Source: Candidatus Dormiibacterota bacterium | GTDB taxonomy: Bacteria; Chloroflexota; Dormibacteria; Aeolococcales; Aeolococcaceae | Length of the DNA: 64,000 bases | NCBI GenBank assembly: GCA_963709585.1 | Contig: CAVPXI010000007.1 | Span: forward strand, 1 to 64,000 | Reading direction: 5' to 3' | Shown: in pieces, positions 1 through 64,000 of the stretch | How positions within the stretch are numbered: the stretch's first letter is position 1 | How the letters are laid out: the number at the start of each line of letters is the position of its first letter | Position numbers and translations under genes: made by a program | The notes under the pieces: generated by a model | What the model saw: the letters and a program-made list of their open reading frames with translations, nothing else | What the model was told of the DNA's origin: nothing | Database searches by the model: none

Positions 1-182
1 ACTGTGGCGTACCTGGACAGATTACGTATTGCTACTCACAGATGCCGCCACGCACCTCGTACGAGCTCGCTCCGGCGGGTGTCGACCTCCAACGGGTGAT
101 CGATGAGATCGGTGCGTGGGCACGCGAACACCTCAGCGCCGTCATCGTGGCCGACGAGGAGCCGAGCGCCGCTGTCGGCTGA
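1..182 (+). CDS. 3' end of a probable HxlR-family winged-helix regulator (5' truncated)
   Basis: Own translation of frame 3: ...YSQMPPRTSYELAPAGVDLQRVIDEIGAWAREHL...TGA at 180-182; resembles the PPRVEYxLT..G..L..V...L..W end of HxlR proteins. Not in the ORF track. Confidence 0.55.
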   Translation, partial: CGVPGQITYCYSQMPPRTSYELAPAGVDLQRVIDEIGAWAREHLSAVIVADEEPSAAVG

Positions 183-1368
183 CCGGTCGACGAGAATCCG
201 TCGCCGGCTCGCGCTCGCCGGCGTGGCAGTGCTCGCAGCGGCCTGTGGATCGACTCCCCGACCGTCCGCGAGCGTGACGCCGGTGGCCACAGCGACACCG
301 GTGGCCACACCGACGCTGGCGTCGCCGACCGTGACACCCTCGGCCACCGCCAATGCGTGTGTCGCGCCGTCGAGCGAGCCCGCGCCGCGCGGCACCATCC
401 CGGCCAATTTCGCGACCGCCTTATCGTTCGCACCCGACGGAAGACTCTTCTGGGCCGAGCGCTCTGGGACGGTGAGGGTCTGGCAGAACGGGGCGTCAAG
501 GGTCTTCGCAAGGGTGAGGACGGTCACCACCGAGTCCAACGGCAGCTACAGCGAACGCGGCCTGCTCGGCCTGGCGATCAGCCCCACGTTCACGGCGGAC
601 CGTTTCGTCTACGCCTTCTACTCCGACGCGAGCTACAGGACCCAGCACGTCATCCGCTGGTACGACTGCGACGGCACCGGAACGCATCCCACGATCATCG
701 CAACCTTCCCGGCCGGTAACGACTGCTGCCACAAGGGCGGACGCATCGCCTTCGGTCCGGACGGCAAGCTCTACGTCACCCTGGGCGACGAGCATGATGC
801 CCCCAGTGCCCAGAACGTCAACGACGTTCGCGGCAAGGTGCTCCGCTACAACCCGGACGGCTCCATCCCGTCGAACAATCCCTTCGGGGCCAAAAATCCG
901 GTGTGGGCGTACGGATTTCGCAACCCGTTCGGCATCGCCTTCTCGGCCACGGGACAGCTCGCGATCACGATGAACGGCCCCTCCGGTGATGCCGGGAGTC
1001 CCGGCACCGGCTACGACACGCTGTATCTGAACGTGACTCGCGGCGCTCACTATCAGTGGCCCGACTGCTATGGGTACAGCCATCCACTCGCGGCGTCCAC
1101 CTGCGGTGGGGGCATCGCGCCGAACTGGAGCAGCGAGGCGAGCACGTACGTCCCAACCGGTGCGACCTTCGTCGACGCGGCCGGGCCGGGAGGCTACGCC
1201 GGCCACCTCGTGTTCTGCACGTACGACAAGGGCATGGCCATCGCGACTGCGGGCAGTCCGCACGCCTCGGTTCGTCTCGGACCGTCGGGCTGCCGTCTCG
1301 ACGTCGTCGAGGGCCCGAATCACGCGCTCTATTACTCGGACGAGACCCACATCTACGAGCTGGCGTAA
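103..1368 (+). CDS. PQQ-dependent glucose/sorbosone dehydrogenase-family lipoprotein (start uncertain)
   Basis: Lipobox LAACG, P/T-rich linker, motifs ERGLLGLA, HKGGRIAFGPDGKLYVTLGD, RGKVLR, YGFRNPFG. Confidence 0.85.
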   Translation: MRSVRGHANTSAPSSWPTRSRAPLSADRSTRIRRRLALAGVAVLAAACGSTPRPSASVTPVATATPVATPTLASPTVTPSATANACVAPSSEPAPRGTIPANFATALSFAPDGRLFWAERSGTVRVWQNGASRVFARVRTVTTESNGSYSERGLLGLAISPTFTADRFVYAFYSDASYRTQHVIRWYDCDGTGTHPTIIATFPAGNDCCHKGGRIAFGPDGKLYVTLGDEHDAPSAQNVNDVRGKVLRYNPDGSIPSNNPFGAKNPVWAYGFRNPFGIAFSATGQLAITMNGPSGDAGSPGTGYDTLYLNVTRGAHYQWPDCYGYSHPLAASTCGGGIAPNWSSEASTYVPTGATFVDAAGPGGYAGHLVFCTYDKGMAIATAGSPHASVRLGPSGCRLDVVEGPNHALYYSDETHIYELA

Positions 1369-1537
1369 CCCGCCAGTGTTCGGCGGACGGCCGCGCAGTT
1401 CCGTTCTGCGCGAATGCAGCAACTGACGCGTTGTTGAGCCCCTTTGGTGCGCAGCACACACGCACCCGGGGCCGCGTCACCGACTTCGAAAGGTTGCCCC
1501 TCTAACCTCCGGGTTGACGAACCCTAGGAGGTTTGCG

Positions 1538-1774
1538 ATGGATCAGGACAACTTCACCGACACCGTAGGGTCCGACGACCAGCCGCATCGGCGCAGCTTC
1601 GGTGGTCTCGGCCGCGGGCCGGCCGCGCTGCTGCTCGCAGCAGGGTTGCTCATCGGCGGCGGCATCGGCGGTTTCGTCGTCGCAAACGCATCCTCCCCGA
1701 TTTCAACCTTGGCGTCGAGCACGCCGGCGACTTCGCACACGTGCCCCACGACGGGCGGAACCAGCGCGAACTGA
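1538..1774 (+). CDS. small single-TM membrane protein
   Basis: AGGAGG 6 nt before ATG 1538; hydrophobic segment LLLAAGLLIGGGIGGFVVA and S/T-rich tail. Confidence 0.6.
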   Translation: MDQDNFTDTVGSDDQPHRRSFGGLGRGPAALLLAAGLLIGGGIGGFVVANASSPISTLASSTPATSHTCPTTGGTSAN

Positions 1775-1890
1775 ACCTGCGGTCACGGCGGGTGCGATCC
1801 CGCCAGTGATCTCCCAACCCAGCCTCCCTCCCAAGACGGCTCGCCCCCAGGGCGAGCCGTCGCTATATCTGCCGCGTCTACGATCCGCGG

Positions 1891-3407
1891 GTGGCTCCAC
1901 GCGTGCTCCCCGCGGTCGTCTTCACAGCCGGAGCCTCCTCGCTGGCGACGGAGATCTGCGCGACCCGGTTGCTCGCCCCGTACTTCGGCCAGTCGACCGT
2001 GGTCTGGGCGAACGTCATCGGCCTCATCCTCATCTATCTGTCGCTCGGCTACTGGCTCGGCGGGCGCATCGCCGACAGGCATCCGACGCAGCGCGTTCTC
2101 GGCCTGATCCTGGTCATCGCCGCGCTGTGTACGGCGGTGCTCCCATTCATCGCGCGACCCTTCCTCAACCTCGCGCTGCAGGGCTTCAACGCGGTGAGCG
2201 TCGGCACCGTGGTCGGGTCATTCCTCTCGACGCTGTTGCTCTTCTCCGTCCCGGTGACCTTGCTCGGTATGGCCTCGCCGTTTGCGCTTCGTCTGGCATT
2301 GACCGACATCGACAGAGCCGGGCGCACCAGCGGACGCCTCTCGTCGCTCGCGACTGTTGGTGCCATCATTGGCACATTCGGATCGGCGCTCGTGCTCATT
2401 CCCGGGGTCGGCACTCAGCGAACGCTGCTCAGCGCGGCGTTGCTCGTTGCGCTCGTGTCCATCCCGCTCCTGCTGCGCCCGGCGCTGATCGCGAGCGCAG
2501 TGATCGTGGTCTTGCTCATCCTCCCGCCGGGCCTGGTGAAGGAGACGACCGGGACACTCGCCGAGCGCGAGACGGCGTACCAGTTCATTCAGGTGGCGCG
2601 CGAGTCGGGGGCAGGGTCGTGATGCGGTTTGACGACGGCATCGCCGATCAATCCGTTTATCGGGTCGATACCGCACTGACCGGCGGTGAGTGGGACATGC
2701 CGCTCGTGGTGCCGCCGATGCTTGCCCGGACACTGCATCACGTGCTCGTCATCGGCAACGCGGGCGGGACCACGGCGCGCGCCCTGGCGTCGGAATATCC
2801 CGGCATCGACATCGACGCGGTGGAGCTCGACCCGGTCGTGACCCAGCTCGCCCGCCAGTACATGGGGCTCGACGCGATCCCCAACCTGCACGTGACCACC
2901 GCGGACGGGCGCGAGTACCTGGCGACCACGACGCGGCGGTACGACCTCATCGTCGTCGACGCGTACAGGACCGAATACATCCCGTTCTACCTCGCGACCC
3001 AGGAGTTCTTCGCCCTGGTCCGCGCGCACCTCAATGCCGGTGGCGGCGTCGCGCTCAACGTCGAGCGCGTTCCCGGTAACGACCAGCTGGTCCAGGCGGT
3101 CGCCGGGACGGTGGCGACCGAGTTCCCACAGGTGTTGGTGTGGCCGGCGCTGCACTTCAATGAGCTCGTCGTCGGTCTGTCCGAGTCGATCCCCACCGCT
3201 TCGCTGGCTCAGCGCCTCACGACTCTGCCGGTGAACGTCAGGGTGCTCGGCGCGCTCGTGGTCGCTCACGCGTACGTCGTGCCCCCCGCCTCCGATCCGC
3301 TCACCGATGACCGAGCCGCGGTCGAGTGGCTGACAGATCGGGCCATCCTTGCCTATATCGCCGGCGGCGGAACACTGACCGAGCAACTCCTGCCCACCGC
3401 GCCCTGA
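1891..3407 (+). CDS. fused membrane domain/spermidine synthase-like SAM-dependent transferase, split by a frameshift at G5 2607-2611
   Basis: N part (EICATRLLAPYFGQSTVVW) in ORF 1891-2622; C part (VLVIGNAGG, VELDP, DGREYL, YDLIVVDAY) in another frame ending 3407; one extra G joins them. A TGATG overlap at 2620-2624 would also allow two coupled genes. Confidence 0.8.
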
Positions 3408-3469
3408 GTTCCGCGATGTCTTAACTGCTACCTCGGATGTTGCGCTCGCGTAACTCGTACGCTCAGCGC

Positions 3470-3498
3470 TTGCGTCCCGCTGACGTGTTTGATAGTCT
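3470..3498 (+). promoter_or_regulatory. sigma70-type promoter with no credible downstream sense gene
   Basis: TTGCGT-17 nt-TAGTCT with extended -10 TG. Confidence 0.45.
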
Positions 3499-3576
3499 TA
3501 CGACGTTCGGTACCTTTGCACCGATCCGCCGGGGAGACGGCCTTGAGGGATGGGGGGACTGCGAGCGCTCCTGGGT

Positions 3577-4350
3577 TCACGCTGGACCCGGGAGCGCTTT
3601 GCGAAATCGTGCGACCCGCCCGATGTCATCCATCCCGAGCCGCGCGTAGAGCCGCTGCGGCCAGTCGTCCGGATCCATGCCGAGAAACACGAGGCGGCAC
3701 TCCGTGGTCAACTCAAGGGCCCGCGTAACCACGGCGCGCCCGTAGCCGCGCCGGCGATGCTCCGGGACGGTGGCGACGCTCTCGATCTGCGCGATGTCGT
3801 CGATCCTGTAGACCTCGCAATACGAGACCACCATTCCCTCGACGATGACCGCGAGATGCGTAGTGGGCACGCCACGAGCCACGCGTTCCTGCTTCTCACG
3901 CACCTGGGCGACGGCATCCGGCGTGGCCCACGCCTCGGCGGCCAACGAGGCTTCGCGCGCCGGGCGTATCGATACCGCATCGACAACTCGCACCTGCGAG
4001 GTGTCGACGTGGCGATCCGGCTCACGATGGCGAACCATGATGCCAAGCGGCTCCTCGAGCCATCCCGCGGCGCGGAATGCGGCGGTAAGTGCATCCAACT
4101 CGTCGCAGGCTACGAATTCGACGATGCGATTGGGCAGCTCGGCCTGGATCTCGTCGGCAGCGGCCCTCACCTCCTCCATCGACATCCCGAATCCCTCCTC
4201 GAGCACGACGAGACGGTTGACGTCATAGACCTGCGGCAAGGAACGCGCGCGGAACCACGCGCCACCGGACCAGGTGCCCTGGTCGTCGCTTCCAAGCGCC
4301 TCGATGAGCTGGGCATAGCGGACCGCTTCGGTGAGTTCGGCGGAGATCAC
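3577..4350 (-). CDS. GNAT acetyltransferase
   Basis: Motif A: IESVATVPEHRRRGYGRAVV; LYARLGM. Confidence 0.85.
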   Translation of the reverse strand: MISAELTEAVRYAQLIEALGSDDQGTWSGGAWFRARSLPQVYDVNRLVVLEEGFGMSMEEVRAAADEIQAELPNRIVEFVACDELDALTAAFRAAGWLEEPLGIMVRHREPDRHVDTSQVRVVDAVSIRPAREASLAAEAWATPDAVAQVREKQERVARGVPTTHLAVIVEGMVVSYCEVYRIDDIAQIESVATVPEHRRRGYGRAVVTRALELTTECRLVFLGMDPDDWPQRLYARLGMDDIGRVARFRKALPGPA

Positions 4351-4476
4351 CCTCGTACCCTACCGGCCGTCGGATACACGCGAGTGATGCACGCCACGGC
4401 GATTGCGGCGTTCCCGTCCAACGTCGTCACAACCGGGCCCGGATTGTTGCGAACGCCGCGACATCGACAAATTCAC

Positions 4477-4505
4477 TTGCGTCGGCAGGGACGCTTTGCT
4501 AGGCT
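4477..4505 (+). promoter_or_regulatory. sigma70-type promoter of the secreted surface protein
   Basis: TTGCGT-17 nt-TAGGCT with extended -10 TG. Confidence 0.6.
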
Positions 4506-4736
4506 TGCTGACAAGAGAAGCGTTCGGGAGTAATGCTCCGATCGACGCTTTCAGTACCACGCGATCGGATCGCGACGGGCGAAGAGGGGTGCCGGTTCGG
4601 CCGGCGCGACAACGGAGGGTAGCGGGTGGCGAACTCGGACCACGGATCCAAGTTTCCGCGTACGTTCAGGTATCCTGATGCACTGGTCTCGAGCCGCTCG
4701 CTGCAGGCTCACAGAAAGGAAAGAGGTCTCCCAACG

Positions 4737-6878
4737 ATGAAACGTCGAACCATTGGTGTCGTCTTGGCTTTGGTCGCCGCCGCGGCGGTCCCGCTCGGTC
4801 TGCCACACAGCGCTTCGGCTGCGTCCTTTGACGCACTCAACGTCAAGCCCTTGCCGATCGAGCAGCCGGGAACACTGAGCCCGACCGGGACGAACACGGT
4901 GACGATGTGCGTCCAGCCGACGTTGGCCGGCAAACCCATCACGAGTGTCACCAATGTATTCCTCAGCATTGACTCGGCACTGTTCGCGCCGCCGGCGAGC
5001 GTTGGCGGATCGGCGACCGCAGAAGGAACACCACTGACCGCGACGCCTGTCTCGTTCCCGACTTAGGCCACATGCTCGTATGCCAACTTGGAGACAAGCG
5101 GCACGCTGCCGTGGTCCATTCCCATCACATATACAGGCCCGACGCCCACCGTTCCGGTCGCCGGGCGAGACGTTATCGCGGCGACGTCAGATGGCGTTTC
5201 GTTTGACAACACGACCGGCAAGTGCGTCGGACCGGGAATCTGCGACACCGGCACCTACGTCTACTCGCCGGTGACTCAGTACGTGATAACGCCGTCGCCG
5301 ACGATGGCGGCAACGGGAACGTTGGGCCCCGCGGCACCGGTCACGGTCACGGTTGTGGCGGAGGATGCTTCGGGCAAGCCCGTTCCGGGCGCGTACCTCG
5401 ACCTGTCACTGACGAGTACCGGTACCTCGGGCGGCACCGCTACGGCCTTCAGCCAGATCTCGATGACTATAAAGCACCTCACCAATCTTCCGAGCCGGTT
5501 CGGCGCCGACGCCACGGGTACCGTGACGATCAGCTATGCGACGGCCAACCCGCTCCCTGCGTCGGGAACAGACACGATCACCGCACAGAATCATCCGACC
5601 GCGACGCACTCAAACTTCACTACTTACACCTATGCAACGTCGACGGGGCCACCACAGGGTCCGTACACGTCGGTGACTCCATTCCGTGTCTGCGACACCC
5701 GTCCCGCAGCGCCTGGCATCGTCAGCAACCAGTGCGACAACGGCAGCACCGGTGCCGGTAGTGGACCGATCGGTTCGGGTGCCACACGCGTCATCACCGT
5801 CGACAACTTCGGCGGTCTCCCCGCATCGGGCGTCACGGCAGTGGTTGTCAACCTCACGGCGATCGCACCGACCAAGGGGACGTTCCTCAGGCTGTCTCCC
5901 GACGGCGTCGCGTCGACAACGTCGAACCTTAACCCACAGGCAGGGCAGGTCAGAGCCAACCTGGTTGAGGTGGGCGTCAGCACCGCGGGCAAGATCGACG
6001 TCTTCAATGCGGTCGGTTCGATCAACATCGCGTTGGACATCGAGGGCTTTGTGTCCTCGACATCCACGGGCCTCTTCACCGGAACCAGCCCGGTCCGCAT
6101 CTGCGACACGCGCGCGGCGGGAGGCGCCGTTGCACCAAACCGTTGCAACACTGCTGGAGCATCGCCGATCGGCAGCGGCGCCACGCTGACCTTCAATGTC
6201 AATGGCGCGCCCAGCCCGGTACCGGGTACGGGTGTCAGCGCGGTGGTCTTCAACCTCACCGCCATCAACCCCAGTGTCAGGACAGTGCTCACGGCGTTCA
6301 CCGGGGTCACCCGGCCGATCGCCTCCAACATCAACGTTGAGGCACACGCGGCGGTGCCGAACCGGGTCATCGTGCCGGTGACCTGCACAGGCGGAAACTG
6401 CACCGTCTCGATCTGGAACGGCGCCGGCTCGGTGAATATCGCGGTCGACATCGACGGATGGTTCACCACCGGCACGGGCACACAGTTCACAGCGCTCCCC
6501 ACGCCTGCCCGGATCTGCAACACGCAGAACGGCAACTCGAGCGACGCCGGTTGCTCGAAAGGACTGGTCGGCAGTGGACAGGTGCTCAACATCGAGGCCG
6601 CCGGCATTGACGGCATTCCGCCCGACACAGGCGGCGCCGGCTCGCCGGTTGCGATCGTGGCCAACGTGACCGCCGTGAACGCGACGACCGGGACCTTCAT
6701 CACCGTCTACCCGGGCACGGTGCTTTCGGCTCCGACCGCGTCGGACCTCAACGTCCCGTCGTATCTGCCGGTTTCCAACCTTGTGGTTGCCACGCTCGGA
6801 ACCGATGGAACCATCAACCTGTTCAACGCGCTGGGTGGCGTGAACCTCATCGTCGACGTCCTCGGCTACTACAGCTGA
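4737..6878 (+). CDS. secreted surface protein with Ig-like region and three C-terminal 'PxRICDTR' beta repeats; in-frame TAG at 5064-5066
   Basis: AGGA/GAGG upstream of ATG 4737, signal peptide MKRRTIGVVLALV...ASA; ORFs 4626-5066 and 5088-6878 are in the same frame (SFPT*ATCSYANLETSG). Confidence 0.75.
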
Positions 6879-6893
6879 GCTACTAACAAAAGA

Positions 6894-7667
6894 ATGAACG
6901 TGGGGGGGAACGAGCTCGTGGTCGACTCGGACCACGAGCTCGCCCGCTTTGGGGCCCTCGAGGCTGGCCGGGCGTTGATGGCGCTGCGCGCCGAGCTCGG
7001 CTTCGAGGACTCGAAACGACTTCGCGATGAAGGCGATCGCATGTCACATCAGCTGTTGATGAGGCTGCTCGCCGAGCAACGCCCGGACGACGCGGTGTTG
7101 TCCGAAGAAGGCGTCGACGATCAGGCACGGCTTTCCGCGACACGTGTGTGGATCGTCGACCCACTCGACGGGACGCGTGAATTCGGAGAAGAGGGCAGGA
7201 CCGACTGGGCTGTCCACGTCGCCCTCATCGAGAACGGAAAGCCCATTGCGGCTGCCGTGTCACTCCCGGCGCGCGACCTGGTGATGTCGACATCCCCGGT
7301 CCCGCGTACATCCGAGCGACCACCCGGACGGCTCCGCATCGTTGTGAGCCGCTCCCACACCCCGCCCGAGGCACACGCGGTGGCAAAGGCGCTCGACGCC
7401 GAGCTCGTGTTCATGGGGTCGGCCGGAGCCAAGACCATGGCGGTGGTTCTCGGCAGCGCCGACGCCTACGTGCATATCGGCGGTCAATACGAGTGGGACT
7501 CCGCCGCGCCCGTCGGGGTCGCGCTTGCGGCCGGGTTCATGGCCACCCGCGTCGACGGGTCACCGCTGGTCTACAACCGGCAGAACCCGTGGCTACCGGA
7601 CCAGGTCGTGTGCCGCGCCGATCTCCACAATGCGATCATCGCTGCGGTCGCTTCAGCGGCCAACTGA
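6894..7667 (+). CDS. cysQ: 3'(2'),5'-bisphosphate nucleotidase CysQ
   Basis: LSEE, WIVDPLDGTREF, VVSRSH, MGSAGAK, EWDSAAP motifs; sulfotransferase neighbours. Confidence 0.92.
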   Translation: MNVGGNELVVDSDHELARFGALEAGRALMALRAELGFEDSKRLRDEGDRMSHQLLMRLLAEQRPDDAVLSEEGVDDQARLSATRVWIVDPLDGTREFGEEGRTDWAVHVALIENGKPIAAAVSLPARDLVMSTSPVPRTSERPPGRLRIVVSRSHTPPEAHAVAKALDAELVFMGSAGAKTMAVVLGSADAYVHIGGQYEWDSAAPVGVALAAGFMATRVDGSPLVYNRQNPWLPDQVVCRADLHNAIIAAVASAAN

Positions 7668-7702
7668 CCCTCGGTACGCAGCAGCTCGCGCGGGCTGCGA
7701 TC

Positions 7703-7720
7703 TCTCATCGGTATCTCAGA
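7703..7720 (+). promoter_or_regulatory. OmpR/PhoB-type direct-repeat box
   Basis: TCTCAT (7703) and TCTCAG (7714), 11 bp apart, upstream of ATG 7798. Confidence 0.4.
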
Positions 7721-7797
7721 ATTCCCGCTGCCACAATGGAAGCTGTGAGAGGAGCCCTGAAATTGCGCGCTCCGTTTGCGTGCACGGCCCGCTAACG

Positions 7798-8919
7798 ATG
7801 CTCAAAGCTAATCCGGAAAAGAGCGCGCGGCGCCGTGCAATCCTGCCGGCGGTTGCGGTCGCCGTGATGGTGGCCGGATGCGGCAGCCAGGCACCGCCCA
7901 GCCCGTCGGTCAGCGCGAGTCCTTCACCGACTCCCTTGTCGAGTTCGTCGCCGGTTCCGAGCCCATCGCTCGTTCTCAAGCCGATCCTCAGCGGGCTCCT
8001 GGATCGCAACGGCACGCCGCCGATCTCGTATGTCACCTCGCTCGGCGGCTTCGTCGTCAACGTTCGCTGGAGCGACCTGCAGCCACTGCGCGGTGGGCCG
8101 ATTGCGGCCGGCAACGCGATCGACCAGGCGATCACCAGCGCCCGCACGCTCAACGCCACCTATCACCTTGATCTCGGCCTGAAGCTCCGCGTCCTGGCGG
8201 GCGTCTCGGCGCCGCAATGGGCCAAGAACCTCGGGGGCTCGCCGATTTCCCTGATCAACCCGCAGAGCGGTGCGGCGGGCAGCATCGGACGGTTCTGGAC
8301 GGACCCGTTCGGCGAGGCATACGACCAGCTCGAGAGCCTGCTTGCAGCGAGGTACGACAACATTCAGGAGGTTCGCGAGGTGACCGTCTCCCGTTGCACG
8401 ACCTTCTACGATGAACCCTTCATTCGCGACACCGGGTACACGCCCAACGACACCGCGCTGCTCGATGCCGGCTACACCCTCGCTGCCGACGAGAACTGCC
8501 AGCGCGAGGAGATCGGTGCAAGTGCGGTCTGGCAACACACGCACGTCGACCTCGCCTTCAACCCTTTCGAGGTGGTCGACGCCGGCGGTTCCACCAGAGG
8601 TGATGAGCTGTTCACCGAGTCGATGATGCAGTACTGCCGCCAGATCCTCTCGTCGAGATGCGTTCTCGAGAACAACTCGCTGCGCACCCCGCCGCTGCAG
8701 AGCTACCTCGCGATGTACGCCGCGATGCAGTCGCTCGGAAAGCCGATCGCGTTTCAAACCGCAACCGGGTCGCGCATCGGGAGCCTGGCGGCCACGCTTG
8801 CCTACGCGATCAGCTTGGGTGCGAACTCCGTCGAGCTCCCTGGCGGCTACGAGTTGCTCGGCACACCGTCCACCCTTGCGGCGACCAATCACGCCTTGGC
8901 TGTCAACGTAATCCCCTGA
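7798..8919 (+). CDS. lipoprotein, probable TIM-barrel glycoside hydrolase
   Basis: Lipobox VAGC, S/P linker, VNVRWSDLQP..IDQAI..LRVLAG..APQW..FW..LAARYD pattern typical of clan GH-A-like proteins. Confidence 0.6.
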   Translation: MLKANPEKSARRRAILPAVAVAVMVAGCGSQAPPSPSVSASPSPTPLSSSSPVPSPSLVLKPILSGLLDRNGTPPISYVTSLGGFVVNVRWSDLQPLRGGPIAAGNAIDQAITSARTLNATYHLDLGLKLRVLAGVSAPQWAKNLGGSPISLINPQSGAAGSIGRFWTDPFGEAYDQLESLLAARYDNIQEVREVTVSRCTTFYDEPFIRDTGYTPNDTALLDAGYTLAADENCQREEIGASAVWQHTHVDLAFNPFEVVDAGGSTRGDELFTESMMQYCRQILSSRCVLENNSLRTPPLQSYLAMYAAMQSLGKPIAFQTATGSRIGSLAATLAYAISLGANSVELPGGYELLGTPSTLAATNHALAVNVIP

Positions 8920-8949
8920 TGTGGGCTCACTTTCACTGAGTTACTTCCA

Positions 8950-8978
8950 TTGACCCGGCTGTTTGGGTTCGGTACAAT
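8950..8978 (+). promoter_or_regulatory. sigma70 promoter
   Basis: TTGACC-17 nt-TACAAT upstream of the histidine phosphatase. Confidence 0.75.
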
Positions 8979-9055
8979 GAATCGTCGAGCATCCCATCGA
9001 AAGGTACTGGAGGGGTGCTACAAGCAGGTGAAAGGGGGGTTTCCATGATGAGGCG

Positions 9056-9739
9056 GTGCTTCACATGAGAGCGGTCGAGGGACCGTGCAGGGTGCTTCTT
9101 GTGCGCCATGGCACCACGCGCATGAACATAGAGAATCGGTACCGTGGCCGGTGGGATGTCCCCCTGGACGCGCAGGGGTACCAGGAGGCCGTGGATGCCG
9201 CCAGGGCACTCTCCAATGCAGGCCTGAATGCGGTGTACACCGGACCACTCCGCCGGACGATTGCGACGGCGCAGATCATCGCCGACGAGGCGGGCGTACC
9301 TGACATTCGCATCCTCCAGGGGCTCATCAACCTCGACTACGGGATCTGGCACGGCATGACCTCGAAGGAAGCGTCCGTCACCGACCCAGCGGCCTTCGAG
9401 GCCTACCGGACTGCACCGATGACGTGCGTCTGCCCCAACGGCGAACGCCTCGTCGACGCGCGGGATCGCATGCTCGAGGCGGTGGAATTGATCGGTTCAC
9501 GTCACCAGGGAGAGACTGTGGTTGGCGTCACGCACGCGGTCATGATCCGTCTCGTGATTGCCCATCTCGAGGGCATCGACGGTGGGAGCTGGCGGGTGCC
9601 CGTCAACCGCGGTGGCATCGTCGAATTCCAGGTCGAGAACGGCACCATGAAACTGGTGACTCCGGTCGAGCCCGGCTCAGACCAGGAAGAGGCGCCGGCC
9701 ACGCATCAGGATCAGATCACACGTAACGCCAGCGCTTGA
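9056..9739 (+). CDS. histidine phosphatase family protein
   Basis: LVRHG, GPLRRT.ATA, DYGIWHG, CPNGE, VTHA. Confidence 0.9.
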   Translation: MLHMRAVEGPCRVLLVRHGTTRMNIENRYRGRWDVPLDAQGYQEAVDAARALSNAGLNAVYTGPLRRTIATAQIIADEAGVPDIRILQGLINLDYGIWHGMTSKEASVTDPAAFEAYRTAPMTCVCPNGERLVDARDRMLEAVELIGSRHQGETVVGVTHAVMIRLVIAHLEGIDGGSWRVPVNRGGIVEFQVENGTMKLVTPVEPGSDQEEAPATHQDQITRNASA

Positions 9740-10640
9740 GCAGCAGCCAGCTCATCACGGTGACCAGCTTCCGGCTCTGAGCCGGAAGCTTGGTGCGCCA
9801 CTCGTCGTCTTCGCGCAGCCTGATCGTCCCCTGGACGAGGCGCGAGTCGTTGCCCACTGCCGTGTGGTCCTCGCGCATGTGCACCGTCGGCGGTGTGATG
9901 AAGTCGAGATCATGAGCGCCGGCCGGATGGCCCGCGAAGGCTGCGATCCGTTCCAGTCGCTGCCGCGGCGCCCTCACGATATCTTCGTAGCGTTCCACGA
10001 TTCCCGGGATCCCGGCGACGCGGATAGTGTCGAAGATGAGGTGATACCCGATCCAGCGCAGCGTGATGACCGGCGCCGTGTAGCGGTGTTTCGGGACGAC
10101 ACGGTCGATGCTGTCCTGCATCACCTGCTCTTTGGATGACGAGTACGCCGTCCCGCGACTGTCGCGCACGAGGTCGAGGATACGCAGCTCGAATCCGGGA
10201 ACGCCTCGGAGTGCCAGCGCGTACGCCGGCGCCTTGGTGGAATCCACCACGATCTCGGCGCCCGACACCGTGCTGACTGCTCCATAGAGCTTGCCGAGGA
10301 GTTCTCGATAGCGGCGCAACCTCCGCGCGAAACCGGGGGAGAGCGAGGGAAACACCAGGAGCGGGATGTGCCGCTGCCGGGTTACCTGCGGATGGAGTTT
10401 CACCAGCTCCGCAGCGTCAGTCCCGTCCCAGCCACCGAATGCTGCTTCGCCGACAGCCTGCCAGTACGGGCAGTCCCGAAACCGGCGGCCGCATCCGCAC
10501 AGCCGGTTCTCGGTGATGCTGTGCGTCGTGATCAGACCGAACTCCCCGGTGGAGACGAAGCCGGGGATCTGGCCGAGCATGCGATCCACCAGTGTGCTGC
10601 CACTACGCGTGCACCCACCGATGTAGAGAATCCTGCGCAT
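9717..10640 (-). CDS. PAPS-dependent sulfotransferase
   Basis: 5'-PSB GCTRSGST, LCGCG..C..W insert, VDSTK, 3'-PB LVRDSRGTAYS, RYED; start MRRILY at 10640. Confidence 0.9.
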   Translation of the reverse strand: MRRILYIGGCTRSGSTLVDRMLGQIPGFVSTGEFGLITTHSITENRLCGCGRRFRDCPYWQAVGEAAFGGWDGTDAAELVKLHPQVTRQRHIPLLVFPSLSPGFARRLRRYRELLGKLYGAVSTVSGAEIVVDSTKAPAYALALRGVPGFELRILDLVRDSRGTAYSSSKEQVMQDSIDRVVPKHRYTAPVITLRWIGYHLIFDTIRVAGIPGIVERYEDIVRAPRQRLERIAAFAGHPAGAHDLDFITPPTVHMREDHTAVGNDSRLVQGTIRLREDDEWRTKLPAQSRKLVTVMSWLLLKRWRYV

Positions 10641-10665
10641 ACCGATGAGTTTAGCGGTGGTTGCG

Positions 10666-13600
10666 CTATTTGAAGGTCGCGATGGCGCCGATCCACGCGA
10701 CTGATGAGCTGAGGGTCGCCGCGAAGCTCTGCGCTCCAGTGGCACTGACCACGAGCCAGGCCGCCTGCTCGCCGGTCTGGTTACCCGAGACGGTGGACTG
10801 CTGGAACGGCAGGGGCGTGTAGGCGACAGTCTGCTTGCTGACACTCACCGCGCTGTTCCAGCCGATGTCGGCGATGACGATCTCGCTTGCCTGCGAGGTG
10901 GTCAAGGTCGTCCCGGTCGACGCGGTGGTGCTGGCCCCCGTCGCCGTCATCGTCTTGTCGAGCGGGGTTGCCGTGGCGCCGGCGATGTCGATCACGGTCA
11001 TCGCCAGCGAGGCAGTCCCACTCACGGTAACGGTGACCGAGGTCACGCTGGCGGCCCCGGCGACGTACCAGATCTCGTCGTCGCCCTGACCGAACTGTGA
11101 ACTCTCTGCCTTTGCCCACGTGTTGTGTCCGGACGAGTTGGTGACGCCCACGACGTTGGTCAGCGAACCGCTGCGGTCCTTGACGGTGACCACGAGAAGG
11201 TCACCAGCGCCCGTGGCGATACCCGTCGACGCCGACAACGTGGTACTCCCCGTGGTGCCGGCGGCGCCGAAGGTCCTGACCACCTGCGGCGCTTTTGGGA
11301 TCGCGGAGAGCTGGAAGTTCTGGGTTGTCGTGCCCCCTGGGCTCACCGTGAAGGGATTGCTCGTCTGCCCCACGTATGAGGTCGCTGCGACCGACGCGGT
11401 GTAGGAGCCGGGAACGATCTGCGTGAAACTGTAGGCGCCGGAGCTGTTGGTGGTGACGCTCCCGACCCGGCACGTGCAGGTCACCGTGGCATTCGGTATC
11501 GCGGTGTGGGTACTTGCATCGGTCACCACTCCACTCACCCCCCCGTCCTCGGTGAGGGCGACATTTTCGCTGGTCGTGTTGGGAGCGGTCACCGTGACAC
11601 CGGTGATCGTCTGGGTCACGTACCCGCTCGCCGTAAACGTCAGCGAGTATGCGGAGCCGGTCGGGACCATCGTGAAGGCGTAGTCGCCGGAGCCGTCGGT
11701 TGTAGTCATGCCCGATGGGCAGCCCCCACCACAGGTCACCGTCACCCCTGAGAGCAGGCTGTTGGTCTGCGCGTCGGTGACCGTCCCCGTGATCGCGCCG
11801 TCCTCGGTGAGGGCGACATTCTCGGTGGTGGTGGCGGGTCCGGCGACCACGACGCCCGTGATCGTCTGCGTCACATACCCGCTCGCGGCGAACGTCAGCG
11901 AGTACGAGGAGCCATCGGGGACCGCTGCGAACGCATAGTTACCCGAGCCGTCGGTCGCCGCGGTGTTTGTCGGGCACCCTCCGGCGCACGTGACTGTCAC
12001 CCCTGAGATCGGCGTGGCGGTCTGCTGGTCGGTGACCGTCCCGCTGATCCCGCCGTCTTCCGTGAGCGCGACGGTCTCGGTGCTGGTGGTGCCCGGCGTC
12101 ACCACGATTCCGGAGGCCGTCTGGGAGACGTACCCGGCGTCGCTGAAGATGAGCGAGTAGGTGCTCGGGGCGACATTCGTGAACGCGTAAAAGCCCGACC
12201 CATCGGTCGTTGCGGTGGTGGTTCCGCAGGCACTGCAGGTGACCGTCACCCCCGCGATCGGCAGCGCGGTTTGCGCGTCGGTCACTGTCCCGCTGATCCC
12301 GCCGTCCTCCGTCAGCGCGATGTTCTCCACGGTCGTGTTGGGACCGGTCACCGTGACGCCCGTGCTCGTCTGCGTGACGTACCCGCTCGCGGCGAAGGAG
12401 ACGGTGTATGCGGAGCCGTTCGGGACCATGGTGAAGCTGTAATTGCCCGAGATATCGGTCGTGGCAGTGGTCGTCGGGCAGCCACCACCACAGTTGACCG
12501 TCACCCCTGAGATCGGCGTGCCGGTCTGCGCGTCTTTGACCGTCCCGGTGATCCCACCATCCTCGGTCAGGGCGGCGCTCTCGGTAGTGGTGTTACCCGA
12601 CGTGACAGTGACACCCGTAACCGTCTGGGTGACGTATCCGGCGTCGCTGAAGGTGAGCGAATACGAGCCTGGCGGAACACTGGTGAACGAGTAGTTTCCA
12701 AAAGCATCCGTCGTGGCGCTTCCGCTCTGGCACGTGCACGTCACGGTCGCGCCTGCGAGAACTGGCTGACCGCTGGCGGTGCCATCCGTGACCTGCCCTG
12801 TGATGGTTCCGGGCGTTCGAGTCAGTGCGACGTTCTCTGTGGTCGCATGCCCGCTCGTGACAGCGACGTTGCTGAGTGATTGACCGACATAGCCGGGCTG
12901 CGAGAAGGTCATCGAATACGTGCCCGGAGCGACATTCGCGAACGAGTAGCTTCCACCCGTGCCTGTCGAGACGCCACCGCTGCTACACGTACACGTCACC
13001 GTGGCACCGGTGATCCCGGCTGCGGTCTGTGCGTCTGTGACCGTGCCTCCGATGGATCCGGTCGTCGGAGCCGATCCGAAGGCGCCGGTCAGATCACCGT
13101 TCACCGAATTGCTGGATCCCCCGAGGAGCGGCCCAACGCCATAGCTCTCCTCGAGTGCTCGCAACGTCCCGTAATGGTCACCGGTTCCAGTGAACGCACC
13201 CAGGCCCTTGTTGTTGGCAGACACGACGATGGTGGCGATGTGGCCCCCTGGTGCGGTAAGTCCGCAGCAGCCTGACAAGTCGCCGGTAGCCTCATCCCAG
13301 GTGATGATCACGATGCCGTTCTGCTTGAACCAAGTCGAGTTCAGCACCGGTGCGATATTGCTGGACAGCCAGTTGTCGCCGGCCTTGATGAGGGCGCCGT
13401 TGGAGGCGCCCGCGCAAGTCGAACCGGTATTGGTGTCTCCGTGCATCTCGTCGCAATCATTGGGCGTGATGAAAACGAAATCCGGTGCGTTGGTAGCGGT
13501 GAGATCGGACACCAGGCTGCTCGAGGTGGAATAGGGCACGACTCCCTCAGAGCTGAGATTGGCGGCGCTGCACCACCCTCCGGATGCCGTCGAGTAATTC

Positions 13601-14166
13601 GTGAAATAGTGAAACGGATTGTGATTGCTGTCATAGAGGCCGCTGCTGGATCCGCCACCGTTCGCGCAATTCGACGGCATGTTCTCCATGTAGGCGCGCC
13701 AGGGAATGCCGGCCTTATGCAATTCGTCCACGAGCGTGAGCGCGTTGTACGGCTTGCCGTTCGGAAGGCCAAGGTCAGAGCCGACGATCAGGTCAAGGTA
13801 GTCGTGCGGACTGTTGCCCTGCACCGCGTACCACTTGGTGGCCGAGCTGTAGGTTGTCGCCAGCCCGTTGATATACGGTGCGCTCGAGCTGCCGATGATG
13901 GCGTTGTAGCTCTCGTTCTCTTCGAGGATCAGCATGATGTGGGGCGCACTCGCCGCAGCCGCGGGCGCGGCGCGGTACATGGTGGCCTTGGTCGGGGCTG
14001 ACCGTTCGGTCCTGGATGCCGTGTCAGCGGAAGGGACAGGATGAATCGTGGTGCGCGCTGTGCTCGCGGCGACTGGACTCCCGGCACCGAGTGCTCCGAT
14101 GCCGACGAGCGTGACGGCTCCCAAAAGCCGCAGACCAAGGCTTGCAGAACGCCTTGATTGCCGCAT
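10666..14166 (-). CDS. secreted phosphoesterase (acid phosphatase/PLC family) + 7 carboxypeptidase-regulatory-like repeats + C-terminal unknown domain
   Basis: Signal peptide; HIMLILEEN, WRAYMENMP, HNPF, FITPN..EMHG, IITWDE, DHYGTLRALEE; 7 copies of GxIxGTVTD...GxYxF..V..GxY. Confidence 0.88.
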   Translation of the reverse strand: MRQSRRSASLGLRLLGAVTLVGIGALGAGSPVAASTARTTIHPVPSADTASRTERSAPTKATMYRAAPAAAASAPHIMLILEENESYNAIIGSSSAPYINGLATTYSSATKWYAVQGNSPHDYLDLIVGSDLGLPNGKPYNALTLVDELHKAGIPWRAYMENMPSNCANGGGSSSGLYDSNHNPFHYFTNYSTASGGWCSAANLSSEGVVPYSTSSSLVSDLTATNAPDFVFITPNDCDEMHGDTNTGSTCAGASNGALIKAGDNWLSSNIAPVLNSTWFKQNGIVIITWDEATGDLSGCCGLTAPGGHIATIVVSANNKGLGAFTGTGDHYGTLRALEESYGVGPLLGGSSNSVNGDLTGAFGSAPTTGSIGGTVTDAQTAAGITGATVTCTCSSGGVSTGTGGSYSFANVAPGTYSMTFSQPGYVGQSLSNVAVTSGHATTENVALTRTPGTITGQVTDGTASGQPVLAGATVTCTCQSGSATTDAFGNYSFTSVPPGSYSLTFSDAGYVTQTVTGVTVTSGNTTTESAALTEDGGITGTVKDAQTGTPISGVTVNCGGGCPTTTATTDISGNYSFTMVPNGSAYTVSFAASGYVTQTSTGVTVTGPNTTVENIALTEDGGISGTVTDAQTALPIAGVTVTCSACGTTTATTDGSGFYAFTNVAPSTYSLIFSDAGYVSQTASGIVVTPGTTSTETVALTEDGGISGTVTDQQTATPISGVTVTCAGGCPTNTAATDGSGNYAFAAVPDGSSYSLTFAASGYVTQTITGVVVAGPATTTENVALTEDGAITGTVTDAQTNSLLSGVTVTCGGGCPSGMTTTDGSGDYAFTMVPTGSAYSLTFTASGYVTQTITGVTVTAPNTTSENVALTEDGGVSGVVTDASTHTAIPNATVTCTCRVGSVTTNSSGAYSFTQIVPGSYTASVAATSYVGQTSNPFTVSPGGTTTQNFQLSAIPKAPQVVRTFGAAGTTGSTTLSASTGIATGAGDLLVVTVKDRSGSLTNVVGVTNSSGHNTWAKAESSQFGQGDDEIWYVAGAASVTSVTVTVSGTASLAMTVIDIAGATATPLDKTMTATGASTTASTGTTLTTSQASEIVIADIGWNSAVSVSKQTVAYTPLPFQQSTVSGNQTGEQAAWLVVSATGAQSFAATLSSSVAWIGAIATFK

Positions 14167-14247
14167 TCGCCTGCCCCGCTAAGTCATCCTTCCTCACACA
14201 AACCATCGATCAGGCGGTGCGGTTCGCGCGCCTCCACGCCACCGCGG

Positions 14248-17200
14248 CTAGTGAAACGTTGCAATGGCCCCGGTCCACGCCAGGGCTGAACTGAGGGTGC
14301 CCGCGAAGCTCTGCGCTCCAGTCGCACTCACGATCAGCCATGCCGCTTCCTCGCCGCTCGAGAAACCTGTCGTCCCCAACTTTGCGGTCGATTGCTCCGG
14401 CGGCGTCGTCGTGTAGCCGGTGGTTGTGCCCGTGAGCGTCAGCGCGCCATTCCAGCCGATGTCCGCAATCACGATCTCGTTGGACTGGGTTGTAGTCGGA
14501 GTGGTTCCCGTCGTTGCCGCCGCGGTGGATCCGATCGCGGTAGCCGACTTGTCGAACGGAGTAGTCGGCGATGCTCCGGCGATGTCAAAGACAGTCATTG
14601 ACAGGGAGGCGACACCACTCGTCGTGGCCGTGACACTCGTGACACTTCCCGAGTTGGCAACGTAGTAGATAGCCTCGAACGCCTGACCGTTGAGCGTGCT
14701 CGTGGCCTGTGACCACACGTTGTGTCCGGTTGAGTTGTCGCTAACCCCAGTCACCGCAAACAAAGGGCTGCTCCGACCCTTGATCGTGACCACGAGAAGA
14801 TCGCCGCTCCCGGTGGCTGTCGCGGTCGTTGCCGTCAAAGTTGTGGCCTGCGTCGTATTGAGGGAGCCAAAGGTCTCGACCACCTTCAGGCTTGCGCTGC
14901 TTGCCACCAGCGAGAAGTTCTGATTCGTTGTTGCACCTGGCGTCACGATGACGGGAGCGGTCTGCGGCGTGTAGCCGGTCGCGGAAACGGTCACAGAATA
15001 GGTTCCCTCGGCAAGACCGCTGAGTGTGTAGGTGCCGTTGCTCGCCGTGGCGGTGCCGGTGCACGCGGGCGTACCGGTGCAGGCGACATTCGCACCGCTG
15101 ATCGGCGTGATTCCGTCGGACTTTGTAACCGTGCCGGTGATCTGCCCGGGCAGCGGCCCCAGCGCGAAGTTCTGCGTCGGGGTCCCACCCGGCCCCACGT
15201 TGATCGGGTTGACCGTCTCCGGTGAGTAGCCGTTGGCTGACGCGGTGACCTGGTACGCCCCTTCGGTGAGGCCGCTGAGGGTGTAGGTACCGTCGCCTGC
15301 CGTGACAGTGCTGGTGCACGGCATTGTCCCGGTGCAGGCAACCGTCGCACCGGCAATTGCGGCACTGGTCAGCGAGTCCGTCACCTTCCCGCTGATCGTC
15401 CCGGGATTCGGCACCAGGCTGAAGCTCTCTGGCGTCGAGTTCCCGGTCGTCACCACCACACCGGAGTTCGTCCCCGTCGCGTACCCGGTCTGCGTCGCCG
15501 TGATCACGTACGTTCCGGGCGCAACCGTGAGCGTGTAGGTACCGTCAGACGCGGTCGTGGTGCTGGTGCAGCTGGGCGTGCCGCTGCAGGCGACCGTCGC
15601 ACCGCCGATTGCAGCGCTGGTGATCGAGTCCGTCACAGAGCCGGTGATCGTCCCAGGGCCCGTGATGAGCTGGAAGTCCTGGGTTGGGGATCCGCCCGGC
15701 CCCACCACGACCGTGAACGTCTCAGACGCGAAGCCGGCCTTCGATGCCGTGATCTGGTAGCTCCCCTCGGTGAGATTGCTCAGGGTGTAGGTACCGTCAA
15801 CCGCGGTCGTTGCGGGGGTGCAGGTCAGGGTGCCGGTGCAGGCGACAGTCGCACTGGGAATCGGAGAACTGGCCGAGTCCCTCACTGTCCCGCTGATCGT
15901 CCCGGGATTCGGCACCAGGCTGAAGTTCTCCGGCGTCGAGTTCCCGGCTGTGACCACCACGCCCGATGTCGACCCCGTCGTGTACCCGGTCTGGGTCGCC
16001 GTGATGTCGTACGTCCCGGGCGCAACCGTGAGCGTATAGGTGCCGTCAGACGCGGTCGTGGTGCCGGTGCAGGTGGGCGTGCCGCTGCAGGCGACCGCCA
16101 CGCCGCCGATCGCAGCGCTGGTGACCGAGTCCGTCACCTTGCCCGTGATCGTGCCCGTGCTCTGGCCGAAAGCCGGCTTGATGTCACCGAAACTCGCGTT
16201 CGACGAATTGCCGAGCAGCGTTACGCCGTATGCCTCTTCAATGCCTCTCAGCGTCGCGTAGTGATCGCCTGAAGCATTGAAGGCGCCATGGGAATTGGCG
16301 CTGATTACCACGGTGGCGACCCGACCGCCATTCCCAAAAGTGCCACCGGACTTATCGGCATTAACACTCTCGTCCCAGGTGAGGATGACGATGCCTCCGC
16401 TGGTGTACCAGCTTGACGAAAGGACTGTTGGCAGATTCTGGCTCAGCCAGGTATCACCGTTCACCAGTGGGTTGCTCCCACACGGTGAGCCTGCGGTGTG
16501 CATGTCGTCGCACACGTTCGGAGAGATCCAGACGAAGTCGGGCGGGCTACCGCTGTTGAGATCGGTTGAAATCTGTGACAGCGTGTAGGGGACAACACCA
16601 TTGCCGCCCGAGCAGAGTGACGAATAGTCGCTGAAAAATACGAATGGATTATGGTCGGACAAGTAGAGCGGTGCAGTGCCCCGGTAGCAGTTCGAAGGCA
16701 TCGACTCCATGTAGGCCTTCCAACTGATACCGGCTGTGTTCAACTCGTCGACGAGCGTCGGCGTGGCATAAGGTGGCGTGGTGTTCACCGTATAGCCCTG
16801 ATTGAATCCGGAGACCAGGTCGAGATAGTCACCAGGGCTGTTGTGTTGATTCCCGTACCACGCGGTCGTCGACGCGTATTTGCTGGCCAGACTATTGATG
16901 TATGGCGCACTGGCGTTACCGATAACGTACGGGCTGCCCTGAGCACTGCTGTACGCCTTGTTCTCGTCGACGATCAACATGATGTGTGGCGCGGGCGGGG
17001 GCGCGGTCACGGTGAATGAGGTCGACGACGTCGCGGTGCCGCCGGGCGTTGTAACCGTGATCGGGCCGGTCGTGGCTCCGCTGGGCACCGAGGTGCTGAT
17101 GTGCGAGTCGTCAGTCACCGTGTAGGTGGCGGTGGTTCCGCTGAATTCGACAACCGAGGTGCCGGTGAATCCAGTGCCGGTGATCGTCACCGGCGTGCTC

Positions 17201-18399
17201 CTTGGTCCGCTGGGCGGGGCGAAACCGGTGATCGTGGGCGTGGGTGAGGCATCCACCGTGAACGAGGCCGATGATGTTGCAGTCCCCGCAGGCGTGGTGA
17301 CTGAGATCGTCCCGGAGCCCGCGCCGGCGGGTACCGTCGTACTGATCTGGATGTCGGAGTTCACCGTGTACACGGCGTTGGTTCCAAAGAACTTGACGAA
17401 GGTGGCCCCGGTGAACCCGGCCCCATTGATCGTCACCGGCATGCCGATCGGTCCATGACTCGGGCTGAAACCGGAGATCGTCGGCGGTGAGGACGACCCG
17501 GCTTTGAAGGTGGCGATCGTGCCGGTCCAGGCCACGCTGGACGCGCTCAGCGTGGCCGAATAGCTCTGCACACCTGTGGCCGTCAAAGCCAGCCATGCCG
17601 CCGCTTCGCCGGCCCCGCTGCCGCTTACAGTCGCCGTTTGTGTGGGAATGTTGGTGCTGTAGCCGGGGGTTTGTCCACTCATTGTCACGATGCCGCTGCT
17701 GTTCCAACCGAGGTCGCTGATTGCGATCTCGCTGGCCTGGGTCGTGGTGGGAGTCGTGCCGGTCGTGGATGGCTGGGCGCTGCCCCCCTGCCCGTGAACC
17801 ACATCGAGCGGCGATGATGGTGCGGCGCCGGTCACCTCCAGGACTGTGAATGCGATGGCCGAGGTCGACGCTGATGTCCCACCCACCGTGACCTTGATCG
17901 ATTGAGTTGTCAGAAGAGCGGCCGCATTCGCCGCGTACCAGATCTCTCCGTCGGCCTGGGCTCCCTGCACGATGCTGGTGGCGAGAGCCCAGTGGTTCGA
18001 GGCCGAATCGGTGACCCCGGTGACAGGAGCCCGGTTGGTGGCATTCCGAGTGCGGATCACAGCGACGAGGAGGTCGCCTGCTGTCGTAGCAGCGGGTGGC
18101 GACGCCGAGAGCGTGGCGCTACCAGATGTGTTGTGCGCTCCGAACGACTGGGCTACCCCGAGCGCGCTCGCGAAAGCCGGCCGTCCGAGCGGGAGCATCC
18201 CCGCGAGCACAACAGCCCCCACCACGAGGAAGATCGAGCTGGCTGCAGCTCTCCGGCTGAGGCGAAGACCACGTCTCGGGCGGGGCTCGTGTCGAGGACT
18301 CGACGGTCCCGGTTTTATCCAGGTTGTCTCACGGTGCCAGCCCTCGACGTCACGACTCTGTCCATCGACGTGCCCGAGAGGATGCCAGCGGTCGGTCAT
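14248..18399 (-). CDS. secreted multidomain protein: unknown domain + 2 IPT/TIG + phosphoesterase + 5 carboxypeptidase-regulatory-like repeats + unknown domain (start uncertain, ORF open to 18444)
   Basis: PTISGFSP..GP.G..VTI.G.GF (IPT/TIG); HIMLIVDEN, HNPF, DDMH, LTWDE, DHYATLRGIEE. Confidence 0.88.
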   Translation of the reverse strand: MTDRWHPLGHVDGQSRDVEGWHRETTWIKPGPSSPRHEPRPRRGLRLSRRAAASSIFLVVGAVVLAGMLPLGRPAFASALGVAQSFGAHNTSGSATLSASPPAATTAGDLLVAVIRTRNATNRAPVTGVTDSASNHWALATSIVQGAQADGEIWYAANAAALLTTQSIKVTVGGTSASTSAIAFTVLEVTGAAPSSPLDVVHGQGGSAQPSTTGTTPTTTQASEIAISDLGWNSSGIVTMSGQTPGYSTNIPTQTATVSGSGAGEAAAWLALTATGVQSYSATLSASSVAWTGTIATFKAGSSSPPTISGFSPSHGPIGMPVTINGAGFTGATFVKFFGTNAVYTVNSDIQISTTVPAGAGSGTISVTTPAGTATSSASFTVDASPTPTITGFAPPSGPRSTPVTITGTGFTGTSVVEFSGTTATYTVTDDSHISTSVPSGATTGPITVTTPGGTATSSTSFTVTAPPPAPHIMLIVDENKAYSSAQGSPYVIGNASAPYINSLASKYASTTAWYGNQHNSPGDYLDLVSGFNQGYTVNTTPPYATPTLVDELNTAGISWKAYMESMPSNCYRGTAPLYLSDHNPFVFFSDYSSLCSGGNGVVPYTLSQISTDLNSGSPPDFVWISPNVCDDMHTAGSPCGSNPLVNGDTWLSQNLPTVLSSSWYTSGGIVILTWDESVNADKSGGTFGNGGRVATVVISANSHGAFNASGDHYATLRGIEEAYGVTLLGNSSNASFGDIKPAFGQSTGTITGKVTDSVTSAAIGGVAVACSGTPTCTGTTTASDGTYTLTVAPGTYDITATQTGYTTGSTSGVVVTAGNSTPENFSLVPNPGTISGTVRDSASSPIPSATVACTGTLTCTPATTAVDGTYTLSNLTEGSYQITASKAGFASETFTVVVGPGGSPTQDFQLITGPGTITGSVTDSITSAAIGGATVACSGTPSCTSTTTASDGTYTLTVAPGTYVITATQTGYATGTNSGVVVTTGNSTPESFSLVPNPGTISGKVTDSLTSAAIAGATVACTGTMPCTSTVTAGDGTYTLSGLTEGAYQVTASANGYSPETVNPINVGPGGTPTQNFALGPLPGQITGTVTKSDGITPISGANVACTGTPACTGTATASNGTYTLSGLAEGTYSVTVSATGYTPQTAPVIVTPGATTNQNFSLVASSASLKVVETFGSLNTTQATTLTATTATATGSGDLLVVTIKGRSSPLFAVTGVSDNSTGHNVWSQATSTLNGQAFEAIYYVANSGSVTSVTATTSGVASLSMTVFDIAGASPTTPFDKSATAIGSTAAATTGTTPTTTQSNEIVIADIGWNGALTLTGTTTGYTTTPPEQSTAKLGTTGFSSGEEAAWLIVSATGAQSFAGTLSSALAWTGAIATFH

Positions 18400-18572
18400 C
18401 CGAGATCGCCCACCAGCCCGACAAAGCACACGCCCTGCAGCCAAGGTCCGCCCACGTCGCCCCCTTTTGCGCCCGCTACCCTCGCGTAGGCGCTCGCGCC
18501 TTTAGAATCGGCCGTCCTGACTAGCCACGCTCATCTTAAAGGATCGGGTCGGCCCCCCGTGCGACTTGAGAC

Positions 18573-18617
18573 CAATTCACAGGTTCTTTTAAGAGCAATT
18601 CACAGGTTCTTCTCAGG
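18573..18617. promoter_or_regulatory. 16-bp direct repeat CAATTCACAGGTTCTT x2; OmpR/PhoB-type boxes
   Basis: Exact copies at 18573-18588 and 18596-18611; half-sites TCACAG 18577, TTTAAG 18588, TCACAG 18600, TCTCAG 18611. Confidence 0.65.
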
Positions 18618-18641
18618 ACAGCCGGCGCAAGGCCCGGAGGC

Positions 18642-21542
18642 CTACTGGAACCAGCCGGCCACATCGAGGATCGCGTTGATGTCGCCCGCCGCGTTGTAGA
18701 GGTCGATGTTGCCGCTCGAGCCTCCTGTGGTGGCCAGCCCCACGATGGCGAGGTTGGCGATCGTGATACCGGCGGCGGGATTCAGGTCGGAGGCGAGCGG
18801 CCGGGTGGTCACGTCGCCGGGGTAGAGCGTCAAATACGTCGCGGCGCTCCCCCCGACGCCCGTGAGGTTGGCCACCATGGCAACCGGGGGTGTCGATCCG
18901 CCGGTGGCCGGCACCACCAGGACGCCTGCGACCGGGACCGGTTCGGTCGCGCCCGCGGTCAGCGCCTGACCCTGGCACTCAGTGCCCGACCCGGCCCGGG
19001 TGTCGCAGATGCGCGTGGGTGACACCGCATAGAAGAGTGCCCCGGTACTGGTCTCGCTCCCATTGCCGAACCAGCCGTCGATGTCGATGATGATGTTGGC
19101 GCTGCCCGTGCTGTTGTAGACGCACACGTCCTGATGCGAACCAAGCGAGGCGATCACGCGATTGGGCAGCGACGAGCCGGGTGGGAGGTTGATGTTGGAG
19201 ACTGACGGAGCGCCCGTCGGGCACAGACCCGTGCGCGGATCCGGCGGCTCCACCGAGAGGTAGGTCGTAGCGCTGCCCTGGGTGCCGGTGAGATTGAAGA
19301 CCGCGGCCGCGGCGGTGCCGTCTGATGGGATGGCCGGACCGTTGCCTCCCGGAGGAAGGCCGGAAAGCACCACGTCACGCCAGGTGTTTGCGCGGATCGG
19401 GTTGTTGACCGCGCCAGCGCAGACGGTGCCCTGCCCGGCCCGCGTGTCGCAGATGCGCAGCGGTCGCATGGGATGAAAGGCACCGGCGACAGGGGAAGCG
19501 CCCGGGGGAGCGAAGTACCCCTGGATGTCGACGATGACATCAGCGCGCCCCGCAGCATTGAAGACGCTCATCGCACCACCCGTGCCCAGTTGCACCACGA
19601 CGAGATTGGCCTGGGCGTTCTGCCCATTGAGGTTGATGTTCGATGCGAGCGGGACCGTGGCGCCGGCGGGAAAGGCGGTGACGTACGTGGCGCTGGTGCT
19701 GTCGTTGATCGCCGTGACGTTGACGGCGACAGCCTCAGCGTTGTTCGGCACGACCTGTCCCAGCGCGTTTCGTTCGCCGGTGACCTGGACTGTGAGCGTG
19801 CCCTTGGCTCCAAGCGTCTTGCCGGTGCATTGGTTGTGCGGCAGGAGCGCTCGAGTATCGCAGACACGAAAGGCCGTCATCGCCGTGTATGCACCCGGCG
19901 CTACGTACACGTAGTGGTCGGCGGCGCTGGCCGCAGTGGTCCCTCCTGGGGTCGTGACCGTGACGTCGACGGTCCCAGGAGCAGTCGATTGCGGGGTGTA
20001 GGCGGTGATCTCCGTCGGGCTGGTCACCGCAAAGCATCCTCCCGGCGATCCCGGACATGGGTAGGGATTGGTTGCCGGCACATCGATCGTGCCGAAGTGC
20101 ACATCGGATGTGGTGACGCCGCTCCCGTTGAAGTTCGTCCCGCTGAGCGTGACCAGCTCGCCTCCCTCCTGTGCTCCCTCGGTTGGAGCAACACCCGTCA
20201 CCGACGGCAGCGGAGGCGGTACGTACACGTAGTGGTCGGCGGCACCGGTCGCAGTGGTCCCTCCTGGGGTCGTGACCGTGACGTCGACGGTGCCAGGAGC
20301 AGGCGATCGCGGGGTGTAGGCGGTGATCTCCGTCGGGCTGGTCACCGCAAAGCATCCTCCGGGCGATCCCGGACATGGGTAGGCATTGGTTGGCGGGACA
20401 TCGATCGTGCCGAAGTGCAGATCGGATGTGGTGAAGCCGCTCCCGTTGAAATGCGTGCCGCTGACGGTCACCAGCTCGCCGCCCTCCTGTGGTCCCTGCG
20501 TCGGAGCGACACCCGTCACCGACGGCGGCGGCGCCGAAACCGGCACACCGAACGCCGGGGTGATGTCGCCGAAGGCTGGATCGGCGGAGTTGCCCAGCAG
20601 GTCAACGACATACGCCTCCTCGATTCCTCGCAGCGTCGCGTAGTGATCTCCCGATGTGGCGAATGGATGCTGCGAATTCGCGCTGATCACCAGGGTGGGG
20701 ACGTGACCGCCGATGCCGTACGACCCACCGGACGTGTCGCCATCGGCGCTCTCGTCCCAGGTGATGATGATGATGCCGCCGCTCGTGTACCAGTTCGACG
20801 ACATCACCTGCGGCAGATTGGTCTGCAACCAGCTGTCACCGGCAGTGACCAGCTGATCGCTGGTGTCGGTAGCGCACGGCGATGCTGCACTGGTGTCGCC
20901 GTGCATGTCATTGCAGTCATTGGGGACGACGAAGGCGAAGGCAGGTGCGTTGGCTCCGTCGAGCGCGGCCGCAATCCCGCTCGATCCCGGATAGGGCACG
21001 ACTCCCTCGGAGCCGGCATTGGCGCTGCTGCACCAACCCCCGCCCCCGGCCGAGTAATTCGTGAAATAGTGGAACGGATTGTGAACCGCGTCGTACTGGC
21101 CGTCGCTCGTCGAGTTCACCGAGGAGCATGGCGCCGGCATGCTCTCCATGTAGCCCTGCCAGGGGATGCCGGCGGTGTGCAGCTCATCGACCAGGGTCGT
21201 GGACGAGTACGGCTTGCCGATGGGCACACCCAGATCCGACCCGTCGAGCAGATCGAGATAGTCATGAGGGCTGTTGTGCTGCACGGCGTACCAATTGGTC
21301 GCGGAGGTGTAGGTGCCGGCGAGACTGTTGATGTATGGCGCGCTGGGGTTGTTGATGATGTACGGGGTGCCCTGAGCCGAGCCATAGGCCGCGTTCTCCT
21401 CGACGATGAGCATGATGTGCGGCGGGCTCGGCGGCGAAGCGTGGGCCGGTACCGGCACGACGGCGAACGCGATCGACCCTAGGATGCCGAGCACTCCGGC
21501 GCCGCTGCGCGCGCGCCGACGCTTCCCTGCCCTCTCGTTCAT
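18642..21542 (-). CDS. secreted phosphoesterase + 2 IPT/TIG + three 'PxRICDTR' repeats
   Basis: GAGGA before ATG 21542, signal peptide ...PAHA; HIMLIVEEN, HNPF, NDMHG, ITWDE, DHYATLRGIEE. Confidence 0.88.
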   Translation of the reverse strand: MNERAGKRRRARSGAGVLGILGSIAFAVVPVPAHASPPSPPHIMLIVEENAAYGSAQGTPYIINNPSAPYINSLAGTYTSATNWYAVQHNSPHDYLDLLDGSDLGVPIGKPYSSTTLVDELHTAGIPWQGYMESMPAPCSSVNSTSDGQYDAVHNPFHYFTNYSAGGGGWCSSANAGSEGVVPYPGSSGIAAALDGANAPAFAFVVPNDCNDMHGDTSAASPCATDTSDQLVTAGDSWLQTNLPQVMSSNWYTSGGIIIITWDESADGDTSGGSYGIGGHVPTLVISANSQHPFATSGDHYATLRGIEEAYVVDLLGNSADPAFGDITPAFGVPVSAPPPSVTGVAPTQGPQEGGELVTVSGTHFNGSGFTTSDLHFGTIDVPPTNAYPCPGSPGGCFAVTSPTEITAYTPRSPAPGTVDVTVTTPGGTTATGAADHYVYVPPPLPSVTGVAPTEGAQEGGELVTLSGTNFNGSGVTTSDVHFGTIDVPATNPYPCPGSPGGCFAVTSPTEITAYTPQSTAPGTVDVTVTTPGGTTAASAADHYVYVAPGAYTAMTAFRVCDTRALLPHNQCTGKTLGAKGTLTVQVTGERNALGQVVPNNAEAVAVNVTAINDSTSATYVTAFPAGATVPLASNINLNGQNAQANLVVVQLGTGGAMSVFNAAGRADVIVDIQGYFAPPGASPVAGAFHPMRPLRICDTRAGQGTVCAGAVNNPIRANTWRDVVLSGLPPGGNGPAIPSDGTAAAAVFNLTGTQGSATTYLSVEPPDPRTGLCPTGAPSVSNINLPPGSSLPNRVIASLGSHQDVCVYNSTGSANIIIDIDGWFGNGSETSTGALFYAVSPTRICDTRAGSGTECQGQALTAGATEPVPVAGVLVVPATGGSTPPVAMVANLTGVGGSAATYLTLYPGDVTTRPLASDLNPAAGITIANLAIVGLATTGGSSGNIDLYNAAGDINAILDVAGWFQ
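19902..20526. repeat. intragenic tandem duplication, 318-bp period (two IPT/TIG domains)
   Basis: TACGTACACGTAGTGGTCGGCGGC starts at both 19902 and 20220, with high identity continuing for about 305 bp. Confidence 0.9.
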
Positions 21543-21748
21543 GCGCTTCCTCAGGTCGTAGCCCCTCCTGCGGCGATGACCAACGTTAGCATGGGTTCGC
21601 AGGTCTGAACGCATCGTCGTCGCTGCGTTGGAGATGCAAATGCGCGTCCGCGCAAGACCTGGAAGCGTTTTGGGCAGTGCGGCTACGACGCGGTAACGGC
21701 ACGGTTGCCCTCGCGTCTCGGATGAAGCGGTCGGCGTAGGCTCCGCCC

Positions 21749-21830
21749 CGTCGCAAAACGCACTCCCGCTGCGAGGCGGGTTCGCAAAGCCACGGGACTC
21801 CGAATACCGGAGCCGGCCGGGTTGCCGATG
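21749..21830 (+). ncRNA. c-di-GMP-I (GEMM-I)-type riboswitch aptamer, C20 variant, copy 1
   Basis: P1 CGTCG/CGATG; GCAC-TCCCGCT-GCGA-GGCGGG-TT-CGCAAAGC-CACGGG...CCGGGTTGCCGA matches the GEMM-I layout; TAGGCT -10 at 21737-21742. Confidence 0.85.
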
Positions 21831-21879
21831 CTGTTTCGTCGAGGTCTAGCACGCGGTGGCTCCGGCATGGAGGAACCAC

Positions 21880-23235
21880 ATGCACATCCGATCGAGACGA
21901 CATGACCCTGGCCGGCGTTCGCGTCGTTTGACTGCGAGGCGCGGACAGTTCATCGCCTGGTCGATCGGTATCGCTGTCGCTGTCGCCGCGTGCGGACCAT
22001 CGCCGGCCACAACGCGCGGCCAGGCGGCCAATGCACCGGTCTCCGGCTCCGGTCCCATGGCCCCGCCCGGCTCGAGTCCGGAGCGTAGAGGATCGAGCCG
22101 GACCGCTTCTGGCCAGCTCGACAAGTCCACCACGCTCGGTCAGGGACCCGCGTCGAGTCCGGGGTCGACGTCCGCGCCCGGCGGCGCGAGCACGGCCACA
22201 GCGACGGCGGCACCCACGCCCAGGTCCACGCCTACGCCCAGGCCAGCGCCGGCGGGCACCCGCAACAAGTACCTCTGGCCCTTCGCCAGCACCAGCATCT
22301 GGAACATGCCGATCGGCCGGGGCGCCGCCTACGTGCCCGCCCATATCGCCTTGCCCACCCTCCAGACCCTGACCGCGGACCAGGACATCATCGTCATGGA
22401 TCCGAGCGCGCCGATGGTGCTCCTCGCCCACAGCGGCGCCGGCTGGAGTGGCGGCAACCGCTGCACCGTCAGCGGCCCGACGCTGACCGCGGTGCCCATC
22501 CCCGCCACCTTCACCGTCTCCAGCAATGGCCACAACGACGCTTTGGCGGTGCTGATGCCCGACGGGCAGACGGTCATCCAGGCGCAGCCGTTCGCGCGCT
22601 GCACCCCGGCGGGCCCGGCCACCGCGCTGGCACTCGCGCCCGCCGACAACCTCTATACCAACGGCATCCTCGGCGCCCACGGCGGCTCCGGGCTCAGCTC
22701 CCTGGGCGGCACCCTCCGCTTGAACGAGCTCGTCCCCGGCGGGCAGATCCGTCACGCGCTCAAGGTCAACCTCGACGCGGCCGCCGATCTCTATCCGAGC
22801 CCGGGGTATCGCTGGCCCGCGATCCGGCATGACTCCTGCGCGCCCAGCTGCTACGGGGGCACGGTGCCCGCTCTGGAGATGGGCTCGCTGCTCGCCATCC
22901 CGACCAGCGTCAACATCAACGCGCTCGGCCTCCAGACCGCTCCCGCGCGGATGCTCGCGTGGACCCTGCAGAACTACGGCGCCTACGTCGCCGACAACAC
23001 CGCCCGGAGCGTGTTCTCGATCGAGACCGAGGACAGCCCCTCCGGCTCGGTGGTCAACCAGTTCCAGCAGACCTGGGGCTATGCCTTCCAGGCTCCCGCC
23101 GGGAGCGGCACCCCCTGGTCGCACGACATCAACCTGATCCTCGCCAACCTCAGCGTAGTCGCCAACAACGGACCCTCTACCATCGGCGGCGGTGGCTCCC
23201 CTCTGCAGCCACTCGCACCACCGATCGGCAACTGA
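21880..23235 (+). CDS. uncharacterised lipoprotein, copy A
   Basis: GGAGG then ATG 21880; lipobox VAAC; S/P/T linker; globular domain WPFASTSIWNMPIG...GAHGGSGLSSLGGTLR...LQNYGAYV. Confidence 0.85.
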   Translation: MHIRSRRHDPGRRSRRLTARRGQFIAWSIGIAVAVAACGPSPATTRGQAANAPVSGSGPMAPPGSSPERRGSSRTASGQLDKSTTLGQGPASSPGSTSAPGGASTATATAAPTPRSTPTPRPAPAGTRNKYLWPFASTSIWNMPIGRGAAYVPAHIALPTLQTLTADQDIIVMDPSAPMVLLAHSGAGWSGGNRCTVSGPTLTAVPIPATFTVSSNGHNDALAVLMPDGQTVIQAQPFARCTPAGPATALALAPADNLYTNGILGAHGGSGLSSLGGTLRLNELVPGGQIRHALKVNLDAAADLYPSPGYRWPAIRHDSCAPSCYGGTVPALEMGSLLAIPTSVNINALGLQTAPARMLAWTLQNYGAYVADNTARSVFSIETEDSPSGSVVNQFQQTWGYAFQAPAGSGTPWSHDINLILANLSVVANNGPSTIGGGGSPLQPLAPPIGN

Positions 23236-23242
23236 TCACCGC
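22246..23242 (+). repeat. left arm of ~1 kb inverted repeat
   Basis: Reverse complement of 24726-25722; about 8 mismatches seen by eye. Confidence 0.95.
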
Positions 23243-23375
23243 TTGTTTCGCCTTCGTTGTCGCACGCGCAACTGGCCTGCGCATGGAGCACGTCGGTGAT
23301 TTGGTGCTGGGGCAACGCCCCGGTGACGACGCGGTTGCGTGAGCGAAGCCGGCGCCGCGCTGGACATAGGCTCGC

Positions 23376-23461
23376 GGTGTCGCAAAACGCACCCCCGCCG
23401 CAAGGCGGGTTCGCAAAGCTACGGGGCTCCGAAAACCGGAGCCGGCCGGGTTGCCGATGCC
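23376..23461 (+). ncRNA. c-di-GMP-I (GEMM-I)-type riboswitch aptamer, C20 variant, copy 2
   Basis: P1 GGTGTCG/CGATGCC; GCAC-CCCCGCC-GCAA-GGCGGG-TT-CGCAAAGC-TACGGG...CCGGGTTGCCGA; TAGGCT -10 at 23367-23372; differences from copy 1 mostly fall in loops or keep pairing. Confidence 0.87.
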
Positions 23462-23511
23462 TTCTCGATGACGTGTATGGCACACGGTGACTCCCGGCAT
23501 GGAGGAACCGA

Positions 23512-24686
23512 ATGGATTTCGAATCGAGACGCAACGAGGGTGATCGACGTTCGCGACCAGGTGCCGTCATCGCGAAACACGTGCGAGCCCCCTGTCCTCG
23601 CTCGGAATCATGGTGCTCCTTGCTGCATGCGCCCAGGGAGCGGCGACCACCGCCGCGATCCCGCTGACCTCATCCGGCGCAGGGCACAGCGCATTCGGCC
23701 ACCCAACGACCCGATCCGGGACCGGCCGACCCAGCCCCACGTCGTCAGGACACACTTCGACACCAAGCGCAACTCACCCACCGGCTCCAGCGATCGACGT
23801 GAACACCGTATCGCCGTTGAAGCCGTCGCCGCGGCCTTCGGCGACACCACTGCCGACCCCGGGCCCGACACCATCACCGCCGCCGCACTCCGCCACGTCG
23901 CACGTGCTCGTGATCATGGAGGAGAACAAGGGCTACAAGGCGACGCTCGGCTCTTGCGGCGCGGACCCGTATTGGTGCTCGCTTGCCGCCAAGTACGCGA
24001 GCGACACGTCATGGTTCGGTGTCGCCCATCCCAGCGAGCCCAACTACGTCGCGTTTGAGTCGGGTGGCATCCAGGGCTGCGTCGGCGATACCTCGTGTGC
24101 CGCGAACTCCGTGTCAGCGACCGACCTCGGCGGTCAGCTCACCGCGAAGGGCGTGCCATGGGTCGGTTGGATGGAATCGATGCCGTCGCCCTGCTATACC
24201 GGTGTCGCGAGCAACGGGTATTTCCTCAAGCACTCGTTTGGTGGCTTCTTCAAGGACGAGTACGGGGCGTGCCACATCCTCCCGTACCCGGGTGTGTCGT
24301 CGGCAGTGAACACACTCGACGGTGCGAGTGCGCCGGACTTCGTGTGGATCACCCCGAACGTGACCGACGACATGCACGACGGCACCGTGCCGCAGGGTGA
24401 CGCGTGGCTCAAAACGAATCTCGCGCCGATCCTCGCCTCAACGTGGTTCACCGGCTTCAACTCGACCGTTGTCGTCACGATGGATGAGAACGACGCGCAG
24501 TCGAGCCCCGGCGGCGGCCAGGTCCCGATGGTGATCATCTCGTCGCTCGCCGCCGGTAGAGGCGCCGTCGCGACCCCGGGCAACCACTACGGACTGCTGC
24601 GCTCCATCGAGGAGGTCTACCGTCTACCCCTGCTCGGCGCCGCCGCCCTTTCCGTCAACGGGGACGTGCGCTCCTTGTTCGGCTGA
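23512..24686 (+). CDS. phosphoesterase lipoprotein; probable frameshift at C5 23588-23592
   Basis: GGAGG + ATG 23512 (MDFESRRNEGDRRSR, similar to MHIRSRRHDPGRRSR of the 21880 gene) is out of frame with ORF 23610; one more C joins them. Lipobox LAAC, IMEENKGY, HPSEPNY, DDMHD, TMDE, NHYGLLRSIEE. Confidence 0.85.
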
Positions 24687-24725
24687 GCCGCTTGGACTCC
24701 ATCCGTTCCGCACCCGCCGCGGCCT

Positions 24726-25722
24726 GCGGTGATCAGTTGCCGATCGGTGGTGCGAGTGGCTGCAGGGGGGAGCCACCGCCGCCGATGGTAGAGGGTCCGT
24801 TGTTGGCGACCACGCTGAGGTTGGCGAGGATCAGGTTGATGTCGTGCGACCAGGGGGTGCCGCTCCCGGCGGGAGCCTGGAAGGCATAGCCCCAGGTCTG
24901 CTGGAACTGGTTGACCACCGAGCCGGAGGGGCTGTCCTCGGTCTCGATCGAGAACACGCTCCGGGCGGTGTTGTCGGCGACGTAGGCGCCGTAGTTCTGC
25001 AGGGTCCAGGCGAGCATCCGCGCGGGAGCGGTCTGGAGACCGAGCGCGTTGAGGTTGACGCTGGTCGGGATGGCGAGCAGCGAGCCCATCTCCAGAGCGG
25101 GCACCGTGCCCCCGTAGCAGCTGGGCGCGCAGGAGTCATGCCGGATCGCGGGCCAGCGATACCCCGGGCTCGGATAGAGATCGGCGGCCGCGTCGAGGTT
25201 GACCTTGAGCGCGTGACGGATCTGCCCGCCGGGGACGAGCTCGTTCAAGCGGAGGGTGCCGCCCAGGGAGCTGAGCCCGGAGCCGCCGTGGGCGCCGAGG
25301 ATGCCGTTGGTATAGAGGTTGTCGGCGGGCGCGAGTGCCAGCGCGGTGGCCGGGCCCGCCGGGGTGCAGCGCGCGAACGGCTGCGCCTGGATGACCGTCT
25401 GCCCGTCGGGCATCAGCACCGCCAAAGCGTCGTTGTGGCCATTGCTGGAGACGGTGAAGGTGGCGGGGATGGGCACCGCGGTCAGCGTCGGGCCGCTGAC
25501 GGTGCAGCGGTTGCCGCCACTCCAGCCGGCGCCGCTGTGGGCGAGGAGCACCATCGGCGCGCTCGGATCCATGACGATGATGTCCTGGTCCGCGGTCAGG
25601 GTCTGGAGGGTGGGCAGGGCGATATGGGCGGGCACGTAGGCGGCGCCCCGGCCGATCGGCATGTTCCAGATGCTGGTGCTGGCGAAGGGCCAGAGGTACT
25701 TGTTGCGCGTGCCTGCCGGCGC
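24726..25722 (-). repeat. right arm of ~1 kb inverted repeat
   Basis: Mirror of 22246-23242 (paired coordinates sum to 47968). Confidence 0.95.
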
Positions 25723-26013
25723 CGGCGTCGGCGTGTGCTTCGGCCTGGGCATGGGGGCCTTCGCCTTTGCTATGGCTGTGGCGGTCGGCGCGCTCGTCGC
25801 TGCGGGCGATGAGAATGCGGTCGGCCCGCCATCCACGCCGGAGGTTGGTCCGGCGGTGGACGTTGCTTTGCCGGCGGAGTGCGTCGCTGCCGGACCACAG
25901 GCGACGAGGATGAGCGTCAGGCTGGCCGTCGCCACGAAGAGCCGGCGATAGCGCTCCATGAACACACGCAGCAACGCGCGCGCCTCGGACCCGGATGTCG
26001 TTCTGACGCCCAC
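24733..26013 (-). CDS. uncharacterised lipoprotein, copy B (start uncertain)
   Basis: GGGGGAAG before GTG 26013; lipobox LVAC; C-terminal ~328 aa identical to copy A except one I/L; different N-terminus. Confidence 0.85.
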   Translation of the reverse strand: MGVRTTSGSEARALLRVFMERYRRLFVATASLTLILVACGPAATHSAGKATSTAGPTSGVDGGPTAFSSPAATSAPTATAIAKAKAPMPRPKHTPTPAPAGTRNKYLWPFASTSIWNMPIGRGAAYVPAHIALPTLQTLTADQDIIVMDPSAPMVLLAHSGAGWSGGNRCTVSGPTLTAVPIPATFTVSSNGHNDALAVLMPDGQTVIQAQPFARCTPAGPATALALAPADNLYTNGILGAHGGSGLSSLGGTLRLNELVPGGQIRHALKVNLDAAADLYPSPGYRWPAIRHDSCAPSCYGGTVPALEMGSLLAIPTSVNLNALGLQTAPARMLAWTLQNYGAYVADNTARSVFSIETEDSPSGSVVNQFQQTWGYAFQAPAGSGTPWSHDINLILANLSVVANNGPSTIGGGGSPLQPLAPPIGN

Positions 26014-26406
26014 GTGACTTCCCCCATGCAAGACTTCCCCGCACCCCCGGGCTTCATCGCCAACCCGCCGGCGATGAACTGACCCAACCCGGCCTCATGG
26101 ATGTGCGGCCCCGCCGTGAAGCCGGCATCTTACGACGTCCGGGGGTGCCTCTTGGTGGAGGCGGTGCGCGGTGATGCAGCGTCAAGAAGCGCGGTACGGC
26201 TGCTGAACCTGCAGACGGTGATCTGCGCTCATTTCTTTGGGTGAATCCTCGTTTCTTTACATTGCGAAACTGATTGCGAGTCCTGACAGCCGCCGGTTCA
26301 GCGGTGCTACGGTGGAGCGGCGACGGATATCGCACTCATGTCGCTGTGCTGACGGCAACGGTTAGCGGGGGTTTGGTGCCAGCGATCATTCGACGGGGCC
26401 GATGAT

Positions 26407-28233
26407 TTGAGCGACCAGGGTCGTCTGCGTCGGCGTCGGCTGCATGGTTCGCCGGCGGTGGTCAGAGCCCGAAAGCGCAAGCGCCCGCCACTGGCCATCT
26501 ACACGCGTCCCCGTACCCCTGCGCTGCGGCGGCCACGCGGTGTGGTGGTGCGCGTCGACTTCGGGTTGCTCGCGCTCGTCGGGGGACTTTCCCTCGCTGC
26601 GCTACCGGGGTTGCACCTCTCCACGGCGTCGGCAGGCCTCGGCGTCGTACAGTCGTTTGGGGGGGCAACCAACGCAGTCACGAGCTCCCTCTCGGTCTCA
26701 CCGAATACGGATACAGCCCAAGGTGATCTGCTGGTTGCCACCATCAAGAGCCGCGACCTTTCCGCGTTCGAGACGGTCGCCGGGGTCACCGATTCGGCTG
26801 GAAACACATGGTCGCTGGTCGACAGCGTCACACAGGGACATCAAGCCGATGAGGAGATCTGGTACGCGCCCGACGCGGCGGCCGTCGGCGCCGGGGGCGG
26901 CGTCACCGTGACATTGGGCGGGAGCGCCGCGATTGCGATGACGGTTCTGGAGATAGCCGGTGCCTCCAGCACGCCGCTCCACGGAGTGGCCGACGCGAGT
27001 AACCACGACACCGCGGCCTCCACCGATGAGGCGCCTGCGAGCCCACAGGACATCGTCATCGCAGACGTGGGCTGGAATGCGAACGTCACCCCGGGGGGGC
27101 AAACCCCGAGCTTCACCCCCACTCCTGTCGAGCAGGCAACGGCCGCAGGCACCATGACGGGAGAGCAGGCAGCATGGGAGATCGTCAACAGCGGGCAAAC
27201 CGTGAGCTACGACGCCACCCTGAGCGCCCCCGTGGCGTGGGCGGCAGCCATAGCAACCTTCTCTGCCGTTGCGGTCGCGCCGCCAACGCCGACCCCGACG
27301 GGAACACCAACTCCAACAACGACGCCAACGTCGACCCCAACACCCACGCCAACCTCCACACCCACCTCCACGCCGACCCCCTCGCCAAGCCCGACAGCCA
27401 CTGTTTCGCCGACGCCATCACCCTCGAGCGCCCCTGCAACGCGGCACGTGATGGTGATCATGGAAGAGAACAAGGGATACGCAGCGACACTCGGATCGTG
27501 CGGGAGCGATCCCTACCTGTGTTCCCTCGCCTCTCAATACGCGAGCTACACGGGTTGGTCTGGCATCGGTCATCCGTCACTGCCCAACTACCTCGCCTTC
27601 GACAGCGGGAGCACTCAAGGGTGTGCCTCCAACTCCTGCCCGGGACCGTACGCAGCGACTGATCTCGGAGGCGAACTGTCCACGGCCGGTATCCCGTGGA
27701 CCGCGTACATGGAATCGATGCCGTCGGCCTGCTCCACGGTGGATTCGTCCAACGGCCTCTACGTCAAGAGACACGATCCGTTCATCTATTTCAATGACGT
27801 GCTCAACAACGGCTGTGCCAACAACGTCGTCCCATACCCGGGCGGTGCCGGGCTGATCTCCGACCTGAGCGGCGCTGCTGCACCGCAGTTCGTTTGGGTC
27901 ACCCCGAACGTGGATGACGACATGCACGACGGAACCGTCACGCAGGGCGACACGTGGTTGCAGACAAATCTTGCTCCAGTGTTGTCCTCCAGTTGGTTCA
28001 CCAAGTTCGACAGCACCGTGATCGTGACCATGGATGAGAATGACGCCCAGTCGTCGCCCGCGGGCGGGCAGGTGCCCATGGTGGTCATCTCCAGCGACGC
28101 CGCGGGACAGGGCGCGATATCGGCCCCCGGAAATCACTACGGGACACTGCGCGCCATCGAAGAGGCATTTGGGCTCGGGTACCTCGGCGCGTCTGCCGAC
28201 CCCTCGAACGGCGACCCGCTCGGCTCCTTCTAG
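26407..28233 (+). CDS. secreted protein: unknown domain + PT linker + phosphoesterase (start uncertain)
   Basis: Hydrophobic signal ...ASA; QGDLLVATIK..EIWY domain; (PT)n linker; IMEENKGY, HPSLPNY, HDPF, DDMHD, TMDE. Confidence 0.88.
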   Translation: MSDQGRLRRRRLHGSPAVVRARKRKRPPLAIYTRPRTPALRRPRGVVVRVDFGLLALVGGLSLAALPGLHLSTASAGLGVVQSFGGATNAVTSSLSVSPNTDTAQGDLLVATIKSRDLSAFETVAGVTDSAGNTWSLVDSVTQGHQADEEIWYAPDAAAVGAGGGVTVTLGGSAAIAMTVLEIAGASSTPLHGVADASNHDTAASTDEAPASPQDIVIADVGWNANVTPGGQTPSFTPTPVEQATAAGTMTGEQAAWEIVNSGQTVSYDATLSAPVAWAAAIATFSAVAVAPPTPTPTGTPTPTTTPTSTPTPTPTSTPTSTPTPSPSPTATVSPTPSPSSAPATRHVMVIMEENKGYAATLGSCGSDPYLCSLASQYASYTGWSGIGHPSLPNYLAFDSGSTQGCASNSCPGPYAATDLGGELSTAGIPWTAYMESMPSACSTVDSSNGLYVKRHDPFIYFNDVLNNGCANNVVPYPGGAGLISDLSGAAAPQFVWVTPNVDDDMHDGTVTQGDTWLQTNLAPVLSSSWFTKFDSTVIVTMDENDAQSSPAGGQVPMVVISSDAAGQGAISAPGNHYGTLRAIEEAFGLGYLGASADPSNGDPLGSF

Positions 28234-28484
28234 TCTTCGGCCGAGAAACCCAGGTCGGAGACGCTGACGCCCAGCGCTTTAGCCAGGCGACGACGGTTGT
28301 AGGGGCGAGGTATGGCGTCGCCGGCTTCCCACGCCTTCACCGAGCGCACCGAAGCGCCCACCTTGCGAGCCAGTCCGGCCTGCGTCCACTCGCTCGGATC
28401 GGCTGAATCCGCCTGCCGGCGGGTGCGCTGGTCAGAGAGCCTGCTCGGTGGCGACTTCGTCAGAGGCTTGAGGTCTTGCACCAT
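28230..28484 (-). CDS. XRE/Cro-C1 helix-turn-helix regulator (start uncertain)
   Basis: WTQAGLARKVGASVRSVKAWEAGDAIPRPYNRRRLAKALGVSVSDL. Confidence 0.85.
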   Translation of the reverse strand: MVQDLKPLTKSPPSRLSDQRTRRQADSADPSEWTQAGLARKVGASVRSVKAWEAGDAIPRPYNRRRLAKALGVSVSDLGFSAED

Positions 28485-28497
28485 ACTGCCCCATAAT
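28468..28497 (+). promoter_or_regulatory. promoter divergent from and overlapping the XRE gene start
   Basis: TTGAGG-18 nt-CATAAT. Confidence 0.45.
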
Positions 28498-28537
28498 GCC
28501 CTGCACTGGTGGGCGCCAGATAGAGGGAACAACGTTG

Positions 28538-28639
28538 ATGCAGACCGGTTTCCAGGCCGCGACAGATCCGCTTGGGACCCCACGGCCGGTTGACCACGCG
28601 ACCCGCGCTGGATCGAGCAACCGGCGTCGGGCGAGCTGA
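28538..28639 (+). CDS. candidate 33-aa peptide or leader ORF
   Basis: AGAGGG SD, TTG-ATG start, MQTGFQAATDPLGTPRPVDHATRAGSSNRRRAS*, between the promoter and a terminator. Confidence 0.35.
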   Translation: MQTGFQAATDPLGTPRPVDHATRAGSSNRRRAS

Positions 28640-28683
28640 CCGATCGATCGGCGGTCCAACCCCACTCCACCCTGCCCCCCTTC

Positions 28684-28727
28684 GGGCGCTCCGACCGTTA
28701 CGGAACGGCGGGGCGCCTTTTTCTTTT
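28684..28727 (+). terminator. intrinsic terminator
   Basis: GGCGCTCCG-A-CCGTT-ACGG-AACGG-CGGGGCGCC followed by TTTTTCTTTT. Confidence 0.8.
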
Positions 28728-28811
28728 GCCCGCTGCCCGATGCATCAAGCCACCGATCGCCCTCAGCGATCGTCGCGGTACCCTGCGAGGAATGGCTGAG
28801 AGGGTGCGCTG

Positions 28812-29765
28812 ATGCTGATCGTCGTCTTCGGGACCGGCCGCTGCGGGTCGACCCCCATCGTCGAAGTGGTCAGCCGTCATCGTGAGGTCGGGTTTGTTTC
28901 CAACATCGATGACAAGCTGCCGTTGCTCAATCTCAAGGGCAGATGGAACAACCGGCTCCATCGGCTGTCCTCGCCTCGCGATCCGAAGATGCGGCCGTTC
29001 CACGATCGCCGGACGCTTTTCGAGTTGGGCCGGCTGCGGATCGCACCCGCCGAAGCCTGGAACATCCTCGACCGCCAGGTCGCGCCGGTCATGTCCATGC
29101 CGTTTCGTGACCTTGGCGCAGAGGACTGCACGCCGTGGCTCAAGGACCGGCTGCGGAAGTTCTTCGAGACCCGGATGGCAGCCCAGCATCGCGACGTCTT
29201 CATCCAGCATCTCACCGGCTGGCCGCGTGCTGGTTTCATTCGATCCGCCTTCCCCGAGACCCGGTTCGTTCATGTCGTCCGTGATGGCCGTGCTGTCGCC
29301 AATTCCTGGCTGCAGATGGGCTGGTGGCGGGGGTACCAAGGCCCAGAGGCATGGCACCTCGGCCCGCTTTCGCCAGAGTCCGCCGCTGCATGGGAGGAGT
29401 CGGGACGTTCCTTTGTCGTCCTCGCCGGCCTTGGATGGAAGCTGCTCATCGAGGCCTTCGAGCGCGCTCGCAATGAGGTGCCCGCCGAGCAGTGGATGGA
29501 GGTCCGCTACGAGGACGTCGTCGCCGAACCGCGGCGTCACATCAAGTCAATCGTTGACTTCATCGGGCTTCCCTGGAGCGACGAATTCGAGCGTGAGTTT
29601 GCCGCCTATCCATTTGATGGTGGCCGCGTGCAGGGTTTCCGGCGCGACCTGGATCCAGGCAGTCTCATGCAACTCGAGACGGCGATCGGGTCGACCCTTC
29701 GCAAATATGGATACGACCTATCGCCTGAGCCGGCCTCCACGATGGCACGCACCGCGCCAGGGTGA
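28812..29765 (+). CDS. PAPS-dependent sulfotransferase
   Basis: GTGRCGST, FVHVVRDGRAVANS, VRYEDVV. Confidence 0.9.
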   Translation: MLIVVFGTGRCGSTPIVEVVSRHREVGFVSNIDDKLPLLNLKGRWNNRLHRLSSPRDPKMRPFHDRRTLFELGRLRIAPAEAWNILDRQVAPVMSMPFRDLGAEDCTPWLKDRLRKFFETRMAAQHRDVFIQHLTGWPRAGFIRSAFPETRFVHVVRDGRAVANSWLQMGWWRGYQGPEAWHLGPLSPESAAAWEESGRSFVVLAGLGWKLLIEAFERARNEVPAEQWMEVRYEDVVAEPRRHIKSIVDFIGLPWSDEFEREFAAYPFDGGRVQGFRRDLDPGSLMQLETAIGSTLRKYGYDLSPEPASTMARTAPG

Positions 29766-29802
29766 TCGCCCCCGCCGGAGCCTGCACGCAGGCCCGCGGC
29801 GG

Positions 29803-30939
29803 TCATCGCCTCAGAACTGCGAGGTACACCTCTTCAGTCGCGTCGGTGGCCTTGTCCCAATCGTATTCGCGAGTCACTCGGTCCCCGAGCACCAGCGCGC
29901 CGCGGCGCGCCCCGTCCAGGCCGCCGAGAGTTGCCGTCAATGCCTCCGCCAGTGCCGCCTCGTTGCCGCTGGGGAACAGCCGCCCGCCGGGCGCATCGCC
30001 GCCGATCACCTCGCGGTGGGGCGGAATGTCGCTTGCCACCAGCGGGAGCCGGTACGAAGCCGCCTCAAGCAGGGTCAGCGGCAGGCCCTCGAGGCTCGAC
30101 GGGAGCACGAACAGCGCGGCGTTGGTGTAGAGCTCGTGGAGCAGGTCGCCGTGGGCAGGCCCGATCATGAGCACGCGGTCATCGCGAGCCGCTAGCGCCT
30201 CCAGGTCCCGAACGTATCGATCGGTGAAGCTGGAGCCACCGGCGATCACAAGGCGTGATGTCGTGTCGATGCGGCGGAAGGCGCGGATCAGCAGGTCCGG
30301 TGCCTTTTCGGGTACGAGCCTCCCGACGAAGAGCGCGTAGTCACCACCATGGAGTCCGAAGCGCTCCTTGATGAGGCGCGGCGAGCGGTGCACGGGGACC
30401 GTCACGCCGTTGGGGATGTAATGGGCGACGCGCCCGTAGCGGCGGAGGTAGAAGTCAGCCAGGTTCCGCGACACCGTGATCGTCGCGTGCGGCACGTGGG
30501 CGCTGATCCAGCCCGCGGTGCGCAGCGCGGTGCGGGCGCCGACGCCCCACTTCTCGCGATCGTAGTCGAGGCCGTGGATGGTGAGCACGAGGCGGCGCCC
30601 GGTGAGAACCCGTGGCAACGGCGTGAAGACCGAGGGGCCGATTGCGTGGTAGTGAAGGATATCCGGATGTTTCGGGCCGGGGAGCATCGCGGCCGCGGTC
30701 GACAAGCCGCTGTGCACCAGTGCCTCCAGGTGCTTGGTCGGTGCGGTGGGGATGTAGCGCACGCGCATGCCGCGGTGTTCGCTGACATGCTCCGTTGCGT
30801 AGTTGGCGCGTGTGTACACGGTCACGTCGTGTCCGCGGGCCGCAAGGCGCGCCCCGATCTCCTCGACATGGTGCTCGATTCCGCCAACCGTGGCCGGGAC
30901 ACCGCGTTGTCCGATGAACGCGATGCGTGCCGGCTTCAT
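29803..30939 (-). CDS. glycosyltransferase family 4
   Basis: GQRGVPATVGGIE, FVGRLVPEK, EGLPLTLLEA. Confidence 0.93.
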   Translation of the reverse strand: MKPARIAFIGQRGVPATVGGIEHHVEEIGARLAARGHDVTVYTRANYATEHVSEHRGMRVRYIPTAPTKHLEALVHSGLSTAAAMLPGPKHPDILHYHAIGPSVFTPLPRVLTGRRLVLTIHGLDYDREKWGVGARTALRTAGWISAHVPHATITVSRNLADFYLRRYGRVAHYIPNGVTVPVHRSPRLIKERFGLHGGDYALFVGRLVPEKAPDLLIRAFRRIDTTSRLVIAGGSSFTDRYVRDLEALAARDDRVLMIGPAHGDLLHELYTNAALFVLPSSLEGLPLTLLEAASYRLPLVASDIPPHREVIGGDAPGGRLFPSGNEAALAEALTATLGGLDGARRGALVLGDRVTREYDWDKATDATEEVYLAVLRR

Positions 30940-32177
30940 GCCGCCCGGCGTTGCTGCATTCTCGTGGCCTCGCCGTACATGGCATCGATACGCGTGAGAT
31001 GTCGCTGCGGTGAGAACTCCGACACGATGGTCGCACGGGCGCGATCCCGCATCGCGAATCCGCGACCTGGGTCGGTTATGTAGGGACGGAGCGCTGCGGC
31101 GAGTGCTGACGGATCGTTGGCGGGCACGAGATCGCCGGTGACGCCGGGTTGGATCAGCTCGGGCATGCCGCCGAGCGCGCTTCCGACCACCGGCACTCCA
31201 CGCGCGAGTGCTTCGAGCACCACCATCGGCTGATTCTCGTACCAGCGTGATGGCACGACGACCACCGAGGCGGCAAGCATCAGCCGCTCCACCTCCGCCT
31301 TGTCGAGCAGGCCGTGAAAACGCACCCTGCCCGGGGCGACCGAGTCAGCAAGGCGGCGCAGCGATTCCTCCTCCGGACCGGCGCCGGCGACGTCGAGCAC
31401 GACGCCATCCATGCGCCCCACCGCACGGACTGCGACGTCAACCCCCTTCTCCGAGGACAAGCGGCCCGCCACCATCACACCGCCACCCGGCGCAGGCTTC
31501 ATCCCCATGCCGGCGGTCTCGATGAAGTGCGGCACATGGCGCAGACGCCGTGGGAAGACGCCGGCTGCGCGCATCCGGCCTTCCAGGAATTGACTGGGGC
31601 AGATGAAGATCCCCACCGGTGCGTACGCCCGAGTGACCGTGTGCAGGAACAGCTCGCCCGCCATCACCGCGCTCGATGCCAGCGAGCCGTCCTTGCAGCG
31701 GCGCAGGACCGCATGCTGGAAGTGCCCGCCGAGGCATGCCTGGCACAGATTGCCATGATCGAGGAATCGATACGTTGGGCACGCGAGCTTGTAGTCGTGC
31801 AAGGTCATCACGACCGGAGTGCGCCTGCGCGCGACCGGCCGGAGCACCGACGGTGAGAGCTGGTGATAGATGTTGTGCATGTGCACCACGTCCGGCCGGA
31901 AGTCGGAGATCACAGCATCCATCCCCCGGCTGGCCGATGTCGAGTAGAGCATCCGCGCAACGCCGCGAACGCGCTCGCTCAGCCGAGCCGGAGCGGGCTC
32001 GAACTCGATGTCATCCGGGTAATGCGCGGCATAGTCGAGGTGCGTGTTGAGGGGATGCGCCATCCCGAAGAACGACACCGTGTGCCCGGCCGCAATCTGC
32101 AGATCGGCCAGGTCCTCCATGTACGCTTCCGCGCCACCACGACGGTAGAGGAACTTGTTGACGTGGAGTATCCGCAC
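30936..32177 (-). CDS. glycosyltransferase family 4
   Basis: GGAEAY, HDYKLACP, GRLSSEKG, PSRWYENQPMVVLEA; ATGA overlap with the next gene. Confidence 0.93.
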   Translation of the reverse strand: MRILHVNKFLYRRGGAEAYMEDLADLQIAAGHTVSFFGMAHPLNTHLDYAAHYPDDIEFEPAPARLSERVRGVARMLYSTSASRGMDAVISDFRPDVVHMHNIYHQLSPSVLRPVARRRTPVVMTLHDYKLACPTYRFLDHGNLCQACLGGHFQHAVLRRCKDGSLASSAVMAGELFLHTVTRAYAPVGIFICPSQFLEGRMRAAGVFPRRLRHVPHFIETAGMGMKPAPGGGVMVAGRLSSEKGVDVAVRAVGRMDGVVLDVAGAGPEEESLRRLADSVAPGRVRFHGLLDKAEVERLMLAASVVVVPSRWYENQPMVVLEALARGVPVVGSALGGMPELIQPGVTGDLVPANDPSALAAALRPYITDPGRGFAMRDRARATIVSEFSPQRHLTRIDAMYGEATRMQQRRAA

Positions 32178-32226
32178 TAGCGGCCTGCCTGCCAGATCTG
32201 GGGTGTGGCTCGGGACAATCGGCCCG

Positions 32227-33717
32227 CTACACGCCCACCAACACGGGGGCGGGTTCCTCCACCGGAGGCGGCAGGCCGAGCAGTTCGGCGTTCTCGCGGT
32301 ATCTCGTCACGGCATATGCAGCCGCCGCAAAGGCGACGTAATACCAGAGGACGACGACCTGGGTGATCACATTCGACACCAGGCTGATGAGCATGAAGGC
32401 GATGACGCAGGAGGCGAAGCCGACCGCGATTGATCGTTCATAGCTCCACATTCGCCGTCGCGTGAATTTCATGGCCTGTCGGGCGACAAGCACCATGCTG
32501 ACGAGGAGCGCAAGGTATGCGATGGTCCCGACGATTCCGGTCTCCACGTAGGCGCGAAGGAAGTCGTTGTGGGGCTCCTTCTGCTGACTGGTCGCCAGCG
32601 AGCTCATGTTCAGCCCGATGCCGGTGATGGGATCCTTGTTCGCGAGCGGGAGCACCTGGTTCCAGTAGTCGAAACGCCACGAGAGCGAATTGGACGCGTA
32701 GCCGGTCGCGCTGTTCGAGCTGCCCAGGTCGGCGAAACGCTGCAGGATCGTCGGGACAGCCACCAGCGAGACCATGACTGCGACGAGCATCACTCCGAGC
32801 ATGAGCCGGCGCCGCCCCATGATCGCGACGGCGAACACGCCGACCACGGCTGCGATCCAGGCACTCCGGGTGAACGTGAAGTAGAGACAGATCGCGCAGC
32901 ACGCCAGCAGTATCGACATGCCGATCTTCTTCTTCTGCGCCAGGTGAGGCAGCAGCGCGACCCCCATGATGATGAGCATCGTCAGGTAGATCGCGAAGGG
33001 ATTTGGCTGGGCGAACGTCCCCTCGAATCGGGAGAACCCACCGCTCGTGAACTGGGAGTGATGGGTGATCACGTTGAAGAGCGTGTAGCCGACCGGAAGA
33101 AGTGCCGAGACGTAGATCGATGCGATCAGCCGCTTGATCATCTCGCGATCGACGAGCATCACTTCGAGCACAGCGAGCATGGTCACGACGGCCGTCACCC
33201 GAAGGGCCTCCAGTGCGCTGACGGTCACGCTCGCGGAATCGATGACGCTGAGGAAGCCCGCGAGCGCGAAGAGGATCAGACACACACGATGGATCGACAT
33301 CGGCGGCGACTTCCGGCCCGCGCGCATCCGCGTGAGCATCCAGAAGAAGGCGGTCACGATGAACAGGATTGCCAGGGCTCCGGTCGGATCGAGCCCGGCG
33401 GCCGAGGAGGTCGCGGCGTTGACCCCGGCGGCGCCGCCGTTACCCGCACCGGTCTTGGTGATGTCGAGGCTGGCACGAATCGCGATCGTCGTGAACACGA
33501 AGTTCTCGAAGTTGACGATGCCGAGCGCGAAAAGGCCAAGTCCGACGAACGCGCTGACCGGAACAACGAGCAGCAGCTTGTTGCCGCCGAGTGCCGCCTC
33601 GACGCTCGTCTCGACCGCGAGCGCGAGGATGACGATCGCAATCAGCAGGAACCCGGCCTTGGCACGCGGGGTCATCTCCCCAACACCCGTGGGCCGTCGC
33701 ACACTGACCGTCGACAT
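32227..33717 (-). CDS. Wzy-like polymerase / O-antigen ligase family
   Basis: Multi-TM; GTFAQPN, TFTRSAW, R..YW..PITGIG, PHNDFL...ETGIVG. Confidence 0.88.
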   Translation of the reverse strand: MSTVSVRRPTGVGEMTPRAKAGFLLIAIVILALAVETSVEAALGGNKLLLVVPVSAFVGLGLFALGIVNFENFVFTTIAIRASLDITKTGAGNGGAAGVNAATSSAAGLDPTGALAILFIVTAFFWMLTRMRAGRKSPPMSIHRVCLILFALAGFLSVIDSASVTVSALEALRVTAVVTMLAVLEVMLVDREMIKRLIASIYVSALLPVGYTLFNVITHHSQFTSGGFSRFEGTFAQPNPFAIYLTMLIIMGVALLPHLAQKKKIGMSILLACCAICLYFTFTRSAWIAAVVGVFAVAIMGRRRLMLGVMLVAVMVSLVAVPTILQRFADLGSSNSATGYASNSLSWRFDYWNQVLPLANKDPITGIGLNMSSLATSQQKEPHNDFLRAYVETGIVGTIAYLALLVSMVLVARQAMKFTRRRMWSYERSIAVGFASCVIAFMLISLVSNVITQVVVLWYYVAFAAAAYAVTRYRENAELLGLPPPVEEPAPVLVGV

Positions 33718-33853
33718 CAACCCGTTCCCCTCGTTCTCAGACAACTCGCACCGCACGTCACGCGCGGAGCCACCTCCCGTTGCGCCGCACCAGCGTTCCC
33801 CGAGTGATCCCCTCGGATGCCGTTCGCCTCTTCAGTGTACGGGCAGCCGCCGC

Positions 33854-35611
33854 TCATGGCAAGTTTGCGGTTATTACCGTGCTCTCGACATCGGCATCGG
33901 AATCGAGATCGACACCATCTTCGACCACCGGCGCGACGTCAGCGGACACCGGTGGCGCCGAGCGCTCGGCGGCACCGCCGGCGTGCCCCGAGGGACGAGC
34001 GCGCCGCAGCGCACGGCGCCAACCCGCGATCTCGTGGCCCGTGAGCACGTACATCGAGGCGGCGAGCACCGCAAGGCCAGCGAGCCCGGCCACCGGTGTG
34101 CGGATCAGCAGGTGAGTCCGGTCAAGCGATCCGTCGAGATCGAACGCTATGGACGCCGCGATCATCGCCGCAGCGCTGAGCACTGATGCGACGGCGAGCT
34201 TGAGCGCGAAAGGGACCAGCCCTCGAGCTGGGCTGCCGTCGAGACGCGACAGCCGATACCACGCGTGCCCCACGTTCACGAACTGCGAGAGCGAGTAGGC
34301 GAGGGCGACGCCGATGATGGCCTGCTGGGTGCCGAACCCGAATGGGAGCATCAAGAGGGGCAGCAGCACCAGGTTCGCCGCGACGCCGTATATCGTGTTG
34401 CGCAGGGGCATGCGAGTGTCGAGCCGGGCGAAGAAGGGCGCGAGCAGCGCTCGCTGCACGGCGGACCCGACGAGGCTGATCGAGTAGATCGCGAGCACCG
34501 TGCCCAGAAGGGCGGCACTGGTGCGGGTGAAGTTGCCACGCTGAAAGACGGCCAGGACCGCCGGCTTTGCGAGGACCGCCATGAACGCCGTCAGGGGCAG
34601 GCTGATCGCCAGCATGATGCGCAGGCCGAGCCCGGTGAAGCGGCGCACCTCCTCCTGATCACCGCGATTGTGCGCGTCGGTGAGTCGTGGAATCAGCGCG
34701 ACGCTGACCGAACGGAAGAAGACCGTGCCGCCAACCGCTGACACCAGCAGATAGCCGTAATTGAGGATGGTGATCGAACCGGTCGGTAGGAGCGACACCA
34801 GCACCTGCTCGCCGAGGCGGGCAACCGGGTTGAGGCCGGCGCCGCCGAGCGGACGGACGCACAGCTTTGCGATGCCGCGCAGATGCTCATCGCGAACATC
34901 GAGCGCCGGGCGGAACCTCAGGCCCTGACGCGCGGCCATCAGCGACATGAAGACGGCTTGTGCGCCGGCCCCGGCCAGGAATGCGAACGCGACCACGTGG
35001 ACGTCGGGCTGCAGACCGCCGACGAAAACCAGGATCAACGCGGCGGCCAGGCCGTTGAGCACCACGGTCATCAGCGCGGGTGCGACAAAGGCGTATCGGG
35101 CGTTCAGGTACGCGCGGAGCACCTCCGCCACCGCCACCAACGGGACCATCGCGAAGACGACCGGAACCATTGAGGCAGCAGTCTTGATCTCGTCGAATCC
35201 ATGAAGCGAGCCCTGCGGGATGCCTGGTGCCGTGAGATGCACCAGTGGGGTGGCGACGAGCCACGACACGAGCACCAGCGCGCCACCGGCCACGATGACG
35301 GCGCAGAGGACCATCGAGATGAGATGGTCGGTAGGACGCTCTCCACGTCGGGTGGCCGATGTCCGGAAAGCCGGGACGAGCGCCTGGTTTGCGGCGACCA
35401 TCACCACCGCGATCAGCCCCAAGGGTATTCGTGATGCCACGAAAAACGCGTCGGTCCTTTGGCCCGCACCGAAGCGGATCGCGATGGTGAAATCGAGCAC
35501 CAACCCGGCCGCAACGCCCGCAGCTGCGGCGATTCCTGTCAGGCCCGACTGGCGCACCACGTTGCGGCTCGACTGGCGTTCCGAGCCGGGCACGCTCGCT
35601 TGTGCGTTCAC
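33854..35611 (-). CDS. murJ: MurJ/MviN-family flippase
   Basis: RFGAGQRTDAFFVASRIP, GSITILNYG, VFQRGNFT, FFARLDTRMP; probably the polysaccharide flippase by context. Confidence 0.85.
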   Translation of the reverse strand: MNAQASVPGSERQSSRNVVRQSGLTGIAAAAGVAAGLVLDFTIAIRFGAGQRTDAFFVASRIPLGLIAVVMVAANQALVPAFRTSATRRGERPTDHLISMVLCAVIVAGGALVLVSWLVATPLVHLTAPGIPQGSLHGFDEIKTAASMVPVVFAMVPLVAVAEVLRAYLNARYAFVAPALMTVVLNGLAAALILVFVGGLQPDVHVVAFAFLAGAGAQAVFMSLMAARQGLRFRPALDVRDEHLRGIAKLCVRPLGGAGLNPVARLGEQVLVSLLPTGSITILNYGYLLVSAVGGTVFFRSVSVALIPRLTDAHNRGDQEEVRRFTGLGLRIMLAISLPLTAFMAVLAKPAVLAVFQRGNFTRTSAALLGTVLAIYSISLVGSAVQRALLAPFFARLDTRMPLRNTIYGVAANLVLLPLLMLPFGFGTQQAIIGVALAYSLSQFVNVGHAWYRLSRLDGSPARGLVPFALKLAVASVLSAAAMIAASIAFDLDGSLDRTHLLIRTPVAGLAGLAVLAASMYVLTGHEIAGWRRALRRARPSGHAGGAAERSAPPVSADVAPVVEDGVDLDSDADVESTVITANLP

Positions 35612-35619
35612 CGTACCGG

Positions 35620-37536
35620 CTAGGCGGCCCGGCCCTCGGCCTGGAGACGCAGGGCCTCATCGAGGCGGTCCTGAAGCTGATCGCACAGCGCTCGAACCCG
35701 AGGATCGATCTCGAGTTGACGCTGCCCACTCGGAGCGCGGGGCGCGATGTGCTCGATGAGCTCTGGCCGGAACGGGAAGCCGAGAAACTGGCAGATGGAC
35801 TGCATCGCGCTTGATGGCGACGCCAGCACATGCTGGTAGGAGGTGAGCAGGATGTCATCGCGACGATCGAGTCCCAGCTCAAAGTAGAGACCGTTGCGCG
35901 TCCACCAGAACAGGGCCGCCGCCGTCTCCGGGGACATCGTCGCGTAGTCAAAGCTGCGCAACTGCTCGAGCGTGGCGTCGGAGAGTCCCTGAGCCTGCCA
36001 CATCCCGGGTTGCCTGCCTGCCGCGATGTCACCGAGAACGAGCAGATTGTTGCGCCCGAATTTCGACACTGCGGACCGAGCCCGGCCGTCGACATCGCGG
36101 TACGCCCAGATCGCGCGACCCGGACTTGGGGTCGCGATCGAGTCCAGAAGGTGCGTGACGCGATGAGAATCGCAGAGCGGCTTGAAGAGGACGAATTGAT
36201 GCCTGCTCGCGGTCACGATGCGCCGTATCGCAGCGTCGTCCCGGAGCATGTAGCGATCGAACGCGGCGCGATCGTTCTCGTTGTGGATCTCGAACTCGGG
36301 CGCGGTGTCGAGGCCGCGCGCGAGCATGTTCGTTCCCGACCGCTGCAGACCAACCAGGTAGACCGGGATGGCGGATCCAGGGATATGCGGATGTGATCTC
36401 CGCCACCGCCATTTTGCTGACGCCACCTGCACCCGGGTCAAGGGGTTGAGTTGATCCTCCTCGACCACGCGGGCAAGGCCCTCGGTCCGGATCCAGCGAA
36501 CGTGTCTGCGCACGCGGCGTGCGGTCCGGGCGGCCGCGCCCTCTCCGAGCGCAGCCCGATCAAAGATCGTCTCGGACGCCGGCGTGGGCGTGATCTGCGA
36601 GCGCAGCGTGTACCCGTAATGCAGGAGAAGGGGCAGCGTGAGAGCGCCGACCAGACGTTGATCGCGCCGCGGCATCGCGGTGCGCCAACGATCGTCCGGG
36701 CGGAGATGTATCGAGCCATGACGAAGGCGGTCCGGATTCCCCGCAACACTGTGGTTGAGCGAGGTGACCGCCCCGCCGCCGGCGACCAATGGCAGGCTGG
36801 CGTCCTCCATTTCCACCATCGAGAGGATTCGGCGGAGCGACGCCTCTGGATGCGCGATGAAGTCCTCGTAGCGGACTCGGACGTATCGATCCGGAGGGCC
36901 GCCGAAGAGCAGGCCGCCCGCCACATTCCAGAGATCCCACAAGACCGCGCTCTTGGCCGGTCCGATCTGCTCCATATGGGACCGGGAAGCTCCATCGGTC
37001 AGAGGTTTGCGGCTCGACCACGAGTGTGCGGCACCCCGCGGATCCCTGATCAGGTGGACGACGCGAAGGTCGATGTCAGGGGTCGCCGCCAGCACGTTTG
37101 CGTATGCAGGAAGCTTTGACGAGTCGATGATGACCCGGCTTCCGGTCACGTGTGCCATGGCTGCGTAGACATCGCCGAGCGCGGCCCGGTCACGCACGCC
37201 CGAGAGGGATCGCGCCGGGTCGAGCTCGGGTCGCAGGCTGCCGACCAGGATCGCGGGGAGGTTGCGAATCCTGCCAGTGCGCGCGAGCAGGGAGACGACG
37301 CCCTCGATGCGGTCGGGATTGTCGAGATGGCCGGATTCTGCGAGCACACGCTTCCATACGGGGCACTCGCGCACGGGCACGCCGCAGCCGCAGAGACGGC
37401 GCTCGGCGAGACCGCGCTGCCACAGGTAGCGGACTTCGCCGGCCGCAAAGCAACCCTCGACCTCGCCGAGAAGGCTGGCAAGGAGCGTGCTACCGCTCCG
37501 GCCGGTCCCGGCGATGTAGATGACTGACGTAGACAT
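35620..37536 (-). CDS. tandem two-domain sulfotransferase
   Basis: Domain 1: GTGRSGST, LCGCG, DSSK, IRDPRG..S; domain 2: GLQRSGTN, FKPLCDS, YRD....S; one continuous frame. Confidence 0.87.
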   Translation of the reverse strand: MSTSVIYIAGTGRSGSTLLASLLGEVEGCFAAGEVRYLWQRGLAERRLCGCGVPVRECPVWKRVLAESGHLDNPDRIEGVVSLLARTGRIRNLPAILVGSLRPELDPARSLSGVRDRAALGDVYAAMAHVTGSRVIIDSSKLPAYANVLAATPDIDLRVVHLIRDPRGAAHSWSSRKPLTDGASRSHMEQIGPAKSAVLWDLWNVAGGLLFGGPPDRYVRVRYEDFIAHPEASLRRILSMVEMEDASLPLVAGGGAVTSLNHSVAGNPDRLRHGSIHLRPDDRWRTAMPRRDQRLVGALTLPLLLHYGYTLRSQITPTPASETIFDRAALGEGAAARTARRVRRHVRWIRTEGLARVVEEDQLNPLTRVQVASAKWRWRRSHPHIPGSAIPVYLVGLQRSGTNMLARGLDTAPEFEIHNENDRAAFDRYMLRDDAAIRRIVTASRHQFVLFKPLCDSHRVTHLLDSIATPSPGRAIWAYRDVDGRARSAVSKFGRNNLLVLGDIAAGRQPGMWQAQGLSDATLEQLRSFDYATMSPETAAALFWWTRNGLYFELGLDRRDDILLTSYQHVLASPSSAMQSICQFLGFPFRPELIEHIAPRAPSGQRQLEIDPRVRALCDQLQDRLDEALRLQAEGRAA

Positions 37537-37580
37537 CGGTTTAGCGCGTCCCGCCGCCGCCAACGTATGGCGGCATCACG

Positions 37581-38984
37581 CTACCGGCTCGGAACGGCCT
37601 GCTGAGGGTCGGCCTCAGGATCGACCACTGCCGCACGGTCGGCGTGGCCGTTCCCGTTCGCATGGCCGTTCCCGTTGGCGCGCCCGTTGCCATTGGCATG
37701 GGCGTTCCCGTTGGCATGGGCGTTCCCGTTGGCATGGGCGTTCCCGTTGGCATGACCGTTCCCGTTGCCATTGCCGTTGCCGTTCGCGTGGCCGTTGCCA
37801 TTCCCAAACGGCGTTGTGGCTGGGGCCACGGCCGCAGCCGCGGGGCGGGCAAACGTCGCTGCGGGAGTCGCTGCAGGGCTCGGGCGCCACGGGTCTCGAG
37901 GCGCCACCGGCGCCACAGGGGCCAAGGGGGCCACCGCCGCCGCCGTATGCGCTGCAGATACGGGTTCTGCAACGGTGGCCGGTGTTGCGGCAACGCCAGT
38001 ACGCGGTACCAGCTGCGGATCCCAGGCGAAGGCTCCCTGCGCGAGCTCGGGCTTGGCGACCGAGCTTCGGTTCGATCGCATCAACTCGAGGACGAGGATG
38101 AGGCCCAACATCATCAGAAGGCCGAGAGCGAACGCGATCCCGACGAACTTGATGGTGTTCGAGAGCTTCGACAGGCGACCGACGTCGTAGGCACTGACTG
38201 TGGCCGCGTTCCCGTCGGTGGCGATGAGCGCCTGGGCGTCAACGACTTCCTGGGTGGCGTGGTCGTTCGCGCTGATCGCGGCAGCCCTGGCATTCGAAAG
38301 GTCCTGAAACTGGGACACCTCATTGCCATACAGGGTCACCAGCTTCTCATCGTTCGCGATGAGCACGAGAGCGCCGTTTTCGGCTCTCACGTCGCCGGCT
38401 GCTTTGGCCCGTGCGTAGATGGCTTGTTCGATAAGGAGCTGCGACTGCGCGGTGTTGTACGCGCTCTGTGGCGATGTGGTCCCGTTCGTCGCGACCCAGT
38501 TGGTGATGTTGGTGTTCGCCAAGTTGAGCAGCGTCGTAGCGTTCTTCTGTGCGGCCAACGCATCTGCGAGGCGTGGCTGGGCGATCGCATTCATCGCATC
38601 CACCGTGGCTTCGCGCACCGCCCCCACGAGGTTCTGACCGTGCTTACCCTGCAAGGTCACGTGAATGATGTTGCTTCCGGCTGTGATCGTGCTGGCACTG
38701 AGGCCGGCGGCGAGATCACTGATCGGGATCTGGTATTTCTGAGAGACCTCCGTCAGGACCGGCTGGGACACAAGGACGTCCTTGAAACCGGCGACGTACT
38801 GGGTTGCGGCGCTGGAGGACGAGCCGTTCCCGCTGATGGCCGGCACCACGACAGTCGCGTCCGCCTCGTAGATCGAGGGCTGCAACTCCATGAAGCCCCC
38901 GGTGAGCAGTGCCGCGGCGATTGGCACGGCGATGACCAACCATAGAATGCGCCGGATTGCGCGTAGGTAGTCGCGAATCTCCAT
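37581..38984 (-). CDS. Wzz/polysaccharide co-polymerase with low-complexity tail
   Basis: MEIRDYLRAIRR.LWLV, P.YEA.AT, helical middle, second TM, A/P-rich and NGNGHA tail. Confidence 0.82.
   Translation of the reverse strand: MEIRDYLRAIRRILWLVIAVPIAAALLTGGFMELQPSIYEADATVVVPAISGNGSSSSAATQYVAGFKDVLVSQPVLTEVSQKYQIPISDLAAGLSASTITAGSNIIHVTLQGKHGQNLVGAVREATVDAMNAIAQPRLADALAAQKNATTLLNLANTNITNWVATNGTTSPQSAYNTAQSQLLIEQAIYARAKAAGDVRAENGALVLIANDEKLVTLYGNEVSQFQDLSNARAAAISANDHATQEVVDAQALIATDGNAATVSAYDVGRLSKLSNTIKFVGIAFALGLLMMLGLILVLELMRSNRSSVAKPELAQGAFAWDPQLVPRTGVAATPATVAEPVSAAHTAAAVAPLAPVAPVAPRDPWRPSPAATPAATFARPAAAAVAPATTPFGNGNGHANGNGNGNGNGHANGNAHANGNAHANGNAHANGNGRANGNGHANGNGHADRAAVVDPEADPQQAVPSR
37643..37806. 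repeat. 18-bp coding minisatellite (NGN[A/G]HA)n
   Basis: TTGGCATGGGCGTTCCCG three exact tandem copies plus degenerate flanking units. Confidence 0.9.
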
Positions 38985-39010
38985 GACCTGTTCAGACCCC
39001 CTTCAAGATT

Positions 39011-39811
39011 TCAGACATCGACGCCGCGACGGCGGACGCCACGCACAAGCATACCGGCACCAGCGATGAGAAGAACAACGCCCAACGTGAGCCACCCACC
39101 ACCGGCGCCCGTCGAGGGTGTGGAGGTGGTGATCCCCAGAACGCCTCCAACAGGTGTGGGGGTGCTTGTCGCGTCACCCACGCCACCAGTCGGTGTTGGG
39201 GTCGGCGTGGCACCGCCCACGCCACCGGTCGGTGACGGCGTCGGCGTCGGTGCCGCAGTGCAGCCGAGGACACGGATGAAGCCCGATGCGAGTGTTGCGC
39301 GATCTCTGCCGGGCACACCCTTCCACGGGGCCCAGACGTCCAGCTGGAAATAGCCACACGTGTCGAATGCGTAGGTCAACGAGATCGTCTGGCTGGCGTT
39401 CGGAGCCCAGGTCTCGCTAAACGCCTGCGTACCGGGGATCAGCGCTTGTGTGGTCCCGGTTGGACCATTGAAGGTGATCCCGGGTTGCCCGGGCTGACCG
39501 TCAGCGACATTTGTGCCGTTGTACGTGAGGATGTGATGAGCAGAAAAGTTGAGCGCAACGGTATGTGCCTGGCTGGTGAGGTTCTTCGTGGCGACGTCGA
39601 AGTTGATCATCACCGGCCCACCCGAGATGTCGTACGACGCCGGACTGCTCATGAACCCTGTCGGAGCAGCGGCGGACACGATGCCTTCGAAGTCGGGGTT
39701 CCCGGCCGCCATCACCGCCTGCGACGTCAATAGAGCTGCGCCGATTGTCACTGTTCCGGCCAGCCCGCACAGGCCACCCAATCGCTTCAACATGACTCCC
39801 TTCCTATCCAT
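39011..39811 (-). CDS. secreted protein with sortase-like C-terminal sorting signal
   Basis: Signal peptide, beta-rich domain, PTGGVG/TP repeats, TPSTG + TM + RGVRRR. Confidence 0.75.
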   Translation of the reverse strand: MDRKGVMLKRLGGLCGLAGTVTIGAALLTSQAVMAAGNPDFEGIVSAAAPTGFMSSPASYDISGGPVMINFDVATKNLTSQAHTVALNFSAHHILTYNGTNVADGQPGQPGITFNGPTGTTQALIPGTQAFSETWAPNASQTISLTYAFDTCGYFQLDVWAPWKGVPGRDRATLASGFIRVLGCTAAPTPTPSPTGGVGGATPTPTPTGGVGDATSTPTPVGGVLGITTSTPSTGAGGGWLTLGVVLLIAGAGMLVRGVRRRGVDV

Positions 39812-39904
39812 GATCCTCCCCTCTCCGCGATGCTGCTCGCTCTGCGCGAGCGTCCTCAACCTCATGCATGAACATTATTCATCAATTCGGAAGAAGGGCA
39901 AGAA

Positions 39905-40817
39905 TCAATTCGCCAGCAGGGCATTGATCGCAGCGACGTCGGCCTTGGCCTCGAAGAGCTTGCCCGAGGGCGAGCGCAAGGAGACAAGCGCGTTACGAAC
40001 CGCAGTGACCGTCGCCTTGTTGGCTGGGAACCCGCTCGGGCTGAGGCTCATGACCGCCGCGACCGCTGACTCCACAACCTGCCTTGCGGCGGCGATCGAA
40101 GCCGATAGATCGGCGAGTCTGGCGACCTCAAGGCTGTGATTCGGGTTGCTGCCGGCCACGCCCGCGACGGCGGACTGGAGCTGCTGATACCGAGTTGCGA
40201 GGTCGTTGAGCTCACGCAGCTCCCCGCCACCGGCGATGGCCAGGTGCGTCATGGGCAGGATCAGGCCGGCAACGCGAGTTCGACGGACCGATGCTGGTGA
40301 CATCGCTCCGGAGCACGTCGGGAAGCGAATCGTTCACGATGCTCGAGCCGAGCCCAGCGAGCTGGGCGTTGACGCCGTAGAGCATGGACAGGAGCGTCGC
40401 CGAAAGGCTGCTGCCGGAAAGCGTGACGCTGTTCAGGAACGTGTCGGCCCGGACATCCGCGATCAGCGTGTTGACATACCCCTGGCGCTTGGCGATCTCT
40501 TTTGCCCCTGTCGTCTGGAGGCTGGTGAAAGCCTCGGAGCGAATCAGGGCGGTGACGCTGGTCAGCGCATTGATCTCGACTTGGACGCCGGCGGGTGCAC
40601 CGTCGCTCTGGACGGCGTTCGCCGCAGCCAGCTCAGCCTGGACGGCCTGGTCGATAGCGCTGTCGATGGTGTTGCCGGCCTGGGTGTACGAGGGAGGTGC
40701 GCTGGCCGGGATCCCGACCACGGCATTGCCGGCGACAGCCGAACAGCCGGCCAAGAGGAACCCGATTGCGGCCGCGCTTGCGATCAGCGACGATGATCTC
40801 GCCACAGGTCGTTCCAT
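39905..40817 (-). CDS. helical lipoprotein of unknown function, frameshift near 40280
   Basis: Lipobox LAGC; ORF 40212-40907 continues into ORF 39905-40303 if one A is removed (SIGPS/TRVAGLILP). Confidence 0.7.
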
Positions 40818-41164
40818 GTCCCAACCACCCCCACGTGTTATCCCGGAGAAGTGTCCCCGACGGCTGCGCGTCGCCCTTCCGAGATTGGATCTGTCCGAAC
40901 GCATCATGACGTAGTGTGCCGTGTTTTGTCAAAAGTTTGGAGTTCATCTGCGCCCTCACGGGAGGGCATGAGAGCCACCGCTCGGCCCGAGGCCACGAAG
41001 CCCCGACGGCCGCGGGCGGAATCGCGTCAAGCGAACGGATAGCGTCATTTGATTTTCGCGGCTGGCAGCCGTACACTCAGCCGAAGGAACGGGTCCGGGA
41101 GCGCTGGCGGGCACCCAAGTCGCCGTTGGCGGCAGCGCTTCGTATCGACAGGGGGAAACGGGTC

Positions 41165-42691
41165 GTGGAACTTGCTGAGGATGCACACCTAGGTTCAAAG
41201 CTGTCGCCGGACACGAGCTGGGCTCCGCCGGCGGACCTCGAATTGGTCGGGGAGGCGCAGAGCAGGCGCCTGGGAGCCGCCCCATCGGCTCCCGCCGAAC
41301 ATATCTCGCGACAGAGCAACTGGCCGATGGTGCTCGCCATCGCCACGTTCGCGGTCGATGTGATAGCGGTCATCGCCGGGTACGACCTCGCGAGGGCCAT
41401 TCTCGACACGACTACGACTCAGATCTTCCGTCCGTTCGTCTTCGCGACGGTTGCGATCTGGCCCGTTGTCTTTGCGATCTACGGCCTGTACGACCTCCGC
41501 CGGCCGACGCACATTGCCGCCGAGCTTCGACAACTCTTCAACGCGGTCGTGATGTCCGTGCTCCTCGTGGTGCTGGTGACCTTTGCGGCTCAAACCGAGC
41601 CTCGCCGCTCTTTCATCCCGGTCCTCCTGGTGACATGCCTTCTGACAGTCACAGCCGGGAGAATCTCCATCCGGCGGCTCACTCACGGCCTGAACAGTCG
41701 CGCGATCACGAGCCAGGTGACGCTGATCGCCGGGACGAACGACGAGGCGCGAGCACTGGCTCGGACGCTGCAGCGACGCCCGTGGATGGGCTACCACGTC
41801 TGTGGCTTCGTCGAAGTGACCGGGTCCGGCCTGGCCGTCATGGACGGGATCCCTGTTCTGGGTACCGTGGAGGACATCACCGAGATCACCGAGACGCATA
41901 AGGTCGGCGCCGTGATCATCGCGGGGAGCGCGGTCGGCGGCGCCACTCTTCAACTCATCGATTCGGCTCTCTCCGCGGATGTGAGCGTTCGCGTTTCGCC
42001 CGGACTTCCCAACCTCGGTGCGGCGAGAGTCATTCTCGAGCCGCTCGACGGCATGGCGCTTTTCTCCCTTCGGCGGCACCGGTTCTCGCGTCGTCAGCGA
42101 GTCCAGAAACGGTGCCTCGATCTCGTCGTGACCTCACTTGCGCTCGTCGTCGGCGCCCCGCTGATGCTCGGCATCGCCGTGATGGTTCGACTGAGCAGTC
42201 CCGGTCCGATTCTGTTCCGGCAGAAGAGGGTCGGCGAACAGGAACGGGGCTTCACGATGTTCAAGTTCCGGACCATGGTCAGAAACGCAGACTCGCAACG
42301 CGATGAACTCGCGGAAAAGAACGAGGCCGACGGTCTGCTGTTCAAGATGCGCAATGATCCGCGGGTGACCAAGGTGGGACGCGTTCTGCGTCGCACCTCG
42401 ATGGACGAACTGCCGCAGCTGTTCAATGTTCTGCGCGGCGAGATGAGCCTCGTCGGCCCAAGGCCTGCTCTGCCCGAGGAGACCACGCGTTACGCCGAGC
42501 TGCAACGTGGACGGTTGCGCGTCAAGCCGGGTGTGACCGGGCTCTGGCAGGTGAATGGCCGCCACGATCTCGCGTTCGAGGACTACGTGCGTTACGACCT
42601 CTTCTACGTCGAGAACTGGTCGCTGACGATGGACCTCTACATCCTCGCCAAGACGATTCCTGCGTTGCTCACCGCTCGCGGCTCGTACTGA
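41165..42691 (+). CDS. priming polyprenyl glycosylphosphotransferase (WcaJ/CpsE/WbaP type)
   Basis: TM + Rossmann domains + KR.LD, FKFRTM, DPRVTKVG, DELPQL.NVLRGEMSLVGPRP, KPGVTGLWQV; start estimated. Confidence 0.93.
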   Translation: MELAEDAHLGSKLSPDTSWAPPADLELVGEAQSRRLGAAPSAPAEHISRQSNWPMVLAIATFAVDVIAVIAGYDLARAILDTTTTQIFRPFVFATVAIWPVVFAIYGLYDLRRPTHIAAELRQLFNAVVMSVLLVVLVTFAAQTEPRRSFIPVLLVTCLLTVTAGRISIRRLTHGLNSRAITSQVTLIAGTNDEARALARTLQRRPWMGYHVCGFVEVTGSGLAVMDGIPVLGTVEDITEITETHKVGAVIIAGSAVGGATLQLIDSALSADVSVRVSPGLPNLGAARVILEPLDGMALFSLRRHRFSRRQRVQKRCLDLVVTSLALVVGAPLMLGIAVMVRLSSPGPILFRQKRVGEQERGFTMFKFRTMVRNADSQRDELAEKNEADGLLFKMRNDPRVTKVGRVLRRTSMDELPQLFNVLRGEMSLVGPRPALPEETTRYAELQRGRLRVKPGVTGLWQVNGRHDLAFEDYVRYDLFYVENWSLTMDLYILAKTIPALLTARGSY

Positions 42692-42731
42692 TCCGCGCCC
42701 CCGAGCAGGGGATTCCGGCCACTCGCCCGAT

Positions 42732-43094
42732 GTGAATACGATCCACCTCGACCCCGAGGGCCTCGAAGAGGCAGCGAACCCGGACCCGCCGCCAGTGCTG
42801 GTTGGGAAGCGGACCGGCCCTTTCAAGATCGCCGGGTTCGTTCTCCTCTTTCTGGTTCTTTCGCTCCTTGCAGTCGCGGTCTTCCTGGGTATCACCATCG
42901 GCGTCACGATCCTTGTGACGTTGCTCCTGCCGAAGGCCGGCCTTCTCAACCTGATCGCCCCGGTCGTCGGTGTCGGCGTGGCCGGCCTGTGCTTCGGCGC
43001 CGCCTCGCGGTTCCGCAAGGGGATGTTCAAGAACCGCTACGGCCTGTTCCACCGCCCACCGCGAGATCCGGGAAAGCGGCCGGCCGGGCGCTAG
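42732..43094 (+). CDS. small membrane protein
   Basis: Two hydrophobic segments, basic tail, fills the gap after the transferase. Confidence 0.6.
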   Translation: MNTIHLDPEGLEEAANPDPPPVLVGKRTGPFKIAGFVLLFLVLSLLAVAVFLGITIGVTILVTLLLPKAGLLNLIAPVVGVGVAGLCFGAASRFRKGMFKNRYGLFHRPPRDPGKRPAGR

Positions 43095-43108
43095 CAATCT
43101 CCACCCAG

Positions 43109-43149
43109 GACGGCAGCGGCGCGGCCCCGGAGGGCCGCGCGCCGCCGTC
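43109..43149. terminator. GC-rich hairpin between convergent genes
   Basis: GACGGC..GCGCGGCCC-CGGA-GGGCCGCGC..GCCGTC; no U tract. Confidence 0.55.
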
Positions 43150-43163
43150 ACCGGTTACCGCCA

Positions 43164-43790
43164 TCAGACGGGCAATACGGTCCTCTTGAAGTTGGCATTC
43201 GTGACAAACGCGAACGAGCAATAGATCGCCGCGACCGCTGTGAGCAGGGCAAGGATGCCGGAGATCTGGTTCCAGCCCGCGCTCGGCAGGCTCTTGCCCC
43301 AGAAGGCAATCGCCAGCGTGATGAACGTGAGAGCGAGAAGGAAGAACACCAGCGACACCCCACGCGAAGCCCCACCCAGCGAGGCGACGAACATGTAGGC
43401 CGTGAAGATGCCCCATGCAAGTGCATACAGGCCGAGGATGGGAGTCGGGTCCTTGGGAAGACCCGGCGCGAACGTTGTGTTGATCAGCACGAAGCTGATC
43501 CAGAACAACCCGTAACTCGTGAATGCGGTTGCCCCGAATGTGTTACCGACCTTGAACTCCCACATGCCGGCCAGGATCTGTCCGACCCCACCGAAAGCGA
43601 TGGCCATTGCCAGGACAACGACCGCCGAGCCGGCAGTCGGTCCCGGAGCCGCGGTGATGAAGCCCGCGTTGATGGCCCCGAGCAAGAGCGTCGTCATGCC
43701 GAATCCGATCAGCCCGAGAGGAGCTGGGTTTGCGACCGGTGCCACCGTCTCAGCAATCCCTGAGGAGACGGGTGAAGCTGCGGTTGCCAT
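43164..43790 (-). CDS. satP: acetate uptake transporter (SatP/GPR1/FUN34/YaaH)
   Basis: ANPAPLGL signature, GNTFGATAFTSYGLFW; next to acs. Confidence 0.92.
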   Translation of the reverse strand: MATAASPVSSGIAETVAPVANPAPLGLIGFGMTTLLLGAINAGFITAAPGPTAGSAVVVLAMAIAFGGVGQILAGMWEFKVGNTFGATAFTSYGLFWISFVLINTTFAPGLPKDPTPILGLYALAWGIFTAYMFVASLGGASRGVSLVFFLLALTFITLAIAFWGKSLPSAGWNQISGILALLTAVAAIYCSFAFVTNANFKRTVLPV

Positions 43791-43873
43791 AGGTTTGTAG
43801 CCCTCCAATGAGTCCGGAGCGAGTCGCACTCCGGCGCGTGTTCGAAATCGAACTGTCCCCCATCGCGACGGAT

Positions 43874-44446
43874 CTACTGTTCTTTGGCTTCCTCCTCCGT
43901 GGCGCGGCGCTGGAGATCCGCGACGATGCTCGAATCTGCGAGCGTCGTGGTATCGCCGAGCTTGCGGTTCTCGGCGATGTCGCGGAGCAGGCGGCGCATG
44001 ATCTTTCCGCTTCTGGTTTTGGGCAGATCTGGCGTGAACGCGATCCATTTCGGCTTTGCGATCGGTCCGATCAACTTTGCGACGTGGTCGCGCAACTCGG
44101 CGATCAGCTCGGTCGATTCCTCGAAGCCGGATTGCACCGTCACGAAGGCCGAGATCGCCTGTCCGGTTTCGGGATCGCTCTTGGCCACCACTGCGGCTTC
44201 GGCAACCGCCGGGTGATCGACCAGGGCGGACTCGACCTCGGCGGTGGAGATGCGGTGCCCGGCGACGTTCATGACGTCATCGACGTACTTCCTCGCCTGC
44301 TCCGCCCAGAAGCCTTCGTTGTCAGCCTCGGCGGCCTCGAAGAGACTCTGGTCGGTGACCCTCGCCCTGGACAGGAACTCCGCGCTCGGTGCGAACGTGC
44401 GCCGCTCGTCGAGCAAGGTGTCGATGGTCTTGGCCCGCTCGCTCAT
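43874..44446 (-). pseudogene. acs: acetyl-CoA synthetase with large in-frame internal deletion
   Basis: N-terminus ([19 protein letters not shown]) joined directly to C-terminus ([19 protein letters not shown]...[24 protein letters not shown]); 190 aa versus about 650 for Acs. Confidence 0.88.
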
Positions 44447-44635
44447 CGCGACCTCCTGGAGGGCGTCTGACGAAATTGGTTGCCGCGCATTAATTGCACT
44501 AGTGCGGCAGCTTAGGCAAGCACTTCCGGTTCCTCAGCGTCGACTGACTTGACTCCGCTGCGTCCCGCCCGCTGGTTGGCCGGCCGACCCAAGGCACACG
44601 CATAACCCCGCCCTTGGGGCCGCTGGTCACGGCTC

Positions 44636-44663
44636 TCACAGCGGACTCTGAGCTTCCGCCCAG
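44636..44663 (+). promoter_or_regulatory. OmpR/PhoB-type direct-repeat boxes
   Basis: TCACAG 44636, TCTGAG 44647, GCCCAG 44658, 11-bp period. Confidence 0.5.
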
Positions 44664-44688
44664 ATCGCCATGAGCCGTCCACGGCACC

Positions 44689-46761
44689 GTGAAGACCATG
44701 GCTTCGCGTCCGTTTTTCGACGAGCCGCCGCCGGCGATGCCGCCTGCTCTCCCCGCGCCGCCACGGACCCGGAGCGGAGTCGGCGTCGCAGCGGCACCAA
44801 CCCGGTGGGTCAGGCTGCTGGTACGCGGCCGTGAGGACGATGCGGCCTGGGTTCGACCGTCGCTGATCGGGCTGCTCGGCATCGCCGCCCTCCTCTACCT
44901 CTGGGACCTCGGTGCGTCGGGCTGGGCGAACGCCTTCTACTCGGCCGCGGTCCAGGCCGGGTCGACGAGCTGGAAGGCGTTCTTCTTCGGGTCCTTCGAC
45001 GCGCCGAACTTCATCACCGTGGACAAGTCGCCGGCCGCGTTGTGGGTGATGGACCTGTCGGCGCGCGTTTTCGGCGTCAACGCCTGGAGCATCCTCGTCC
45101 CCCAGGCGCTCGAGGGTGTGGCCACCGTCGGCTTCACCTATCTGATCGTCCGGCGGTGGTTCCCGCCCGCAGCGGCTCTGATCGCCGGGGCGACCGTGGC
45201 GCTCACGCCCGTGGCGGCGCTCATGTTCCGCTTCGACAATCCCGACGCGCTGCTCGTGCTCCTGCTCACCATCGCCACATTCGCGACGGTGCGCGCGATC
45301 GAGGCCGGCAAGACCAGGTGGCTCGTGCTCGCGGCGACCCTGGTGGGCTTCGCCTTCCTGACCAAGATGCTGCAAGCGTTTCTCGTGGTCCCGGCGTTTG
45401 GCCTCGTGTACCTGATGGCGGCGCCGGTGTCGCTGCGACGGCGGATGACCCAGCTCGTTGTGGCGACGGCGGTTATGGTCGCCGCGTCGGGGTGGTGGGT
45501 CGCGATCGTGCAGCTCACGCCCGCAGCCGACCGTCCGTACATCGGCGGATCGCAGAACAACAGCCTTCTCAACCTGATCTTCGGCTACAACGGGTTCGGC
45601 AGGTTGACCGGGAACGAGACGGGCAGCGTGGGGACCACGGGTGCCGCCGGATCGATGTGGGGACCGACCGGCCTCGGCCGGCTCTTCAACGCGAGCTTCG
45701 GCGGCCAGGTCTCCTGGCTTCTTCCGGCCGCGCTCGTCCTGCTGGTCGCGGGGCTCGGACTCACGCTGACGCGAGCGCGCACGGATCGCACCCGCGCTGC
45801 ATTCCTGCTCTGGGGCGGTTCGCTGGTTGTGACCGCGCTCGTCTTCAGCCTGGCGGCCGGGATCATCCATCCCTACTACACCGTGGCCCTGGCTCCTTCG
45901 ATCGGGGCCCTGGTCGGCATGGGCAGCGTGCTGCTCTGGCGGCAACGATCACGAACATGGGCACGCCTCGTGCTCGCCGCCGCCGTCGGCGGCACCAGCG
46001 TGTGGTCGGCGCTGCTGCTGGAACGCAGCCCCGAGTTCGCCTCCGGGCTCGGCGCTGCTGTCGCGATCGTCGGCATCGGCGCGGCGATCGCGATCGTGGG
46101 CATGCCGCTCCTCCACCGGGCGGCGGTCGCAGCCGTGGTCGCCGTCGGGCTTGTGGCGGCGTTCGCCGGACCGACCGCCTACACCATCGACACCGTGCTG
46201 ACGACTCACTCCGGCGCCATCCCGTCGGCCGGTCCGGCGGTCACGGCCTCAGCCTCAGGCGGTGGTCCCGGCGGTTTCCCGGGCGGCTTCGGCGGCGGGG
46301 GCAGGCGTGGATTCCCCGGCGGCTTCGGAGGAGGTGGCTTCGGGGGCCGCGGAGGCATCCCGGGCGGCTTCGGCGGCGGTGGTCTCGGTCGAGGCGGCGG
46401 GTCGTTTCTCAACGCGGGTACACCGGGAGCCGCGCTGGTCGCACTGCTCGAAACCAACGCCGGCCAGTACACCTGGGTTGGTGCCACTATCGACGCTAAC
46501 TCGGCGGCAGGCTACCAGCTCGCCACCGACCTACCGATCATGGCGATCGGCGGATTCAACGGGACCGATCCGGCACCGACACTCGCTCAGTTCGAGCAGT
46601 ACGTCGCGCAGGGTCGCATCCACTACGTCCTCGCATCGGGCGGCAGACCAGGAGGCGGAAGCGGTACATCGGGGGCGATCGCCCAGTGGGTCGAGCAACA
46701 CTTCGCGTCGACGACCGTCGACGGCGTGGCCGTATACGACCTCACCCAGCCCGCGGGTTGA
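44689..46761 (+). CDS. ArnT/PMT-like GT-C glycosyltransferase with Gly-rich insert
   Basis: NAFYSAAVQAG, ITVDKSP, FRFDNPDALL, FLTKMLQA, GYNGFGRL, IGGFNGTDP. Confidence 0.9.
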   Translation: MKTMASRPFFDEPPPAMPPALPAPPRTRSGVGVAAAPTRWVRLLVRGREDDAAWVRPSLIGLLGIAALLYLWDLGASGWANAFYSAAVQAGSTSWKAFFFGSFDAPNFITVDKSPAALWVMDLSARVFGVNAWSILVPQALEGVATVGFTYLIVRRWFPPAAALIAGATVALTPVAALMFRFDNPDALLVLLLTIATFATVRAIEAGKTRWLVLAATLVGFAFLTKMLQAFLVVPAFGLVYLMAAPVSLRRRMTQLVVATAVMVAASGWWVAIVQLTPAADRPYIGGSQNNSLLNLIFGYNGFGRLTGNETGSVGTTGAAGSMWGPTGLGRLFNASFGGQVSWLLPAALVLLVAGLGLTLTRARTDRTRAAFLLWGGSLVVTALVFSLAAGIIHPYYTVALAPSIGALVGMGSVLLWRQRSRTWARLVLAAAVGGTSVWSALLLERSPEFASGLGAAVAIVGIGAAIAIVGMPLLHRAAVAAVVAVGLVAAFAGPTAYTIDTVLTTHSGAIPSAGPAVTASASGGGPGGFPGGFGGGGRRGFPGGFGGGGFGGRGGIPGGFGGGGLGRGGGSFLNAGTPGAALVALLETNAGQYTWVGATIDANSAAGYQLATDLPIMAIGGFNGTDPAPTLAQFEQYVAQGRIHYVLASGGRPGGGSGTSGAIAQWVEQHFASTTVDGVAVYDLTQPAG

Positions 46762-46764
46762 TCG

Positions 46765-47817
46765 CTACCGGCTCGACCACGCAGCGGCCGACGTCGCGTC
46801 CAGGTCGACGCTGGCGTCGGTGACGCGACGCGTCGCGCCCGGGTGAGCGCCGCCCGCATGGGCGATGTACCAGAGCCCGAAGGTTCCGTCCGGGTCCGCG
46901 GCATTCATATAGAGAAGGTTGTCGCCCGATGGGGACCATGACGGCGAGTTGCACAGACAGTTGGCGGCCAGCACGCGCGCCGGACCGAGCGAATTCCCCT
47001 CGAGGGTCGCGATCTCGAGATCCGCACTCTGTCCCGTATGGGTGCACACCATCGCCACGGTCACGCCGTCCGGCGCGACCGCCGGCGCGCCACAGTCCTG
47101 CTGTGGGGTGGTGAGCGTTCGCATCGCGCTGGTCGGGCTCGTCTGCAGGCCGAGCACGGTCACCACCGTCCCCTTCCCGGTGTTCGCGTAGCTCGAATAG
47201 AGCACGCTCCCGTCCGGCAGCGGCACCGGCGCGATGTCACCGCCGGTGTAAAGGTCGGGCACCGACCAGCGGGTTCCGGCGCTCACTCCAGTGATACCGA
47301 TGCTGAACGCCGCGCTGAGCGGTGCGGACCAGAGCGAGAAGTCCACCTCATAGCTCTGGTTGGGCGCCGGCTTGGGCGCGTCGGTTGCGAAGTACACGTC
47401 GCTCCCGTTGGGGCTGATCGACGGCCAAAGAATCCAATGGTCGAGAGACAGCGTCCCGTTAGTCGTCGACTGATCGTCGGACGTCATCCGGGTGAGGACC
47501 CGTCCCGAAGCCGCCACGTGATACAGGTCGGAGTACGCATCGAACCTGCGGATGACCAGCAGCGAACCGTCCGCCAGGACGCGCGGTTGTGTCCAGTCGC
47601 CACCCGACGGCAGCGCGAGCCGGCGGACGCTCGAACCGGAGATCGCATAGATCGAGCCCTCCTGGCTCACGTAGATCGTGCCTTGCAGCTGCACCTGCGG
47701 GCTGGTCGTGTTGATGAGCGCGGCGGCGGTCGTGTGTGTCTGCAGCATCGCCAGGGCCCGGTTCGCGGAAAGTCCGCTGGCGATCATCAGCACGATGACG
47801 AGGGAGGTACGCCTCAT
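46765..47817 (-). CDS. secreted TolB-like beta-propeller protein
   Basis: Signal peptide; PSISPNG, PAVAPDG, PSWSPSG PD40-like repeats. Confidence 0.75.
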   Translation of the reverse strand: MRRTSLVIVLMIASGLSANRALAMLQTHTTAAALINTTSPQVQLQGTIYVSQEGSIYAISGSSVRRLALPSGGDWTQPRVLADGSLLVIRRFDAYSDLYHVAASGRVLTRMTSDDQSTTNGTLSLDHWILWPSISPNGSDVYFATDAPKPAPNQSYEVDFSLWSAPLSAAFSIGITGVSAGTRWSVPDLYTGGDIAPVPLPDGSVLYSSYANTGKGTVVTVLGLQTSPTSAMRTLTTPQQDCGAPAVAPDGVTVAMVCTHTGQSADLEIATLEGNSLGPARVLAANCLCNSPSWSPSGDNLLYMNAADPDGTFGLWYIAHAGGAHPGATRRVTDASVDLDATSAAAWSSR

Positions 47818-47818
47818 C

Positions 47819-48856
47819 TCACGCCGCCGCCGGGAAGTATGCCGCGACCTCCGGCCTGATCAACGACCAGTCGGGCATCAGCGCATCCTGCCCACCCACG
47901 CGCACGCTGCTCGTGTACGGAGGCAGCAACACCACCTGCGTGATCGACGCGAGCGGCACCGACCCCGCAATCGGGAGCAGCCCGCTCACCTGGCCGATGC
48001 CCATGTCCGTCTGGAAGTTCGACCCGAGCGACGTCGCCAGGTTCGGAATGTCCGCGAATGAGATGTGCTTGGTCTTGGCGCGCAGCGCGATCAGGATCTG
48101 TTGCTGACGCTGCGACCGCGCAAAGTCGCCGTACGCATCATCGTGGCGCGCGCGCACGTACTCGAGTGCGAGCGAGCCGCTCATGTGCTGCGCACCCGGA
48201 AGCACGAGGATTCGCTGGTAGTCGAAGGGATTGCCGCCCGAGAGGTCCGCCGGGTAGTAGTCGTCCATCACCGGGTTGTTGGCGATCACGTTGACCCCGC
48301 CGAGGTCGTTCAGAACCGACACCAGCCCCTGCAGCCCGATCCACGCGTAGTAGTCGATGTGGACCCTGAGGTCGCGCTCCACGGTCTGGATCGCGCACTG
48401 GGCGCCGCCATGCAGGAATGCCTGGTCGATCTTGCCGTTGCTGCCGGTGCAGAGGCGGACCCAGAGATCGCGCGGAATCGAGAGCATGGTCACGTGCCTG
48501 GTCGACGGGTCGACCCGGGTGAGAATCATCGACTGGGTCAGGTAGTCGCCCTTGAACTTCGAATCGCTGTCGGAGCCGAGGAGGAGGAGCGTGAACGGCG
48601 ACTTCGACGAAAGGTTCTCGCTCGCCGCCACCGGCTTTAGCTGCGCGGTGCCGCCCAGCGAGGTGTTGACCTGGCCGGTGTCGCGGAGCGCGACCTGGAT
48701 CGCGGGCATGAAATACAGCGCGACGCCGGTGATGATCGAGACCACGAAGCCGGCCGCGACAAAGGATCCCCTGGTCACGCGCCGCCGGCCCGACTTCAGT
48801 GACGCGCGACGCCGGCGCACGGAGCGACGCCCTGAAAGATCGTACGAACGAGACAA
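47819..48856 (-). CDS. LCP (LytR-CpsA-Psr) family glycopolymer ligase
   Basis: N-terminal TM, LLLGSD, LSIPRD, ALEYVRARH, GDFARSQRQQ. Confidence 0.92.
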   Translation of the reverse strand: MSRSYDLSGRRSVRRRRASLKSGRRRVTRGSFVAAGFVVSIITGVALYFMPAIQVALRDTGQVNTSLGGTAQLKPVAASENLSSKSPFTLLLLGSDSDSKFKGDYLTQSMILTRVDPSTRHVTMLSIPRDLWVRLCTGSNGKIDQAFLHGGAQCAIQTVERDLRVHIDYYAWIGLQGLVSVLNDLGGVNVIANNPVMDDYYPADLSGGNPFDYQRILVLPGAQHMSGSLALEYVRARHDDAYGDFARSQRQQQILIALRAKTKHISFADIPNLATSLGSNFQTDMGIGQVSGLLPIAGSVPLASITQVVLLPPYTSSVRVGGQDALMPDWSLIRPEVAAYFPAAA

Positions 48857-48980
48857 CCTCGAACCTCAGGTGAGACGTTGAGTGGAACGGCGAGTTCAAG
48901 GACGGGCTGCGACGGTGCGCGCCGCGGCCGTCAGATGGTACCCCGAGGTCGGCTCTCGCGCCTGTACGCTCTCCGCGGAG

Positions 48981-49613
48981 ATGAGCAAGGCACGCCTCGA
49001 GGCCTTCAGTGACGGCATCATGGCCGTGGCGATCACCCTGCTCGCGCTCGACCTCACCGTCCCCGAACCGGGACGGGCCGCGCTGTTGACCCAGCTCGGC
49101 GACCACTGGCCGCAGTTCGCTGCGTATGCGGTGAGCTTCTTCACCATCGGGATCATCTGGGTGAACCACCACGCACGGGTGAGCCAGATCGCCGTGGTCG
49201 ACAGGACGCTGCTGTTTCTCAACCTCCTGCTGCTCATGTTCGTCGTGCTCATCCCGTTTGCGACCGCGACGATGGCCACGTATCTCACCAGCGGCAAGGA
49301 GGATTCGCACATCGCGATGGCGGTCTACGCGGTTGTTCTCGAGGGCATGGCGCTGAGCTTCAGCGCCATGTTCGAGTGGTCGCTCGGCGAAGGCCGCACC
49401 CACGTCAGCGTTCCGATCGATCAGCGCCGCAACGCGCGAGTGCGCACCTCGATCGGAACCCTGGTGTACGCGATCGTCTTCGCCGTCGCATTCATCAGTG
49501 CGCCCGTGTCGCTGGGGCTCGCCGGCGCCACCGCGATCTACTACATCTTTGCCCCGGTGCCCCGGGTGAGCGCCGGTGCCCGGGTCGAGGAGCGGACGTC
49601 CGGTCCTTCGTGA
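48981..49613 (+). CDS. TMEM175-family potassium channel
   Basis: RLEAFSDG..AVAITLL, IWVNHH. Confidence 0.92.
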   Translation: MSKARLEAFSDGIMAVAITLLALDLTVPEPGRAALLTQLGDHWPQFAAYAVSFFTIGIIWVNHHARVSQIAVVDRTLLFLNLLLLMFVVLIPFATATMATYLTSGKEDSHIAMAVYAVVLEGMALSFSAMFEWSLGEGRTHVSVPIDQRRNARVRTSIGTLVYAIVFAVAFISAPVSLGLAGATAIYYIFAPVPRVSAGARVEERTSGPS

Positions 49614-49634
49614 ATCCGATCCTCGCGTCCGGGG

Positions 49635-49673
49635 TCTCAGGGATGTCACAGACTCGGCTCAGGCCACACTGAG
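49635..49673 (+). promoter_or_regulatory. MprA-like direct-repeat boxes upstream of HtrA
   Basis: TCTCAG 49635, TCACAG 49646, GCTCAG 49657, ACTGAG 49668, exact 11-bp period. Confidence 0.65.
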
Positions 49674-49724
49674 CATCGAGCGTCATGCTCTGGAGCGTCA
49701 CCCAATCGAAAACCTCGGAGCCGG

Positions 49725-51038
49725 ATGATGACCAACGAGATGCACGACTTCCTTCCCCCCGATCCGCCACCGCCCCCGGCCGATCCGGCCGGCGCTGCCT
49801 ACGGTCCCTGGTCATCCGACCCCCAGTGGGGGCCGCCCAACTGGCCGCCGGCGCCACAGCGCGGCCGGGGCAGCTCCGGATTTCGCCGCACCCCGCTCGC
49901 GGTCTTCGCGATCGCCTGCGTCGGCGCCGGCGGCGGCACCGCCTGGGCGCTCACCACCACGTCCGCCACCACCCCCTCGCCGACGCTCCCTGCGGGAGGC
50001 TCGACCGGCAGCGGCGCGGCTCCGAACAGCGGCGGCAGCGTTCCATCGACCGGCGGCACGCTCTCGGCGGCGACCATCGCCAAGCTCAACTCGTCGATCG
50101 TGGACATCACCGCCGACACGGCCTCCCCCGGGGGCCAGGTCGCGGGCACCGGCATGATCATCACCTCGAACGGCGAGGTCCTGACCAACAACCACGTGAT
50201 CGACGACACCGTGAACATCCGAGCCCAGATCGACGGGACCGGGCCCCAGTACCAGGTGAAGGTGATCGGCTACGACCTCAGTGACGACGTCGCGCTCGTC
50301 CAGCTCGTCGGGGCATCGAACCTCCCCACCATTTCGATCGGCAACTCGTCGGCGCTGTCGACCGGCGACCCGATCACGGTGCTCGGCAACGCCCTGGGCA
50401 AGGGTGGGACGCCTGCGGTGTCCAGCGGCACCGTCACACAGACCAGCACCACGATCACGGCGAGCGACAACGGCGGCAACAACGAGACCCTGACCGGCAT
50501 GATCCAGGTCAGCGCCTCGATCGAGCCCGGTGATTCGGGCGGCCCCGAGGTCAACGCCGCCGGACAGGTCATCGGCATGACGACCGCGGGCCAGACCTCC
50601 GGCAATTTCAACCAGCAGTCCGGCTCCACGATCGGGTTCGCGATCCCGGTCAACAAGGCGATGCAGATCGTTTCCGAGATCCGCGCCGGCGGCGGCGCCA
50701 ACATCCACATCGGCCTCGCTGCGCTGCTTGGCGTGGCGGTCGCCGACAGGCAGCCCGTGCCTGCACCCGACGGCAGCGGGACAGACTGCAGCGCCTCTCG
50801 GGCGACGACCGGTGCGTGGGTGAGTGGCGTCACGGGGAACCCGGCGGCCAGCGCGGGGGTGACCGCCTGCGTGCGTATCACCAGCATCGGCGGCACCACC
50901 ATCACGAACACGTCGAACCTGCACACCGCGATGGCGTCGTTCAGCGTCGGGCAGACCGTGACCCTCACCTGGGTGGACGCCTCGGCCGTGAGCCACAGCG
51001 CTTCGGTCACCCTCGGACAGGCCACCTTCCCGGACTGA
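49725..51038 (+). CDS. HtrA/S1C serine protease with PDZ domain
   Basis: TM anchor, LTNNHV, DVA, PGDSGGP triad, C-terminal PDZ-like region. Confidence 0.93.
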   Translation: MMTNEMHDFLPPDPPPPPADPAGAAYGPWSSDPQWGPPNWPPAPQRGRGSSGFRRTPLAVFAIACVGAGGGTAWALTTTSATTPSPTLPAGGSTGSGAAPNSGGSVPSTGGTLSAATIAKLNSSIVDITADTASPGGQVAGTGMIITSNGEVLTNNHVIDDTVNIRAQIDGTGPQYQVKVIGYDLSDDVALVQLVGASNLPTISIGNSSALSTGDPITVLGNALGKGGTPAVSSGTVTQTSTTITASDNGGNNETLTGMIQVSASIEPGDSGGPEVNAAGQVIGMTTAGQTSGNFNQQSGSTIGFAIPVNKAMQIVSEIRAGGGANIHIGLAALLGVAVADRQPVPAPDGSGTDCSASRATTGAWVSGVTGNPAASAGVTACVRITSIGGTTITNTSNLHTAMASFSVGQTVTLTWVDASAVSHSASVTLGQATFPD

Positions 51039-51209
51039 TCTCGCGGGGGGCGCCCTGCGCCGTCCCACCGGGCCGTAACACCCGCGATTCCGGCGCGTCA
51101 TGACGCGTTTGCAGCGTCAGCGATATAACTCAGTGAGCCCCTGAGGGGGGCCGGCCCGAGCCGGCGACAGGCTCGCGCGGGAGATCGCGATGCACAGGAC
51201 ACACGACGT

Positions 51210-53886
51210 GTGACCGCCAAGCAGCGCGCGGACGATGCCAGGGTCGACCCGGAGAACCGGCCCGCGGCGAGTGCCGGCAGCGTCGCGCCCATCTGGGTCC
51301 TGAATGTCGTCATGACGCTGGTGGTGGCCATCGTCTACGTGCTGGCGGTCGCGCCGTTGCACCAGGAGGGCGGAACGACGCTCCTTTCGATCGCTCTGTT
51401 GGTGGTGGCGTTTGCCGCCGGCGAGTGGTGGCGGGTGTACATCCACTTCCGTCGCGAGTCTCAGTCGTTCTCGCTGAGCGAGATCCCGCTGGTGATCGGC
51501 GTGTTCGTGCTCGCGGGCAATCCAGGGCAGCTGGTGCTCGCGCGGGTGCTCGGCGCCGCGATCGGGCTGGGTGTGCTCCGCCGCCAGGAGCCGATGAAGC
51601 TGATCTTCAATCTCGCGAGCTTCGCGCTCGAGACTGAGACGGTCACGCTCCTCGTCCATCACATCTCCGGGACCAATCCCACCAGCCCGCCCGTGTGGCT
51701 GTGGCTGCTGCTTTTCATGTCGATCGCTTCACTGGTCGGATTCGGGCTGACAACCGTCGCGATCTCGCTCGCCGCGGGATGGCAGTCACACCGGCAGTGG
51801 TTCCAGCCGATCGTGATCCTGCTGATCGGCGGATTCGCCAACTCCAGCCTCGGGTTGGTTGTCGTCGCGCTGTATAACGCCGACCCCAGGACACTATGGC
51901 TGCTGCTCACCCCGCTCGCGGCGATCGGCGCTTCGTACGTTCTCTACACGCGCGAACACGAGAAGAACCAGCGTCTCAAGAACCTTTACGAATCGAGCGA
52001 CATGCTCCAACGCGCCAGCTCGGACGGCGCGGCGGTTCCCGAATTGCTCGACCATCTCTGCAAGGTCTTCCGGGCTGAAGTCGCCGTAGTGTCGTTGCTG
52101 CCGGCGGCGACGGGAACCAACTCGTGGCGCACGATCAGCACGTCGCGCGGCGCCCGCGACAATGTCGACACCCCGCTGGACGTTGAGCACCTGGAGCGGC
52201 TGCTGCCGCTTCTCCATGAGACCAAGTCCGCGGCCGTCGACCCCGGGAGTCAGGTGGTTCAGCGAGGTCTCATCGCCACGCCTTCCACGTCGAACCGCGA
52301 GCTGCGCGAGTGGTTGAGCGAGCAGGGGTTCAGGGATGCGATGGCGACGCTCCTGCAGGGCGAAGGCATGCTCCTCGGGACCTTGATCGTCGCCAACCGG
52401 TTGACCGACGGGAGCCCGTTCGACAGCGACGATCTCCATCACTTCGATGCCTCGGCGGCGCAGATCACGGTTGCCGTCGAGAACACGCGCCTCGGCCACC
52501 GCCTTCGCCGGCAGGCGTTTCACGACACCCTCACCGGCCTCGCCAACCGCGCGCTCTTCATGGACCGGCTCGAGCACGCACTCACGCGCCGCGAGCGCCA
52601 CGACGAGTCATTGGGGGTGCTGTTCGTCGACCTCGACGACTTCAAGGAGATCAACGACAGCCTCGGACACATGGCCGGCGACGAGCTGCTCACCAAGGTG
52701 GCGGATCGCCTGAAGCTGGTGCTCCGCGCGTCCGACACTCCGGCTCGCTTCGGCGGCGACGAGTTCGCGATCCTCGTCGAGGAAACCGCGGATCCCGAGG
52801 ACATCATGCGGGTCGCCGAGCGCGTGATGTCCGTCTTCACGCCACGATTCGTTGTCGCCGGGCGCGAAGTCACGATCAGCGCCTCTGTGGGAGTCGCCGT
52901 GACCGCGTCTCGCGACGTCACCGCGGAGGAGCTCGTGGGTCGCGCGGACGTCGCGATGTATCGCGGCAAGCTCAAGGGGAAGGACACCTACGAGGTCTTC
53001 GAACCGGGCATGCAGGACGTCGTCGCGCGTCGCCTCGAGGTACGCACCGACCTGGAGCGCGCCATCGATCGACACGAGCTCGTGGTCCTGTACCAGCCGA
53101 TCGTGGACATCACCAACAGCACCCCGGTCGGCGTCGAAGCGCTGGTTCGCTGGAAGCATCCTCGCTGGGGCATGGTCGTGCCCTCGGAATTCATCGGCAT
53201 CGCCGAAGAGACCGGCATGATCCGCGAGCTCGGCCTGCACGTGCTCGAGGAGGCGTGCAGGCAGTTGCAGGCGTGGCAGACCGAGATCGATGAGCCCGCG
53301 TTCACGGTGAGCGTCAACGTTTCTCGCCGGCAGTTGCGTGACCCGACCTTCGTCAGCGATGTTTCGCGCATCCTGACCAAGGCGGGACTTCCCGCCCTCG
53401 CATCTCGCGCTCGAGATCACCGAGAGCTTCATGGTCGACGATCCCGAGAGCGCGCGCGTGTGCCTGCGTGAGTTGAAGGCGCTCGGTGTTCGGATCTCGA
53501 TGGACGACTTCGGCACCGGGTATTCATCGCTGGCATCGCTCCAGGACCTGCCGCTCGACATCCTCAAGATCGACAAGCTGTTCATCGACCATGTCGCCGA
53601 GGATCCGCGCCGGACGGCGTTCGCCCAGGCGATCATCCGGATGGGGAAGACGCTCGGGCTCGGGTTGATCGCCGAGGGCGTGGAGACCGCCGCTCAGGCC
53701 GAGCGGCTCCAGAGCCTCGGCTGCCGGCTCGCCCAGGGCTTCTACTTCTCGAGGCCGGTGCCCGCCGAAGAGATCCTGCGAATGCTGCGCACGTCACATG
53801 CGATGCGCGTCGCCGGAGGCAGATGGCCCGAGGCCGAACCGGCGGAGCGGCGTGCACGGCTCCGGGTGCTCGAGCAGAGCGCTTAG
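51210..53886 (+). CDS. membrane GAF-GGDEF-EAL diguanylate cyclase/phosphodiesterase, frameshift near 53392
   Basis: TM region, [31 protein letters not shown]-site, [17 protein letters not shown]; deleting one C restores [14 protein letters not shown]. Confidence 0.9.
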
Positions 53887-54846
53887 AAGATCGCGTCGAT
53901 GCGCTTGAGGACCTCGGGGGTGAGGCGATCGAGGACGTCGAGCGCGCCGAGATTCTCGCGGACCTGTTCGACGCAACTCGCGCCGGTGATCACCGTCGAG
54001 ACATGCGGGTTGGATGCGCACCACGCGATCGCGAGCTGCGCGAGGCTGACCCCGAGCTCGCCGGCAATCGCACCGAGCTCACGCACACGCCGGTTGGCAT
54101 CGGCGTCGGTGACATCGGCCTGGAGCCATCCGTACCCGCGGAGTGCGGCGCGGCTTCCAGGCGGGATCCCGTCCTTGTACTTGCCGGTGAGCAGGCCCGA
54201 GGCCAGCGGGCTCCAGGTCGTCAGGCCGAGACCGATCCGGTCGTAGAGCGGAGCGAACTCGTTCTCGACCTTGTCCCGCTCGAAGAGGTTGTACTGCGGC
54301 TGCTCCATCACCGGCTTGTGGAGGTGGTGGCGCTCGGCGATGTCCCACGCCTCGGTGATCGCCGCAGCACTCCATTCGGACGTCCCCCAGTACAGCGCGC
54401 GACCGGAGGTGATGATCTCGTGCATCACGCGCACCGTCTCCTCGATCGGGGTCTCGGGATCGGCGCGGTGGCAGAAGATCAGGTCGAGGAAATCCAGGCC
54501 GAGGCGGCGCAGCGACCCGTCGACCGCATGGAGCAGGTATTTGCGGTTGAGGGTGTTCCTCGTGTTGACCGAGTTCCTCGATGCCCCAGAAGAACTTGCT
54601 CGAGATGACAAACGTGTGCCGGGGCCAGCCGAGCTCCGCGATCGCTTCGCCCATGATCAACTCCGATCGCCCCCCGGAGTAGACCTCGGCGTTGTCGAAG
54701 AAGTTGACGCCGGCATCGTAGGCGGCGGCCAGGCAGTCGCGCGCGCTCCCCCCGGCGAGCTGGGGACCGAAGCTCACCCACGAGCCGAACGACAGGGCGC
54801 TCACCTTGAGCCCTGAGCGCCCGAGGCGTCGATACTGCATTTCCAT
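53883..54846 (-). CDS. aldo-keto reductase (Kv-beta-like), frameshift near 54575
   Basis: [23 protein letters not shown] in one frame; LIFCHR, WGTSEW, WSPLASG in another. Confidence 0.88.
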
Positions 54847-54897
54847 GACGAGCGAGCATAGATGCCGGGGGAGGAGTCACGGGCGGGCTCGCCGGCG

Positions 54898-55305
54898 ATG
54901 AGTCAGATCGACGCGCTCACCGGTTGGATCGCCGCCGGACTCTTCGGTGTGGCCGTCGCATCGTCGCTCGTGAACCGGTGGCGGCTCTCCGAAGGGCGCA
55001 GTTTCTCCATGGGCTGGTTCCGCGCCCACAACTGGCTCGGCGCGGTGGCGGCCGTCGCCGGCATCGCCCATTGCCTGTCCTCGGTGACCAGGTCGACGCT
55101 GCCCGCCGGTGAGGAGGTCGGCATCTGGGCCGGCGCCGCCGCGGTCGGCCTGCTCGTCCTGACCGCCTTCGCGGGCAGCGGCCTCTCCGGCGCGAAGCGC
55201 GACGCGCGCCGCCGGATCCGGCGCAACCACGTCGCTACCATGTTCGCGGTGCTGGCGGTGGGCGCCGTGCACACCGCGCTCAACGGACCGCTCGGCGCGA
55301 GATGA
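54898..55305 (+). CDS. 4-TM membrane protein, possible cytochrome b-like
   Basis: Four TM segments with paired histidines (AHNWLG..AH, NH..VH). Confidence 0.6.
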   Translation: MSQIDALTGWIAAGLFGVAVASSLVNRWRLSEGRSFSMGWFRAHNWLGAVAAVAGIAHCLSSVTRSTLPAGEEVGIWAGAAAVGLLVLTAFAGSGLSGAKRDARRRIRRNHVATMFAVLAVGAVHTALNGPLGAR

Positions 55306-55399
55306 CAGACGCCGGACGCGCGGGACTCTGGCAATATGAACCTCCGCATCCGCGGGCTTGTGACAGGAACTCGACGCGCGATCGTGGGAGGCATGCCTG

Positions 55400-57121
55400 A
55401 TGACCGAGACGACTGAGGCTGCGCCCCCTTCCGGGGCACCAGCCTCGCCCGTGCCGTCCGTTCCCGTGGCGAGCGACCTCGACCCGCGCCGCTGGCTCGC
55501 ACTCGGAAGCGTGATGACCGCGCTGTTCATGGTGTTGCTCGACGTCTCCATCGTGAACGTGGCGGTCCCGGCGATCCGCTCCAATCTTGGAGCGAACAAT
55601 GCCGACATCCAGTTCGTCATCGCCGGCTACGGGCTCGCCTATGCGGTGCTGCTGATCACGGGTGGCCGACTTGGTGACATCTTTGGCAGAAAGAAGTTGT
55701 TCATCATCGGGATGTCGGGGTTCGTGGCCGCCTCTGCACTGTGCGGTCTCGCCCAGAGCGCGATCATGCTCGACCTCTCACGGGTGCTCCAGGGAGCCAT
55801 GGCGGCGATGATGTATCCGCAGGTGCTCTCGGTGATTCAGGTGAGCTTTCCACCCCGTGAGCGTGCCCGGGTGTTCGGCTTCGTCGGCGCGGTGATCGGG
55901 ATCGCCACCATCACCGGACCGCTCGCCGGTGGACTGATCATCCGCAACGACATCACCGGCGGCTCGTGGCGGTGGATCTTCCTCGTGAACCTGCCGATCG
56001 GTATCGCCGCGCTCATCGCCGCGACCCGGCTGGTCAGCGAGTCGCGCGCGCCCAACGCCACGCGTCTCGACGTGGGCGGCGTGTTGCTGTCGACCGCCGG
56101 AATCCTGCTGCTCGTCTACCCGCTCGTCGAGGGGCAGGTGGCTGGATGGCCGCTATGGACGTTCATCTGCATGGCCATCAGCCCGGTGATGCTGGTGCTC
56201 TTCATCCTGTACGAGCGATCGCTGCCCTCGACGAGGTTCCCTCTCGTCCAGCTCTCACTGTTTCGCATCAGGTCGTTCAGCGTCGGAGTGGCGATCTCCG
56301 CCGTGTTCATCGCGGGTATTCCAGCGTTCTTCTTCACCTTCAGCCTGATGGTCCAGGTCGGGCTGGGATTCAGCGCGCTCAACGCCGGCTTGACGACGAT
56401 CCCCTGGAGCCTCGCCTCGGCGTTCGCCTCCGCAATGTCCACGCGGGTCGCGCCGCGTCTCGGCAAGTGGACGATCGCGATCGGTTCGGCGCTCCTGGTG
56501 ATCGGAATCCTCGGTGTCATCGTCACGCTCAACCTCCAGGGCACGAATGTCACCGGGTGGGACCTGATCCCCTCGTTCCTGGTCAGCGGGCTTGGCCTGG
56601 GCACGGTGATCGCCCCCTTGCTCAACATCATCCTGGCCGGCGTCCCGGCCAGGGATGCCGGGTCGGCCTCGGGTGTGCTCACGACCTTCCAGCAGCTCGG
56701 CGGCGCCATCGGCGTCGCGGTCGTGGGCGTGGTGTTCTTCGGCCTGCTCTCGAGCCGCGCGACGGATGCCGTCGCCACGGTCACCCCGCAACTCCACTCG
56801 CAGCTCGCGGCCGCGCAACTGCCGGCGCCTGTGGCGGACGCCGCCATCTCGAAGTTCACGACCTGCTTCGAGGAGCAGGCCTCCTCGAGTGATCCGTCGG
56901 CGCCGGTCCCCGGCTGTGCAAGCGCGCCCACCACCAAGGCTGTGAGCACCGCATTCGCGACCGCCGCGCAGCGTGCCCTCGGACTCGACTTCGTCACAAC
57001 GGTCGAGCGCATCCTCTACTTCAACGTCGGCTTCTGGGCACTCACCGGCTTGCTCTCGATGCTGCTGCCACGAACGCGTCCGCAGCCGGCCGCCGGAGCC
57101 GCAGCCGCTCACGCCGCCTGA
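55400..57121 (+). CDS. MFS efflux transporter, DHA2 family
   Basis: LDVSIVNVAVP, GGRLGDIFGRK, WRWIFLVNLPIG. Confidence 0.93.
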   Translation: MTETTEAAPPSGAPASPVPSVPVASDLDPRRWLALGSVMTALFMVLLDVSIVNVAVPAIRSNLGANNADIQFVIAGYGLAYAVLLITGGRLGDIFGRKKLFIIGMSGFVAASALCGLAQSAIMLDLSRVLQGAMAAMMYPQVLSVIQVSFPPRERARVFGFVGAVIGIATITGPLAGGLIIRNDITGGSWRWIFLVNLPIGIAALIAATRLVSESRAPNATRLDVGGVLLSTAGILLLVYPLVEGQVAGWPLWTFICMAISPVMLVLFILYERSLPSTRFPLVQLSLFRIRSFSVGVAISAVFIAGIPAFFFTFSLMVQVGLGFSALNAGLTTIPWSLASAFASAMSTRVAPRLGKWTIAIGSALLVIGILGVIVTLNLQGTNVTGWDLIPSFLVSGLGLGTVIAPLLNIILAGVPARDAGSASGVLTTFQQLGGAIGVAVVGVVFFGLLSSRATDAVATVTPQLHSQLAAAQLPAPVADAAISKFTTCFEEQASSSDPSAPVPGCASAPTTKAVSTAFATAAQRALGLDFVTTVERILYFNVGFWALTGLLSMLLPRTRPQPAAGAAAAHAA

Positions 57122-57161
57122 CCTGGCGACCGGCTCCCGAGTAACTCGAGACGTGCCGGTG

Positions 57162-57749
57162 ATGCCGGACCTCGTCGCCGCCGACGGCGACCTGGTGATA
57201 CGCCCGCTGCAGGATCGCGGCGGCGACTACGAACAACTCGCGGCGTGGAGGAACAGCGCGTACGTCAAAGAGTGGTGGGACCCCGACGATCCGCCGGTGA
57301 CGCCGGCGCTGGTCGCGGCCGAGCTCGGCCCCGGCCGCGCAGACGACCTGACAACCTCGTGCATCATCGAGCTCGCCGGGGAGCCGGTCGGCTTCATCCA
57401 GTTCTACCCGTGGGACGCCGAGCTCGCATATCTCGCGGAGGTCGGGTTGAGCATGCCGGAGGGGTCGTGGGGGCTGGACATCTTCATCGGCGAGAGCGCG
57501 CTCGCCGGCAAGGGGATCGGGTCACGGACCGTGAGGCTCCTCTCCGACCACCTGTTCGCCGATCGGGGGGCGACCGCGGTGGCGCTCATCACCGAAGCCG
57601 GCAACGCCCGCGCCCAGGCTGCGTACGTCCGCGGGGGAATGCGCGTGTCCGGGGCGCCGTTTCGTGACACCGACACACGTGCTGGTCAGCGGGTCGAGTC
57701 GATCCTCATGATCCGCGACCGGCCCGGCGGAACAGCTGGCGGGCGATGA
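57162..57749 (+). CDS. GNAT acetyltransferase, AAC(6')-like
   Basis: VKEWW, GFIQFY, GLDIFIGE...GKGIG, NARA..AY; start estimated. Confidence 0.82.
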   Translation: MPDLVAADGDLVIRPLQDRGGDYEQLAAWRNSAYVKEWWDPDDPPVTPALVAAELGPGRADDLTTSCIIELAGEPVGFIQFYPWDAELAYLAEVGLSMPEGSWGLDIFIGESALAGKGIGSRTVRLLSDHLFADRGATAVALITEAGNARAQAAYVRGGMRVSGAPFRDTDTRAGQRVESILMIRDRPGGTAGGR

Positions 57750-58851
57750 TCTCGCGCTGCACCTCCGAAGCGCCCTCGTAGATCCGGGTGCCGCGGACGT
57801 CGCGGTAGAGGTGTTCGAGGAGGTGTCCGCGCTCGAGTGCCCTGGCGCCGTGCACCTGGATGGCCACGTCGACAGCGAGCATCGCGGTCTCGGTGGCGAA
57901 GAGCTTCGCCATCGCCGCGGCCTCGGTGTTGGGGCTGATGCCGGCGTCGTGCGCGGCGGCGGCCGAATGGACGAGCAGCCGCGACGCCTGGACCCGGGTC
58001 GCGACATCGGCGAGCTGATGGCTGACTCCCTGAAGGGCGGACAGCGGCTTACCGAACGCCTGGCGCCCGGCAGCATGCGTGACCGCGGCGTCGAGCGCCG
58101 CCTGGGCCATGCCGACGGCGCAGGCACCGACGCTCGGGCGGAACAGGTCGAGGGTGCGCATCGCGACCCCGAAGCCGTGATCGACCTCCCCGAGGACGTG
58201 CCCTGCAGGCACCGGGACGCCGTCGAATCGAAGCCGGCCGATGGGATGGTCGGCGACAAACGGGATCGACTCCCCGGACAAGCCTGGGCTCTCCCGAGGG
58301 ACCGCGAACGCAGTGATGCCCCTGGCGCCCGCGCCCGCCGTGGTGCGCGCGAACACGGTGTAGATATCGGCGTCGGGGGCGTTGGAGATGAAGACCTTGT
58401 CTCCGCTCAGCCGGAATCCAGCGCCGTCGGGTTCGGCGGCGAGCGCGATCGCGGCAACGTCGGATCCGGCGTCGGGCTCGGTCAGCGCGAACGCGGCGAC
58501 GGCCTCGCCGCTGGAGACCCTGGGGATCCAGCGGTCGACGACCTCGGCGCGGCCCGCTGCCAGGATGGGATGGGCGCCCAGTCCCTGGAGCGCGAAGGCG
58601 GTCTCGGACTCGGTTGAGTAGCGCGCCAGGCCCTCGCGGACGAGGCACAGGGTGAGCGCCGGGACCTCACGACCTGGGCGGAGCACCTCGGGCACGAGCC
58701 CGTGCGTGGAGAGCGCGGCAATCAGCTCACGATTGACCCTTCCCGGTTCGCCACTCTGCGCGATCGGCGCCAGGATGTCTCGCGCTAGTGTCTCGGTCCG
58801 CGCCAGGAGGTCGCGATGAGCCTCGCTCAGATGCGCATAGGTGGCGCTCAG
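57706..58851 (-). CDS. acyl-CoA dehydrogenase (probable CTG start)
   Basis: AFALTEPDAGSD, GDKVFISN, MAKLFATE, IQVHG, IYEGASEVQR; CTG overlaps the upstream TGA and gives 381 aa. Confidence 0.9.
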   Translation of the reverse strand: MSATYAHLSEAHRDLLARTETLARDILAPIAQSGEPGRVNRELIAALSTHGLVPEVLRPGREVPALTLCLVREGLARYSTESETAFALQGLGAHPILAAGRAEVVDRWIPRVSSGEAVAAFALTEPDAGSDVAAIALAAEPDGAGFRLSGDKVFISNAPDADIYTVFARTTAGAGARGITAFAVPRESPGLSGESIPFVADHPIGRLRFDGVPVPAGHVLGEVDHGFGVAMRTLDLFRPSVGACAVGMAQAALDAAVTHAAGRQAFGKPLSALQGVSHQLADVATRVQASRLLVHSAAAAHDAGISPNTEAAAMAKLFATETAMLAVDVAIQVHGARALERGHLLEHLYRDVRGTRIYEGASEVQREIIARQLFRRAGRGS

Positions 58852-59255
58852 GGGATGACCGCCACACCGACTAGCTCGACCAGGGCACTCGGGTCGAACA
58901 GCCCGGTCACCCCGAGCACCGCCATCGCCGGATACCGGCGGCCGAAATGGGTCCGCCAGACGCTGCCCAGCTCGCGCAGTGACGCTCGGTACGCGGGGAG
59001 ATCGGTCACGTAGACCTGGATCGAGACCATGTCGTCCGGCTGCCCCCCGGCGGCATGGAGCGCAGCGACGAGGTTTCGCGCGGCGAGGTCGAACTGCTCG
59101 ACCATTGTCGCCCCGAAGATCGTCCCGTCCTGGGCCTGTGCGGTCTGCCCGCCCAGGTGGACGGTTCGTCCCGATGAGGCGATGACCGCGTGGGCATATC
59201 CCACCGGAACCGCCAGCTCTCGCGACGTGACGATCTCGTGCTCGTCGTGGGTCAT
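58848..59255 (-). CDS. RidA/YjgF family protein
   Basis: PVGYAHAV, LGGQ, W..HFG..YPAM..LGV..L....LVEL; ATGA overlap. Confidence 0.88.
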   Translation of the reverse strand: MTHDEHEIVTSRELAVPVGYAHAVIASSGRTVHLGGQTAQAQDGTIFGATMVEQFDLAARNLVAALHAAGGQPDDMVSIQVYVTDLPAYRASLRELGSVWRTHFGRRYPAMAVLGVTGLFDPSALVELVGVAVIP

Positions 59256-60079
59256 CTCCCCTCCCACACCGGCGGGCGCCCTTCGGTCCAGGCGCGATGG
59301 TACTCGGCATGATCGTGACTGCCCATGAGCAGCGCCTGGGTCATCGCGTCGAGCTCGAGGGAGCCGCCGAGACCCATGTCGAGCTCGCGGGTGAGCAACA
59401 CCTTGGTTGTTGAGTAGGCAAGGGCCGGGCCTTCGGCCAGCCGGCGCGCCACGGTCTGCGCCGCCTCTGCGAGTGCCTCGTCTTCGACAACCGCCGTGGC
59501 GAGACCGATCTCGAGCGCGCGCTCTGCGTCGACAGTGTCTCCGAGCAACAGCAGCTCGGTGGCGCGCCCGAACCCGATCACGCGGGGCAGCAGGTACGCC
59601 GAACCCATGTCGGCGCCGGCCAGGCCAACCCTGGTGAAGAGAAACGCGAACCGGGCTGATCGCGCCAGCAGACGAAGATCCGCGGCGAGCGCGATCACCG
59701 CTCCGGCGCCGGCGGCGACGCCGTTGACCGCGGCGATCACCGGGAGCGGACACTCGCGGAGCGCGCGGACGACGGATCCGGTCATCCGGGTGAACTCGAG
59801 GCGATCCCCCGCCTGCATCGACTGCAGCGCGCCGATGATCTCGACGACGTCGCCCCCCGAGCAGAATCCGCGCCCGCTGCCGGTGATCACCAGCACACGC
59901 GCGTCGCTGCGATGGGGCAGCTCGGCAAGCAGGTCGCGGAGATCGGCGTAGGCATCGAATGTCAGCGCCCCGAGCTTCTCCGGACGCGTCAGCGTGATCG
60001 TCGCCACGCCCCCGGAGACGTCGAGGTCGAAGTTCTGCCAGCGTTCCGTGAACCCGGCGGAAGCCCGGAATCGGGTCAA
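59252..60079 (-). CDS. enoyl-CoA hydratase family
   Basis: GRGFCSGGDV, PVIAAVNGVAAGAG, FTRVGLAGADMG. Confidence 0.92.
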   Translation of the reverse strand: MTRFRASAGFTERWQNFDLDVSGGVATITLTRPEKLGALTFDAYADLRDLLAELPHRSDARVLVITGSGRGFCSGGDVVEIIGALQSMQAGDRLEFTRMTGSVVRALRECPLPVIAAVNGVAAGAGAVIALAADLRLLARSARFAFLFTRVGLAGADMGSAYLLPRVIGFGRATELLLLGDTVDAERALEIGLATAVVEDEALAEAAQTVARRLAEGPALAYSTTKVLLTRELDMGLGGSLELDAMTQALLMGSHDHAEYHRAWTEGRPPVWEGR

Positions 60080-61659
60080 CCCTGCCTACCTCCTGTACCG
60101 CCTGCCGGCGTGAGCCGGCGCAGCGCGCTTCGATCGATCTTGCCCGATCCGGTCCGCGGCAGTGCGTCGAGGAGACGGACCTCGCGCGGGACCTTGTGCG
60201 GTGCGAGCCGCTGTCGGACGAAATCCTGCAATTCTTCGGCGGTCGCCCCCGCGCCCGGCTTGAGCACAACCCACGCGCAGCCGCGCGTCAGGCCGTTGCG
60301 TTCGGCCGCGACCACCGCGCACTCGACGACGTCAGGGTGGGTGGCGAGGCACCGCTCGATCTCGGCCGGCGCCACCCAGATGCCACCCACCTTGAGCAGA
60401 TCGTCGGCCCGTCCTCGGTAGAGGAAGTACCCGCTGGGATCACGCTCCACAAGATCCTCGCTCATGACCAGGGAGCCTGCGAAGGTGCGCGCCGATGCCG
60501 TCTCGTCCTCCCAGTACATCAGCGACGCGCTCTCGCCGCGAACCCAGAGCCGCCCGATGTGCCCGTCCGGCAGCGGTTGGCCGTGGTCATCGACCACCTC
60601 AGCGGCATAGCCGGGAACCACTTCGCCGATCGACCCGGGGCGGACGCGCCCGGGTCGGTTCGAGATGTAGATGTGATAGGCCTCGGACGACCCGATCCCG
60701 TCGAGGACCTCGACGCCGAAGGCGTCGTCCCAGCGATGGTGCAGCGGTTCGGGGAGAGCCTCGCCCGCGGACGTGCACAGGCGAAGGCAGCTCAGGTCCT
60801 GGCCGGCCGCGCTCGGATGGTCGAGCATCGCCTGCATCATGGTGGGGACGTTGACGAGGATGGTCGGCCGGTGGCGCGCGATCAATTCGAAGATCAGCGC
60901 CGGGGTCGTCCGATCCGCGAAGATCACCCCAGTGGCGCCGACGCCGAACGGAAAGAGCGCCGCCAGGTCGCGCGCATAGCCGAAGAACAGCTTCGGGACC
61001 GGCAGGACGACGTCATCCGCACGGATGTCAAGAACGCCCCGGGCGTAGCCCTCATAGCTGGCGATCGGGCTCCGCGCCGTGTGCACGCACGCTTTCGGCC
61101 TGCCCGTGCTGCCGGTGGTGAACTTCCAGATCGCGATGTCGTCCCGCCCCGTCGGCTCCGCGTCAAGATGCGCCGGCTGGCGCGCGACCAGCGACTCGAA
61201 CGACACCTCACCATCGCGCAGCGCGGTATCCCGGGCGCCGACCACCAGCAGCGTCGGCCGCGCGCGGGTGGCGGTCGATGCTTCGCGGATCCGTTCGAGC
61301 GTGGCGCCGTCGACGACCACGACCGTGGCGTCCGTGTAGTCCAGGTAGTACGCGTAGTCCTTCGGCAGGAGGAACGTGTACACCTCCGCGGTGACGGCCC
61401 CGATCTTCTGGACCGCGTACCAGGTCGCCACGAACGCCGGTGAGTCTGCGAGCGCGAGGAGCACGCGCTGATGGGGTCGGACGCCGAGCTCGAGGAGCGC
61501 GTTGCCCACCCGGTTGGTGAGCTCCGCGAGCTCGGCGTACGTGGTCCTGCCCGCGGGTCCGACCAGCGCGGTGCGGCCGCCCCGCCCCTCATCGGCGTTG
61601 CGGTCCAGGAAGAGGGTCGCCAGGTTCAGACCGGGCTCGGTCACGCCCGCGGCGCTCAC
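60076..61659 (-). CDS. benzoate/2-aminobenzoate-CoA ligase family
   Basis: FTTGSTGRPK, KLFFGY, SAGEAL, DGIGSSE, GRADDLLKVGG, PRTGSGK. Confidence 0.9.
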   Translation of the reverse strand: MSAAGVTEPGLNLATLFLDRNADEGRGGRTALVGPAGRTTYAELAELTNRVGNALLELGVRPHQRVLLALADSPAFVATWYAVQKIGAVTAEVYTFLLPKDYAYYLDYTDATVVVVDGATLERIREASTATRARPTLLVVGARDTALRDGEVSFESLVARQPAHLDAEPTGRDDIAIWKFTTGSTGRPKACVHTARSPIASYEGYARGVLDIRADDVVLPVPKLFFGYARDLAALFPFGVGATGVIFADRTTPALIFELIARHRPTILVNVPTMMQAMLDHPSAAGQDLSCLRLCTSAGEALPEPLHHRWDDAFGVEVLDGIGSSEAYHIYISNRPGRVRPGSIGEVVPGYAAEVVDDHGQPLPDGHIGRLWVRGESASLMYWEDETASARTFAGSLVMSEDLVERDPSGYFLYRGRADDLLKVGGIWVAPAEIERCLATHPDVVECAVVAAERNGLTRGCAWVVLKPGAGATAEELQDFVRQRLAPHKVPREVRLLDALPRTGSGKIDRSALRRLTPAGGTGGRQG

Positions 61660-62417
61660 GGCCCGGGCTTGGTCTCGACCTGTTCACGGATCAGGTCGAC
61701 CAGGAGACGCGTCAGCGTCGCCAGGGTCGCGTCACCCTCGGGAGCGGTCGCCTCGGCCGGGGCGCCGCAGTACGCCCGGTCCATGCCCATGGCGAGGAAG
61801 TCGGTGTGCCCTGCCGCCATCGCGGCGGGCATGTTCAGCTCGAATGCTGGCAGGCGGCGCATGATCTCGGCCTCGACCAGCTCGGGACGGGTCGCCAGCA
61901 CCAGAGAGGTCTCGTAGCGCCCGGCATGGGCCGCCCCGCTCTGGAACTCCGGGGTCAGGTGCTCCGCGACGGCGCGCCGGGTGAGATCGAGGAATCCCAC
62001 CCTGGCCTCCTCGGCTGCCCGCCGCAGGGTGGCGACGTGGGCGGGCTCGAAGTGGCTGTTGACGATCACGAGGTGAGCGAAGCCCTGGGCGCGCAACGAC
62101 GCGCAGACCTCGACAACCATCGCATTGAGGGTCCCTTCGCTGATCGTGACCGCGCCGGTGAACGCCGCCGCGTAGCGGGTCACACCGAAGGCGATCTCGG
62201 GGAGCACGAGCGCGCGCACCGCGCTGTCGCCGGAGAGCGCCACGGCCGCGCGCTCGCAGATTGCCGTCGAGATGATCGAATCGGTACCCAGTGGCGCGTG
62301 CGGGCCGTGCGGCTCCACCGCGCCGACGGGCAGGAGCAGCACGGGCGCCGGGCCGGCGTCGAGCAGGGCTCGCGCGCGCGGCGATGTCAGGTCGGCGAAA
62401 CGAATCGATGCAGGCAT
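61656..62417 (-). CDS. creatininase-family amidohydrolase
   Basis: [29 protein letters not shown]. Confidence 0.9.
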
Positions 62418-62472
62418 GCTGAGGACGCCACATTCACGAGGTTGCACACTTTACAGTTGCGCCCAGACTCAC

Positions 62473-64000
62473 ATGCGAATTGCGGTTGTCGGGGGCGGGC
62501 CGGGCGGACTTTACTTCGCGGCGCTCGCCAAGCAGCTCGATCCGAGCCACGAGATCACCGTATGGGAGCGCAACGCCGACGACGACACCTTCGGGTTCGG
62601 GGTGGTGTTCTCGGACGAGACGCTCGGCGGCATCGAGCACGCCGACCCGACGATCCACGCCGCGATGTCGCGCGAGTTCGCGCGCTGGGACGACATCGAC
62701 ATCCATTACCGAGGCGAGGTGATCACATCCGGGGGACACGGTTTTGCGGCGATGAGCCGCAAGCGGTTGCTCCACATCATGCACGCCCGGTGTCTCGAGC
62801 TTGGGGTGATGCTGTTGTTCAACAGCGAGGCTCCGCACGCGGACGAGCTCGCCGTGACCCATGACCTCGTGGTCGGCGCCGACGGCGTGAACTCGGCGAC
62901 GCGGGCTCGATATGCGGAGACGTTTCGCCCGACGCTCGACGTCCGTCAATGCAAGTTCATGTGGCTCGGAACCGACCTCGTCTTCGACGCCTTCAAGTTC
63001 TACATCGTCGAGACGCCGCACGGCATCATGCAGATTCACGGGTATCCGTACGACGCCACCGGCAGCACCTTCATCGTCGAGATGAACGATGCAGTCTGGC
63101 ACCGCGCAGGCTTCGACGCGCTGGCCGGCCGTGGCTTCGCTCCGGGCGAGAGTGATGTCGCGAGTATCGTCGAGATCCGCCGGCTCTTCGCGCAGATCCT
63201 TGACGGTCACGCGGTCAACGCGAACAACTCGAAGTGGATCAGCTTCACGACGGTGCGCAACGAGCGCTGGCATCACGGTAATGTCGTGCTCCTCGGCGAC
63301 GCCGCCCACACGGCGCATTTCTCGATCGGGTCGGGCACGAAGCTGGCCATGGAGGACGCGCTCGCGCTGGCCGCATGCCTGCACGAGAATGAGAGCGTCG
63401 CGCTCGCGCTCGAGGCGTATGAGGCAGAGCGCAAGCCGGTGGTGGTGTCGACGCAGCGGGCCGCGCAGGCGAGCCTCGAATGGTTCGAGAACCTCGGACA
63501 GTACACCCGTCAGGAACCGCTGCAGTTCGCGTTCAACATCCTCACCCGGAGCCGCCGGGTCACCTACGAGAACCTGCGCCTGCGAGACCCCGAATTCGTG
63601 CGCGACGTCGACGCCTGGTTTGCGAGCCAGGTCGACGCACACGACCGGCGCGCTGAGGCCGATACCCCGCCGATGTTCCAGCCGTTCCGGCTCCGTGACC
63701 TCGAGTTGAAGAATCGCGTCATCGTCTCGGCGATGGACATGTACTCGGCGAGCGATGGCATGCCCGACGATTTTCACCTCGTGCACATCGGCAGCAAGGC
63801 ACTCGGAGGTGCGGCGCTGGTGATGACCGAGATGGTCTGCGTCTCGGCGACCGGCCGGATCACGCCGGGCTGCACCGGCATGTACGCGCCGGAGCACGAG
63901 TCCGGGTGGCGCCGAATCGTGGATTTCGTGCACGACCAGACCACCGCGCGCATCGGTCTGCAGCTCGGACACTCCGGGCGAAAAGGATCGACCCGGCTCA
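62473..64000 (+). CDS. abmA: anthraniloyl-CoA monooxygenase / salicylyl-CoA 5-hydroxylase-reductase (3' truncated)
   Basis: Own translation: [55 protein letters not shown], then OYE domain [14 protein letters not shown]...[11 protein letters not shown]; absent from the track because no stop is in the window. Confidence 0.9.

What the first reader, a model, noticed from the sequence alone, without database searches (positions are those of the whole stretch)
6894..48856. Candidate system: sulfated surface polysaccharide coupled to an array of secreted phosphoesterases under cyclic-dinucleotide control
Seen: priming GT, two GT4, flippase, Wzy, Wzz, LCP, four sulfotransferase domains and CysQ, interleaved with five secreted phosphoesterases, a GH-like lipoprotein, duplicated lipoproteins and two GEMM-I riboswitches. 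One sulfotransferase sits 25 bp downstream of, and co-oriented with, the three large phosphoesterases. Established: CysQ removes PAP released by sulfotransferases; LCPs attach glycopolymers to peptidoglycan. Inference: a sulfated wall polymer or matrix whose enzymes either scavenge phosphate (with sulfate sparing phosphate in the anionic polymer) or tailor the polymer. I know of no described locus with this combination but could not search. No PAPS synthesis genes (cysDN/cysC) are in the window.
Basis: partly seen in the sequence, partly recalled or inferred. Interest (0 to 1): 0.8.

Follow-up and report, generated by a model that had tools for sequence, protein, structure and literature searches.

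The report
Sulfated wall-polysaccharide locus with phosphoesterase cargo
An uncultured soil bacterium (Dormibacteria) carries a gene cluster for a probably sulfated cell-wall polysaccharide, and in this lineage a variable slot inside it holds five surface phosphoesterases and two riboswitch-controlled lipoprotein genes that are accessory to the polymer pathway.

Summary
The gene content is real. Found: CysQ, four sulfotransferase domains, priming transferase, two GT4, MurJ-type flippase, Wzy, Wzz, LCP, five PF04185 phosphoesterases, a duplicated lipoprotein and two c-di-GMP-I riboswitches. The "GH-like lipoprotein" matched no family. The genome is a Dormibacteria MAG. It has sat-cysC on another contig, and a relative has a fused PAPS synthase inside the same cluster, so sulfation is well supported.

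The phosphoesterases have a minimal phospholipase C / AcpA fold with the catalytic motifs kept.

Linkage to the polysaccharide genes recurs but is not obligatory. It holds in 9 of 17 assessable relatives. In 8 of 17 no phosphoesterase was found in the 11-20 kb fetched there; in three of the four annotated the stretch holds NHL-propeller protein arrays. Four genomes lack the enzyme family altogether.

The riboswitches are the genome's only two. They control only an uncharacterised secreted protein and the smallest phosphoesterase, probably as translational OFF switches. They carry C where G20 is expected.

Verdict: a sulfated envelope-glycan locus with variable surface-protein cargo. This is a new variant of a known kind. 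The phosphate-sparing coupling remains unproven.

The parts
5088..6878 (+). Secreted protein with about 110-aa C-terminal repeats. It is a conserved neighbour of cysQ.
   Evidence: No Pfam family. tblastn finds it next to CysQ in L078, L088 and L090. The same repeat module matches 15 further places in the genome, this gene among them, besides the phosphoesterase's own C-terminus.
6894..7667 (+). CysQ-like 3'(2'),5'-bisphosphate nucleotidase, which removes PAP
   Evidence: PF00459 at 112.5 bits. The best NCBIfam match is TIGR01331 at 114.9 bits, below its cut-off. It is syntenic with the cluster in G180, G271, G273, G277 and G281.
7798..8919 (+).
   Evidence: A lipobox is seen in the translation. 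No family match. It is conserved beside GT4a or CysQ in relatives.
9056..9739 (+). Cytoplasmic histidine phosphatase (His_Phos_1), convergent with sulfotransferase 1
   Evidence: PF00300 at 153.8 bits. The pairing with ST1 is kept in L086, L088 and L011.
9717..10640 (-). Sulfotransferase 1 (ST1)
   Evidence: PF13469. Its start at 10640 lies 25 bp after the PE1 stop.
10666..14166 (-). PE1: PLC/AcpA-type phosphoesterase, seven CarboxypepD_reg repeats and a 210-aa C-terminal 'domain X'
   Evidence: PF04185 at 52.8 bits and PF13620 x7. Domain X was found by blastp/tblastn.
14248..18444 (-). PE2: domain X, phosphoesterase, five CarboxypepD_reg repeats, domain X. The start codon is uncertain.
   Evidence: PF04185 at 71.4 bits.
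18642..21614 (-). PE3: phosphoesterase, two TIG domains and a C-terminal repeat module
   Evidence: PF04185 at 56.6 bits and PF01833.
21749..21829 (+). c-di-GMP-I riboswitch aptamer 1. The conserved leader runs to ATG 21880.
   Evidence: RF01051 at 51 bits. An orthologous aptamer precedes the same gene in 7 of 7 loci scanned.
21880..23235 (+). Lipoprotein 'Ulipo-a', a member of a widespread uncharacterised secreted family
   Evidence: Lipobox. No Pfam or PDB relative. 1441 relatives at E<=1e-5.
23378..23458 (+). c-di-GMP-I riboswitch aptamer 2. The conserved leader runs to ATG 23512.
   Evidence: RF01051 at 57.9 bits. It is a direct repeat of aptamer 1, 87% identical over 99 nt. It is present in 4 of 7 orthologous loci.
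23512..24686 (+). PE4: small lipoprotein phosphoesterase. The window misses one C at 23588-92.
   Evidence: PF04185 at 77 bits. Gap against L006 and L007. An extra C behind 23587 is seen in DNA runs X1 and X5.
24733..25959 (-). Lipoprotein 'Ulipo-b', inverted copy of Ulipo-a
   Evidence: Inverted repeat of 1034 nt, 98% complementary. The copies are 99.4% identical over 972 nt.
26407..28233 (+). PE5: domain X plus phosphoesterase
   Evidence: PF04185 at 85.2 bits. An orthologue stands next to HTH/ST2 in the loci.
28230..28670 (-). XRE-type HTH regulator
   Evidence: PF01381. It is conserved between PE5 and ST2 in 8 loci.
28812..29765 (+). Sulfotransferase 2 (ST2)
   Evidence: PF13469 at 78.7 bits and PF00685. 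It stands 38-92 bp downstream of a co-oriented phosphoesterase in L015, L016, L023, L024, L027, L031 and L032.
29803..32177 (-). Two GT4 glycosyltransferases (29803-30939 and 30936-32177)
   Evidence: PF00534, PF13439 and related families.
32227..33756 (-). Wzy_C-domain polymerase. A ligase or O-oligosaccharyltransferase role is not excluded.
   Evidence: PF04932 at 87.9 bits. There is a weak NCBIfam match to TfpM, E 3e-7.
33854..35611 (-). MurJ-family (MOP) flippase
   Evidence: PF03023 at 197 bits. TIGR01695 scores 209 bits, below its cut-off of 235.55.
35620..37563 (-). Double sulfotransferase (ST34)
   Evidence: PF13469 and PF00685 in the two halves. Full-length orthologues occur in relatives.
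37581..38984 (-). Wzz-type chain-length determinant
   Evidence: PF02706.
39011..39865 (-). Conserved surface protein with a Pro/Thr linker and a C-terminal membrane anchor
   Evidence: Translation. It is syntenic in L077, L080, L082 and L084.
39905..40907 (-). One lipoprotein gene, split in the window by an extra base at 40279
   Evidence: Two ORFs overlap in different frames. One base is 'left out' at 40279 in runs X1, X5 and X20. The two halves are contiguous in relatives.
40916..42691 (+). Priming polyprenyl-phosphate hexose-1-phosphate transferase
   Evidence: PF02397 at 229 bits. TIGR03025 scores 419 bits, above its cut-off.
43164..44048 (-). Acetate-transporter family protein (AceTr). 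Its role in the locus is unknown.
   Evidence: PF01184 and NF038013. It is syntenic in L077 and L082.
44689..46761 (+). GT-C glycosyltransferase (PMT_2 / YkcB_C)
   Evidence: PF13231 and PF24878.
46765..47817 (-). PD40 beta-propeller protein
   Evidence: PF07676.
47819..48856 (-). LCP glycopolymer-peptidoglycan ligase
   Evidence: PF03816 at 126 bits. TIGR00350 scores 105 bits, above its cut-off. It is adjacent to the cluster in G180 and G195 but was not found in the 20 kb fetched from G277 or G281.

Best explanation
The window holds a conserved Dormibacteria cell-envelope locus for a sulfated polysaccharide.

How the polymer is probably made (pathway steps are inferred from family knowledge):
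- The repeat unit is built on a polyprenyl phosphate by the priming transferase and the two GT4 enzymes.
- It is sulfated in the cytoplasm by PAPS-dependent sulfotransferases (four domains). CysQ removes the PAP by-product. PAPS comes from sat-cysC, encoded elsewhere in the genome.
- A MurJ-type flippase exports the unit. Wzy polymerises it under Wzz control.
- The neighbouring LCP enzyme probably ligates the polymer to peptidoglycan.

Inside this locus, between the cysQ/lipoprotein end and the GT4 genes, lies a variable slot for arrays of exported surface proteins. In this lineage the slot holds about 20 kb:
- five paralogous surface proteins whose catalytic core is a minimal phospholipase-C/AcpA-type phosphoesterase;
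- two of the sulfotransferase genes and a histidine phosphatase;
- a cassette in which two duplicated c-di-GMP-I-type riboswitches each precede a lipoprotein gene, one an uncharacterised secreted enzyme-like protein and one the smallest phosphoesterase.

When the aptamer is folded, the Shine-Dalgarno sequence is paired with a conserved CUCC. The switches therefore most likely turn translation OFF at high ligand.

The phosphoesterases are accessory cargo. They are co-inherited and partly co-transcribed with sulfotransferases, but the polymer pathway does not need them. Their most likely job is hydrolysis of phosphoesters at the cell surface. This last point is inferred.
For: Gene families.

Sulfation:
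- sat and cysC are in the genome.
- A fused APS_kinase-PUA_2-ATP-sulfurylase ORF lies in the cluster of G277 (L080:8253-9908), next to a Sulfotransfer_3 ORF and the priming transferase.
- cysC lies within about 10 kb of the double sulfotransferase in G281, G305, G249 and G165.

Phosphoesterase identity:
- The model has pLDDT 94.
- The best PDB folds are RePLC 8k3g (E 2e-12, TMq 0.75), PlcN, PlcH, plant NPC4, a Streptomyces GPE phosphodiesterase and AcpA; sulfatases rank lower.
- The family profile hits AcpA at E 1e-8. The EEN motif aligns with QEN, and h-p-S-x-P-N aligns with PlcH G-P-T-N-P-N.

Core versus slot:
- The block Wzz-ST34-MurJ-Wzy-GT4b-GT4a, with CysQ and the 7798-type lipoprotein, is conserved with or without phosphoesterases.
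- Phosphoesterases are linked in 9 of 17 assessable genomes and not found there in 8 of 17.
- NHL-repeat protein arrays fill the slot in L081, L076 and L121.

Riboswitches:
- Two RF01051 matches, the only ones in the 3.52-Mb assembly.
- Conserved before the same genes in relatives: 7 of 7 loci for the first and 4 of 7 for the second.
- The leader is conserved up to the start codon.
- An alternative helix competes with the aptamer's 3' strand.
- With the aptamer enforced the SD is paired; with the alternative helix enforced it is more open, in 10 of 13 leaders.

Expression: contigs of one metatranscriptome (X20) lie on ST34, Wzz, the two conserved surface-protein genes and the priming transferase. 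This is weak, because DNA carry-over is not excluded.
Against: - No chemistry exists. Sulfation, the sugars and wall attachment are all inferred.
- The CysQ and MurJ matches are below the NCBIfam equivalog cut-offs.
- The LCP-PD40-GT-C block is adjacent in G000, G180 and G195, but was not found in the 20 kb fetched from G277 and G281. The LCP assignment therefore rests on neighbourhood in one genus.
- The 'cargo, not coupled' reading is challenged by repeated tight phosphoesterase-to-sulfotransferase pairs. The gap is 25 bp here and 38-92 bp in L015, L016, L023, L024, L027, L031 and L032.
- Linkage also persists in at least four genus codes (g1, g5, g84, g88) with two different gene orders.
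- All relatives belong to one family, so they are not independent.
- In 3 of 13 leaders the folding model does not show the OFF pattern. ViennaRNA cannot model ligand binding.
- The aptamers carry C (11 of 13) or A (2 of 13) where the Rfam consensus has the conserved unpaired G that I take to be Vc2 G20. The ligand is therefore not certain.
Confidence: 0.55

Rival explanations
1. Phosphate-sparing module. Under phosphate limitation the cell raises sulfation of its anionic wall polymer. At the same time the co-transcribed surface phosphoesterases strip phosphate from phospholipids, phosphate-containing wall polymers or soil organic phosphorus. Sulfate then replaces phosphate as the envelope's charge carrier.
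For: - Phosphoesterase-to-sulfotransferase gene pairs with gaps of 25 bp and 38-92 bp suggest co-transcription.
- The fold relatives listed include phospholipases C and acid phosphatases. That such enzymes are induced by phosphate starvation in other organisms is recalled, not tested here.
- This genome has ten copies of the domain.
- The organisms come from soil and peat records.
Against: - No pst, phoU, phoR or other Pho-type genes were seen near any of the ten copies.
- The total number of sulfotransferase domains is the same (four) in phosphoesterase-less relatives, with two genes sitting beside the priming transferase. The insert's sulfotransferases therefore look relocated, not added.
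- Four relatives with the sulfation cluster have no phosphoesterase of this family at all.
- The only regulator seen is a cyclic-dinucleotide riboswitch, not a phosphate sensor.
Confidence: 0.15
2. Polymer-tailoring or release enzymes. The phosphoesterases cut phosphodiester bonds of the glycopolymer itself, for example the sugar-phosphate link that LCP enzymes make to peptidoglycan, or phospho-substituents. The riboswitch-controlled unknown enzyme cuts the glycan. At low c-di-GMP both are made, and the anchored layer is shed or remodelled.
For: - Phospholipase C chemistry is cleavage of an alcohol-phosphate diester, and the fold is of that type.
- The riboswitches look like OFF switches, which fits enzymes made at low c-di-GMP.
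- Riboswitch-controlled genes in relatives include secreted glycoside-hydrolase-like proteins: GHL15 in G195, E 1e-32, and GH42-like in G133, 21.7 bits against a cut-off of 21.
- Other paralogues of the phosphoesterase carry CBM_4_9 or chitobiase-associated domains.
- Relatives of the unknown enzyme are fused to ricin-type lectin, fascin-like and T9SS domains.
Against: - No substrate evidence exists.
- The unknown enzyme could not be modelled (pLDDT 41.8) and has no PDB or Pfam relative.
- Only one of the five phosphoesterases is riboswitch-controlled.
- LCP adjacency is not conserved outside the genus.
Confidence: 0.13
3. Protein glycosylation system. The Wzy_C protein is an O-oligosaccharyltransferase. 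It transfers the sulfated oligosaccharide onto the large Thr/Ser-rich surface proteins encoded in the slot (phosphoesterase arrays here, NHL arrays elsewhere), as S-layer glycan clusters sit next to their S-layer genes.
For: - The Wzy_C protein has a weak match to the O-linking oligosaccharyltransferase TfpM, E 3e-7.
- The repeats of the large phosphoesterases match an S-layer glycoprotein model through their repeats, E 9e-54, far below its cut-off.
- In different genomes the slot holds different arrays of large exported proteins.
Against: - A Wzz chain-length determinant and an LCP ligase point to a polymer, not a short protein-linked glycan.
- The TfpM score (29.8 bits) is far below the model's cut-off of 600.
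- No shared acceptor or anchor domain links the phosphoesterase and NHL arrays. Domain X is absent from the NHL loci.
Confidence: 0.07

Closest known systems
Synechan (xss) cluster of Synechocystis sp. PCC 6803
   Same: A Wzx/Wzy-type polysaccharide cluster that includes sulfotransferase genes and yields a sulfated exopolysaccharide (PMC8205485; search listing and abstract only).
   Different: It is a cyanobacterial, diderm system producing a released EPS. From what I read it has no LCP ligase, no phosphoesterase array and no riboswitch. No sequence comparison was made here.
wps-1 cluster of Actinoplanes missouriensis
   Same: A Wzx/Wzy/Wzz cluster with two sulfotransferases and a glycoside hydrolase in a Gram-positive soil bacterium, predicted to make a sulfated polysaccharide. 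Sulfation is not yet verified there either (PMC13390465; passages read).
   Different: It is an actinomycete sporangium-matrix function. The passages read mention no phosphoesterase cargo, CysQ or cyclic-dinucleotide riboswitch. No sequence comparison was made here.
PF04185 phosphoesterases: PlcH/PlcN of Pseudomonas, fungal and plant non-specific phospholipase C, Francisella AcpA
   Same: The fold is the same (TMq 0.72-0.76). The metal-binding E-N, the Ser/Thr-x-P-N nucleophile stretch and the C-terminal motifs align. The Pfam gathering score is passed.
   Different: The core here is only about 265-290 residues, against 430-700 in the solved enzymes. Pfam matches only profile positions of about 105-356. 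Sequence identity is 11-16%. Here the core is fused to CarboxypepD_reg, TIG and two unnamed modules. The substrate is unknown.
c-di-GMP-I (GEMM-I) riboswitches, for example Vibrio cholerae Vc2, and the cGAMP-sensing GEMM-Ib variants
   Same: The full-length RF01051 architecture scores 51-58 bits. The gene context of surface and secreted proteins is typical for the class.
   Different: The conserved unpaired G just 5' of the first helix is C in 11 of 13 and A in 2 of 13 leaders. I equate this G with Vc2 G20, which contacts one guanine of the ligand, while A at that place marks cGAMP sensors (PMC6140456; passages read). The mapping of G20 to the Rfam column is my inference. Ligand specificity is therefore open.
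Bacillus subtilis phosphate-starvation switch from teichoic to teichuronic acid, with PhoD/GlpQ teichoicases (recalled; no paper read)
   Same: Conceptually the same as the phosphate-sparing rival: an anionic, phosphate-free wall polymer together with secreted phosphodiesterases.
   Different: There the genes are dispersed and PhoPR-controlled, and the anion is uronate, not sulfate. Nothing here shows phosphate control.

Membership tests
Wzx/Wzy-dependent polysaccharide pathway | Polyprenyl-phosphate priming sugar-phosphate transferase | tested here: met
   PF02397 at 229 bits. TIGR03025 scores 419 bits against a cut-off of 295.55.
Wzx/Wzy-dependent polysaccharide pathway | MOP-superfamily flippase, Wzy-type polymerase and Wzz/PCP co-polymerase in one cluster | tested here: met
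   PF03023 at 197 bits, PF04932 at 87.9 bits and PF02706 at 36.6 bits, in adjacent co-oriented genes at 32227-38984. The flippase is MurJ-type, not Polysacc_synt-type.
Wzx/Wzy-dependent polysaccharide pathway | The product is a polymer of repeat units | not testable with these tools
   This needs chemistry.
PAPS-dependent glycan sulfation | Sulfotransferase domains with a PAPS-binding loop | tested here: met
   PF13469 or PF00685 in four domains. G-x-x-R-x-G-S-T type N-terminal loops are visible in the translations. The motif's identity as the PAPS-binding loop is recalled.
PAPS-dependent glycan sulfation | PAPS synthesis in the genome (ATP sulfurylase and APS kinase) | tested here: met
   PF01747 at 304.7 bits and PF01583 at 202.2 bits, side by side on contig C23. 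A fused enzyme lies inside the cluster of relative G277.
PAPS-dependent glycan sulfation | PAP removal by CysQ | tested here: inconclusive
   An Inositol_P family member whose best NCBIfam match is CysQ, but at 114.9 bits against a cut-off of 228.8. Conserved synteny supports the role.
PF04185 phosphoesterase (phospholipase C / AcpA) | Pfam gathering score | tested here: met
   Five of five genes score 52.8-85.2 bits against 23.
PF04185 phosphoesterase (phospholipase C / AcpA) | Alkaline-phosphatase-type fold closest to solved PLC/AcpA enzymes | tested here: met
   Foldseek top hits are 8k3g, 9gy2, 9gye, 8haw, 8yk5 and 2d1g, with E from 2e-12 to 1e-8 and TMq 0.72-0.76.
PF04185 phosphoesterase (phospholipase C / AcpA) | Catalytic nucleophile and metal ligands | tested here: met
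   Invariant across 43 sequences: H3, E10, S47, N155, H161 and D197; N11, D159 and E198 are kept in at least 90%. These align with the AcpA and PlcH motifs. The functional roles of the residues are recalled.
PF04185 phosphoesterase (phospholipase C / AcpA) | Full-length match to the family profile | tested here: not met
   Only profile positions of about 104-356 of 356 are matched in the window's five genes. The N-terminal E-N strand aligns only below threshold. This is a shortened sub-family.
c-di-GMP-I riboswitch (RF01051) | Covariance-model score above gathering, over the full model length | tested here: met
   51 and 57.9 bits against 35, model positions 1-87.
c-di-GMP-I riboswitch (RF01051) | Ligand-contacting G20 (Vc2 numbering) | tested here: not met
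   C in both window aptamers and in 11 of 13 leaders, A in 2 of 13. The mapping of G20 to the Rfam column is my inference. The role of G20 is taken from PMC6140456.
c-di-GMP-I riboswitch (RF01051) | Binds c-di-GMP and changes expression | not testable with these tools
   Only thermodynamic modelling was possible.
LCP-mediated wall attachment | An LCP-domain protein genetically tied to the cluster | tested here: inconclusive
   TIGR00350 scores 105 bits, above its cut-off. The gene is adjacent in G000, G180 and G195, but was not found in the 20 kb fetched from G277 or G281.

The most novel reading that the evidence does not exclude
The insert is a cyclic-dinucleotide-gated envelope-remodelling module. 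At low second-messenger level the cell translates a new kind of secreted glycan-cutting enzyme (the unnamed, widespread Ulipo family) and a minimal phospholipase-C-type phosphodiesterase. Together with their larger paralogues these detach or trim the sulfated, peptidoglycan-anchored polymer, or exchange phosphate for sulfate in the envelope's charge budget. The riboswitches, with C in place of G20, would define a natural GEMM-I specificity variant.
Probability: 0.15. Interest if true: 0.8.

Novelty: new variant of a known kind. Interest (0 to 1): 0.5.

Why it matters
- By the papers listed or read here, sulfated bacterial polysaccharides are best established in cyanobacteria (PMC8205485, PMC13390465); the listing also holds reports of sulfated capsules or exopolymers in a few marine bacteria. 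A conserved sulfation cluster with its own PAPS synthase in Dormibacteria would extend them to an abundant, uncultured soil, peat and permafrost lineage. It would also say something concrete about that lineage's unknown cell envelope.
- The locus shows a clear core-plus-variable-slot design, with phosphoesterase arrays or NHL-propeller arrays in the slot. That makes it a handle for studying surface diversity in these bacteria.
- The genome's only two c-di-GMP-I-type riboswitches sit here. They carry an unusual base at a ligand-contact position.
- One of the two genes they control belongs to a large secreted protein family with no Pfam or PDB relative (1441 relatives). Both the riboswitches and this protein can be tested in vitro without culturing the organism.

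Tried and rejected
- **Sulfatase reading of the phosphoesterases.** Rejected. Sulfatases rank below the PLC/AcpA enzymes, and the nucleophile stretch is S-x-P-N or S-P-H-D, not the C/S-x-P-x-R that I recall for sulfatases.
- **Shared wall-anchor domain between phosphoesterase and NHL cargo.** The 210-aa domain X occurs seven times in the genome, six of them in phosphoesterase proteins. It is absent from the NHL loci, so there is no support.
- **Pho-regulon neighbourhood of the five other phosphoesterase copies.** None found. One copy lies next to GGDEF and EAL genes.
- **Structure of the unknown lipoprotein.** The model failed (pLDDT 41.8), so no fold search was made. Profile searches against PDB sequences gave only a GH5 hit at E 0.037, and nothing with a more diverse alignment. 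hhalign against other riboswitch-controlled proteins and against the 7798 lipoprotein gave probabilities of 0.2-1.5%.
- **PDB sequence search with single phosphoesterases.** No hit.
- **Out-of-frame query.** My first tblastn query for the unknown lipoprotein was out of frame. It still found the loci. It was redone in frame.
- **Riboswitches elsewhere.** None in eight loci: six of the second gene order or a mixed one (L011, L015, L023, L024, L032, L037) and two first-order loci cut short upstream (L027, L038).
- **Literature.** No paper holds 'Dormibacterota' with 'sulfotransferase', or 'Dormibacter*' with 'riboswitch'. One search was badly designed and useless. One search ('G20C') gave nothing relevant.
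- **Earlier findings of the scan.** None.
- **Read laying.** The metatranscriptome X20 gave no contigs on 23243-28578. Run X18 is probably DNA and was not used.

Full report
**What is in the window**

The window is the first 64 kb of contig C7 of a 3.52-Mb, 24-contig assembly. The assembly is 88.8% complete by marker genes and has about 66% G+C. The closest public relatives of its genes are MAG records titled Candidatus Dormibacterota/Dormibacteria.

- CysQ-like (6894-7667+)
- a lipoprotein without any family (7798-8919+)
- His_Phos_1 (9056-9739+)
- sulfotransferase ST1 (9717-10640-)
- three large phosphoesterases, PE1-PE3 (10666-21614-)
- riboswitch 1 (21749-21829+) followed by lipoprotein Ulipo-a (21880-23235+)
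- riboswitch 2 (23378-23458+) followed by the small phosphoesterase PE4 (to 24686+)
- Ulipo-b (24733-25959-)
- PE5 (26407-28233+)
- an XRE-type HTH gene
- sulfotransferase ST2 (28812-29765+)
- two GT4, Wzy_C, a MurJ-family flippase, a double sulfotransferase (ST34) and Wzz
- two conserved surface-protein genes
- the priming transferase
- an AceTr-family transporter, a GT-C glycosyltransferase, a PD40 propeller and LCP (to 48856)

The 'GH-like lipoprotein' has no family match.

**Two assembly errors**

The PE4 ORF begins at 23610 with only the tail of a lipoprotein signal peptide. The conserved SD-ATG of the riboswitch leader is at 23512, in another frame. Against orthologues L006 and L007 the window lacks one base in a C run. 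Contigs of two DNA runs from two studies carry an extra C behind 23587: X1 at depth 15 of 15, X5 at 5.4 of 5.4. PE4 is therefore intact in the population.

The same call shows one base fewer at 40279 in X1, X5 and X20. That joins the overlapping ORFs 40212-40907 and 39905-40303 into one lipoprotein gene, as in relatives, where the two halves are contiguous.

**Sulfation is well supported**

- ATP sulfurylase and APS kinase lie side by side on contig C23, next to a LysR gene.
- The genome's CysH-like protein has the CC and CxxC pairs that I recall as marking APS reductases. That would leave APS kinase for sulfation. This step is inference.
- APS kinase is common in the family: 52 of 61 genomes, a tally that includes three unpublished genomes. 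Its presence alone is therefore not specific.
- In relative G277, however, one ORF of 551 aa combines APS_kinase, PUA_2 and ATP-sulfurylase. It sits inside the cluster, beside a Sulfotransfer_3 gene and the priming transferase.
- cysC lies within about 10 kb of the double sulfotransferase in G281, G305, G249 and G165 too.
- CysQ lies beside the cluster in 5 of the relatives' stretches mapped (G180, G271, G273, G277, G281).

**What the phosphoesterases are**

The five catalytic domains are 39-62% identical to PE4. An AlphaFold model built on 43 sequences has pLDDT 94.

Foldseek places the model next to:
- a fungal non-specific phospholipase C (8k3g, E 2e-12, TMq 0.75)
- Pseudomonas PlcN and PlcH
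- plant NPC4
- a Streptomyces glycerophosphoethanolamine phosphodiesterase
- Francisella AcpA

Sulfatases come lower. Single sequences find nothing in the PDB. The family profile finds AcpA at E 1e-8, and it aligns the E-E-N and S-x-P-N stretches with the corresponding AcpA and PlcH motifs.

These enzymes are thus a shortened sub-family of PF04185, with a core of about 265-290 residues. The core is fused to CarboxypepD_reg repeats, TIG domains, a 210-aa unnamed 'domain X' and a repeat module. Domain X has seven copies in the genome, six of them in phosphoesterase proteins. The repeat module matches 15 further places in the genome besides PE3 itself.

The genome has ten copies of the catalytic domain. 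The five outside the window have no pst/pho neighbours. One stands beside GGDEF and EAL genes, and two carry carbohydrate-binding-type domains.

**Is the linkage conserved? Forward test**

A scan of one genome per species found 373 relatives of the domain. Of the 70 loci kept, 15 come from 15 different MAG records and have ST2-GT4a-GT4b-Wzy (mostly also MurJ, ST34 and Wzz) within 10 kb.

Two gene orders occur:
- Type A, as here: PE3 - riboswitch - Ulipo - (riboswitch) - PE4 - inverted Ulipo - PE - HTH - ST2 - GT4a.
- Type B: PE - ST2 - Ulipo-like - PE - lipoprotein - GT4a.

A phosphoesterase directly upstream of, and co-oriented with, ST2 recurs in seven loci (38-92 bp gaps).

**Is the linkage conserved? 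Reverse test**

The double sulfotransferase was found in 23 of 201 class genomes at E<=1e-20 (12 of 19 in the same genus). The tally includes G000 and one unpublished genome.

Of 17 genomes with a near-full-length orthologue that could be assessed:
- 9 have phosphoesterases next to the cluster: G303, G273, G216, G253, G174, G249, G305, G231 and G165.
- In 8 no phosphoesterase was found in the 11-20 kb fetched beyond GT4a: G195, G271, G240, G299, G259, G180, G277 and G281.
- G297 was not assessable because its contig is too short.

G180, G277, G281 and G297 have no phosphoesterase domain anywhere at E<=1e-15.

In the phosphoesterase-less genomes the same position, between GT4a and the lipoprotein/CysQ end, holds other genes. 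There are four paralogous NHL-repeat propeller proteins in each of L081, L076 and L121. L122 has an ABC transporter, GHL15, a TIG protein and a GH42-like protein instead. In G277 and G281, CysQ and the lipoprotein abut GT4a directly.

Those genomes carry two sulfotransferase genes beside the priming transferase. The total of four sulfotransferase domains is thus kept and only their place differs.

The simplest reading is a conserved core with a variable slot for exported-protein arrays. The phosphoesterases are frequent but dispensable cargo. All these genomes belong to one family, so the counts are not independent events.

**The riboswitch cassette**

- The two RF01051 matches are the only ones in the assembly.
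- They are direct repeats of each other, and the similarity extends through the SD and start codon.
- In seven type-A loci the first aptamer precedes the Ulipo gene in all seven. The second precedes PE4 in four.
- Eight other loci have none; two of them (L027, L038) are type-A loci cut short upstream.
- In a class sample, 18 of 141 genomes have the family, a tally that includes one unpublished genome.
- In G204, of another genus, an aptamer again stands directly before a divergent phosphoesterase (31% identity). In G133 two aptamers follow a phosphoesterase gene and precede two GH42-like secreted proteins.
- Other targets in relatives are sigma-70-region-4 proteins, sortase-like proteins, TadE, GHL15 and a CAP-domain protein. 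This is the usual surface-trait repertoire of this riboswitch class.

**How the riboswitch probably works**

The 13 leaders are conserved up to the ATG. RNAalifold predicts a long helix between the aptamer's 3' strand and a downstream segment that contains CUCC.

With the canonical aptamer pairs enforced, the SD GGAG is paired. With the alternative helix enforced it is more open, in 10 of 13 leaders. Three leaders do not follow this pattern. I infer translational OFF switches. This rests on modelling only.

**An unusual base in the aptamer**

The conserved unpaired G just before the first helix is C in 11 and A in 2 of the 13 leaders. I equate this G with Vc2 G20. It contacts one guanine of the ligand, and A at that place marks cGAMP sensors (PMC6140456; passages read). 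The column mapping is my inference. The ligand may be c-di-GMP with altered affinity, or another dinucleotide.

**The unknown lipoprotein (Ulipo)**

- It has no Pfam or NCBIfam match.
- It has no PDB sequence relative.
- The Atlas finds only 'hypothetical' clusters.
- The structure model failed (pLDDT 41.8).

The family is nevertheless large: 1441 proteins at E<=1e-5 among the 8000 candidates scored. Identity is about 50% in records titled Bacteroidota (with T9SS sorting domains) and Nakamurella (fascin domain), and in proteins whose Pfam accessions I recall as ricin-type lectins. Such fusions are typical of secreted carbohydrate-active enzymes. That is a lead, not a finding.

The two copies in the window are 99.4% identical. 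In L007 they are 99.3% identical, and in six other genomes 79-91%, while copies from different genomes are about 80-84% identical. The copies are therefore homogenised independently in at least two lineages.

**Expression**

Contigs of one soil metatranscriptome (X20) lie on ST34, Wzz, both conserved surface-protein genes and the priming transferase. They carry 3-21 differences from the window per contig. This is a weak sign that the core is transcribed in nature, because DNA carry-over cannot be excluded.

**Comparison with known systems**

Sulfotransferase-bearing Wzx/Wzy clusters are known. Examples are synechan in Synechocystis (PMC8205485, abstract only) and the predicted wps-1 cluster of Actinoplanes (PMC13390465, passages read). 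The core here is a new member of that kind in a new lineage.

What I did not find described is the variable slot with PLC/AcpA-type arrays and the riboswitch cassette. No paper in the searched library holds 'Dormibacterota' with 'sulfotransferase', or 'Dormibacter*' with 'riboswitch'. Subscription journals are not covered by that library.

**Verdict**

Sulfation is likely. Coupling to the phosphoesterases is real at the level of recurrent linkage and probable co-transcription, but it is not obligatory. Cyclic-dinucleotide control is limited to two genes. This is a new variant of a known kind, with interest 0.5.

Noticed in passing
window 21749-21829 and 23378-23458; A3 column 15: Both aptamers have C at the conserved unpaired G just 5' of the first helix (Rfam model position 11). 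I equate this with the ligand-contacting G20 of Vc2. Across 13 orthologous leaders it is C in 11 and A in 2. It may be a natural specificity or affinity variant of GEMM-I.
   Followed up: partly
window 22209-23242 and 24726-25759: The two Ulipo copies form a 1-kb inverted repeat around riboswitch 2 and PE4. Copy-to-copy identity is 99.4% here and 99.3% in L007, but 79-91% in six other genomes. Between genomes it is about 80-84%. This indicates independent gene conversion. No inversion of the middle segment was seen in the nine stretches compared (eight genomes).
   Followed up: partly
window 23588-23592 and 40279: Two single-base homopolymer-type differences between the assembly and contigs of independent DNA runs. 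Each breaks a gene (PE4, and the 39905-40907 lipoprotein). Other frameshifts of this kind may exist in the assembly.
   Followed up: yes
window 18645-19934 and 5649-6875; G000 contigs C4, C5, C6, C11, C14, C15, C23: A module of about four repeats of roughly 110 aa, with a recurring R-I/V-C-D-T-R start. It has no Pfam family. It ends PE3 and fills the protein next to CysQ, and it matches 15 further places in the genome besides PE3 itself. It is possibly a lineage-specific surface-display or wall-binding module.
   Followed up: partly
window 10669-11301, 14251-14895, 17479-18174, 26632-27291; G000:C15:36556-39132 and 111341-111976: An unnamed 210-aa 'domain X', 40-59% identical between copies. 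Six of its seven genomic copies lie in phosphoesterase proteins, at either end of the catalytic domain.
   Followed up: partly
L096 (G000:C15:199000-218999), 6999-10573: Another small phosphoesterase paralogue lies convergent to adjacent GGDEF and EAL genes. This is a second link between this enzyme family and c-di-GMP genes in the same genome.
   Followed up: no
window 51210-53471: A MASE9-GAF-GGDEF-EAL protein is encoded 2.4 kb beyond the LCP gene, after a TMEM175-type channel and an HtrA-type protease.
   Followed up: no
L081, L076, L121 (G195, G180, G240): Arrays of four paralogous 650-750-aa NHL-repeat propeller proteins occupy the slot that holds the phosphoesterases in the window's genome.
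   Followed up: partly
L117 (G133:C11:58500-65000): A phosphoesterase gene is followed by two tandem c-di-GMP-I aptamers. Each precedes a GH42-like secreted protein, and one of these has C-terminal repeats.
   Followed up: partly

Follow-up and report, generated by a model that had tools for sequence, protein, structure and literature searches.

Among the specificity switches of the GEMM-I riboswitch fold, position 20 is the best known: a G at this position reads c-di-GMP, and an A reads cGAMP. According to the available text of PMC6140456, A20 reads A-alpha, a protonated A20 also binds c-di-GMP, and many A20 RNAs are bispecific. The available part of PMC9049102 describes simulations of the G20A and C92U structures only, not of G20C. 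A full-text literature search, whose reach did not include the key GEMM-I variant papers, returned no paper on C at position 20, and the Rfam variant families of the clan include none for C20. Here we describe two aptamers with C at this position, located in the 5' leaders of two lipoprotein genes in a stretch of 64,000 nucleotides from a Candidatus Dormiibacterota bacterium, the whole of which is referred to below as the window.

The two aptamers are confirmed as genuine c-di-GMP-I (GEMM-I) folds with C at position 20. The Rfam model RF01051 matches the window at 21749-21829 with 51.0 bits (E = 4.8e-07) and at 23378-23458 with 57.9 bits (E = 1e-08, both E-values for the 64-kb window), in each case over model positions 1-87 of 87 and above the gathering score of 35 bits. 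A search of the 3.52-Mb assembly with this model gave two matches only, both of them those in the window. Model position 11, the equivalent of G20 in Vc2, is an unpaired consensus G directly 5' of the invariant G-C/C-G pairs; in the Rfam alignment it is a C in both aptamers (21759 and 23388), neither the G of c-di-GMP-I nor the A of GEMM-Ib. The string G14-CAAAA-C20-G21-C22 occupies 21753-21761 in riboswitch 1 and 23382-23390 in riboswitch 2. The remaining pocket bases are retained in both, namely A47 (21786 and 23415), which stacks between the ligand bases, and C92 (21825 and 23454), which pairs with G-beta. The internal loop departs from the family on both sides, with TT at 21781-82 and 23410-11 where the consensus is GA, and ACU or ACC in place of AAA on the 5' side. 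The whole loop is thus ACU/UUC in the first riboswitch and ACC/UUC in the second, with C44 kept in both. Neither aptamer has A25 and G42, which the available part of PMC3764141 describes as highly conserved internal-loop nucleotides of c-di-GMP-I. All bases that the earlier note had read at this site, including the TT and the GCGA and GCAA loops, are as it claimed. In folds, P1 of riboswitch 2 can be extended to 23376-23461. The features of the locus are listed in the table.

Table. Features of the two riboswitch leaders and their downstream genes (window coordinates).
Feature	Position	Strand	Description
Imperfect palindrome GGTAACGGCACGGTTGCC	21692..21709	+	upstream of riboswitch 1; possible operator
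TAGGCT, -10-like hexamer	21737..21742	+	7 nt upstream of riboswitch 1 P1 stem
Riboswitch 1 aptamer, GEMM-I fold	21749..21830	+	RF01051; P1 CGUCG/CGAUG read from sequence; tetraloop GCGA
Expression platform 1	21831..21879	+	anti-SD CUCC 21860-21863, SD GGAGG 21869-21873; conserved sequestering hairpin
Gene 1, 451-aa predicted lipoprotein	21880..23235	+	lipobox AVAAC; Pro/Ser/Thr-rich linker; 327-aa C-terminal domain
Second palindrome-like copy GGTGACGACGCGGTTGCG	23322..23339	+	upstream of riboswitch 2
TAGGCT, -10-like hexamer	23367..23372	+	upstream of riboswitch 2
Riboswitch 2 aptamer, GEMM-I fold	23378..23458	+	RF01051; tetraloop GCAA
Expression platform 2	23459..23511	+	anti-SD CUCC 23491-23494, SD GGAGG 23501-23505; hairpin
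Gene 2, lipoprotein, phosphoesterase family PF04185 (phospholipase C / acid phosphatase type)	23512..24686	+	Pfam E = 2e-21

The C at position 20 is not confined to the window. The genus (Candidatus Dormibacteraeota relatives) contains 28 GEMM-I aptamers, of which 14 have C20, 12 have A20 (none of these in the window's own genome) and 2 have G20, so that G20 is absent from 26. The same C in 12 further aptamers of the genus led us to reject a sequencing error. The earlier note had argued against such an error from the presence of the same state in two diverged copies; C20 is indeed real, but this argument is weakened by the relationship of the two leaders, which are paralogues with 77% identity across the 181-182 bases that make up aptamer and leader. 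Contigs from two public DNA runs span both aptamers, and no change falls inside them among the 40 of 90 differences that were listed. A pattern search of one genome per species, followed by a covariance-model check, located C20/A47/C92 at 60 of 121 scanned loci. Of these 60, 53 lie outside the genus, and many lineages are represented, as labelled in the records. Together with the genus counts, these 53 loci bear out the earlier proposal of a natural variant. Sampling the phylum without selection shows C20 to be rare (1/67). The covariance model, R1, misses some aptamers found by Rfam, i.e., the C20 member of C>U pairs (for example at locus L079) and the middle aptamer of locus L187.

The rest of the pocket is preserved along with the C. 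A47 and C92 are kept in 76/76 C20 aptamers tallied over three alignments (14 + 49 + 13, some same-genus aptamers being counted in two of the three). Compensatory changes occur at 12 of 18 consensus pairs in an alignment of 58 aptamers, and at 10 of 14 predicted pairs in an alignment restricted to 54 C20 aptamers; across these 54, A47, C92, C44 and all helices are conserved, and the canonical AAA/GAC loop is kept in 30. All 20 of the 60 C20 loci that were tested in Rfam pass a clan gathering score, with RF01051 as the best family in 16 and RF03167 in 4. The latter four, from other phyla, nevertheless mismatch RF03167 at both of its defining positions. The genes near C20 aptamers elsewhere encode the pilus protein PilM, proteases, CAP, GDSL lipase, and PAS and HAMP proteins, which is a typical GEMM-I context. 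Judged from this distribution among sequences, the C20/A47/C92 pocket (‘CAC’) is a widespread natural variant, without a name so far.

Orthologous aptamers differ in the base at position 20. For two A20 copies of the genus the nearest relative is in each case a C20 copy, with 92.3% and 92.9% identity over aptamer and leader. Two Anaerolineales genomes of one genus share an orthologous array; its last aptamer before a terminator and ruvB is 82% identical between the two, with G20 in one and C20 in the other. From these orthologous swaps it seems that different bases at position 20 can do the same job. Some C20 aptamers also lie in tandem arrays alongside G20 or A20 aptamers, and in 18 of the 19 mixed arrays resolved by the model C20 is the 3'-most member. 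Anaerolineales contain 10 A>C arrays, in which C20 adjoins A20 aptamers. In records of Aegiribacteria/Fermentibacteria, C20 aptamers directly abut U20 aptamers, with two Rfam matches at locus L079.

The survey of the genome's cyclases for which the earlier note had asked yielded many GGDEF domains of the Asp type and no recognisable cGAMP synthase in an assembly that is 88.8% complete and was covered except for 8000 bases. A change from Asp to Ser is the signature of cGAMP-making (Hypr) GGDEF domains. The window's genome (G000) has 29 GGDEF matches; of the 27 domains readable with the motif, 26 have Asp as the residue that specifies the base, and one, a degenerate domain, has Asn. The counts are 20 Asp and 1 Asn among 21 GGDEF domains read in a genome with both A20 and C20 aptamers (G028), and 8 Asp and 1 Asn among 9 in a genome with a G>A>C array (G108). 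No Ser/Thr (Hypr-type) GGDEF occurs among the readable domains of these three genomes. The window's genome also has one DAC, and no Pfam match to a SMODS cyclase. The survey recognises cGAMP synthases by the Asp-to-Ser signature and the Pfam SMODS model only; a DncV-like model had no match in any control genome.

Both leaders continue from the aptamer into an expression platform in which the SD can be sequestered by a hairpin, and this hairpin is conserved in 16 leaders. Within platform 1, GGUGGCUCCGGC has an alternative pairing with the 3' half of the aptamer, found in folds and as a consensus alternative helix of the 16 leaders. Platform 2 has a possible pairing that spans the ribosome-binding site, between UCUCGAU (23463-23469) and AUCGAGA (23522-23528). 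For the 14 leaders in which both strands could be located, the consensus helix, which is incompatible with the aptamer, costs 0-8.5 kcal/mol over the minimum free energy. In thermodynamic models most of the 16 leaders give the SD a probability of about 0.2-0.4 of being unpaired, with or without an enforced aptamer-like fold, for which the aptamer's own minimum-free-energy fold stood in and not the true GEMM-I fold; the two states are not clearly separated in these models. Upstream of the aptamers, the palindrome or a close variant of it is found in 16/16 type-2 leaders of the genus, and it may be an operator. All 16 also carry TAGGCT, TAGCCT or TAGTGT at the site of the -10-like hexamer. This hexamer may be a promoter element; a consensus promoter scan returned no sigma-70 site.

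The product of gene 1 has no Pfam or NCBIfam match, and its C-terminal domain belongs to no named family; the protein has at least 1833 homologues at E <= 1e-5 (8000 candidates scored). In an AF2 model of the protein (pLDDT 96.7) this domain resembles MltA and double-psi beta-barrel folds only weakly, at a Z of about 5. A Foldseek search of the domain against the PDB gave no match at E <= 0.001, and the ESM Atlas has no entry for the protein. In gene 2 a base is missing from the C run at 23588-23592, which breaks the reading frame in the window; an extra C behind 23587 is present in the contigs of runs X1 and X3, and the orthologue P0003 is intact, with 387 aa. The small word shares found in RNA runs X18-X20 are no evidence of habitat or expression, and RNA-library contigs that match gene 1 and a relative's A20 aptamer are no proof of transcription.

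The indirect evidence leans towards a retuned or relaxed recognition of c-di-GMP over a different cyclic dinucleotide, because of the orthologous G20/C20 and A20/C20 swaps and because only Asp-type GGDEF domains were found in the three genomes with such aptamers. Our main reading, to which we assign a probability of roughly 0.5, is that c-di-GMP is still the ligand of the window riboswitches, although recognised in an altered way, and that they would control the translation of the two secreted lipoprotein genes. The ligand would then be the product of the many ordinary GGDEF cyclases of the genome. As in Vc2, one guanine would be paired with C92 and A47 would lie stacked between both bases, while the Hoogsteen edge of the other guanine would be read by the N4/N3 edge of C20, whose donor and acceptor are arranged as on the N6/N1 edge of A20. 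Like A20, C20 would probably have to be protonated, or else would make one hydrogen bond only, and binding would be weaker or less selective than with G20. With the 3' half of the aptamer fixed by the ligand, the strand CGGUG(A/G)CUCC(C)GGC would be freed to close a hairpin over the SD GGAGG, and as a consequence translation would probably go down. Several points speak against this reading. A C is smaller than a G or an A, so the pocket must adjust; the lack of G20 in nearly all genus aptamers is odd if plain c-di-GMP sensing suffices; the ordered G20/A20/C20 arrays could mean different ligands and not merely different affinities; and the SD is mostly paired in the models either way.

In a tentative, rather unlikely alternative, C20/A47/C92 would define a distinct, widespread GEMM-I specificity class for a dinucleotide other than c-di-GMP, which would be 3',3'-cGAMP, bound through a C:A pair, or another guanine-containing molecule; abutting G20/A20/C20/U20 arrays would then be multi-signal gates. 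The more specific proposal that C20 reads adenine, so that CAC aptamers would be sensors of 3',3'-cGAMP, or bispecific for cGAMP and c-di-GMP, and a pyrimidine version of GEMM-Ib, draws on the A20/C20 swap in near-identical orthologous leaders, on the prevalence of A20 or C20 in the genus, on the A>C arrays of Anaerolineales and on the A20:A-alpha pair, which in the available text of PMC6140456 uses a donor-acceptor pattern that C offers. We consider it unlikely, given that the readable domains of the three genomes include no Hypr-type GGDEF and the window's genome no SMODS match, that an orthologous aptamer shows a G20/C20 swap as well, and that A20 followed by C20 for one ligand would account for the arrays only if these are dose-sharpening devices. 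More doubtful still is a new specificity class for another guanine-containing ligand, such as a purine-pyrimidine cyclic dinucleotide or a linear one, e.g. pGpG, with the G20/A20/C20/U20 arrays acting as multi-input gates. The strict retention of A47 and C92 in many lineages, the position of C20 at the end of the arrays, the adjoining U20 aptamers in Aegiribacteria/Fermentibacteria and the separation in Rfam of other triplet variants as families of unknown ligand (RF03167) would all suit it, but no dedicated synthase is evident in the window's genome, the downstream genes resemble ordinary GEMM-I targets, and the orthologous G/C and A/C swaps argue for interchangeability.

There are two further explanations. 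Ligand binding could have been lost and the leaders could be constitutive structures or under protein control, as might be suggested by the departures of the internal loop at A25 and G42 (positions highlighted in the available part of PMC3764141) in addition to C20, by the conserved upstream palindrome, which points to a protein regulator, and by the stability of the SD hairpin on its own. The conservation of A47, C92, C44 and the helices, with compensatory changes, among the 54 C20 aptamers, the canonical loop in more than half of these and the persistence of the variant in many lineages make such a loss improbable. The probability of an artefact, whether through erroneous sequencing, misalignment or the confusion of an aptamer with an intrinsic terminator on the minus strand, is negligible. 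A terminator scan does flag the reverse complement of the P1a hairpin followed by GTTTT at both sites, but these minus-strand sites lie upstream, not downstream, of the minus-strand ORF 18642-21614. The full-length plus-strand Rfam matches and the C20 counts within and beyond the genus refute the artefact.

In the CAC aptamers a third base, C, is maintained at position 20 in many phyla while the other pocket positions stay intact; some records have U there. The orthologues that toggle between G, A and C, together with the spread of C20, constitute a natural mutagenesis series. If C20 only retunes the aptamer, c-di-GMP thresholds are tuned by changes in the pocket, and ligand assignments made from position 20 only are unsafe; if it changes the ligand, the variant is a new class of signalling RNA and a scaffold for biosensors. 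Secreted hydrolase-like lipoproteins of uncultured Dormibacteria would also be placed under putative cyclic-dinucleotide control.

The window aptamers can be compared with several described members of the fold. The variants c-di-GMP-I-GGC (RF03167) and c-di-GMP-I-UAU of clan CL00126 are, like CAC, natural variants of one fold defined by the 20/47/92 triplet; the letters of the latter name we take to be these three positions. The consensus of RF03167 has G20 and G47 (AAAGGC...CGCGAA), whereas the window aptamers have C20 and A47 and find their best clan match in RF01051; in comparison with c-di-GMP-I-UAU, they have C20 and C92 instead of U20 and U92. With the c-AMP-GMP (3',3'-cGAMP) riboswitches of GEMM-Ib (Geobacter Gs1761) they share the fold and one substitution, at position 20, which brings in a base with an edge of an amino donor and a ring-nitrogen acceptor, and within the genus the C20 copies have A20 copies as their closest relatives. 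Unlike in GEMM-Ib, the base in the window is a pyrimidine and not adenine, no Hypr GGDEF was found among the readable domains of the genome and no SMODS match, and the targets are lipoprotein hydrolases and not cytochromes or pili. Relative to c-di-GMP-I itself (RF01051, Vc2), the window aptamers have C20 in place of G and an ACY/UUC loop in place of AAA/GAC, and they lack the CUAA and uAu segments of P3 in the model. They share with it P1, the P1a/P2 hairpin with a GNRA-type loop, P3, the bases A47, C92 and C44, and a site in 5' leaders whose genes encode secreted or surface proteins.

In both aptamers of the window, the RF01051 matches and Rfam alignment columns confirm what the earlier note had read from the sequence alone, namely two GEMM-I aptamers with C20, A47 and C92 (Vc2 numbering). 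Model position 11, an unpaired consensus G that is equivalent to Vc2 G20 and lies directly 5′ of the invariant G-C/C-G pairs of the RF01051 alignment, is occupied by C at 21759 and 23388. A47 is retained as the A after CGC (21786 and 23415) and C92 as the first C of the 3′ GCC (21825 and 23454). The TT that the same note had placed at the consensus GA before C44, and its tetraloops GCGA and GCAA, are likewise found in the sequence. The 5′ side of the internal loop is ACU or ACC instead of the consensus AAA, and P3 is formed without the CUAA and uAu segments of the model. Both RF01051 matches in the genome of the window (G000; 3.52-Mb assembly, 24 contigs, 88.8% complete) are these two aptamers. 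The C20 observation is real, and its scope is wider than the window: C20 marks a pocket variant, widespread and so far without a name, of a known riboswitch fold.

Features of the window associated with the two C20 aptamers
Feature	Coordinates	Strand	Description
PF04185 ORF	14248-18444	-	clustered around riboswitches
PF04185 ORF	18642-21614	-	clustered around riboswitches
Palindrome-like GGTAACGGCNCGGTTGCC, copy 1	21692-21709		~40-57 nt upstream; conserved, 16/16 type-2 leaders of genus
Riboswitch 1 aptamer	21749-21829	+	Rfam RF01051 (c-di-GMP-I), 51.0 bits, full model
Gene 1	21880-23235	+	451-aa lipoprotein; 327-aa C-terminal domain (22252-23232)
Palindrome-like GGTAACGGCNCGGTTGCC, copy 2	23322-23339		~40-57 nt upstream; conserved, 16/16 type-2 leaders of genus
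Riboswitch 2 aptamer	23378-23458	+	Rfam RF01051 (c-di-GMP-I), 57.9 bits, full model
Gene 2	23512-24686	+	PF04185 phosphoesterase-family lipoprotein
PF04185 ORF	23610-24686	+	clustered around riboswitches
PF04185 ORF	26407-28233	+	clustered around riboswitches
GGDEF domain gene	52515-52985	+	open frame 780 aa, Asp-type, motif GGDEF

A scan of one genome per species for the pattern A-C-G-C-A at positions 19–23 together with two conserved blocks gave at least 121 matching stretches. The covariance model R1, built from 58 aptamers, detects aptamers in 79 of the 121 listed loci; the remaining 42, where it found no aptamer, are chance pattern matches. Among the matches listed, an aptamer with C20, A47 and C92 is present at 60 loci, seven in the same genus and 53 elsewhere, the latter under record titles that include Anaerolineales and other Chloroflexota, Acidimicrobiales, Solirubrobacterales, Acidobacteriota, Planctomycetota, Omnitrophota, Armatimonadota, Gemmatimonadota, Bipolaricaulota, Fermentibacteria, Desulfuromonadales, Thermomonas and Bacillota. 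The other 19 R1-positive loci are of two kinds: in 5, R1 reports just a neighbouring U20 aptamer, and in the rest the ACGCA of the pattern is found upstream of an aptamer with G20, A20 or U20. Rfam searches of 20 of the 60 C20 loci placed all 20 above a clan gathering score at the C20 aptamer, with RF01051 as the best family in 16 and RF03167 in four, in which both defining G's of the RF03167 consensus are mismatched. An alignment of C20 aptamers only (54 of 59, excluding three near-duplicates and two 5′-truncated alignments) displays compensatory changes in 10 of 14 predicted pairs. The canonical AAA/GAC loop is found in 30 of these 54 aptamers and the window-type pyrimidine-rich loop in 11, comprising the Dormibacteria rows and loci L097, L131 and L169.

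C20 is rare in an unselected sample of the phylum, as C occurs in one of 67 matches. This sample comprised 151 genomes, 31 of them with matches, all of which were fetched; of the 67 matches outside G000 (one below gathering score), 59 have G at position 20, 7 have A and 1 has C. Two of the A20 calls were made visually: L210, where the base follows a gap in the alignment, and locus L187, whose middle aptamer R1 missed. Within the genus, whose other records bear the titles Candidatus Dormibacteraeota or Dormibacteria, 21 of 42 genomes, G000 counted, have a GEMM-I match, and all 28 matches (one below gathering score) were extracted and aligned with 30 others; 14 of the 28 carry C at position 20, 12 carry A and 2 carry G. 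G20 is avoided by 26 of the 28 genus aptamers, and several A20 types differ in their leaders and downstream genes. One leader type, type 2, is common to the C20 copies and two A20 copies (16 sequences in total). The nearest relative of each of these A20 copies is a C20 copy, with 92.3% and 92.9% identity over ~181 nt of aptamer and leader, and positions 19–20 of the neighbour pairs read UA versus AC.

Base swaps at position 20 are also apparent in aptamer arrays. Among the 60 listed loci, the C20 aptamer is single in 41, follows A20 in 10 and G20 in 6, is last in one A>G>C and one A>G>G>C array, and precedes G20 in one; some arrays may be incomplete because the flanks of L139–L179 extend only ~300 nt. 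Two Anaerolineales genomes of one genus, G084 and G108, contain three abutting aptamers followed by an intrinsic terminator and ruvB, and the last aptamer, at 82% mutual identity, has G20 in one and C20 in the other. At position 20 the G084 array (L187) has A/A/G, as judged visually, and the G108 array (L201) has G/A/C; in both, the 3′ tail of each aptamer doubles as the 5′ strand of the next, and a TATAAT box also precedes ruvB. In locus L079, an Aegiribacteria/Fermentibacteria record with two Rfam hits, a C20 aptamer directly abuts a following U20 aptamer. U20/A47/C92 aptamers occur there and in L126, L130, L148 and L172, with titles of Aegiribacteria or Fermentibacteria and one Syntrophaceae; the C20 neighbour is Rfam-backed in L079, and in the other four it is putative, supported at most by the pattern match. 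As U20 aptamers exist besides G20, A20 and C20, all four bases occur naturally at position 20.

Both window leaders share CGGUG(G/A)CUCC(C)GGCAUGGAGGAACC, followed by AUG, and in the folds of both the CUCC pairs with GGAG of the Shine-Dalgarno (SD) sequence. In the consensus fold of the 16 type-2 leaders the CUCC strand pairs with the aptamer 3′ half (GCCGGGUUGCCG, C92 included), with weak covariation (both-sided changes in 2 of 39 pairs). In the 14 leaders with both strands located, enforcing this alternative helix puts the fold 0–8.5 kcal/mol higher than the minimum free energy, and the SD of riboswitch 2 is then open. Because the aptamer 3′ half pairs with the CUCC strand in the alternative fold, a ligand-locked aptamer would release the anti-SD strand and switch translation off; since plain ensemble calculations have the SD mostly paired in both states, this OFF direction is something that we infer. 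A terminator scan found no intrinsic terminator downstream of either aptamer on the + strand. A −10-like TAGGCT, conserved in the 16 leaders, is located 7 nt upstream of riboswitch 1 and 5 nt upstream of riboswitch 2, and the palindrome-like element may be a transcription-factor operator acting jointly with the riboswitch. Contigs of a soil metatranscriptome library (run X19) fall on 21765–21802, part of the aptamer, and on 22431–23151 in gene 1, the aptamer contig extending upstream into the A20-type aptamer sequence of a relative. They suggest, weakly, that leaders of this kind are transcribed, with DNA carry-over as a possible source.

No entry in Pfam or NCBIfam matched the C-terminal domain of gene 1. 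Of 8000 candidates scored, 1833 are homologues of the domain at E ≤ 1e-5, some fused to lectin, PA14, T9SS or PF04185 domains. An AF2 model of the domain, for which 46 of the listed homologues were used, reached a pLDDT of 96.7; Foldseek against the PDB returned nothing at E ≤ 0.001, and VIA-align gave Z scores of ~5, below the level of trust advised for the tool, to MltA lytic transglycosylases and other double-psi beta-barrel proteins. The domain is a candidate undescribed family of glycan-active enzymes. Gene 2 is broken in the window relative to an intact 387-aa orthologue, with the N-terminal ~25 residues in one frame and the lipobox and PF04185 domain in another. The C run at 23588–23592 is C5 in the window and C6 in contigs of two public DNA runs, and the extra C restores the frame; the frameshift is probably either an assembly error at the homopolymer or a difference between strains. 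Among the four PF04185 ORFs, one has a product of 1398 aa in which five CarboxypepD_reg repeats occur, and IPT/TIG domains are present in another.

In other phyla, the first ORF downstream of the C20 aptamer was scanned at 33 of 36 loci, with three Dormibacteria ORFs omitted as short or open, yielding RuvB in six, PilM, CAP and PAS in two each, and subtilase, trypsin, GDSL lipase, ice-binding-like, HAMP and others once each. The RuvB ORFs begin 91–302 nt past the aptamer, and a terminator intervenes in L187 and L201, the two arrays read closely. RuvB is an unusual target for the GEMM-I riboswitch class.

Sensing of cGAMP, or of both dinucleotides by a bispecific pocket, ranks second among the readings of the C20 aptamers and appears rather unlikely. 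Serine at one residue of the GGDEF domain, the residue after GH..G, which contacts the base, marks the Hypr GGDEFs that make cGAMP. G000 has 29 GGDEF matches and one DAC, and SMODS gave no match there; a search with a DncV-like Pfam model was uninformative because it matched no control genome. In the 28 GGDEF matches examined (short fragment L240 omitted), the motif is readable in 27: 26 have Asp at this residue, a single degenerate domain has Asn, and Ser and Thr are absent. Genome G028, with both A20 and C20 aptamers, gives Asp in 20 and Asn in one of 21 GGDEFs read (5 unreadable by motif), and G108, with its G>A>C array, Asp in eight and Asn in one of nine (7 unreadable by motif). L274 of the latter genome (G108:C1:965229-965687) has an intact GGDEF motif, with Asn in place of Asp after GH..G. 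Sensing of a new ligand is possible, at longer odds still. The most likely putative ligand mode of the C20 aptamers is c-di-GMP with altered recognition, at a probability of about one half.

A full-text literature search returned nothing on C20, the works likeliest to tabulate variants being outside its coverage. In the available portions of four papers, position 20 is treated only as G (c-di-GMP) or A (cGAMP) (PMC6140456, PMC6456294, PMC9481103, PMC7266159), and a further one counts G20, A25, G42, C44, A47 and C92 as highly conserved nucleotides (PMC3764141). According to PMC6140456, G20 donates its imino and amino protons to N7 and O6 of Gα, the A20:Aα pair consists of N6-H...N7 and N1...H-N6, and protonation of A20 lets A20 RNAs bind c-di-GMP as well, so that their selectivity is limited. 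Cytosine, with N4-H and N3, presents the same donor-acceptor pattern as adenine with N6-H and N1, so that, judged from this edge pattern, C20 could read adenine directly, or guanine when protonated.
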